Positions 1 through 32,675 of a stretch of DNA of 32,675 nucleotides are shown piece by piece. Position 1 is the stretch's first letter. Each line of letters opens with the position of its first letter. Below the pieces are notes generated by a model that had not been told where the DNA came from, ran no database searches, and saw only the letters and a program-made list of their open reading frames with translations. The translations under genes were made by a program, and so were the position numbers. Source of the stretch: Candidatus Lindowiibacteriota bacterium (GTDB taxonomy: Bacteria > Lindowbacteria > 2-12-FULL-62-27); the NCBI GenBank assembly GCA_023249255.1, contig JAHFCY010000006.1, forward strand, positions 1 to 32,675. Reading direction: 5' to 3'.

Positions 1-147
1 GAACCGGATCTGCTTGACGAACTCGTATGTCTTGCGGCCGTAGAGAAACTGCCGGTTCTTCTCGTCGTCGTACTCCTGGCTGTTGACCTCGGAATACGTC
101 GAGACCGTCTCGTGGCTGACGATCGAGTTGGAAACATCTTTGTCCAT
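1..147 (-). CDS. Partial CDS (5' end) running off the left edge; hypothetical protein
   Basis: Not in the ORF track. Manual translation from ATG (CAT at 145-147): MDKDVSNSIVSHETVSTYSEVNSQEYDDEKNRQFLYGRKTYEFVKQIRF, open to base 1 with GC3-rich codons; in-frame TGA six codons upstream fixes the start. Confidence 0.65.
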   Translation of the reverse strand, partial: MDKDVSNSIVSHETVSTYSEVNSQEYDDEKNRQFLYGRKTYEFVKQIRF

Positions 148-348
148 TGGGTGGATCTTGTATCAAGAAAATTCCCAAATTTCCACATTACACGCCCATT
201 TACTGAATAAGGCCAAGAGAAAACATCGTTTCACTCTCTGGAGACCCGATAGAATCGGGTTACCGTAAAAAGCAGAAAACTTCACCCAATGGATGAAAGA
301 GAAAACGCGGGTCAAACTCGAACGGTCGACCCACAGCACAGGCTTCGT

Positions 349-378
349 TTGACAGTCCGGCGACGGGCAAAGTAATGT
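349..378 (+). promoter_or_regulatory. Putative sigma70 promoter for the DegT-FAAL operon
   Basis: TTGACA (349-354), 18 nt, TAATGT (373-378), then 6 nt to GTG at 385; no clear Shine-Dalgarno. Confidence 0.4.
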
Positions 379-384
379 CATGGT

Positions 385-1542
385 GTGGCATTGGAAAAAC
401 GAACCGATCATCTGTATTTTCATCGGCCTTGGATCGGGCCGGAGGAAAAACAGGAAATTTTAGACTGTCTGGACTCGGGCTGGCTCACAACAGGGCCGAG
501 GACCAAGGAGTTTGAGAAACGGTTTGCCGAAAGGATCGGCGTCAAGCACGCGATCGCTCTCAACTCCTGCACGGCCGGTCTTCATCTGGCGCTCGTCGGG
601 CTGAACGTCGGGCCGGGTGATGAGATTGTCACGACACCGCTCACGTTCGTGGCGACGGTCAACGTCATTGAACACGTCGGCGCCAGGCCCGTCTTCATCG
701 ACGTCGACCCGCGGACCGGCAACATCGACCCTTCAAAAATTGAACGCGCGATCACGCCGAAAACAAAGGCCATCCTGATCGTGCATTACGTCGGTCACCC
801 ATGCGAGATGGACGCGATCTGCGACATCGCCAGACGCCGGAGCGTGCCGGTCATCGAAGACGCCGCGCACGCGACCGAAAGCGAATACAAAGGCAAACGC
901 TGCGGGACGTTCGGCCATCCGGCGGCTTTCAGTTTTTACGCGACGAAAAACATAACGACTGGCGAAGGCGGCATGCTGGTGACCGACGACGACGCGCTGG
1001 CAACGCGCCTGCGAATCCTCGCCCTGCATGGCATGAACCGCGACGCGTGGAAACGATACTCGGCCGAAGGCTCGCCAACCTGGCAGCTTGAGGAACCCGG
1101 ATTCAAATACAACATGTTCGACCTCCAAGCGGCGCTTGGAATCCATCAACTCGACAAACTCGAGATGTTCTGGCGGCGGCGAAAAGAAATCGTGCATCGG
1201 ATGCGACGGGAGATTTCAGAGATTCCGGGATTGAGGACCGTCGAAGACGCGGGCGACGTCAAAAGCGCGTACCACCTCATGCCGATCTATCTCACGCCGA
1301 AAGCGAAGATGAAGCGGGACGAGGCGAACCGGGCCTACAAGGACTGGAACGTCGGGACCGGCATCCATTTCGAGTGCGTACATCTTCAGCCCTACTACCG
1401 GAAAAAATACGGCTGTAAACCGGGTGACTGTCCCGTCGCCGAGGAGATGGGCGCCAACACCCTTTCCCTGCCGCTCTATCCGAAGATGTCGGACGACGAC
1501 GTTCAGTACGTTCTGGATGTGACGCGCGCCATTTTCCGTTGA
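385..1542 (+). CDS. DegT/DnrJ/EryC1/StrS family PLP-dependent sugar aminotransferase
   Basis: 385 aa; GWLTTGP, NSCTAGLHLAL, EDAAHA, FSFYATKNITTGEGG (PLP lysine), C-terminal LSLPLYP. Confidence 0.95.
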   Translation: MALEKRTDHLYFHRPWIGPEEKQEILDCLDSGWLTTGPRTKEFEKRFAERIGVKHAIALNSCTAGLHLALVGLNVGPGDEIVTTPLTFVATVNVIEHVGARPVFIDVDPRTGNIDPSKIERAITPKTKAILIVHYVGHPCEMDAICDIARRRSVPVIEDAAHATESEYKGKRCGTFGHPAAFSFYATKNITTGEGGMLVTDDDALATRLRILALHGMNRDAWKRYSAEGSPTWQLEEPGFKYNMFDLQAALGIHQLDKLEMFWRRRKEIVHRMRREISEIPGLRTVEDAGDVKSAYHLMPIYLTPKAKMKRDEANRAYKDWNVGTGIHFECVHLQPYYRKKYGCKPGDCPVAEEMGANTLSLPLYPKMSDDDVQYVLDVTRAIFR

Positions 1543-3242
1543 TGACATTCCCGACGCTCAATCACTGGCTGAAAGACATCTGCGAAAAATCGGCCGACCG
1601 CGAATTTTTGATCGCGGTGGACGAACAGGGCACCGACTGTAATTTCACGTACGGGCAGTTTTTCGAAAGTTCCGAGTGCGTCGCGTCGCGGCTGGAGGAG
1701 GCGGGCCTGAAAAAAGGCGATACGGCGATTTTGATTCTGCCGCAGGACGCCGAACTTCTGTTTTCAATCATCGGCTGTGTCCAGCGCGGCATCATTCCGA
1801 CCGTTCTCGCGTTTCCAAATTTTAAATTTGATTCCGAACGCTACAAGATTCAACTGAACCACCTCGTCACGTATCTCGATGCACGATGGATCATGAGTTC
1901 AAAGAAACTGCCGGAACAAATCGACAAGTTGATCCGCGAAATTGTGGCGGCCCGCCCGGGCACGACGTACGCCCGGATCGAGGAAATCGATCTCGGGGGG
2001 AGGCCCTCCGTCAAATTCAACCTCGACGCCAGATCCGAGGACGTGGCGTTTCTCCAGCACTCTTCCGGCACGACCGGCCTCCAAAAGGGCGTCGCCATCA
2101 CGCACCGGTCGGCCATTCAGCAGATCACGCATTACTCCGGGGCGATGCGCATCACGCCGGAGGACGGCGTCGCGTCGTGGCTGCCGCTCTATCACGACAT
2201 GGGACTTCTCGCCTGTTTCTGGCTGCCGCTTCTGGCCCGCATTCCGCTCGTTCAGATGGCGCCGGCTTACTGGGTCGTCCAGCCGCAGGAATTGCTCATT
2301 CGAATGCACCGGCACCGATCCACGCTGGCCTGGCTTCCGAATTTCGCATTCACGTTTCTGGCCCATCGCGTGAACGACGATCTTCTGCCTTCGAATTTCA
2401 GCATGGCGAACATTCGAGCGTTCGTGAATTGTTCCGAACCGGTTCTTGAAAAAAGTTTTACCGACTTTGAGGAGCGATTCAGGAAGTTTGGCGTCCGGCC
2501 CGGCATGCTGCAGGCCTCCTACGCAATGGCCGAAAATACGTTCGCGGTCACCCAGACCCGGATTGCCGAACCCCCCCTGACGGACCACGTGAAACGGGAT
2601 CCGTTTCAGCGCGACAATCAGGCGATTGAGGCGGCCGGCGGCGAGCCGGCGCTGTCGTTCGTCTCCAGCGGCCGCGCGATCGGCGGCACGAACATCCGCA
2701 TCGTCGACGCCGCCGGCGCGGTTCTTCCCGATCGGCTGATCGGCGAAATCGCCGTCAGCGGCGATTCACTCATGGGCGGCTATTACAAGCGCGAGGACTT
2801 TACGAGGGAAGCCGTGCGGGACGGCTGGTATTACACGGGCGATGTCGGTTATCTGGCCGGCGGAGAGTTGTACGTGATCGGGCGCGCCAAAGACCTCATC
2901 ATCATCGGCGGAAAAAACATTTATCCGCAGGACGTCGAAACCATCGTGTCGGAATATCCGGGCGTCCATCCGGGCCGGGTCGTCGCGGTCGGCATATTCA
3001 ACGAGAACATCGGAACCGAAGACCTCTGCGTGGCGGCGGAACTGGAGCAGAAGGATGGGCTGAACGAAGCCGAAATCCGCCGGGGAATCAAGAAATCGAT
3101 CACCGACGCGCTGGACATCGCGGCCCGGCACGTGTTCTTTGTTCCACCACGCTGGATCGTCAAAAGCACGTCGGGCAAAGTCTCCCGAAAACAAAACAGG
3201 GAAAAGACAATCGCCGAATTTCTGTCCAAGGGACGCGGATGA
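1542..3242 (+). CDS. Fatty acyl-AMP ligase (FAAL)-like adenylate-forming enzyme
   Basis: FLQHSSGTTGLQKG P-loop, SWLPLYHDMGL, YAMAENT followed by an insertion before VSSG, YTGDVG, GRAKDLII, KSTSGK; ATG overlaps upstream TGA (TGATG); ACP downstream. Confidence 0.9.
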   Translation: MTFPTLNHWLKDICEKSADREFLIAVDEQGTDCNFTYGQFFESSECVASRLEEAGLKKGDTAILILPQDAELLFSIIGCVQRGIIPTVLAFPNFKFDSERYKIQLNHLVTYLDARWIMSSKKLPEQIDKLIREIVAARPGTTYARIEEIDLGGRPSVKFNLDARSEDVAFLQHSSGTTGLQKGVAITHRSAIQQITHYSGAMRITPEDGVASWLPLYHDMGLLACFWLPLLARIPLVQMAPAYWVVQPQELLIRMHRHRSTLAWLPNFAFTFLAHRVNDDLLPSNFSMANIRAFVNCSEPVLEKSFTDFEERFRKFGVRPGMLQASYAMAENTFAVTQTRIAEPPLTDHVKRDPFQRDNQAIEAAGGEPALSFVSSGRAIGGTNIRIVDAAGAVLPDRLIGEIAVSGDSLMGGYYKREDFTREAVRDGWYYTGDVGYLAGGELYVIGRAKDLIIIGGKNIYPQDVETIVSEYPGVHPGRVVAVGIFNENIGTEDLCVAAELEQKDGLNEAEIRRGIKKSITDALDIAARHVFFVPPRWIVKSTSGKVSRKQNREKTIAEFLSKGRG

Positions 3243-3258
3243 TAAATGCAAACCCTGC

Positions 3259-3351
3259 GCCACACACCGACACACACTTGCACCCACAGACTCCCACGTT
3301 GCTACGACTACTGTCTGTGTCTGTGGGTGTCTGTCTGTGTTGTTCAGTGGC
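3259..3351. repeat. Intergenic imperfect palindrome built of ~10-bp CAC/GTG-rich units (copy 1)
   Basis: cacccacagac (3281-3291) is the exact reverse complement of gtctgtgggtg (3319-3329); outer gccac...gtggc; 10-nt periodicity in both arms. Confidence 0.75.
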
Positions 3352-3413
3352 TTGGTTTTGTCTCATTACACCATGATATGATGCCCGAAATTTGATGTTG
3401 AGGGGAGAAACGG

Positions 3414-3662
3414 ATGAACGCGCAGGATGTGGTGGTTGAATTTTTGCGGAGCGAAATTCTCATCGGGCCGCAGGAGCGGCCGGGGCCCGATGATGCCCTG
3501 ATCAGCGGCGGCATCCTCGATTCGTTCAGCATCATGGCCCTGCTCGACCATCTCGAACATGTCCTCGGCGTGAAAATAGCGCGGAACCAGCTCACCAAAA
3601 AAGATTTTGAGACGCTTCGGAGCATAGAATTATTCTGCGGGACGAAAAAGGCCGGGGGCTGA
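3414..3662 (+). CDS. Acyl carrier protein
   Basis: 82 aa; GILDSFS phosphopantetheine-serine motif; DltC-like C-terminus (KDFETLRSI); RBS GAGGGGAG upstream. Confidence 0.9.
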   Translation: MNAQDVVVEFLRSEILIGPQERPGPDDALISGGILDSFSIMALLDHLEHVLGVKIARNQLTKKDFETLRSIELFCGTKKAGG

Positions 3663-3667
3663 CCGCC

Positions 3668-3952
3668 ATGGAAATGGTCCACACGGTTCCGCTGGCGGCC
3701 AAGATCCGCTACATCACGAATTTTCTGGCACTCGGCGGCGACCAGCATCCTCTGAAAAAGGAATTTCCGTTCGTGAGCGGACCGGTGCGCATCAAGGAAG
3801 GCATTTTCATCGGCGCGGGCAGCATCGTTTTGTCGGGTGTCACCGTCGGGCCGTTTTCATGCGTGATGTCCGGCAGTGTCGTGTCTCGAAACGTGCCTCC
3901 CCATACCCTGATGGGCGGAAATCCCATCCGCGTGATTCGTAAACTCGATTAA
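3668..3952 (+). CDS. Short hexapeptide-repeat (LbH) acyltransferase, possibly N-terminally truncated
   Basis: 94 aa; PVRIKEGIFIGAGSIVLSGVTVGPFSCVMSGSVV hexapeptides and GGNPIRVIR terminus typical of the MAT/GAT-like family. Confidence 0.75.
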   Translation: MEMVHTVPLAAKIRYITNFLALGGDQHPLKKEFPFVSGPVRIKEGIFIGAGSIVLSGVTVGPFSCVMSGSVVSRNVPPHTLMGGNPIRVIRKLD

Positions 3953-3966
3953 CTTCACATCAGTCA

Positions 3967-5175
3967 ATGAAAAAAATCCTGAAAATCGCGTTGATCGGGA
4001 TCGGATGCATCGTTCTGTGGATCGGTCTTGTCGAAGCGCTGATTCGTATTTTCTTCCCACAGCCCGCGATTTTCCATCAGCTCGACCCGATCCTCGGCTA
4101 CGTCGGCATTCCCGGCAAATCCGGCTGGTACATCAATCCCTCTGATGATGAATTTCGCGTTTACCTGCAAATGAACAAATATGGATTCCGGGACGTCGAT
4201 CATGAAATGGAAAAACCGGCCAACACGTACCGAATTCTCTTTTTTGGCGATTCGTTCACGGAGGCCAAGGAAGTTGATCTCGAAAAAACGTACTGGCGGC
4301 TCCTGCAGGCCGGGATGCCGGCCCTGCCAGACGGGCGGCACGTCGAAGTGTTGAACATGGCCATCAGCGGATACAGCAACGCCCAGGAACTATTGATGCT
4401 CCAGACGCGGGGGCTGGCTTTCAAGCCGGATCTGGTCGTCGTCGCGATGACCGAGTTTTCCGACGTCTGGAACAACAGCCAGTATCTCGACTGCCTGAGC
4501 GACGGACGCGACCCCGCCAATCCCATCAAACCCTATTTCCACATCGACGGAGACACCTTGCGGCTCGGATCGTTCAAACTCAACCGGATGGACGAATCGG
4601 GCTTTCGGCTGTTCCGCCGGAATTTTCAGACGTACATGTATATTCGAAACCTCGCGGTGGCCAATCCCACACTCATGCGCCTCGCCTGGAGACTCCGCCT
4701 CGTCGCCACGCCGCCGACGCCGCCGAAACTTGCGCGGGCCTATCCCATGTATTTCGATTCCTGGCGGGCGGATCAGGACCAGGACACGAAGTGGATTGAA
4801 GCATATGAGATCACGAAACGGCTCATGTTGGAATTTCGAAAAACATGCGACGCCAACGCAACGAAACTCCTGGTCATGATCATCTCCAGCCCGGACCAGA
4901 TTTATCCGTGGTATCGCGAGAATTCCGAGAACCGCTTTCCAGCCATGCGCCAGACCACCTTCGAGTGGACGCGACCGGGCCGGATCATGAACGAATTCCT
5001 GACAGCGGAAGGGATTCCGACGTTATATTTTTATCCACTGCTCATGGAAGAAGCCAAACGGCGGCCCAACGACTGTCTCTTTTTCATTCGCGACCTTCAT
5101 TTCAACCCGGATGGACACCGGTTCGTTGCAGAGCACCTCCGCTCGAAAATCACCGAGATGGCGGGAGGCGGATAG
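3967..5175 (+). CDS. Membrane-anchored SGNH/GDSL hydrolase-family protein (AlgJ/SxtL-like)
   Basis: 402 aa; N-terminal TM helix, FGDSF block I, NMAISGY block II, DLHFNPDGH block V. Confidence 0.85.
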   Translation: MKKILKIALIGIGCIVLWIGLVEALIRIFFPQPAIFHQLDPILGYVGIPGKSGWYINPSDDEFRVYLQMNKYGFRDVDHEMEKPANTYRILFFGDSFTEAKEVDLEKTYWRLLQAGMPALPDGRHVEVLNMAISGYSNAQELLMLQTRGLAFKPDLVVVAMTEFSDVWNNSQYLDCLSDGRDPANPIKPYFHIDGDTLRLGSFKLNRMDESGFRLFRRNFQTYMYIRNLAVANPTLMRLAWRLRLVATPPTPPKLARAYPMYFDSWRADQDQDTKWIEAYEITKRLMLEFRKTCDANATKLLVMIISSPDQIYPWYRENSENRFPAMRQTTFEWTRPGRIMNEFLTAEGIPTLYFYPLLMEEAKRRPNDCLFFIRDLHFNPDGHRFVAEHLRSKITEMAGGG

Positions 5176-5179
5176 GATC

Positions 5180-5977
5180 TTAATCCAGCCGATGGTGGGA
5201 TTTGAGGATGGCGAGAAGATCGGCGTGGGCGGCGGGGTGGGCGGCGGCGACGCCGGGGGATTTGGGGATCGGGCGGTTGAAGAGAAGTTCCGTGCCCCGG
5301 ATGTCCGTCACGGTATAGCCGGCTTCCTGCGCGATCAGGACGCCGGCGCAGATGTCCCACTCTGACCGCGGGGTCACCGTGAACGTGAGGTCGCCGTCAC
5401 CCGACGCCAGACACGCCAACTTGTAGGCGACGCTTCCGCGCGCGACGACGTCGTATTTCTCGCCGAACGGTTGAAACCAGCCTTTCTTGCTGTCGGTCCG
5501 GCTGACGAGGGCACGAGGACGGACGGGCGGCGCGGGAGCGGGACACCGCACGATCCGATCACCTTCGCGCACGCCTCCGCCGTGGGACGCGCGCCACATC
5601 CGGCTGGCAGCCGGGTTGAAAATCACGCCGACCACGGGACGGCCCCGGTCCACCAGCGCGATCGAGACGGCGAACTCACCGACCTGCCCGACAAACTCGC
5701 GCGTGCCGTCAAGCGGATCGACAACCCAGACGCGGTCTTTGACAAGGCGGTCGTCCGTATCAGCGGTCTCCTCCGAAAGCCAGCCGGTGTCGGGAAATTC
5801 ACCGAGCAGACGTTCGCGAAGAAGCGTGTCGCATTCGCGGTCCGCCACGGTCACGGGATCGTCTCCGCTCTTGTATTCCACGTCCGTGTTTTTGCGATAG
5901 TAGTTGAGGAGTACCTTGCCGCCGTCCTCGGCCGCCCGGACGGCCGCTGTCAGTTCGCGTTCAAACGGAACTGTCAC
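5180..5977 (-). CDS. cysQ: 3'(2'),5'-bisphosphate nucleotidase CysQ / inositol monophosphatase family
   Basis: PVTVAD, LSEE, DPLDGTREF, WDICAG motifs; start reassigned to GTG at 5977 (GTGA overlap with the carbamoyltransferase stop). Confidence 0.85.
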   Translation of the reverse strand: MTVPFERELTAAVRAAEDGGKVLLNYYRKNTDVEYKSGDDPVTVADRECDTLLRERLLGEFPDTGWLSEETADTDDRLVKDRVWVVDPLDGTREFVGQVGEFAVSIALVDRGRPVVGVIFNPAASRMWRASHGGGVREGDRIVRCPAPAPPVRPRALVSRTDSKKGWFQPFGEKYDVVARGSVAYKLACLASGDGDLTFTVTPRSEWDICAGVLIAQEAGYTVTDIRGTELLFNRPIPKSPGVAAAHPAAHADLLAILKSHHRLD

Positions 5978-7686
5978 GTATTTTTTTCGGCGATAAAATT
6001 TCCGAGCGCGAGGGAGTCGATGCCGGTTCCGAGGTAGCACTTGACGGCGTCATCCGGCGTGCAGACGATCGGCTCGCCCATGATGTTGTAGGACGTGTTG
6101 AGCACGACCGGAACGCCGGTGATCTTTCCGAATTCCTCGATCAATTTGTAATACTTCGGATTCTGGTTCCGGCTGACGGTCTGGAGCCGGCCGGTGCCGT
6201 CGACGTGCGTGATCGCCGGGATGATCTTGCGCTTTTCCGGCAGAACATCGAAGACGAGAAGCATGTACGGCGTTGGATGGCCTTTGGAATGAAAATATTC
6301 GCTCGCGCGTTCCACAAGGCACGACGGCGCAAACGGCCGGTAACTTTCCCGGTGCTTGACGCGAGCGTTCAAAATATCTTTCATCTCCGCCTTGCGCGGG
6401 TCGGCGAGTATCGACCGATTGCCGAGGGCGCGCGGGCCTACCTCCATCCGGCCCTGAAACCATCCGACGATTTTTCCGTCCGCGAGCCACCGCGCCGTGA
6501 TCTGCTCGACGTTGTCCACGCGCTTGTAGTCGACGTGATGTGCCTTGAGCGCCGCCTCGCAGTCGGCATCCGTAAACTCCGGGCCCCAGTAGGCGTGATC
6601 CATGACGAAGGAGCGGGCCGCGCCGAGTTTGACGTGCTGGACGTAGAGCGCGGCGCCGAGCGACGTGCCATCGTCGGCCGACGCCGGCTGGGCGTAAAAT
6701 TTTTCATAGGGGCCGTTGATGAGGATGTGGCCGTTCATCACGCTGTTCAGCGCGACGCCGCCGGCTACGCAAATATTGCGATTGCCGCTCCTTTGGTGCA
6801 TGTCCCGCGCCAGATGCAGGCCGATGCGGTTCGTGGCCCATTGAAGACTCGACGAGAGGTCTTCATGAAATTTCGTAACGGGATCTTTTTTGCCGCGGGG
6901 CGGGCCGAATTCTTTCACGATTTTTTCCCCGTAGAGCCAGGGCTGGCGCATCGTGATCATGTTGAAATACGATTCATCGATCGAAAACGTTCCGTCCGGT
7001 TCGGCCCGGATGATCCGGTCGAAAAATTCCCGGTAGGCATCCTTGCCGTACGACGACAGCCCCATGACTTTGCCCTCGTCGCAGGACAGGAGATACCCCA
7101 GATATTGCGTGAACGCGCCGTAGACGATGCCCATGCTGTGGGGATTGGACATCCGCTGGATCAACTTCAGCCGGTTGCCTTCACCGGAGAGTTTGAGGCA
7201 CGTGTCCCATTCGCCGGACGCGTCGATCGTGAGGATGTCTGCGATGTCGAACTCTGAAACAAAAAACGTGCTGGCCGCATGCGCGAGATGATGCTCAATA
7301 AAATGAAATTTTGTTTTCGGAATGGCAACGCCAAATTCCCGTTCCATGCACTCCCGGACCGTGACCATGTTCCACCACGCGTCGGTGCTGGCCTGTCCGC
7401 CGTGCGTCCGGCCGCCGCCGCCGAAGGCTTTCACCGGGTGCGTGAGCATGTACCAGCCGCGGGACGCAAGGCCGATCCATGGATCCCAGTAATACGCGAT
7501 GTGATCGACCTCCGGGAGTTTGACCCCCGCTTCCTTCAGGCAGTATTCGATCGACATCCGCGGAAACCCGCCGTCGTGTTTTTTCCGGTTCAACCGCTCT
7601 TCCGAAACGAACGCGATGATTTTCCCGTCGCCGATCAAACACGCGGACGAATCATGCAGGTAACAATTGATCCCGAGAATCAGCAT
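5974..7686 (-). CDS. O-carbamoyltransferase, NodU/CmcH/TobZ family
   Basis: 570 aa from ATG 7686 (MLILGIN); HDSSAC, EERLNRKKH, EHHLAHAAS, EGKVMGL, GGVALN, GPRALGNRS, HVDGTGRLQTV, LNTSYN. Confidence 0.95.
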   Translation of the reverse strand: MLILGINCYLHDSSACLIGDGKIIAFVSEERLNRKKHDGGFPRMSIEYCLKEAGVKLPEVDHIAYYWDPWIGLASRGWYMLTHPVKAFGGGGRTHGGQASTDAWWNMVTVRECMEREFGVAIPKTKFHFIEHHLAHAASTFFVSEFDIADILTIDASGEWDTCLKLSGEGNRLKLIQRMSNPHSMGIVYGAFTQYLGYLLSCDEGKVMGLSSYGKDAYREFFDRIIRAEPDGTFSIDESYFNMITMRQPWLYGEKIVKEFGPPRGKKDPVTKFHEDLSSSLQWATNRIGLHLARDMHQRSGNRNICVAGGVALNSVMNGHILINGPYEKFYAQPASADDGTSLGAALYVQHVKLGAARSFVMDHAYWGPEFTDADCEAALKAHHVDYKRVDNVEQITARWLADGKIVGWFQGRMEVGPRALGNRSILADPRKAEMKDILNARVKHRESYRPFAPSCLVERASEYFHSKGHPTPYMLLVFDVLPEKRKIIPAITHVDGTGRLQTVSRNQNPKYYKLIEEFGKITGVPVVLNTSYNIMGEPIVCTPDDAVKCYLGTGIDSLALGNFIAEKNT

Positions 7687-10106
7687 CCGACCCCATCCTT
7701 CATTGATTCGCGCGACGCCAATATCCACGCACCGGCCCAAGCACACAGTCCCGCGATCGACAGCCAGAGGCCTTGTTCAAACCCCCGCGGAACGTAGTAA
7801 ACAACGGCCGCGTGCGATCCGGCCGGCATCCAATACGCCGGAAACAATCCATTGACCACGGTCGGCGTCAGGCGCGTGCCGTCCTCAAGCACCGCCGTCC
7901 AGCCGGGCACGTAGGGCTCACCCACGCAAACCCATCCGCCTTTCGGCGAATCGACGGTAAGCTTCAACGCATTCGGACCCTGCCGACGGACAACGATGCT
8001 TCCTATCAAATCGGTATCTCTGACGGAAGTCTTGTCCGCAGATTGGCCGGGTTGCGGATCAGCCGGAGCAATGCAATACAAAACCTCATGTGGATCGTAA
8101 GAATCCGATTCGATCCGGCTGAATACATCCTCCAAACTCGACTCTGACCGGACCGATCGCGAAAAAAATGCTCGGGGCAGAACGCGCGAATTTTCGTACA
8201 GATACAGTCCGTCCGCCGATTCAACCTGACGCAAGTCACGATCGGCGATCGGCGTGTCGGACAGGACGTATTTGACGTTGAGCAGATCCAGAAGCCGCGA
8301 GTCGGTGCGAACCATCGTTCCGTAGACCTGCGCGTATCGTTTTTTGACGGACAGTGGCCAGCCTTGAATGCGGTTAAAATATCCCCCGGCGTTTTTCAAC
8401 AAAAATGCGGTCTCGCCTTTGATGCTTTCGATCCGGTGGATGCACCCTTGATTGAATTTGAAAAACGGCGTGTTGTACGGGCCGCCTGCGGGATAAATTC
8501 GAAACGGCTCCGCGCCGGGCGCGGCCGACATCTCGGCAAGATGCCGATGAATCTGTGTCTCCGGAAAATAATCCGCGGGGCGTCTCATCTGCCATTTCGG
8601 AAGCGGGTGGAAGAGAAGGTCGGCTCCAAGAAGCACCGTCAAGGCGGCAATTCGAAGAGACGACGCCCGCCGACGAGAGATCGCGATAAACGCGGCGATC
8701 CACCCCAGCGCCCACAATCCCCGACCCACGCGCAGATTCCCGCCGTAGGCTGTCAGAACCGAAACGGCCTGGCTGATGGAAAGAGATTTCACAGTATCCA
8801 CAGCCTGCCGAACAACGTTGCCCGGCGAAAACGCGGCACGATGTTCCAGAAAGTATTCGAGCAGTTTTGATTCAACGGGCATGAGAACTAGACACGCCAG
8901 CGCGATCGCCGCCGCAATCGCGGCGGCCACGGCCACACGGCGGATTCGAAATGCGCCGGGCGCTTCTCCATTCAGAACCATCGCAATGATCCCGCAGGCG
9001 GCAAACGCCGCCAGCCACGTGTAAATATTCGGATGCGTCGTGACCGAAAATCCCGGCAGGAAATAAAAACAGAGGAGAAACACCGGCGAATAAATCCCGA
9101 ATACGAGGCTGACGGCCGCCAGATACAGAATCGTGAAAAACCGGCCGTGTGGTTTGGACCAGATTGCGCGGCCCATGGCCACCAGCGGAACTAGGCCGAA
9201 GGCGATGGGCCACGGCACGGCGTTGTATCCCCGGATGGTCAAACCCGTCGCGGTGGTCGGCGGCAGAAAATTCGGGGCCAGAAAATTCAGGAGAAACAGC
9301 GGATGAACGGACCCGGCAGCCGAAAATGACAGGTCAGCCGCGGCGCCCGATCGGTGCGTTTCAAGCGCGAGCAAATACCACGGCCACATACGCACCAGGG
9401 AGACGATCACGGCCGATATGCCCAATAGCGTCAGGGCGGACAGACGGCGGGGGCACGAAGCGGGACGACACGCGGTAAAAATCAGGACAGGCAGAAACTC
9501 AAATAGCAGCGCGTATGAGGCGACCTCGCCCAAACACATCGCCAGAAGCACGCCTGCCGTCATCGACCACGCTCGGGACGTCCAGGGCCGGGACGCAGCC
9601 AAAGATTGTTCGATCAACCAGAGACACCACGGTAGTGCGATGACAGAATAGAACGTGCCGAGATATCCGCTCTGCGGGAAATGCAAAACCGGCGCAGACA
9701 GCATGTAAAGCCACGCGGCGACCGTCGCCGCGGGCGATGCCGCAAACGTCCGGAAAAACAGATACGCGCCGAGCCAGCCAAACGCGCCGTGAATCAGAAA
9801 TGACACGTTGATGCCCATTCCGACCGGAAACAGAAAAATCAGCCAATGGAGCGGATAAAAGAAATCGTAGAACGGCGCGGCGAAATCGGGCGTGCCGGCC
9901 TGCACATAAGGGTTCCAGAACGGAAAATGCCCCTCTTTTAATACCTCTTTTTCAAACGTGAGAAACGGAAAATTGACCTCGAGGCTGTCGTCGCCGACGA
10001 CGTGGGTCGTCATTGCAGACAAAAACGGATAGACCATCGCGACGCAGATGACGGCGGCCACAAGGTGTATCAATAAAATATGACGGCCGTCAGACACAGA
10101 GATCAC
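7680..10106 (-). CDS. YfhO-family polytopic membrane protein (probable GT-C glycosyltransferase)
   Basis: 808 aa; PFWNPYVQAGTP...FFYP N-terminal motif, many TM segments, LDLLNVKYVL, YENSRVLPRAF, PYVPGW, final TM helix. Confidence 0.8.
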   Translation of the reverse strand: MISVSDGRHILLIHLVAAVICVAMVYPFLSAMTTHVVGDDSLEVNFPFLTFEKEVLKEGHFPFWNPYVQAGTPDFAAPFYDFFYPLHWLIFLFPVGMGINVSFLIHGAFGWLGAYLFFRTFAASPAATVAAWLYMLSAPVLHFPQSGYLGTFYSVIALPWCLWLIEQSLAASRPWTSRAWSMTAGVLLAMCLGEVASYALLFEFLPVLIFTACRPASCPRRLSALTLLGISAVIVSLVRMWPWYLLALETHRSGAAADLSFSAAGSVHPLFLLNFLAPNFLPPTTATGLTIRGYNAVPWPIAFGLVPLVAMGRAIWSKPHGRFFTILYLAAVSLVFGIYSPVFLLCFYFLPGFSVTTHPNIYTWLAAFAACGIIAMVLNGEAPGAFRIRRVAVAAAIAAAIALACLVLMPVESKLLEYFLEHRAAFSPGNVVRQAVDTVKSLSISQAVSVLTAYGGNLRVGRGLWALGWIAAFIAISRRRASSLRIAALTVLLGADLLFHPLPKWQMRRPADYFPETQIHRHLAEMSAAPGAEPFRIYPAGGPYNTPFFKFNQGCIHRIESIKGETAFLLKNAGGYFNRIQGWPLSVKKRYAQVYGTMVRTDSRLLDLLNVKYVLSDTPIADRDLRQVESADGLYLYENSRVLPRAFFSRSVRSESSLEDVFSRIESDSYDPHEVLYCIAPADPQPGQSADKTSVRDTDLIGSIVVRRQGPNALKLTVDSPKGGWVCVGEPYVPGWTAVLEDGTRLTPTVVNGLFPAYWMPAGSHAAVVYYVPRGFEQGLWLSIAGLCAWAGAWILASRESMKDGVGC

Positions 10107-11056
10107 AAATCGCTGTTCGAATCATCTACAACGTACAACGGCCGCTGTTGAACCTCCCGGTAAGTCCGACCCAGATATTCGCCGATGATGCCGAGGCAGA
10201 GAAGTTGAACGCCGCCGAAGAACGCGATGCAGACCATGGCCGACACCCAGCCCTCAACGGGAATGCCGAAAATCAATTTTTTGGCGATCAGAGTCACAAT
10301 GAGAAGCAGAGCGATCAGCGCCGACAGAAACCCCGTGTAACTGGCGAGCCGGAGCGGCAGATAACTGAACGACGTGACGACATTGAACGCCAGCCGAAAC
10401 GAGCGCCGCAGATTGTACTTCGCTTCGCCCGCGAACCGCGCCGCATGCCTGACCTCAACGCCCGTCTGGCGAAATCCGAGCCAGCTCATCAGCCCGATGA
10501 TATACCGTTCGCGCTCGCGAAATCGTTTCAGGTGGTCGACAACCCGGCGGCTCATGACGCGAAACACGCAGGAGTTCAGGGGAATTTCCGCGCCGGCAAA
10601 CCGGTTCATCAATCCGATGAACAGCCACGAACTCAATTTTTTCATCGGCGGATCGTCCCGCTCCTTGCGGATGCCGTAGACGATGTCGAACCCCTCCTGC
10701 GTTTTTTCCAGAAGTTGTGCAATATCCTCGGGCTGGTCCTGAAGGTCGGCATCCATGAGGACGACCCAGTCGCCGCGGCTGAAGTCGAGTCCGGCCGTGA
10801 TGGCGATATGGTGGCCGAAGTTCCGGCTGAATTTGATGATCCGGACGCGCGGATCGGCCCGGCGCAGTTCGTCCAGAATGCGATACGACGGGTCCAGACT
10901 GCCGTCGTCGACAAAGACGATCTCGAAGGAGTCCGTCCGCGGCCGGAAAAATTCGGTGAGCCGGCGGTGGAGTTCCCGGATATTGGCCGACTCGTTGAAC
11001 ACCGGCACGACAACGGAAAATTGAGGACGATTCCCGGATTGCATGGGTGACATCAT
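10103..11056 (-). CDS. GT2 polyprenyl-phosphate glycosyltransferase (GtrB/ArnC-like)
   Basis: 317 aa; VVVPVFNE, VDDGS, SRNFGH, MDADLQD, two C-terminal TM helices, GEYLGR...RPLY. Confidence 0.93.
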   Translation of the reverse strand: MMSPMQSGNRPQFSVVVPVFNESANIRELHRRLTEFFRPRTDSFEIVFVDDGSLDPSYRILDELRRADPRVRIIKFSRNFGHHIAITAGLDFSRGDWVVLMDADLQDQPEDIAQLLEKTQEGFDIVYGIRKERDDPPMKKLSSWLFIGLMNRFAGAEIPLNSCVFRVMSRRVVDHLKRFRERERYIIGLMSWLGFRQTGVEVRHAARFAGEAKYNLRRSFRLAFNVVTSFSYLPLRLASYTGFLSALIALLLIVTLIAKKLIFGIPVEGWVSAMVCIAFFGGVQLLCLGIIGEYLGRTYREVQQRPLYVVDDSNSDL

Positions 11057-11080
11057 GGCGTCAACAGACGGAGGAAACCG

Positions 11081-11317
11081 TCAGAACAGAGTATAGACAA
11101 ACGGCGCGATGCCGCTGGACCCTGCCAGCATGGAGAGAATAACGAATAAAGCCAAAATCAAAATCATGGGAATCATCCACCACATTTTTTCCTTCCACAA
11201 AAACGCCAGCAGGGCGCCGAAAATGCCCACACGGGAACCCACCTTGCCCCCAAGGTTCGCCTGCGGGCCCAACGGCTCCTCCGCCCTGTTCGGTTCCGAT
11301 TGCGTCTCACTGGACAT
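11081..11317 (-). CDS. Small membrane protein, DUF5989/SxtK-like
   Basis: 78 aa; FLWKEKMWWMIP...hydrophobic helix...IAPFVYTLF C-terminus characteristic of the family; GAGGA RBS-like sequence upstream. Confidence 0.8.
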   Translation of the reverse strand: MSSETQSEPNRAEEPLGPQANLGGKVGSRVGIFGALLAFLWKEKMWWMIPMILILALFVILSMLAGSSGIAPFVYTLF

Positions 11318-11469
11318 TCGCCGTACGTCCTCTCATCGAATTTCAGATCCGTTCTTCTACCAAATCCCGTCAATTTCCACAACCGGACAAAAACGCCTGA
11401 AAAAATTTCCGAAAGGGCCGGTTGCGCGATTTTTCCGGATTAAATATATTTTGGACCGGGAGAGGTGAC

Positions 11470-12372
11470 ATGCAGGAAAATCGTATACCGAAAGTTTGCA
11501 TTGGCATGTTTGCGCACAATGAGGAGCAGAACATTCGGGCAACCCTTGATGGGCTTCTTGCGCAGGATTTCAAGGATTTTGAACTGATCATTTCGGACGA
11601 CGAATCGACCGATGCGACGGAACGTATCTGCCGGGAATATGCCACCCGCGACGGGCGCATCCGCTATGTCCGGCAACAACCGCGGCTTGGCATTATCGGC
11701 AACGCGAATTTTGTATTCGAGCAGTGCCGCAGTCCCTATTTCGCGTGGGCCGCCGGACATGATCTCTTCGCGCCAACCTTCATCTCAAAACTCCTGCCCG
11801 TACTCGAATCCGATCCGACGGTTGTCTGCGCCTATCCGCTGGTTCCCGTGGTCGAAGTGGACGGGACGAAACTTCTCGATCAGGAGCAATGCCGGCTCGA
11901 CACCCGCTGGCAAAACGTCGCCGCCCGCGCCAACTTGCTGTTATGGGGCCTGCGAGGCAGTGAACCGATCTACGGACTATTTCGCACCGATGCGCTGCGG
12001 AAGACCCGTCTTTACCGGCCCCTCATGTGCTGCGACAACCTCGTTTTGTTTGAGATCAATCTTCTCGGGTCGATCGCATTTGTGGCGGATGAACTGTATT
12101 TCCTCAAAGTCACCAAGCGGCTGAGCCATATGCGGGATAAACTGGCCAATTACCGGAAAACCATGTATTCGGGCGAAGGCCGAAAAATCCTGGGAATGCG
12201 AATGACGTTCTGGCGGCTTTTTTTCGCGCATCTGGGCGCTATCTATCGCGCGCCGGTTCCCCGACGGCGGAAACCTATTCTGATCGCCAGCACGATTTTT
12301 TATTTTCTGTCCAAACGGGGCAAACATCTATTCCACGACATCGTCGAATTATTCGGAATTCCACGGCCCTGA
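11470..12372 (+). CDS. Glycosyltransferase family 2
   Basis: 300 aa from ATG 11470 (RBS GAGAGGTG); IGMFAHNEE, ISDDESTD, YFAWAAGHD. Confidence 0.9.
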   Translation: MQENRIPKVCIGMFAHNEEQNIRATLDGLLAQDFKDFELIISDDESTDATERICREYATRDGRIRYVRQQPRLGIIGNANFVFEQCRSPYFAWAAGHDLFAPTFISKLLPVLESDPTVVCAYPLVPVVEVDGTKLLDQEQCRLDTRWQNVAARANLLLWGLRGSEPIYGLFRTDALRKTRLYRPLMCCDNLVLFEINLLGSIAFVADELYFLKVTKRLSHMRDKLANYRKTMYSGEGRKILGMRMTFWRLFFAHLGAIYRAPVPRRRKPILIASTIFYFLSKRGKHLFHDIVELFGIPRP

Positions 12373-12407
12373 TTTATCGGCCGGTTTTGATGAGCTGCGC
12401 ATTGGAT

Positions 12408-13556
12408 CTATAATCCGAGTTCTTTGATGCCTTCCTGCCAGGGCAGGATATCCACGTTTTTCAATTTCCTCGGGTGCGATCCCGGATAAAAGATCATGGA
12501 TTGATGTTTTTTCCCGTAATATTCCGAAAAACTTTCCAAACCTCGCAAATCGGCATGTCCCACATTCGCGGACGCCTTGATCTCAATGGCGTGGACGTTT
12601 CCGCCAATTTCAGCGATCAAATCCACTTCGGCGCCGTGTTCCGTTCTGTACGTGCTTAGACGGACGGGTTTGTCGCAATGCGCGGCGCCGTGAAGAATTT
12701 GCGTCGCAACAAGATGCTCGAAAAGGGAACCGACGCGATCTGCGGAAGCTGTGAAATTACCGAGAAGTCCGTTCAGAACGCCCACATCAAAGAAATAATA
12801 TTTTGGATGTTGAATCAGGCGGCGCGTCAGGCTTTTTGCAAAGGCATCGGCCCTCCACACGACGAGGCAATCCTCCAATACTTCAAAATACCGTACCGCC
12901 GACTGGCGCGCAACCATCGAAACCGACGCCATCTTGGCCAGGTCCAAAAAATGCCCGGCCCATTCCGCCGCGACCTTGAGAAACCGGGCGAATCCCTCCA
13001 AATTTCTCGCGAGACCCTCCGCCTGAATCTCTTCTTTGAGATAGGTCGCCGCATAGGTGCGCAGAGTTTTTTCCCGCGAATACGCGTCATCATCCGTCAG
13101 AATTCCCGGCAGAGTCCCCACGGAAAGCGCCTGCCGGGTGTCCATCGCGTACCCCATCTCTCGAGTCGTCAGCGGTCCCAAATGGTGGGTAAATATGCGG
13201 CCGGGTAAGAGATTCGCCTGGCCGCGTTTCAGCTTTCGGGCGCTTGAGCCTGTTAACAAGAACCGGAGGCGGGGTTTGGGATGGTCCACAAGAACCTGAA
13301 TGGTATTAAGGAGACTGGGCAGGCGCTGAATTTCGTCGATGAAAATAGTCGCGGGTTTTTGATAAACCGCCAGACTCTGTTCGAGGAGAAGCGGGGTTGT
13401 TAGAAAGTCTATATACGTCGCCTCATGAGCCAGATTGATCGTCAGGTCCGGGTGAAGACTCTGCGTCAACGTGGACTTACCGGTTTGCCTGGGTCCCAAA
13501 AGCAGCACGCTTTTTTTCGATTGACCGATGAGACCCCGCAGCGCCCTTGTTAACAT
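12408..13556 (-). CDS. AAA+ ATPase with DUF4143-like / PD-(D/E)XK-like C-terminus
   Basis: 382 aa; Walker A GPRQTGKS, Walker B IFIDEIQ, LTGSS, PKYYFFDVG, EVDLI...AIEIK. Confidence 0.9.
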   Translation of the reverse strand: MLTRALRGLIGQSKKSVLLLGPRQTGKSTLTQSLHPDLTINLAHEATYIDFLTTPLLLEQSLAVYQKPATIFIDEIQRLPSLLNTIQVLVDHPKPRLRFLLTGSSARKLKRGQANLLPGRIFTHHLGPLTTREMGYAMDTRQALSVGTLPGILTDDDAYSREKTLRTYAATYLKEEIQAEGLARNLEGFARFLKVAAEWAGHFLDLAKMASVSMVARQSAVRYFEVLEDCLVVWRADAFAKSLTRRLIQHPKYYFFDVGVLNGLLGNFTASADRVGSLFEHLVATQILHGAAHCDKPVRLSTYRTEHGAEVDLIAEIGGNVHAIEIKASANVGHADLRGLESFSEYYGKKHQSMIFYPGSHPRKLKNVDILPWQEGIKELGL

Positions 13557-13592
13557 GCGGTTATTATACCGCGTAAAATAACCGCATGTTAA
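13550..13592 (-). promoter_or_regulatory. Palindromic promoter/operator of the AAA ATPase gene
   Basis: Perfect 16-bp inverted repeat ttaacatgcggttatt (13550-13565) / aataaccgcatgttaa (13577-13592); on the - strand TTAACA-18nt-TATAAT-6nt-ATG. Confidence 0.75.
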
Positions 13593-13605
13593 ACTTCGAA
13601 GCCGA

Positions 13606-14445
13606 CTACTTTTTATCCATCATGCGGCGAAGCTGTAACAGTTCCCCTTTTCGAATCCGCTCGATCTCATCCGCGCTCCACGACTGCCACGAGTCCCACA
13701 CCGCGCTGACAAGCCGCCCCGACAGGCCGTTGGAGGAAGCTGACGCGAGAAAAACCGCAAGCTCGGCCGCCTTTTCCGGCGGGACGCCGCCTGTCTTTTT
13801 CTGTTCCACGAGACGCTGATATTCTGATTCCCCGCCGCGGCGGCCGGCCGCCAGCATCTCTTCGGCCATCCGCGTGTTGACCGTACCCGGCGCGATCGCA
13901 TTCACATCGATATTGTATTCCTGGACCTCCATGGCGACTGTTTCCGTCAGGCGAACGATGGAAACTTTCGTCGACGCATAGGCCGCATGCAGAGGAAATC
14001 CGTTTGAAGCGCCGCCGCCGGAGAGGTTGATGATTTTGCCTCTCATCTGTTTCTTCATCACAGGCAAAACAGCTTTGATGAACAGAAACGTCGCCGTGAG
14101 ATTCACATCGATCGTCCGACGCCAATCATCGAGCGTCGTTTCCTCGACGGGGCCGATGGGACCGATGATACCCGCCGCGTTCACGAGAATGTCGACGACG
14201 CCAAACGCGTCCCGGCACATGGCGACCGCTCGCGGCGCTGTATCCGGGTGGGAGACATCTTCGGCGAGGATACGCGCGGTTCCGCCGGCCTCTCGGATCT
14301 CCCGTTCCGTCTCCTCCAGTTCGGATTTTGTTCGAGACACGAGGAGAAGGCGCGCGCCCGCTTTGGACAGAGCCAGCGCAATCGCCCGGCCAATCCCGCG
14401 CCCACCGCCTGTGACAATTCCCACACGATTTGCCAATACTGTCAT
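13606..14445 (-). CDS. Classical short-chain dehydrogenase/reductase (FabG-like)
   Basis: 279 aa; TGGGRGIG, VNAAG, NLSGGGA, YASTK, NAIAPG. Confidence 0.92.
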   Translation of the reverse strand: MTVLANRVGIVTGGGRGIGRAIALALSKAGARLLLVSRTKSELEETEREIREAGGTARILAEDVSHPDTAPRAVAMCRDAFGVVDILVNAAGIIGPIGPVEETTLDDWRRTIDVNLTATFLFIKAVLPVMKKQMRGKIINLSGGGASNGFPLHAAYASTKVSIVRLTETVAMEVQEYNIDVNAIAPGTVNTRMAEEMLAAGRRGGESEYQRLVEQKKTGGVPPEKAAELAVFLASASSNGLSGRLVSAVWDSWQSWSADEIERIRKGELLQLRRMMDKK

Positions 14446-14596
14446 TGGACTCGACTTTTCATGTTGCCCCTGTATAGGAAAGAAGATGCCTTATTTCAAG
14501 GCGGCTTTCTGATTTCGTATTGTGACCGGCCGGAGGGAGGGAATCCCGCGCAGTCCATGGATGGACGGGAGCGGGATGGTCAACAACCCTGTAACG

Positions 14597-14605
14597 TGAT
14601 ACATT
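14597..14605 (+). promoter_or_regulatory. Putative extended -10 promoter, leaderless start of the large sugar operon
   Basis: TGaTACATT (14597-14605) then 6 nt to ATG 14612; no Shine-Dalgarno. Confidence 0.45.
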
Positions 14606-14611
14606 CTTCGC

Positions 14612-15376
14612 ATGACAGACAGCGGCAAACTCAAAGTCAAATTATTCGCCGACGGCGCGGAACTCAAGGTCATTGCCGAGATGGCGAAAAATCCGATGAT
14701 CTGTGGATTCACGACCAACCCGACGCTCATGCGCAAGGCCGGCGTCAGCGACTACAAGGCGTTTGCGCTGGAGACGCTGAAGATCATCGGCGACAAGCCC
14801 ATCTCGTTCGAGGTCTTTTCCGACGAATTTTCCGAAATGAAGGCCCAGGCGCTGCAAATCGCCTCGTGGGGCGGGTCGAACATCTACGTCAAGATTCCGG
14901 TGAGCAATACGCGGAGAGAATTTTCCGGCCCGCTTATCCGCGATCTCACGGAGTCGGGTGTGCAGGTCAACGTCACAGCCATCATGACACCGAAACAGGT
15001 GGCGGACGTCCTCAACTACATGGCCAAAAACGTCCGCGGGTACGTCTCGGTCTTTGCCGGCCGCATCGCCGACACGGGCCGCGACCCGATCCCCCTCATG
15101 GCCGAATGCATGAAACTTCTGGCGCCTCACCCATGGGTCGAACTCATCTGGGCCAGCCCCCGTGAACTTCTGAACATCATCCAGGCCGACGCCGTCGGCT
15201 GTCACATCATCACGGCCACCAACGACGTCCTGTCGAAACTGCCGCTGGTCGGCAAAGACCTCGACGAATTTTCGCTCGACACGGTCAAGATGTTCCGCAA
15301 GGACGCTCTGGGCGCCGGCTATACGATTGACGCTTCGTCAAAGGGTTCGTCCCCCAAATCCGTCAAAACGAAGTAA
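14612..15376 (+). CDS. tal: Transaldolase, short (TalC-type) form
   Basis: 254 aa; FADGA, FTTNPTL, SFEV, YVKIP (Schiff-base lysine), NVTA, SVFAGRI. Confidence 0.92.
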   Translation: MTDSGKLKVKLFADGAELKVIAEMAKNPMICGFTTNPTLMRKAGVSDYKAFALETLKIIGDKPISFEVFSDEFSEMKAQALQIASWGGSNIYVKIPVSNTRREFSGPLIRDLTESGVQVNVTAIMTPKQVADVLNYMAKNVRGYVSVFAGRIADTGRDPIPLMAECMKLLAPHPWVELIWASPRELLNIIQADAVGCHIITATNDVLSKLPLVGKDLDEFSLDTVKMFRKDALGAGYTIDASSKGSSPKSVKTK

Positions 15377-15384
15377 TCCTTCCC

Positions 15385-16383
15385 TTGAAAAAAATTCTGG
15401 TCACAGGAGGCGCGGGATACGTGGGCTGTGTTCTCGCGCCCAAACTTCTCGATCGCGGATACGAGATTATCGTTTACGATCTCATGCTTTTTGGTGACCG
15501 TGGACTGCCGCGTCGGAACGGTCTCGAAATCGTCCGGGGCGACATTCGCAACGCCGAATTTTTCGTATCGAAACTCGATGATGTCGACTGTGTCATCCAC
15601 CTCGCCTGCATTTCAAACGACCCCAGCTTTGAGCTTCAGCCGGGATTGAGCCGCGCCATCAACTTCGACTGTTTCGAACCGATGGTCGACGCCTGTGTTG
15701 CACGTGGCGTGAAACGATTCATCTACGCCTCCACCAGTTCCGTCTACGGCGTGAGCGACGCGCCCGACGTCACTGAAACCCATTCGCTCGTTCCGCTCAC
15801 GGATTACAACAAATACAAGGGCCTATGCGAGCCGGTTCTCCTGCGCCGGCAATCGCCGGAATTTACGACAGTCGTCATCCGGCCCGCCACGGTCTGTGGC
15901 TATTCGCCGCGCATGCGCCTCGATCTCTCCGTCAACATTCTCACGAACCACGCGGTCAATCGCGGGACCATCACCGTGTTCGGCGGCAGTCAGAAACGTC
16001 CGAACATCCACATCGATGACATCACCGACCTCTACGTCGATCTTGTTGAGAGGCCGGCAAAGGAGATTGCGGGTGAAATATTCAACGCGGGGTATCAAAA
16101 CCACACGATTGCCGACATCGCGGGGATCGTCAAATCCGTCGTCGAGGCCGAAATGCCGGGCAAGGCGGCGATCCGGATAGAAACGTCGCCGTCGAACGAT
16201 CTGCGGTCGTACCACGTGTCGTCGCGCAAGATCGCAGAGAAACTCGGGTTTGTTCCGAGGCGGACGATCGAAGACGCTGTCCGGGGCATGTGCCGGGCGT
16301 TTTCTGAAGGCAGACTGCCGAACAGTTTCGACGACGACATTTATTACAACGTGAAAACAATCAAGAAACTGAACCTGTCATGA
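15385..16383 (+). CDS. NAD-dependent NDP-sugar epimerase/dehydratase
   Basis: 332 aa; TGGAGYVG, HLACISNDP, STSSVYG, YNKYK. Confidence 0.92.
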   Translation: MKKILVTGGAGYVGCVLAPKLLDRGYEIIVYDLMLFGDRGLPRRNGLEIVRGDIRNAEFFVSKLDDVDCVIHLACISNDPSFELQPGLSRAINFDCFEPMVDACVARGVKRFIYASTSSVYGVSDAPDVTETHSLVPLTDYNKYKGLCEPVLLRRQSPEFTTVVIRPATVCGYSPRMRLDLSVNILTNHAVNRGTITVFGGSQKRPNIHIDDITDLYVDLVERPAKEIAGEIFNAGYQNHTIADIAGIVKSVVEAEMPGKAAIRIETSPSNDLRSYHVSSRKIAEKLGFVPRRTIEDAVRGMCRAFSEGRLPNSFDDDIYYNVKTIKKLNLS

Positions 16384-17387
16384 GCGCAAAACCCGTCGCG
16401 GTGGTCACAGGCGCCGCCGGATTCATCGGCAGTCACATGGTGGATTTGCTGATATCAGGGGGATACCGTGTGCGTGGCCTCGACGATCTCACAGGCGGAC
16501 GGCAGGAAAATCTGGCCCATCATGCCAACAATCCAGATTTTGAGCTCGACGTCCGGGACATCCGCACGATCCCGGCCGACGACACGCTGTTTCGCGGCGC
16601 GCGGTACGTGTTTCATTTCGCCGGCCGCGGTGACATCGTTCCGTCCATCGAGAAACCGGTCGAATATATGTCAATCAACGTCATGGGAACCATATCGGTT
16701 CTGGAAGCCGCGAGAAACGCCGGCGTTTCCAAATTTGTCTATGCCGCATCCTCCTCGTGCTACGGCCGGAATCCTCCCGAACCGACACGCGAGGACGTGC
16801 CGATATCGCCCGAGTATCCATACGCGTTGAGCAAGTTTCTTGGGGAGCAGGCCGTGTTGCACTGGGGACGCGTCTATGGCATCCCCGTGTCATCCGTCCG
16901 GATTTTTAACGCGTACGGCCCGCGGGTCAAAACAACGGGCGCATACGGCGCTGTCTTCGGAGTGTTCCTTGCGCAAAAACTTGCCGGAAAGCCGTTGACC
17001 GTTGTCGGCGACGGAACGCAGAGACGGGATTTCGTGTTCGTCACGGACGTGACCCGGGCGTTTTTTCGGGCGGCGGAATCCGGATCGGCGGGCGCCATCT
17101 ACAATCTCGGAACCGCCAATCCCCAGACCGTGAACAGGCTGGTAGAACTGATCGGCGGGCCTGTGGTACATGTTCCGAAACGGCCGGGCGAACCGGACTG
17201 TACGTGGGCCGACACATCCAAAATCCGCAGGGAACTTGACTGGGAACCGTTGGTATCTTTTGAGAAAGGCGTTGCGCAGATGATCGCAAACATCGACTAC
17301 TGGAAAAACGCTCCTGTGTGGGATCCGGAATCGATCCGGCGGGCAACGCAGACGTGGTTCGACCGGCTCGGAAAGACGGGATCATGA
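16380..17387 (+). CDS. NAD-dependent NDP-sugar epimerase (GalE/WbpP-like)
   Basis: 335 aa; TGAAGFIGSH, ASSSCYG, YALSK, GDGTQRRDF; ATGA overlap. Confidence 0.92.
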   Translation: MSAKPVAVVTGAAGFIGSHMVDLLISGGYRVRGLDDLTGGRQENLAHHANNPDFELDVRDIRTIPADDTLFRGARYVFHFAGRGDIVPSIEKPVEYMSINVMGTISVLEAARNAGVSKFVYAASSSCYGRNPPEPTREDVPISPEYPYALSKFLGEQAVLHWGRVYGIPVSSVRIFNAYGPRVKTTGAYGAVFGVFLAQKLAGKPLTVVGDGTQRRDFVFVTDVTRAFFRAAESGSAGAIYNLGTANPQTVNRLVELIGGPVVHVPKRPGEPDCTWADTSKIRRELDWEPLVSFEKGVAQMIANIDYWKNAPVWDPESIRRATQTWFDRLGKTGS

Positions 17388-18937
17388 CGACTCCGGACTC
17401 ACAGAACCATTACCGCCGAAAAATCAAAACCCGCAAGGAATTGCAGGAGATCATCGGTGCGCGGCCGCGGACCCGCTCCGTCATCCTGTGCCACGGCACG
17501 TTCGACCTCGTCCATCCCGGCCACATCCGGCATCTCATGTACGCCAAAACAAAAGCGGACATTCTCGTAGCGAGCCTCACCAGCGACGCGTATATAACCA
17601 AGGCCAATTTCAGGCCGTTCGTCCCGCAGGATCTGCGCGCGATGAATCTGGCGGCGCTCGAAATTGTCGATTACGTCCTCATCGACTACAGCGCGACTCC
17701 TCTCGAAGCCATCCGGGATCTACAGCCCGACTTCTACGCCAAGGGATACGAATATTCGGAAGGCGGGGTCCATCCGAAAACCCGCGAGGAGATCGAGGCA
17801 TTGGACGCCTACGGCGGCGAGATCATCTTCACTCCGGGAGACGTCGTGTTTTCGTCGTCAGCCTTCATCGAGAGCGGACTGCCGGGCCTTGCGACCGAAA
17901 AACTCGGGACACTCATGGAATCCGAAGGCATGACATTCGATTCCCTGCGAAAAGCGCTGGCCGGATTCAAAGGCGCACGCGTCCACGTCCTCGGAGACAC
18001 CATCGTCGATTCCTACACATACTGCACGACGATCAGCAGCGGGTCCGTCAAGACACCGACGTTGAGCGTCAAATACGAGCGTCATGTCGATTTTGCCGGC
18101 GGGGCGGCAGTGGTCGCACGGCATGTCGCCGCGACCGGCGCGGCGGTACGGTTTTCCACAGTTCTCGGCAGGGATCCGCTCAAGGACTTTGTCGTGCAGG
18201 AAATCGCCAAGGCCGGGATCGAAAGCGATTTCGTCGAGGATTCCACGCGGCCCACCACGCAAAAAAATGTTTTTCTCTCGGACGGATACCGTCTTCTGAA
18301 GTTCGATAAAGTGGATAACCGGCCGATTTCCGATCGGATTTTGGACAAACTCAAGTCGAGCCTGTCCTCGAGCAAGGCCGACGCGTTCATCTTCAGCGAT
18401 TTTCGCCATGGAATTTTCAATCACGAGAGTATTTCACAACTGACCGCCGCTTTGCCCAAAGGGCCGATACGCGTGGCCGACAGCCAGGTGGCCAGCCGCT
18501 GGGGCAATATTCTCGATTTTCAGGAATTTGATCTGCTGACGCCGAACGAGCGCGAGGCGCGATTTGCGTTGGGCGATCAGGATTCTGTCGTTCGACCGCT
18601 GGCTCTCGAACTCTACAAACGCGCGCGGTGCAAGACACTGATTTTGAAACTCGGGAGCCGGGGACTCATCACCTACGTTCGTCCGAGCATCGACATCCGG
18701 TCGTTTTTCACGGTCGACAGTTTTGCCGCGAAAGTGGTGGACGCGATGGGGACCGGGGACGCGCTGTTGGCGTACGCAACATTGTCGCTGGTGTCGACCG
18801 GCTCGCCGGTCATCGCGTCGATCCTCGGCTCCGTGGCCGCCGCCGTCGCGTGCGAGCGCGAAGGCAATGTGACCGTCACTCCGGCGGACATTCTCGACAA
18901 ACTGAATTCCATCGAAAAGAAACTCAATTTTTCGTGA
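17384..18937 (+). CDS. Bifunctional nucleotidyltransferase (RfaE-II-like) plus PfkB sugar kinase (RfaE-I-like); HldE-like with reversed domain order
   Basis: 517 aa from ATG 17384 (ATGA overlap); N-terminal GTFDLVHPGH (HxGH); C-terminal GGAAVVA, TPNEREA, VDAMGTGD. Confidence 0.88.
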   Translation: MTTPDSQNHYRRKIKTRKELQEIIGARPRTRSVILCHGTFDLVHPGHIRHLMYAKTKADILVASLTSDAYITKANFRPFVPQDLRAMNLAALEIVDYVLIDYSATPLEAIRDLQPDFYAKGYEYSEGGVHPKTREEIEALDAYGGEIIFTPGDVVFSSSAFIESGLPGLATEKLGTLMESEGMTFDSLRKALAGFKGARVHVLGDTIVDSYTYCTTISSGSVKTPTLSVKYERHVDFAGGAAVVARHVAATGAAVRFSTVLGRDPLKDFVVQEIAKAGIESDFVEDSTRPTTQKNVFLSDGYRLLKFDKVDNRPISDRILDKLKSSLSSSKADAFIFSDFRHGIFNHESISQLTAALPKGPIRVADSQVASRWGNILDFQEFDLLTPNEREARFALGDQDSVVRPLALELYKRARCKTLILKLGSRGLITYVRPSIDIRSFFTVDSFAAKVVDAMGTGDALLAYATLSLVSTGSPVIASILGSVAAAVACEREGNVTVTPADILDKLNSIEKKLNFS

Positions 18938-19854
18938 GGACAGTCGTCGTCGGCCTCGGGCTGCAGGGCCATAAACGTGTGGCGGCGGGGGGGAAGGACA
19001 TTGTTGCCGCCGTTGATCCCGTCGCGGACGGAGCAAAATACAAACGCATCGAGGACGTGCCGCTCGCCGACTTCGATGCGGCCATGGTGAGCACGCCTGA
19101 TGACGCCAAACTCCCACTGATTCGATATCTTCTTTCGAACGGCAAACACGTCCTCGTTGAAAAGCCCCTGCTCGCAAAGGATCCGGCGGTCTTTGCGGAA
19201 TTGGACGCCCTTGCGCGCTCGAGACGTGTCACGTGCTACACGGCTTACAACCACCGATTCGAGCCGAACATCGCGCAGATCAAACCATCTCTCGATCAGA
19301 ATTCGATCGGCCGTGTTTATCTGGCAAAATTCCATTACGGCAACGGAACCGCGCGCGATTTCAAAAATTCTCCTTGGCGGGATCGCGGCACGGGCGTCGT
19401 GTCGGACCTCGCCTCGCATCTTCTCGACCTCACGAATTTCTTTTTCGGCAATCAGGACGGGCGCTCGTACAGCGCCTCCTGCCTCAACCGATTTGAAAAC
19501 AACGCCTACGATCACGCCATCCTCGTCAGCCGCGGCCTGCCTGTCATTGAACTTGAGATGTCACTCATCTGCTGGAAAAATACGTTCACCATTGATTTTT
19601 TTGGCGAACTCGGAAGCATCCATGCGTTTGGCCTCTGTAAATGGGGTCCGACCACCCTGACGATTCGAAAGCGTGTGTTTCCAAGCGGGAAACCGGTGGA
19701 AGACGTCGAGCGATTCGAGGGACCCGATCCCACATGGGTCAAAGAATTTGAACATTTCAAGGCGCTCTGTCAAACCGGTGTGACGTCTCTCGACAATGAC
19801 AGACGGATCGATTCCATTCTGCACCGGATTCCGGAGCGGGAGGAGTCGGCATGA
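18934..19854 (+). CDS. Gfo/Idh/MocA family oxidoreductase
   Basis: 306 aa from GTG 18934 (GTGA overlap); GLGLQG, HVLVEKP, YNHRF, DLASHLLD. Confidence 0.92.
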   Translation: MRTVVVGLGLQGHKRVAAGGKDIVAAVDPVADGAKYKRIEDVPLADFDAAMVSTPDDAKLPLIRYLLSNGKHVLVEKPLLAKDPAVFAELDALARSRRVTCYTAYNHRFEPNIAQIKPSLDQNSIGRVYLAKFHYGNGTARDFKNSPWRDRGTGVVSDLASHLLDLTNFFFGNQDGRSYSASCLNRFENNAYDHAILVSRGLPVIELEMSLICWKNTFTIDFFGELGSIHAFGLCKWGPTTLTIRKRVFPSGKPVEDVERFEGPDPTWVKEFEHFKALCQTGVTSLDNDRRIDSILHRIPEREESA

Positions 19855-21146
19855 TCGGATTTTCGGGATTGTCACATCTGGGCATCATATCGAGCATTGC
19901 GCTTGCTTCCAAAGGACACGATACGGTCATTGCGTTTTCCCCGGACGACGCGCTCTGCCGGGACCTTTCGCATGGTCGATTCCCGATTTACGAAAAGGGC
20001 CTGGCGGAACTGTTTCGGGACCACGTCGGAAAAATTCAGTTCACGTCCGACCCGGCGGCGCTCAAATCCTGCGCAGTGGTTCATCTCTCCCTCGACATCG
20101 CGACCGACGACCAGAACCGCGGTAATCTCGACCGCTTTCAAAGCCTGTTCGAATCGACCGTCGACTCGCTCACTGCGGACACCGCGCTCGTGGTGATGAG
20201 CCAGCTTCAGCCGGGTACGATGCGGCGTCTTGCGAGAAGGATTCAAAAAATGCGGGCGGAACGAAATATCAATCTCTACTATCAGGTCGAAACACTGATT
20301 TTCGGAAACGCGGTGGAACGCGCACTTAATCCCGAGCGATTCATCGTCGGATGCGAAAATCCAGCGGATGATTTGCCGGCGCCGTACAAAGCCATTCTCG
20401 CCGTCTTTGGCTGTCCGGTATTCCGAATGCATTATGAAAGCGCGGAACTGGCGAAAATCTCGATCAACATCTGTCTGGCCGCGTCACTTTCCGTAGCCAA
20501 CACGATGGCGGAACTTTGTGAATCGGTCGACGCCGACTGGGCGGAAATCATTCCGGCGTTGAAGACGGACCGCCGCATCGGCCCGTACTCGTATCTTGTG
20601 CCGGGACTCGGCATCGGAGGCGGCAACATCGAACGCGATCTGGCGGCGGTCAGCGACATGGCGCAATCTTACGGCACGGACGGCGGAACCGTCGATGCGT
20701 TTTTGTCCAACAGCCGGCATCGAAAAAGCTGGCCGATCGAAATTCTTGAAAAATATCTCCCGCCGAAAACGGACAACCCGAAAGTCGGCATCTGGGGCAT
20801 TGCCTATAAAGCCGACACGGCCTCGACCAAAAATTCTCCGGCCATCGAACTTATCCGGGCGCTCGCGCCACGACAGATAAAGGCGTATGACCCGCAGGCG
20901 AAACTTGATCCGGCAACCGCGCCGACCTGCGTTCAGGTGTCGAGCGCGCGGCAGGCTGTCGAGGGCGTTGACGCGCTGGCGATCATGACGCCGTGGAAGG
21001 AATTCTCGACAGTCGATCCCGCCGAAATAAAGGCGGCCATGTCCGGCCGGATCGTGGTCGATCCATTCGGCGTGCTGGATCGGCCCAAATGCCGGGCCGC
21101 CGACCTTCGGCAATTCGTGCTCGGCGCGCCCATGGAGACGACATGA
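19851..21146 (+). CDS. UDP-glucose/GDP-mannose dehydrogenase-family protein lacking the catalytic Cys
   Basis: 431 aa; PIYEKGL, SAELAKISIN, DRRIG, GIGGGNIERD (canonical GGxC), GIAYKADT...NSP, YDP, TPWKEF. Confidence 0.85.
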   Translation: MIGFSGLSHLGIISSIALASKGHDTVIAFSPDDALCRDLSHGRFPIYEKGLAELFRDHVGKIQFTSDPAALKSCAVVHLSLDIATDDQNRGNLDRFQSLFESTVDSLTADTALVVMSQLQPGTMRRLARRIQKMRAERNINLYYQVETLIFGNAVERALNPERFIVGCENPADDLPAPYKAILAVFGCPVFRMHYESAELAKISINICLAASLSVANTMAELCESVDADWAEIIPALKTDRRIGPYSYLVPGLGIGGGNIERDLAAVSDMAQSYGTDGGTVDAFLSNSRHRKSWPIEILEKYLPPKTDNPKVGIWGIAYKADTASTKNSPAIELIRALAPRQIKAYDPQAKLDPATAPTCVQVSSARQAVEGVDALAIMTPWKEFSTVDPAEIKAAMSGRIVVDPFGVLDRPKCRAADLRQFVLGAPMETT

Positions 21147-22249
21147 CCCGGCCTGTTCCATTTCTCGCGCTGGCGCAGCAGACCCGGGAAATCAAACGGG
21201 AATTACTCGCGGCGGTCGAGGCCGTTCTGGACAGCGGACAATTTATTCTTGGCGAGGAAGTCTCGCGGTTCGAACGTGAATTCGCCAAATATTGTCAGAC
21301 CAAATACGCGTTGGGCATCGCCAGCGGCACCTGCGCCCTGCATCTGGCTCTCGAGGCGGCGGGCATTGGACGGGGAGACGAAGTCATCACGGCGCCAAAT
21401 TCGTTCGTTGCATCCGCATCGACCATCGCCCTCGTGGGGGCCACGCCGGTCTTTGCCGATATCGGCCCTGACCTCAATCTTGATCCAAACCTCGTGGAAG
21501 AGGCGCTCACCCCGAAAACTCGCGCCATCCTGCCGGTTCATCTCACCGGCCGGCCCGCGCCGATGACGGAAATCATGGATATCTCACGGCGGCGGAATCT
21601 GAAGGTGATCGAAGACGCCGCGCAGGCGGTCGGAGCGGCATTGAACGGCAAACGCGTGGGCGGTTTCGGAGACGCCGGTTGTTTCAGCGTTCACCCGCTG
21701 AAACTTCTCCATGCTTGCGGTGACGGCGGAGTCCTCACGACGAACGATCCTGAAATTTACGCGCACATTCAAAAATCCCGAAACCACGGACTGGCCGACC
21801 GCAGCACGTGCGAATTCTGGAGCTACAATTGCCGGCTCGATGAAATTCAAGCCGCCATGCTCCGCGTGCAGTTCAAGCATCTGGCAGATCGGACGGAGAC
21901 TCAGCGGCGGATCGCGCGCCGATACGCGGAACGTCTGCGATCCTGCGTCATGGTTCCGGTGGAGGCTGATGGCGAATACTGCGTGTATCAGACCTACATC
22001 ATCCAGGCAGACCGGCGGGACGACCTGCAGCGGTATCTGGCCGGGCAGGAGATTCAAACTTTCGTCCATTATCCGATCCCGATCCCCCTGCAACCCGCGG
22101 CCCGGACGCTCGGATTTTCACCGAATGATTTTCCGATGACCATGAAAGCCGCTGAACGAATCCTCAGCCTGCCGATTTATCCCGAGCTGACGGACGACCA
22201 GCAGGATTACGTGATCGAGAGCATCCTGCAATTTTATGGAGAGAAATAG
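21143..22249 (+). CDS. DegT/DnrJ/EryC1/StrS family aminotransferase
   Basis: 368 aa from ATG 21143; SGTCAL, EDAAQA, FSVHPLK...GDGG, RLDEIQAA, LSLPIYP. Confidence 0.93.
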   Translation: MTRPVPFLALAQQTREIKRELLAAVEAVLDSGQFILGEEVSRFEREFAKYCQTKYALGIASGTCALHLALEAAGIGRGDEVITAPNSFVASASTIALVGATPVFADIGPDLNLDPNLVEEALTPKTRAILPVHLTGRPAPMTEIMDISRRRNLKVIEDAAQAVGAALNGKRVGGFGDAGCFSVHPLKLLHACGDGGVLTTNDPEIYAHIQKSRNHGLADRSTCEFWSYNCRLDEIQAAMLRVQFKHLADRTETQRRIARRYAERLRSCVMVPVEADGEYCVYQTYIIQADRRDDLQRYLAGQEIQTFVHYPIPIPLQPAARTLGFSPNDFPMTMKAAERILSLPIYPELTDDQQDYVIESILQFYGEK

Positions 22250-22254
22250 ACCTC

Positions 22255-23394
22255 ATGGCGAAGGCCGATACCCGAATGCAACTTAAGTTTTCGTATCTCG
22301 ACCGGCAGTTTGCGAACCCGTCGCCATTTTTTAAAGAATTACGGGAGCTGGTTCGAAGCGGTGAATTTACGCTCGGACCGTACGTCGAAAAATTCGAGGC
22401 GAAGTTTGCGCGGTACATCGGCGTCAAGCATGTGATCGGCACGAATACGGGAACCGACGCGCTGATCCTGTCCCTGAAAGCCGCCGGGGTCAAACCGGGC
22501 GACGAAGTCATCACCGTTGCCAACACGTTCTACGCGACCGTGGGGGCAATTGTTGTCGCTGGGGCCAAACCTGTATTTGTCGACTGCGACGAGCGTTCGC
22601 AGATCGACGTCCGCCAAATCCCGTCAGCGATCACGCCGCGAACGCGCGCGATCCTGCCCGTTCACTGGGCCGGATGTCCGGCGGACATCGAATCGATCAT
22701 CGACATTGCCCGAAAGCGAAAGCTGGCCGTCATCGAGGACGCCTGCCAGGCCACGGGCGCCAAGGTCGGTCGACAATTCGTCGGAACATTTGGCGTCGTG
22801 AACGCCTTCAGCATGCATCCCCTAAAACCCCTGAACGTATGGGGAGACGGCGGGATGATCGTCACAAACGACGATCGCATCGCCTCATGGCTCAGACTCT
22901 ATCGAAACCATGGACTCGTCGATCGGGACCACGTCCAGTTCTGGGGTGTCAATTCCCGCATTCAACCTTTCCAGGCCATCATCGGCGCACGTCTTCTGGA
23001 CGACATGGAAAATCTGATCCGGATCCGGCTTCGAAATGCGCGGCTCCTTGACCGGCTGCTTGCGGATCTGAAGGAATTCGTCTCGACGCCTCCAAGACCC
23101 CGGCGGTACCGCGAGGTCTACACCATCTATCTCGCGCGCGTGAAACGACGGGACGAATTGTTTCGATACCTCAACGACCGGGGCGTCGAAGCCAAGATTC
23201 ACTATCCGATCCCTCTACATTTACAAAATGCGGCGGCGGGGCTAAAGTACAAACTCGGTGATTTTCCGGAGGCTGAACAACAGGCGGGCGAGGTCATCAC
23301 GCTTCCCAGTCACCAGTACATCACGGAGAAACAGCTTCACTACATGGCCGGCTTGATCCGGAAATTTTACGGCAGGGGACGGAACGCGCAGTGA
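22255..23394 (+). CDS. DegT/DnrJ/EryC1/StrS family aminotransferase
   Basis: 379 aa; TGTDAL, EDACQA, FSMHPLK...GDGG, RNHG, HYPIP. Confidence 0.93.
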   Translation: MAKADTRMQLKFSYLDRQFANPSPFFKELRELVRSGEFTLGPYVEKFEAKFARYIGVKHVIGTNTGTDALILSLKAAGVKPGDEVITVANTFYATVGAIVVAGAKPVFVDCDERSQIDVRQIPSAITPRTRAILPVHWAGCPADIESIIDIARKRKLAVIEDACQATGAKVGRQFVGTFGVVNAFSMHPLKPLNVWGDGGMIVTNDDRIASWLRLYRNHGLVDRDHVQFWGVNSRIQPFQAIIGARLLDDMENLIRIRLRNARLLDRLLADLKEFVSTPPRPRRYREVYTIYLARVKRRDELFRYLNDRGVEAKIHYPIPLHLQNAAAGLKYKLGDFPEAEQQAGEVITLPSHQYITEKQLHYMAGLIRKFYGRGRNAQ

Positions 23395-24344
23395 AAACAG
23401 ACGGACAGCGTGAACTGAAAAAACAACTCTATTACCGGATGCTGCTTCTCCGCCGGTCCGAGGAACGCATCGTTGCGAACTATCACCTGCGCGAAATGCG
23501 ATCGCCTCCCCACATGTACATGGGCCACGAAGCCGTCGCGGCCGGTGTCTGCGCCGCGCTCCGGCGCGAGGACGTGATTTATCCATATTACCGGTCACAC
23601 GGATGGTATCTGGCCAAAGGCGGCGATCTCAATGAGATGATTGCAGAACTGCACGGCCGCGCGACCGGATGCAGCCGGGGCTGGGGCGGGTCCATGCACC
23701 TCATCCATATCCCGTCTGGAGTCATGGGCACGACGGCGATCGTGTCCGGCAACATTTCCCACGCCGCAGGAGCCGCGCTGGCGTTTCGAATGAAAGGCCT
23801 GAACGCCATTTCCGTCGCCATTTTTGGAGACGGCGCCACGGAAGAAGGCGTCTTTCACGAGACCCTCAATTTCGCCGCGGTCTACAAACTGCCCATGATC
23901 TTCGTCTGCGAAAACAACATCTACGCGACCAACACGCACATCAAGGATCGGCAGGCCCAAACGGATATTTTCCGGCGCGCCGACGGATATGGGATGCCCG
24001 GGATGAGAATCGACGGGAACGACGTTCTTCGCGTGTATGATGAAACAGGCAGAGCCGTAGAGCGGGCGCGCATCGGTGACGGCCCGACCCTTCTGGAATA
24101 CATGACCTATCGATACCTCGAACACTGCGGGGTCAACGAAGACCTGGAACTCGGGTATCGGACGGAAGACGAAGTCAGGCGGTGGATGTCAATCGATCCG
24201 GTGCATACGGCGGAGAAGTTCGTGTCGGAGCAGGAAAGGAAAAATATGGAAAGCGAGATTTCGGCGAAACTCGACGAGGCATTCGCGTTCGCCAAATCAT
24301 CCCCCTGGCCTGAGACGCTCATTGCTGAGGAGGCCGGCGCGTGA
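23391..24344 (+). CDS. ThDP-dependent dehydrogenase E1 alpha-like subunit
   Basis: 317 aa; GHEA, YRSHG, GGSMH, ThDP motif GDGA...ENN. Confidence 0.93.
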   Translation: MKTDGQRELKKQLYYRMLLLRRSEERIVANYHLREMRSPPHMYMGHEAVAAGVCAALRREDVIYPYYRSHGWYLAKGGDLNEMIAELHGRATGCSRGWGGSMHLIHIPSGVMGTTAIVSGNISHAAGAALAFRMKGLNAISVAIFGDGATEEGVFHETLNFAAVYKLPMIFVCENNIYATNTHIKDRQAQTDIFRRADGYGMPGMRIDGNDVLRVYDETGRAVERARIGDGPTLLEYMTYRYLEHCGVNEDLELGYRTEDEVRRWMSIDPVHTAEKFVSEQERKNMESEISAKLDEAFAFAKSSPWPETLIAEEAGA

Positions 24345-25363
24345 AATTCAGAGAGGCGGTCTGTGATGCGACGAGACTGGCGATGGAAAAAGACTCGTCT
24401 GTGTTCGTCATCGGCGTCGGCATCATCGACCCGCGAAAAGTCTGGGGGACATTGTCTGGAATCCGGGAGCAGTTTGGCGACCGGAGATTCATCGAGGTGG
24501 GGCTTGCCGAAGACGCTCTGACCGGCGTCAGCGTCGGCGCCGCAACTCACGGTCTTCGGCCCATTATCGTGCACCACCGCATTGATTTCGTGCTTCTGAC
24601 CATGAACCAGCTCATCAACCACGCCGCAAAATGGTCTGAAATGTTCGGCCGCCAGCAGAGTGTTCCGCTGGTTGTTCGAGCCGTGGTCGGCCGCGGCTGG
24701 GGCAACGGTCCCCAGCACACGCAGAGCCTGCACGCCCTGTTTTCGCACGTGCCCGGACTCAAGGCGGTTGTTCCGACAAATCCGACCGATGCCAAAGGAC
24801 TCCTGCTCGCCGCGATCGAGGATGACGGCCCTGTGATCTACATCGAGCACCGATGGCTTCATGAAGACGACGCGCCGGTGCCACCCGGGTATTACGTGAC
24901 GCCGCTGGGCAAAGCCGCAGTGGTTCGGACCGGAACAGACGCGACGATTGCGGCTGTGGGACCCATGGTGGCGGAAGCGATGAAAGCCGCGGCAGCGCTG
25001 GAACAAACCGGTCTGTCGGCCGAGGTCCTCGATATGCGGACACTTCGGCCGCTGGACAGCGACACCGTGATTCAATCCGTGGTCAAGACAGGCCGCCTCG
25101 TAGTGGCCGAGGGCGATTGGTCGCCCTGCAGCGTCGGAGGCGAGATCGTCGCGCGGGTTGCGGAACAGGCGCTGTCGGCGCTCAAGGCCGCGCCGGTACG
25201 CATCATGTGGCCCGACATCTGCGTGCCGAGCAGCCAGACCATCGAGGCGAAGTTTTACCCGGGCGCTCGGGAAATTCAGAATGCGGTCATGTCGGTGTGC
25301 AACCATTACTCGCAGGGCCAGACCATCCAGAACACGGTCAAAAAATTCGACGGCCCGTTCTGA
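24341..25363 (+). CDS. ThDP-dependent dehydrogenase E1 beta-like subunit
   Basis: 340 aa; LAEDA...G.A..GLRP, QLINHAAK, GPQH, DAKGLL, DMRTLRPLD. Confidence 0.93.
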   Translation: MKFREAVCDATRLAMEKDSSVFVIGVGIIDPRKVWGTLSGIREQFGDRRFIEVGLAEDALTGVSVGAATHGLRPIIVHHRIDFVLLTMNQLINHAAKWSEMFGRQQSVPLVVRAVVGRGWGNGPQHTQSLHALFSHVPGLKAVVPTNPTDAKGLLLAAIEDDGPVIYIEHRWLHEDDAPVPPGYYVTPLGKAAVVRTGTDATIAAVGPMVAEAMKAAAALEQTGLSAEVLDMRTLRPLDSDTVIQSVVKTGRLVVAEGDWSPCSVGGEIVARVAEQALSALKAAPVRIMWPDICVPSSQTIEAKFYPGAREIQNAVMSVCNHYSQGQTIQNTVKKFDGPF

Positions 25364-25402
25364 TCTTCGACGCCGGAACACTCGACGGCGAATACATGAC
25401 TC

Positions 25403-26155
25403 ATGACTGAAGACATCCATCTCAGCGTCGTAATTCCGGCGTACAACGAAGAGCGGAAAATCGCGGACGACATCCATCTCGCAGAACGTTATTTCAAGAC
25501 ACAGTCATACGGCTGCGAAATCATTGTGGCGGATGATGGAAGCCTGGACGGCACAAGCGATGTAGTTGAATCCATCGCCCGGAATAATCCGCGCGTTCGT
25601 CTTGTTCGTCTTCAGCAAAATCGCGGAAAAGGCGCGGCGGTTCGGGCGGGCATGGAGGCCGCCCGCGGGCGGTTTGCGCTTTTTTCGGACGCCGGAACCT
25701 GCGTGCCGTATGCAAACGTCGAGCGGGGTCTGGATCTGCTCAAGAATGGCTCCGATATGGCCTACGGCACACGGTCTACATCGCAGGCGCACATTCAGCG
25801 GAAACAGCCGATCTACCGGCGGATCGGTTCACGCGTCTTTCATTACATCGTGCATTTCTGGATGGGCCTGACTGACATTTCTGACACCCAGTGCGGATTC
25901 AAGCTTTTCACACAGCGCGCCTATCGTGACATTTTCAGAAATATCATGACGGATGGGTTCATGTTCGACTCCGAGACGTTTCTCTATGCGCTCTGGCGCG
26001 GCTACACCATCCGTGAATTTCCCGTCGAATGGTCGAATGACCCCGACACGCGGTTCAAGCCGTTTGGCGGGAGCATCCGGAATTTCAGGGAACTCGTGGC
26101 GATCAGGCGAAGGATGCGCCAGTTGCGATCCGGGAAAATTCAGATTCAAAGATGA
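25403..26155 (+). CDS. GT2, dolichyl/polyprenyl-phosphate glycosyltransferase family (ALG5/DPM-like)
   Basis: 250 aa; VIPAYNEE, DDGSLD, NRGKGAAVRAG, DTQCGFKLF, FDSE, PVEW. Confidence 0.92.
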   Translation: MTEDIHLSVVIPAYNEERKIADDIHLAERYFKTQSYGCEIIVADDGSLDGTSDVVESIARNNPRVRLVRLQQNRGKGAAVRAGMEAARGRFALFSDAGTCVPYANVERGLDLLKNGSDMAYGTRSTSQAHIQRKQPIYRRIGSRVFHYIVHFWMGLTDISDTQCGFKLFTQRAYRDIFRNIMTDGFMFDSETFLYALWRGYTIREFPVEWSNDPDTRFKPFGGSIRNFRELVAIRRRMRQLRSGKIQIQR

Positions 26156-26164
26156 AACCCAAGG

Positions 26165-26286
26165 GCCACACACAGACAAACACCAACAGTCACGGGTATC
26201 CACCAGTGATATCTTCTGACCATTTTTTGCGCGCAATGCACGCATCCTGTGTTCGTCTGTTCATGTCTGTGATCGTCTGTGTGTGG
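26165..26286. repeat. Intergenic imperfect palindrome built of ~10-bp units (copy 2)
   Basis: ccacacacagac (26166-26177) is the exact reverse complement of gtctgtgtgtgg (26275-26286); right arm has nnnnGTCTGT three times at 10-nt spacing; 17/19 identity to the 5' end of copy 1. Confidence 0.75.
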
Positions 26287-26294
26287 TATTTTTT

Positions 26295-27923
26295 ATGAAA
26301 TTCGATGCGCGGACAATCAGCGTTTCGTTATTGATCGCCCTCGCGGTCGGGACATACGATCTTCACTATCCAAATTACGCGCCCGACCAGCACATTTTCG
26401 GGACGATGCTTCTCAAGGACAAACATCCCGACCTGTTCACCCGCGATTTTTTTTTCGGCGACCCGGCCAATTACGGCCACTACGTGCCCTGCTATCGCTC
26501 CCTCGCCGGATGGGTCGTCGGTGACTCGGAAGGCGAGGACCTTCTATTCCGGTACAATCTGCTTTTATTTCCCACCCTGTTTTTTTTCGTCTGGGGATTC
26601 CACCGACTGTTTTTCCGCCTGACGGGCAACGCAGCGGCAAGTTGGGCTGTCACAGCCGCGGCCGTCGTGAGTCGCCAGTCTCTTTCGGTGAACCAGTTCG
26701 GCATCGGACTTCACGATTCCATGGTGGCCTACAAAGTGTTTCTTGCGGCCGTGCCATGGATTCTCGATCTTACGCTTCGGCGCGCGTTTCATCGGACCGA
26801 CCTGCTGGTCTCGTTTTTTCTTCTGGGACTCGTCTCCAATTTTCATCCGATTCTCGGGCTCGGATTCGCCGGCATTCTGGCCCTTTCGCTGGCGGGGGTT
26901 ATCCGGCCGAAAGTAATCGTCGCCTCCACTCTTGTCTCAAGTCTTTCTCTTTTTGTCGCCGGCTTTGCGCCCTATATCATCCTCTATCTGCGACACGCGT
27001 CGCCCGTGACGGATAAACCGTTTACGGCTTCCGAATTCTGGACGGCTTTCTCGACGAACTGGGGATATCTGCCGGTGTCACTCCTCGGATTGCGGGCATT
27101 TCTCATGGATTCCATTTTCCTCATCGTGTTTTCCCTCATCGGATGGCGGGCAGTTCGGAGGAATCACGGCTCATGGGACGCGACTCCGGCGCCGGCGAGA
27201 TTTTTTGTCTGGTTTGCGGCGGCGGCCGTGTTTCTGCCTGTTCTGGTCAGCGCGGCTCTTCAGGCGCAAAGCCTGCTCTTGGATCGGCCGCCCATCATCG
27301 GCCTCGAACCCATGCGCTGGACCGCATTCCTGTATGTTCCCCTGTACGTTCTGTCCGCGCATTTTTTGTCCGGGGCGCGCGCGGGTGATATCCCGTGGGG
27401 ACGCATGTCGCGCCGGACGCTTTTTATCGTCGCTGTCTTCCCGCTCTTTATTCAAAAAGAGTTCCCCGGAAGGCTGATTTTCCGTGAGGCGTTGATCCGA
27501 ACCGGCATCTATTCCGAAAAACGGACCGCCGCCATTGAACGGGACAACGAGCGCCGTAATGACCTGCTTGCAGTGGCGCAATGGGCGCGTTCCACCACGC
27601 CCGTTGACGCCCTGTTCTTTCATCCTCATTACGATTTCCGGTTTTACTCCCAGCGCGCCGTGGTCATCGGCTGGAAAGACGGATCGATGTTCACCCGCGC
27701 CGGATCGAAAAAAACCCGCGAGTGGCTCGATCGCGCAGGCCGCGTACGGGAAGCGATCGACTCGAAAGATGCCCAACGTGTATTCAACACGGCGGGCGAA
27801 ATGGGCTGCGACTTCGTTATTTTGCGCGAGGGCGAAGGGCCGCAGGACGGAATCGGATCGCCGGTGTTTCAAAATCAGACGTACCGGGTCTATCGGGTGG
27901 CAGACGATGCCGGAAAAAGTTAG
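26295..27923 (+). CDS. Polytopic membrane protein, putative GT-C-type transferase
   Basis: 542 aa; multiple hydrophobic segments, DQH and FTRDFF loop after TM1, NFHPILG, soluble C-terminal domain (WARSTTPVDALF...FRFYSQR); follows a polyprenyl-P GT2. Confidence 0.6.
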   Translation: MKFDARTISVSLLIALAVGTYDLHYPNYAPDQHIFGTMLLKDKHPDLFTRDFFFGDPANYGHYVPCYRSLAGWVVGDSEGEDLLFRYNLLLFPTLFFFVWGFHRLFFRLTGNAAASWAVTAAAVVSRQSLSVNQFGIGLHDSMVAYKVFLAAVPWILDLTLRRAFHRTDLLVSFFLLGLVSNFHPILGLGFAGILALSLAGVIRPKVIVASTLVSSLSLFVAGFAPYIILYLRHASPVTDKPFTASEFWTAFSTNWGYLPVSLLGLRAFLMDSIFLIVFSLIGWRAVRRNHGSWDATPAPARFFVWFAAAAVFLPVLVSAALQAQSLLLDRPPIIGLEPMRWTAFLYVPLYVLSAHFLSGARAGDIPWGRMSRRTLFIVAVFPLFIQKEFPGRLIFREALIRTGIYSEKRTAAIERDNERRNDLLAVAQWARSTTPVDALFFHPHYDFRFYSQRAVVIGWKDGSMFTRAGSKKTREWLDRAGRVREAIDSKDAQRVFNTAGEMGCDFVILREGEGPQDGIGSPVFQNQTYRVYRVADDAGKS

Positions 27924-28704
27924 AATTCCTTCTCGGCACTGGTCAGCGGATCATGAGGACATGCTCGAGGAATCGACGCGGGACCACGCGATTGACGTGG
28001 CGTCCCGCCGGATGGCGCTGGACGCGCTGGCCGGGAATCTTTGCGGTGGGCGCCCGGCGTATCTGGACGCCGGATGTTCGACCGGATGGCTCGTGGAGGA
28101 TGTGCGGTGGAGACATCCAGCCGCGTGGATCGTCGGCGCCGATCCATTCCTGTCGGGACTTCGAAAACTCCGCGGGAGGCTTGGCGATGTTCGAACGGTG
28201 CAATTTGACCTCTGCCGGGCGCCGTTTGCCGGCGAATCATTTGACGCAATATCGTGTCTGAACGTGCTGGAGCACATTGAGGAGGATGTTCAGGCCCTGC
28301 GGCAGATTCGCCGGATGCTGAAACCGGATGGCGGGGCATTCATCATGGTCCCGGCTGGGCCGGGACTGTTCGATTATTACGACGAAGTTCACCAGCATGT
28401 TCGGCGATACGGTTGCGGAGAATTTCAGAGCAAACTGGCGGCGGCCGGATTGACAGTCCGGCGTCTTTCGTATCTTGGCGTGTTGTTGTATCCGGCGTTT
28501 TATGCCGCCAAAAAAATGGGCCAATGGAAAATGCGTGGAAAAACGATGGATGAAAAACGTCAGCAGGTTTTGAAAAACATCGGCCGGACGTCCGGTTCGT
28601 GGATGGCGGGCGCAGCACTCGCGCTGGAGCGGAAACTTTCGGCTGTCCTTCCCCAGCGGTTCGGCATCCGGCTTTGCGCCAGCGTCAGGCGGGCGGCGGC
28701 ATGA
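27907..28704 (+). CDS. Class I SAM-dependent methyltransferase
   Basis: 265 aa from ATG 27907; LDAGCSTG, FDAISCLNVLEHI, LKPDG, HVRRY. Confidence 0.88.
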   Translation: MPEKVRIPSRHWSADHEDMLEESTRDHAIDVASRRMALDALAGNLCGGRPAYLDAGCSTGWLVEDVRWRHPAAWIVGADPFLSGLRKLRGRLGDVRTVQFDLCRAPFAGESFDAISCLNVLEHIEEDVQALRQIRRMLKPDGGAFIMVPAGPGLFDYYDEVHQHVRRYGCGEFQSKLAAAGLTVRRLSYLGVLLYPAFYAAKKMGQWKMRGKTMDEKRQQVLKNIGRTSGSWMAGAALALERKLSAVLPQRFGIRLCASVRRAAA

Positions 28705-29630
28705 ACATTCTGATCACCGGTGTCGCAGGATTCATCGGGTCGAATCTGGCCCGCGAACTTCTGACGCAGAGACACTCCGTGGCCGGTATCGACAATCTTT
28801 CGGCTGGAACGCGGGAGAATGTGCCGGCCGGCGTTCGACTCCACGTTCACGATATCCGGGATGAGTCGATCGCAGAATTATTTCGTGGCGTTGACGCCGT
28901 CTACCATCTCGCCGCCAAAAACTGCCTGACCGACTGTATGAACAATCCGGTTGAAACTGCCGACATCAACGTCCGCGGCACGGCCAACGTGCTGGAGTGC
29001 GCCCGACGCGCCGGCGTGAAAAAATTCGTCTACGCCGACTCATCAGCCGAGTACGAAGGTCTGCAGGAATTTCCATCGACGGTCGACCACATCGCGCCGG
29101 AAGGCATTTACGCCTCAAGCAAACGCGGCGGCGCGCTGTTGTGTGAAAGTTATCGGAAATTTTTCGGAATGAACGTGACGATCCTCCGGTATTTCAACGT
29201 TTACGGTCCCGCGCAGGATTTTCGCCGCGTGATCCCTCCCGTCATGAGCGCGTTCATCCTCAAAATGCTGAACGGTGAGCCGCCCGTCATTTACGGCACG
29301 GGCGACAAACGGCGCGACTATATCTACGTGGACGACGTGAATCGCTTTCAGATCCTCACGCTCACGGACACCAGGACAAACGGCCGGACTTACAACGTCG
29401 GGTCGGGCGTCAGTCACTCCGTCAAGGATGTATTTCGGATGATTGAAGACGAAATGAAAACTGGATTAAAACCGATTCACAAACCGGAACTGCCAAACGA
29501 CGTCGACAACACGCTCGCCGACATCACGCGCGAACGCGCACTGGGATGGGCCCCGCAGGTCAACATTCAGGAAGGCATCCGACGCACGATCGAATATTTG
29601 AAATCCAAATTGCACGCAACACGAACATGA
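28701..29630 (+). CDS. NAD-dependent NDP-sugar epimerase/dehydratase
   Basis: 309 aa from ATG 28701 (ATGA overlap); TGVAGFIGS, YASSK, RYFNVYGP, RDYIYVDD. Confidence 0.92.
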   Translation: MNILITGVAGFIGSNLARELLTQRHSVAGIDNLSAGTRENVPAGVRLHVHDIRDESIAELFRGVDAVYHLAAKNCLTDCMNNPVETADINVRGTANVLECARRAGVKKFVYADSSAEYEGLQEFPSTVDHIAPEGIYASSKRGGALLCESYRKFFGMNVTILRYFNVYGPAQDFRRVIPPVMSAFILKMLNGEPPVIYGTGDKRRDYIYVDDVNRFQILTLTDTRTNGRTYNVGSGVSHSVKDVFRMIEDEMKTGLKPIHKPELPNDVDNTLADITRERALGWAPQVNIQEGIRRTIEYLKSKLHATRT

Positions 29631-30634
29631 TCGTCACACGCACGCCCTTTCGAATTCCGCTCGGCGGAGGCGGGACCGATCTGCCGTCGTTCTACAAACA
29701 AGAAGGCGGCTTCGTCTTCAGCGCCGGGATAGACAAGTACATGTTCATCTGCGTGAACCAGCCGATCGTCGATGATCTCGTCCGACTCAAATATTCCAAG
29801 ACCGAGATGGTCGAATCGGTCGATGATGTCCAGCACGAGCTGGCGCGCGAGGCGCTCAAACGGCTCGGGTTCAAAAATTCCATCGAGATTGTTTCGATGG
29901 CCGACGTGCCGGCCGGAACGGGGCTCGGCTCATCAAGCTGTTATCTGGTCGGCCTTCTCAATGCCCTCCACACCCTGCGGCGCGAGTTTGTTTCGTTGAA
30001 GGACCTGGCCGAGGAAGCCTGTGACATCGAATTAAATACCCTCAAAAAACCGATTGGCAAACAGGATCAGTACATGGCCGCATTCGGCGGTCTCACGACA
30101 CTTGATATCTCCCCGGATGGAAAAGTCACGGTCGGTAACGTCCAGCTGAGCCGCGGCGTGATCGATGACCTTGAAAAAAACATGCTCATCTTTTTCACCG
30201 GAACGATGCGAAACGCACTGGACATCCTCGGCGATCAGAGTCGCGCAACTGAGCAGAAAAACAAAACCGTCGTCGGCAGCCTCGCAAAAATCAAGGATAT
30301 CGGACTGCGGATCAGGGAAGCGGTCGAGACCGGCAATTTGACGCGCTTTGGTCGGCTCATGGACGAACACTGGCAGTACAAAAAACAATTGTCCTCAAAA
30401 GTGAGCGACGCGAAGTTTGACCGTCTTTACGAGATCGCCAAATCCAACGGGGCACTCGGCGGAAAAATAACGGGAGCGGGGGGTGGCGGTTTTTTTGTGT
30501 TTTATGTCGAAGGCAACGCAAGCCGTCTGAGGCACGCTCTGGCCCAGGAAGGACTGCGCGAGATGCGGTACCGGTTCGATTTCGAAGGCACGAAGGTCAT
30601 ATCGAATTTTTTGAATTACCGCGTCGCCGGGTGA
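29627..30634 (+). CDS. GHMP kinase, HddA/LmbP-like (heptose-7-phosphate 1-kinase)
   Basis: 335 aa from ATG 29627; TPFRIPLGGGGTD, PAGTGLGSSS, IGKQDQY, GAGGGGF. Confidence 0.92.
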   Translation: MIVTRTPFRIPLGGGGTDLPSFYKQEGGFVFSAGIDKYMFICVNQPIVDDLVRLKYSKTEMVESVDDVQHELAREALKRLGFKNSIEIVSMADVPAGTGLGSSSCYLVGLLNALHTLRREFVSLKDLAEEACDIELNTLKKPIGKQDQYMAAFGGLTTLDISPDGKVTVGNVQLSRGVIDDLEKNMLIFFTGTMRNALDILGDQSRATEQKNKTVVGSLAKIKDIGLRIREAVETGNLTRFGRLMDEHWQYKKQLSSKVSDAKFDRLYEIAKSNGALGGKITGAGGGGFFVFYVEGNASRLRHALAQEGLREMRYRFDFEGTKVISNFLNYRVAG

Positions 30635-30637
30635 TCC

Positions 30638-31354
30638 ATGAAAGCCATGGTCCTTGCCGCGGGCCGCGGCACGCGTCTGAAACCGTTCACGGACAATATG
30701 CCCAAGCCCATGATTCCTGTTGCAGGCCGACCGATCCTCGAACACATCGTGATCCAGCTTCGTGACGTCGGATTCACCGATCTCGTCATCAACCTCCATT
30801 ACCACCCGGAGGCGATCACGGAACACTTCGGCAACGGCGACAAATTCGGCGTCCGAATACACTACTCGCGCGAAACGGCACTTCTCGGCACGGCCGGCGC
30901 GGTCAAAAAAATTCAGGATCAATTCATTGGACCCTTTCTCGTCTATTACGGTGACAATTACGTCGAAATCGATCTCGATCAATTCGTTCGTGCGCACCAC
31001 GACGCGGCACCGGTCGCCACAATCGCGGTTTTTCCATGCGACAATCCGAGCATGTCCGGGATCGCGCGTGTGGACGACGGACAAAATATCGTCGAGTTTG
31101 TCGAAAAACCTGTGCCCGGATCCAATGCGGGAAATCTGGCCAACGCCGGCGTCTACATCCTTAATCCGGGTGTCCTCAAGGCCATCCCCGCAGACCGGCC
31201 CTCCGACTTCGGCCATGATATCTTTCCGGAACTTCTGCGGCAGGGACAAAACCTGAAAGCTTTCATGCTTTCGGGACGTGTGATCGGTGTCGACACACCC
31301 GAACTGCACACACGGCTGGAACGATACCTCTCCGGCCGGAAACGGCACGCCTGA
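30638..31354 (+). CDS. Sugar-1-phosphate nucleotidyltransferase (HddC / mannose-1-P guanylyltransferase-like)
   Basis: 238 aa; LAAGRGTRL, PKPM, LGTAGA, YGD, FVEKP, NAGVY. Confidence 0.92.
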   Translation: MKAMVLAAGRGTRLKPFTDNMPKPMIPVAGRPILEHIVIQLRDVGFTDLVINLHYHPEAITEHFGNGDKFGVRIHYSRETALLGTAGAVKKIQDQFIGPFLVYYGDNYVEIDLDQFVRAHHDAAPVATIAVFPCDNPSMSGIARVDDGQNIVEFVEKPVPGSNAGNLANAGVYILNPGVLKAIPADRPSDFGHDIFPELLRQGQNLKAFMLSGRVIGVDTPELHTRLERYLSGRKRHA

Positions 31355-31383
31355 TTGAAATCTTCAGCTCCAGCGGTTATCTT
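31355..31383 (+). promoter_or_regulatory. Putative internal sigma70 promoter upstream of the SIS isomerase
   Basis: TTGAAA (31355-31360), 17 nt, TATCTT (31378-31383), 9 nt to ATG 31393, filling the 38-bp gap. Confidence 0.45.
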
Positions 31384-31392
31384 AGACGTCCT

Positions 31393-31995
31393 ATGAGCAA
31401 TCGAAATTACATTGACGCGTACATGACCGGCTGTGTCGAGATCGTGCAACGAATTGACCGTGCCGACATCGACCGTGTAATCGATCATCTCTACACGGCG
31501 TGGGAGAAGGGCCGGCGGATCTTCATTTTTGGAAACGGTGGTTCGGCCGGCACGGCGTCACACTTCGCGGCTGACCTCAACAAATGCACGGTCATTGAGG
31601 GCAAAAAGCGGATCAAGGTCATGAGCCTGGTCGACAGCATGCCGTGGGTCAGCGCGCTCACCAACGACGACGGCTGGGACAACGTCTACGTCGAACAGAT
31701 GAAAAACTTCTTCGAGCCCGGCGACGTCGCGCTGGCGTTGAGTGTCCACGGCGGATCGGGAAGCGATAAAGCCGGTCTCTGGTCGCAAAATCTTCTGAAA
31801 GGTCTTCAGTACGCCAGGGATCACCAGGGCGTCGCGCTCGGGTTCAGCGGATTTGACGGCGGCGCAATGAAACAGATGGCCCACGCCTGCGTGGTCGTGC
31901 CCTACAATACGACGCCGCACGTCGAGTCGTTTCACGTCGTCCTTCATCATCTCGTGACGTTCTGCCTCGCCGACCGGATTTGCCGGTCGGATTGA
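31393..31995 (+). CDS. gmhA: SIS-domain phosphoheptose isomerase-like protein (divergent GmhA)
   Basis: 200 aa; GNGGSAGTASHFAADL, SALTND, GFDGG, VESFHVVLHH. Confidence 0.88.
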   Translation: MSNRNYIDAYMTGCVEIVQRIDRADIDRVIDHLYTAWEKGRRIFIFGNGGSAGTASHFAADLNKCTVIEGKKRIKVMSLVDSMPWVSALTNDDGWDNVYVEQMKNFFEPGDVALALSVHGGSGSDKAGLWSQNLLKGLQYARDHQGVALGFSGFDGGAMKQMAHACVVVPYNTTPHVESFHVVLHHLVTFCLADRICRSD

Positions 31996-32016
31996 TTCTT
32001 CGGAGGCGGACTTCCC

Positions 32017-32556
32017 TTGACCGGACGCCGCGCCGTGTTTCTCGATCGCGACGGCGTGCTCAACCGCCAGATTCTCAAAGATGGGAAACCCGAAATGCTC
32101 GCAACCCTCGACGATTTTGAATGGCTGCCTGGCGTGATCGAGTCACTTGAGAAATTGCGCGCGGCGGAACTCGCCCTCATCGTTGTCACCAACCAACCGG
32201 ACGTTTCACGGGGCAGGCTTTCCGCTGAAACGCTGGAGAAGATTCACGACAAGATGCGCGCGACCTTTCCATTCGACGGCATCTACACGTGTCCGCACGA
32301 GGATAAAGACGGATGTGATTGCAGGAAACCGAATCCGGGTTTGATCGTTCGCGCCGCGGCCGACCACGGCATCGATCCGGCGGCATCGTTTCTCGTCGGA
32401 GACCGGGATCGGGACATCGGGGCGGGATTCGCGGCCGGATGCGTGACGGTCTTGATCCAGCATCCCTATTCCGGCGAGGTCACCGCCGATTACACCGTCC
32501 GGGATTTGCCGTCCGCCACGGACATCATCCTGCGGCTTTGCCGGAATCATTTGTGA
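32017..32556 (+). CDS. gmhB: HAD-IIIA heptose-bisphosphate phosphatase
   Basis: 179 aa; FLDRDGVLN, VTNQ, CPH...CDCRKP zinc motif, VGDRDRD. Confidence 0.93.
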   Translation: MTGRRAVFLDRDGVLNRQILKDGKPEMLATLDDFEWLPGVIESLEKLRAAELALIVVTNQPDVSRGRLSAETLEKIHDKMRATFPFDGIYTCPHEDKDGCDCRKPNPGLIVRAAADHGIDPAASFLVGDRDRDIGAGFAAGCVTVLIQHPYSGEVTADYTVRDLPSATDIILRLCRNHL

Positions 32557-32675
32557 ATCTGAATTTCTACAAGTTTTACATCGGCAAACGTCTTTTCGCG
32601 CGGCACTTTCGCCGGGCGGCAGGACTCCTCCAAACGCCGGTGCTCGACATTGGCGCGGGCGCCGCGCCGTTTCGC
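32553..32675 (+). CDS. Partial class I SAM-dependent methyltransferase (5' end)
   Basis: Not in the ORF track. GTG at 32553 (GTGA overlap) gives MNLNFYKFYIGKRLFARHFRRAAGLLQTPVLDIGAGAAPFR, open to the window end; VLDIGAG is SAM motif I. Confidence 0.75.
   Translation, partial: MNLNFYKFYIGKRLFARHFRRAAGLLQTPVLDIGAGAAPFR

What the first reader, a model, noticed from the sequence alone, without database searches (positions are those of the whole stretch)
14612..32556. Full lincosamide-type (GDP-octose/amino-octose) enzyme set embedded in a surface-glycan operon
Seen: one co-directional run holds a transaldolase, SIS isomerase, GHMP kinase, HAD phosphatase, nucleotidyltransferase, three NDP-sugar epimerases, a Gfo/Idh/MocA gene coupled to a UGDH-like gene, and DegT aminotransferases. 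Established: lincomycin's C8 sugar is made by these same families (LmbR transaldolase, LmbN isomerase, LmbP kinase, LmbK phosphatase, LmbO guanylyltransferase, LmbM epimerase, LmbL plus LmbZ/CcbZ dehydration, LmbS/CcbS transaminase), whereas standard GDP-heptose pathways need only GmhA/HddA/GmhB/HddC. Inference: the locus makes a deoxy-amino octose (or heptose) nucleotide. The neighbours are polyprenyl-P GTs and membrane transferases rather than thiol/NRPS genes, so the sugar likely goes into a cell-envelope glycan. Matching is at family level only.
Basis: partly seen in the sequence, partly recalled or inferred. Interest (0 to 1): 0.85.

Follow-up and report, generated by a model that had tools for sequence, protein, structure and literature searches.

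The report
Transaldolase-primed higher-sugar envelope operon
An uncultured bacterium carries an 18-gene operon that probably builds unusual seven- or eight-carbon amino sugars for its cell surface with the enzyme families that make the sugar of the antibiotic lincomycin; relatives of this gene set occur in many bacterial groups and are unstudied.

Summary
Window 14612-32556 (+) is one tightly coupled 18-gene operon, with nine 4-nt start/stop overlaps. It also contains a reversed HldE-like nucleotidyltransferase/kinase, a PDH-E1 alpha/beta pair, a methyltransferase, a GT2 and a DUF6798 membrane protein, and a divergent classical SDR sits at 13606-14445.

The lincosamide-like reading is partly supported.
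- The transaldolase is an extra paralog in 6 of 6 genomes checked.
- It lies within 3 kb of a GmhA-like isomerase in 24 of 33 related loci from many phyla.
- It occurs fused to the HAD phosphatase or to the isomerase.
- The UGDH-like enzyme lacks the catalytic cysteine (Asn instead), so it cannot be an acid-forming dehydrogenase. This excludes a WbpA/B/E-type route.

Comparative genomics splits the run into two modules.
- Module A: Tal-SDR-SDR-HldE-like-Gfo-UGDH*, conserved in order in four other phylum-level groups.
- Module B: GT2-DUF6798-MT-SDR-GHMP-NTase-SIS-HAD.

Whether the sugar has eight carbons or seven is unproven. I could not obtain Lmb/Ccb sequences, so orthology was not tested. 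I found no paper describing such cassettes. Earlier notes of this scan report the same cassette and the same cysteine-less pair on other genomes. Verdict: new variant of a known kind, interest 0.6.

The parts
13606..14445 (-). classical SDR (FabG-like ketoreductase), divergent from the operon
   Evidence: PF00106, 181 bits. Conserved beside Tal in G001 and G002 at 75-78%. 36-46% homologs sit with Gfo and UGDH-like in L037, L039, L053, L062 and L087.
14612..15376 (+). dedicated transaldolase (cassette Tal)
   Evidence: TIGR02134, 323 bits > 282. Lys, Glu and Phe align with those of solved short transaldolases. A second Tal-family gene lies elsewhere in the genome.
15385..16383 (+). extended SDR 1, candidate sugar-nucleotide C4 dehydrogenase/epimerase
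   Evidence: PF01370. Best PDB match 6vo6, 128 bits. 53-71% orthologs follow Tal in 14 loci.
16380..17387 (+). extended SDR 2, epimerase/dehydratase type
   Evidence: PF01370 199 bits, PF16363 189 bits. Best PDB matches are UDP-hexose 4-epimerases.
17384..18937 (+). bifunctional nucleotidyltransferase (N-terminal) plus PfkB sugar kinase (C-terminal), HldE-like with reversed domain order
   Evidence: PF01467 at residues 58-146 and PF00294 at 222-521 of the long ORF. HldE model 158.7 bits, cutoff 521. 60-80% orthologs in L030-33, L044 and L047.
18934..19854 (+). Gfo/Idh/MocA oxidoreductase
   Evidence: PF22725, PF01408 and PF02894. WbpB only 23 bits. Alignment A1 of 7 orthologs.
19851..21146 (+). 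UGDH-family protein without the catalytic cysteine (UGDH*)
   Evidence: Three UDPG_MGDP_dh domains. GIGGGNIERD here against GYGGSCFPKD in the genome's own canonical paralog.
21143..22249 (+). DegT-family aminotransferase 1
   Evidence: PF01041, 373 bits. PLP lysine present.
22255..23394 (+). DegT-family aminotransferase 2
   Evidence: PF01041, 337 bits. PLP lysine present.
23391..24344 (+). ThDP-dependent E1 alpha subunit (pyruvate dehydrogenase type)
   Evidence: PF00676, 250 bits. TIGR03182 302 bits, below the cutoff of 394. PDH E1 alpha 179 bits in PDB.
24341..25363 (+). E1 beta subunit
   Evidence: PF02779 and PF02780. NF006667 273 bits, below the cutoff of 321.
25403..26155 (+). GT2, polyprenyl-phosphate sugar synthase type
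   Evidence: PF00535. Weak matches to PgfS, dolichyl-P hexose transferase, PpgS and ArnC. 60% ortholog in G002.
26283..27923 (+). multi-TM DUF6798 protein, candidate extracytoplasmic glycosyltransferase
   Evidence: PF20604. About 7 hydrophobic segments. 50% ortholog next to the GT2 in G002.
27907..28704 (+). class I SAM methyltransferase
   Evidence: PF08241 and PF13649.
28701..29630 (+). extended SDR 3
   Evidence: PF01370, 202 bits. Best PDB matches are UDP-glucose 4-epimerases.
29627..30634 (+). GHMP anomeric sugar kinase (HddA/LmbP type)
   Evidence: PF00288 and PF08544. HddA model 160.5 bits, cutoff 600. 44-51% to Tal-linked GHMP kinases in other phyla.
30638..31354 (+). sugar-1-phosphate nucleotidyltransferase
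   Evidence: PF00483, 146 bits. HddC model 86 bits, cutoff 300.
31393..31995 (+). SIS ketose-phosphate isomerase (GmhA/LmbN type)
   Evidence: PF13580. GmhA model 76 bits, cutoff 209. 82-83% orthologs in G001 and G002.
32017..32556 (+). HAD-IIIA sugar bisphosphate phosphatase (GmhB/LmbK type)
   Evidence: TIGR01656 133 > 84 and TIGR01662 87 > 45. 38-51% to HADs next to Tal in other phyla.

Best explanation
The locus is an envelope-glycan operon that makes nucleotide-activated higher-carbon sugars, starting from its own transaldolase.

Proposed steps, all inferred unless marked:
1. The transaldolase joins a three-carbon unit from fructose-6-P or sedoheptulose-7-P to ribose-5-P, giving octulose-8-P. 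This is by analogy with LmbR and is the key unproven step.
2. The SIS isomerase converts it to the aldose phosphate.
3. An anomeric kinase phosphorylates C1. The operon has two: the PfkB domain of the HldE-like protein and the GHMP kinase.
4. The HAD-IIIA phosphatase removes the distal phosphate.
5. A nucleotidyltransferase makes the NDP-sugar. Again there are two: the cytidylyltransferase-like domain of the HldE-like protein and the separate NTase.
6. Tailoring follows. SDR1 and SDR2 oxidise or epimerise ring carbons. Gfo plus the cysteine-less UGDH-like enzyme, helped by the classical SDR, oxidise or deoxygenate the side chain rather than making a uronic acid. The two DegT enzymes add amino groups. 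E1 alpha/beta transfers a two-carbon unit from pyruvate to a keto intermediate. The methyltransferase methylates.
7. The GT2 loads a product onto polyprenyl phosphate and the DUF6798 membrane protein transfers it outside the membrane.

Shown: the gene families, the operon structure, the loss of the cysteine, the extra-paralog status of Tal and its conserved linkage. Inferred: every substrate and product.
For: - Families and tight coupling.
- Tal is catalytically intact: the Lys, Glu and Phe of transaldolases align.
- Tal is an extra copy. The own genome has a second, classical Tal, and 5 of 5 other carrier genomes checked also have a second, better-scoring Tal-family gene.
- Of 37 loci fetched with Tal as query, 33 hold a Tal of at least 45% identity. 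SIS lies within 3 kb in 24 of 33 and HAD in 18 of 33. With at least 1.5 kb on both sides, SIS is present in 10 of 12.
- In a sample of 401 genomes, 9 have the Tal at E<=1e-50: G000, two genomes of its own family and six of other families. Five of those six other-family genomes show cassette partners beside it; the sixth lies at a contig end.
- Fusions: of 10 long representatives scanned, 4 are HAD-Tal and 1 is Tal-SIS. 6 of 120 hits and 1 of 120 carry HAD plus Tal domains.
- The same genome has an HldE-like gene plus SIS on another contig with no Tal nearby, and 7 GT9 heptosyltransferase-like hits. Its ordinary heptose supply therefore does without a dedicated Tal.
- UGDH*: all 12 cassette-linked sequences examined lack Cys (9 Asn, 3 Thr; one pair is the same locus fetched twice), while the one non-cassette paralog keeps it.
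- ThDP enzymes recur: E1 alpha/beta in all three same-family loci and a split transketolase after UGDH* in L044 and probably L047.
- Precedents read as passages: LmbR uses ribose-5-P plus fructose-6-P or sedoheptulose-7-P (PMC7014725). LmbM, LmbL, CcbZ and CcbS convert GDP-octose to GDP-lincosamide (PMC12945683). AviB1/AviB2 and Pau11/Pau12 are proposed to add a C-4 acetyl branch from pyruvate (PMC4753412).
Against: - No Lmb/Ccb protein could be compared, so the similarity is at family level only.
- Nothing in the sequences tells octulose-8-P from sedoheptulose-7-P.
- Tal passes the TIGR02134 model. I recall, not from a call, that this model also covers stand-alone staphylococcal transaldolases taken to be housekeeping enzymes.
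- The window's SIS is only 29-39% identical to the SIS genes beside Tal elsewhere, no closer than to paralogs in its own genome (28-32%).
- In G001 (94% complete) the Tal core lacks a close HAD and a close GHMP kinase.
- Two loci with full flanks (L030, L049) have no SIS within 3 kb.
- The roles of E1 alpha/beta, both DegT enzymes and all SDRs are guesses.
- The genome is an 88.7% complete MAG, so no glycan chemistry exists for it.
Confidence: 0.55

Rival explanations
1. The operon makes only modified heptoses. The transaldolase merely raises the supply of sedoheptulose-7-P (fructose-6-P plus erythrose-4-P). The HldE-like and GHMP/NTase branches then give an NDP-beta-heptose and a GDP-alpha-heptose that are tailored much as in Campylobacter jejuni capsules.
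For: - SIS, HAD, GHMP, NTase and the HldE-like protein all hit heptose-pathway models as their best named families.
- SDR1's best solved relative is 6vo6. I recall this to be the C. jejuni GDP-heptose C4-dehydrogenase Cj1427. That activity is described in PMC10680097 (passages), but the PDB code was not confirmed there.
- The genome has 7 GT9 heptosyltransferase-like hits.
Against: - All heptose equivalog cutoffs are missed by wide margins: GmhA 76/209, HddA 160/600, HddC 86/300, HldE 159/521.
- From recall, characterised heptose clusters carry no transaldolase. A full-text search for transaldolase together with gmhA, hddA and gmhB found no such cluster described.
- Sedoheptulose-7-P is a normal pool metabolite.
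- The same genome has a Tal-free HldE-like plus SIS pair.
- Tal is fused to the phosphatase or the isomerase in some organisms, which suggests it belongs to the pathway itself.
Confidence: 0.3
2. The higher-carbon chain is built late rather than early. The cysteine-less UGDH-like enzyme stops at the aldehyde, or makes a side-chain ketone. The ThDP enzyme (E1 alpha/beta here, a split transketolase elsewhere) then adds two carbons, giving a branched or extended C8-C10 sugar. The transaldolase plays a supporting role.
For: - Loss of the Cys needed for the second oxidation.
- Recurrent ThDP enzymes in the same operons.
- Precedent of E1-like pairs installing C2 branches (PMC4753412, passages).
Against: - L031, L032 and L033 have the Tal-to-UGDH* core but no ThDP enzyme within the stretch fetched.
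- The E1 pairs of G001 and G002 are only 41-45% identical to the window's, about as far as the genome's own second E1 pair at 37-40%.
- This reading does not explain the conserved Tal-SIS-HAD triad.
Confidence: 0.1
3. Gfo, the UGDH-like enzyme and DegT form a WbpB/WbpA/WbpE-type route to a UDP-2,3-diamino uronic acid, unrelated to the heptose-like genes.
For: The same three Pfam families lie next to each other. The WbpA/B/E family assignment is recalled.
Against: - The catalytic Cys of acid-forming dehydrogenases is Asn, and the neighbouring Lys is Arg.
- Gfo matches WbpB at only 23 bits.
- UGDH* matches UDP-ManNAc-type dehydrogenases poorly (Cap5O 52 bits).
- No acetyltransferase lies in the operon.
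- The pair travels with Tal and the HldE-like gene in other phyla.
Confidence: 0.03
4. The cluster makes a lincosamide-like secondary metabolite rather than an envelope glycan.
For: The family set parallels lmbRSOPZNML (PMC7014725, PMC4351081, passages). A fatty acyl-AMP ligase-like gene lies upstream at 1539-3242.
Against: - The window has no NRPS condensation or carrier domains, no mycothiol or ergothioneine genes and no resistance methyltransferase.
- The operon itself contains a polyprenyl-phosphate-type GT2 and a multi-TM transferase candidate, and further GT2 and YfhO-like genes lie upstream.
Confidence: 0.02

Closest known systems
Lincosamide sugar sub-pathway of Streptomyces lincolnensis and S. 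caelestis (LmbR/N/P/K/O, then LmbM, LmbL, LmbZ/CcbZ, LmbS/CcbS)
   Same: - A transaldolase is built into a sugar-activation operon with an isomerase, anomeric kinase, phosphatase and nucleotidyltransferase.
- Then come an SDR epimerase, a 'dehydrogenase' plus 'oxidoreductase' pair and an aminotransferase.
- The operon is compact with 4-nt overlaps (PMC7014725, PMC4351081, PMC12945683, passages).
   Different: - Orthology was not tested, because no Lmb/Ccb sequences could be reached.
- Here the Tal/Gfo/UGDH* core is linked to an HldE-like PfkB kinase-nucleotidyltransferase.
- A second, GHMP-type activation set sits in a separable module.
- E1 alpha/beta, a methyltransferase and a classical SDR are added.
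- The output genes are a polyprenyl-phosphate GT2 and a membrane transferase candidate, not thiol conjugation and amide-forming enzymes.
- That LmbL is UGDH-family and LmbZ is Gfo/Idh/MocA is recalled. The papers read call them only 'C8 dehydrogenase' and 'C8 oxidoreductase'.
ADP-L-glycero-beta-D-manno-heptose pathway (GmhA, HldE, GmhB, HldD)
   Same: SIS isomerase, PfkB kinase plus cytidylyltransferase-like domain in one protein, HAD-IIIA phosphatase and SDR epimerases.
   Different: - The domain order is reversed relative to the HldE model.
- All equivalog cutoffs are missed.
- There is a dedicated transaldolase.
- The genome has a separate HldE-like plus SIS pair elsewhere.
- The nucleotide used is unknown.
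[quoted passage not shown]
   Same: GHMP kinase, NTase, SIS and HAD lie in a block with an SDR. SDR1 is most like 6vo6. A 4-keto intermediate as the hub for tailoring is plausible (PMC10680097, passages).
   Different: HddA and HddC scores are far below cutoff. A transaldolase, a Gfo/UGDH* pair, DegT enzymes and a ThDP enzyme are present. No cupin epimerases were found in the operon.
E1-like two-carbon branching enzymes of deoxysugar antibiotics (AviB1/AviB2, Pau11/Pau12)
   Same: An alpha/beta pair of pyruvate-dehydrogenase E1 type sits inside a sugar operon without E2 or E3 partners. A ketoreductase candidate is nearby (PMC4753412, passages).
   Different: No sequence comparison was possible. 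The acceptor here would be a heptose or octose nucleotide in a glycan pathway. The association with module A is confined to this family; a split transketolase takes that place in L044 and probably L047.
UDP-glucose 6-dehydrogenase family
   Same: Three-domain architecture. TIGR03026 subfamily cutoff passed (214 > 190). Best solved relatives are UDP-glucose dehydrogenases (126 bits).
   Different: The nucleophilic Cys is replaced by Asn and the following Lys by Arg, in every cassette-linked member examined. Four-electron oxidation to an acid is therefore not expected.

Membership tests
Lincosamide-type NDP-octose/amino-octose pathway | Transaldolase encoded with the sugar-phosphate isomerase, kinase, phosphatase and nucleotidyltransferase | tested here: met
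   All five families lie in one operon. The Tal-SIS-HAD linkage is conserved across phyla.
Lincosamide-type NDP-octose/amino-octose pathway | Transaldolase forms octulose-8-phosphate from ribose-5-P | not testable with these tools
   This needs an enzyme assay. The catalytic residues are intact but say nothing about the acceptor.
Lincosamide-type NDP-octose/amino-octose pathway | GHMP kinase and guanylyltransferase act on the Tal-derived sugar | tested here: inconclusive
   Both are present. In relatives, however, the Tal core is linked to the HldE-like gene, and GHMP/NTase form a separate block. GHMP-type Tal cassettes do exist in other phyla.
Lincosamide-type NDP-octose/amino-octose pathway | Paired 'dehydrogenase' and 'oxidoreductase' (LmbL with LmbZ/CcbZ) plus SDR epimerase and DegT aminotransferase | tested here: met
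   Gfo and UGDH* overlap by 4 nt and are followed by two DegT genes. This is at family level only.
Lincosamide-type NDP-octose/amino-octose pathway | Orthology of the proteins to Lmb/Ccb proteins | not testable with these tools
   No Lmb/Ccb sugar enzyme was found in the PDB for any of the 7 proteins searched. No Streptomyces hit appeared in the named listings or in the cluster look-up.
Acid-forming UDP-glucose/GDP-mannose 6-dehydrogenases | Catalytic cysteine in the GGxCxxKD motif | tested here: not met
   GIGGGNIERD here against GYGGSCFPKD in the genome's canonical paralog. All 12 cassette-linked sequences lack Cys. The role of this Cys is recalled.
Transaldolase, TIGR02134 type | Score above the equivalog cutoff; Schiff-base Lys, Glu and Phe present | tested here: met
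   323 bits > 282. The alignment to 3s0c, 1vpx and 3r8r keeps E, K and F. The residue roles are recalled.
HldE (bifunctional heptose kinase/adenylyltransferase) | Equivalog score and kinase-then-transferase domain order | tested here: not met
   158.7 bits against 521. Here the transferase domain is N-terminal.
GmhA, HddA, HddC, GmhB equivalogs | Scores above the NCBIfam cutoffs | tested here: not met
   GmhA 76/209, HddA 160.5/600, HddC 86/300, GmhB NF006506 130/178. Only the broad HAD-IIIA models pass.
Pyruvate dehydrogenase complex E1 | Equivalog score and E2/E3 partners | tested here: not met
   Alpha 302/394, beta 273/321. No lipoyl or E3 family was found among the window's genes scanned.
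WbpA/WbpB/WbpE UDP-diamino-uronic acid pathway | Acid-forming 6-dehydrogenase, WbpB-like 3-oxidase, N-acetyltransferase | tested here: not met
   The Cys is absent. WbpB scores 23 bits. No acetyltransferase lies in the operon.

The most novel reading that the evidence does not exclude
Bacteria of many phyla make nucleotide-activated octoses, not just heptoses, for their envelopes. One branch uses HldE-type (ADP-heptose-like) activation that has never been described for a C8 sugar. The cysteine-less UGDH/Gfo pair is a general side-chain deoxygenation device. The lincomycin sugar pathway would then be a specialised offshoot of this widespread primary glycan pathway. In this organism the product would be further aminated and C2-branched, giving a C10-class amino sugar.
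Probability: 0.4. Interest if true: 0.8.

Novelty: new variant of a known kind. Interest (0 to 1): 0.6.

Why it matters
As far as I recall, free-standing octoses are known in bacteria only from the lincosamide antibiotics. I did not verify this beyond the four literature searches.

If this conserved cassette really makes NDP-octoses, a whole class of envelope sugars in uncultured and environmental bacteria has been overlooked. It would also supply enzymes for making rare C8 sugars: a ribose-5-P-accepting transaldolase, an HldE-type octose kinase/transferase, and a two-enzyme side-chain dehydratase. The evolutionary source of the lincosamine pathway would become testable.

If it makes only heptoses, it is still an undescribed way of wiring central carbon metabolism to glycan synthesis.

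Tried and rejected
- **Reaching Lmb/Ccb sequences.** PDB searches with Tal, Gfo, UGDH*, E1 alpha and three SDRs found none. The top 120 named hits for Tal held no Streptomyces. I picked 10 high-GC-looking representatives from the exhaustive Tal search; all were unnamed, nine singletons and one cluster of two. A profile of six of them again gave no Streptomyces among 120 hits.
- **Key papers.** The key lincosamide papers (PNAS 2020, JACS 2012) are not held.
- **Gfo-UGDH fusions.** A search of longer proteins found none, which the tool itself rates as weak evidence.
- **Complex prediction.** UGDH* (alignment A2) with Gfo (A1) returned no answer, score 0.00. This counts neither for nor against binding.
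- **Promoter and terminator scan of 13400-32675.** 14 promoter-like sites against 7.0 +/- 3.0 in shuffles, and 31 terminator-like against 22.1 +/- 5.4. No site clearly separates the two modules.
- **WbpA/B/E reading.** Considered and rejected.
- **Housekeeping-Tal reading.** Rejected.
- **Supplements.** Supplementary files were not opened. They might list Lmb/Ccb accessions, but no tool here fetches by accession from those sources.

Full report
**What is there.** The window is a whole contig of a 3.35-Mb, 88.7%-complete MAG. The best named relative of its transaldolase is a Candidatus Lindowbacteria protein at 82% identity.

From 14612 to 32556 on the + strand lie 18 genes. Pfam and NCBIfam give them as:
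- transaldolase (Tal);
- two extended SDRs (SDR1, SDR2);
- a protein with an N-terminal cytidylyltransferase-like domain and a C-terminal PfkB kinase domain, i.e. HldE-like with the order reversed;
- Gfo/Idh/MocA;
- a UGDH-family protein;
- two DegT aminotransferases;
- E1 alpha and E1 beta of the pyruvate-dehydrogenase type;
- a small GT2;
- a DUF6798 membrane protein;
- a methyltransferase;
- a third SDR;
- a GHMP kinase;
- a nucleotidyltransferase;
- a SIS isomerase;
- a HAD-IIIA phosphatase.

After the starts were corrected, nine junctions overlap by 4 nt and no gap exceeds 127 nt. It omits the HldE-like gene, the E1 pair and the methyltransferase, and it starts one gene too late. A classical SDR at 13606-14445 (-) is conserved beside the Tal in relatives.

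**Two modules.** Of three other genomes in the same family, two carry the Tal.
- In both, the conserved block is classical SDR / Tal-HldE-like-Gfo-UGDH-E1 alpha-E1 beta. SDR1, SDR2 and the DegT genes are not inside it.
- In G002 a second block lies about 13 kb away as a unit. It is GT2-DUF6798-MT-SDR3-GHMP-NTase-SIS-HAD at 50-82% identity.
- G001 (94% complete) has only a 38% GHMP paralog and no close HAD.
- Outside the family, the order SIS-HAD-Tal-SDR1-SDR2-HldE-like-Gfo-UGDH recurs at 44-67% identity in MAGs labelled Burkholderiales, Pirellulaceae and Verrucomicrobium and on two metagenome contigs. Eight further short contigs break off after SDR1 or SDR2.

I call 14612-25363 module A and 25403-32556 module B.

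**The transaldolase is dedicated.**
- It keeps the Glu, Lys and Phe that align with those of solved short transaldolases (the residue roles are recalled).
- The own genome has a second, classical Tal split over two contig ends.
- All 5 other carrier genomes checked also have a second, better-scoring Tal-family gene.
- Of 37 loci fetched with the Tal as query, 33 hold a Tal of at least 45% identity. The four dropped are L041 and L064 (fragments), L065 (27% identity) and L066 (31 residues).
- SIS lies within 3 kb in 24 of the 33 and HAD in 18 of the 33. Among the 12 loci with at least 1.5 kb on both sides, SIS is present in 10. The exceptions are L030 and L049.
- In a sample of 401 genomes, 9 have the Tal at E<=1e-50: G000, two genomes of its own family and six of other families. 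Five of those six other-family genomes show SIS, HAD, GHMP, SDR1 or Gfo/UGDH partners next to it, and the sixth sits at a contig end.
- Of 10 long representatives from the exhaustive search, 4 are HAD-Tal fusions and 1 is a Tal-SIS fusion. The other five are homing-endonuclease, radical-SAM-like or unassigned N-terminal extensions.
- The cassette has two flavours. The HldE-type has the full core (HldE-like, Gfo, UGDH-like) in 6 loci. The GHMP/NTase-type occurs in 8 loci plus G188. The window has both around a single Tal, SIS and HAD.

**The UGDH-like enzyme.** Where acid-forming dehydrogenases have GGxCxxKD, this protein reads GIGGGNIERD. The genome's own canonical paralog on another contig reads GYGGSCFPKD.
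- All 12 cassette-linked sequences examined lack the cysteine. Nine have Asn (HldE-type loci; L030 and G002 are the same locus) and three have Thr (GHMP-type loci).
- Gfo matches WbpB at only 23 bits, and the operon has no acetyltransferase. I reject a WbpA/B/E-type diamino-uronic acid route.
- A two-electron oxidation, or a redox-assisted dehydration with Gfo, is the natural alternative. The papers I could read say only that LmbL ('C8 dehydrogenase') and LmbZ/CcbZ ('C8 oxidoreductase') act with LmbM and CcbS to convert GDP-octose to GDP-lincosamide (PMC4351081, PMC12945683, passages). The 6,8-dehydration role is my recollection of a paper that is not held.

**Other tailoring genes.**
- SDR1's best solved relative is 6vo6 at 128 bits. 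I recall this as Cj1427, the C. jejuni GDP-heptose C4-dehydrogenase, whose chemistry is described in PMC10680097 (passages). The PDB code itself was not confirmed.
- Both DegT proteins keep the PLP lysine.
- The E1 pair scores below the PDH equivalog cutoffs, and no E2 or E3 lies in the window.
- E1-like pairs in sugar clusters are proposed to add a C-4 acetyl branch from pyruvate, followed by a ketoreductase (PMC4753412, passages).
- In L044 a split transketolase follows UGDH-like, a methyltransferase and an SDR. L047 has the same gene order by tblastn. So a ThDP enzyme recurs with module A, though not in L031-L033.

**Destination.**
- The GT2 is of the polyprenyl-phosphate sugar synthase kind (weak matches to PgfS, dolichyl-P hexose transferase, PpgS and ArnC).
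- The DUF6798 protein has about seven hydrophobic segments. The two stay together in G002.
- Upstream lie an ArnB-like DegT, a fatty acyl-AMP ligase-like gene, a NodU-like carbamoyltransferase, a YfhO-like membrane protein and an ArnC/PgfS-like GT2.
- No NRPS condensation or carrier domains were found. An envelope glycan is much the likeliest product.

**Seven or eight carbons.** This is not settled. In favour of C8:
- The only characterised Tal-containing sugar-activation operon makes octulose-8-P from ribose-5-P (PMC7014725, passages).
- From recall, characterised heptose clusters have no Tal. Four full-text searches found no description of a Tal-linked heptose or octose cassette in a glycan locus.
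- The same genome runs an HldE-like plus SIS pair and seven GT9-like genes without a dedicated Tal.
- The heptose equivalog cutoffs are all missed.

Against it, no sequence feature separates the two substrates, and no Lmb/Ccb protein could be compared. I put C8 at roughly 55-60%.

**Relation to earlier notes of this scan.** Earlier notes, which are unchecked AI notes, describe a transaldolase-led cassette on at least eight other genomes and a cysteine-less UGDH/Gfo pair on at least seven. My linkage analysis and my motif reading came before I read those notes. The alignment that confirmed the motif across orthologs came after. The results agree with the notes.

This window adds several things: both activation flavours around one Tal; the DegT pair directly after UGDH-like; a conserved ThDP partner; the six-of-six extra-paralog count; and the internal contrast with a Tal-free heptose module.

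**Verdict.** The lincosamide-like reading is partly supported. It is a new variant of a known kind, and the decisive evidence must come from enzyme assays and from trees that include the Lmb/Ccb proteins.

Noticed in passing
window 385-11056: A second envelope-modification set lies upstream: an ArnB-like DegT (385-1542), a fatty acyl-AMP ligase-like gene (1539-3242), a GDSL-like protein, an inositol-monophosphatase/CysQ-like gene, a NodU-like carbamoyltransferase (5974-7746, -), an 808-aa YfhO-like membrane protein (7680-10106, -) and an ArnC/PgfS-like GT2 (10103-11056, -). It looks like a lipid-carrier-linked amino-sugar transfer system with acylation and carbamoylation.
   Followed up: partly
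window 12408-13556 (-): An AAA ATPase with DUF4143 sits between the GT2 genes and the sugar operon. G002 has only a 37% homolog, at a different position, so this may be an insertion.
   Followed up: no
G000:C309:36-770 and G000:C156:2315-2731: The genome's classical transaldolase is split across two contig ends. The C156 piece lies in a 750-aa open frame, which suggests a fusion with another enzyme.
   Followed up: no
proteins P0164, P0225, P0256: Some cassette-type transaldolase representatives carry GIY-YIG/NUMOD3 homing-endonuclease or radical-SAM-like N-terminal parts. These may be phage-borne copies or merged gene calls.
   Followed up: no
L045:1-2400 and L045:10001-10708: One metagenome contig carries two cassette-type Tal genes. 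One sits next to DegT and Gfo homologs, the other in the SIS-HAD-Tal-SDR1-SDR2 order.
   Followed up: no
L032:16585-19404: In the Pirellulaceae locus the UGDH-like gene is followed by a 485-aa protein with a C-terminal NUDIX domain and by a protein with the transmembrane domain of lysyl-phosphatidylglycerol synthase. This may hint at sugar-nucleotide hydrolysis or a lipid-linked acceptor.
   Followed up: no
G000:C260:11786-13866: A paralog of the HldE-like protein has the same reversed domain order (29% identity over 510 residues) and lies next to another SIS gene. The reversed order may be the norm for the heptose pathway in this lineage.
   Followed up: partly
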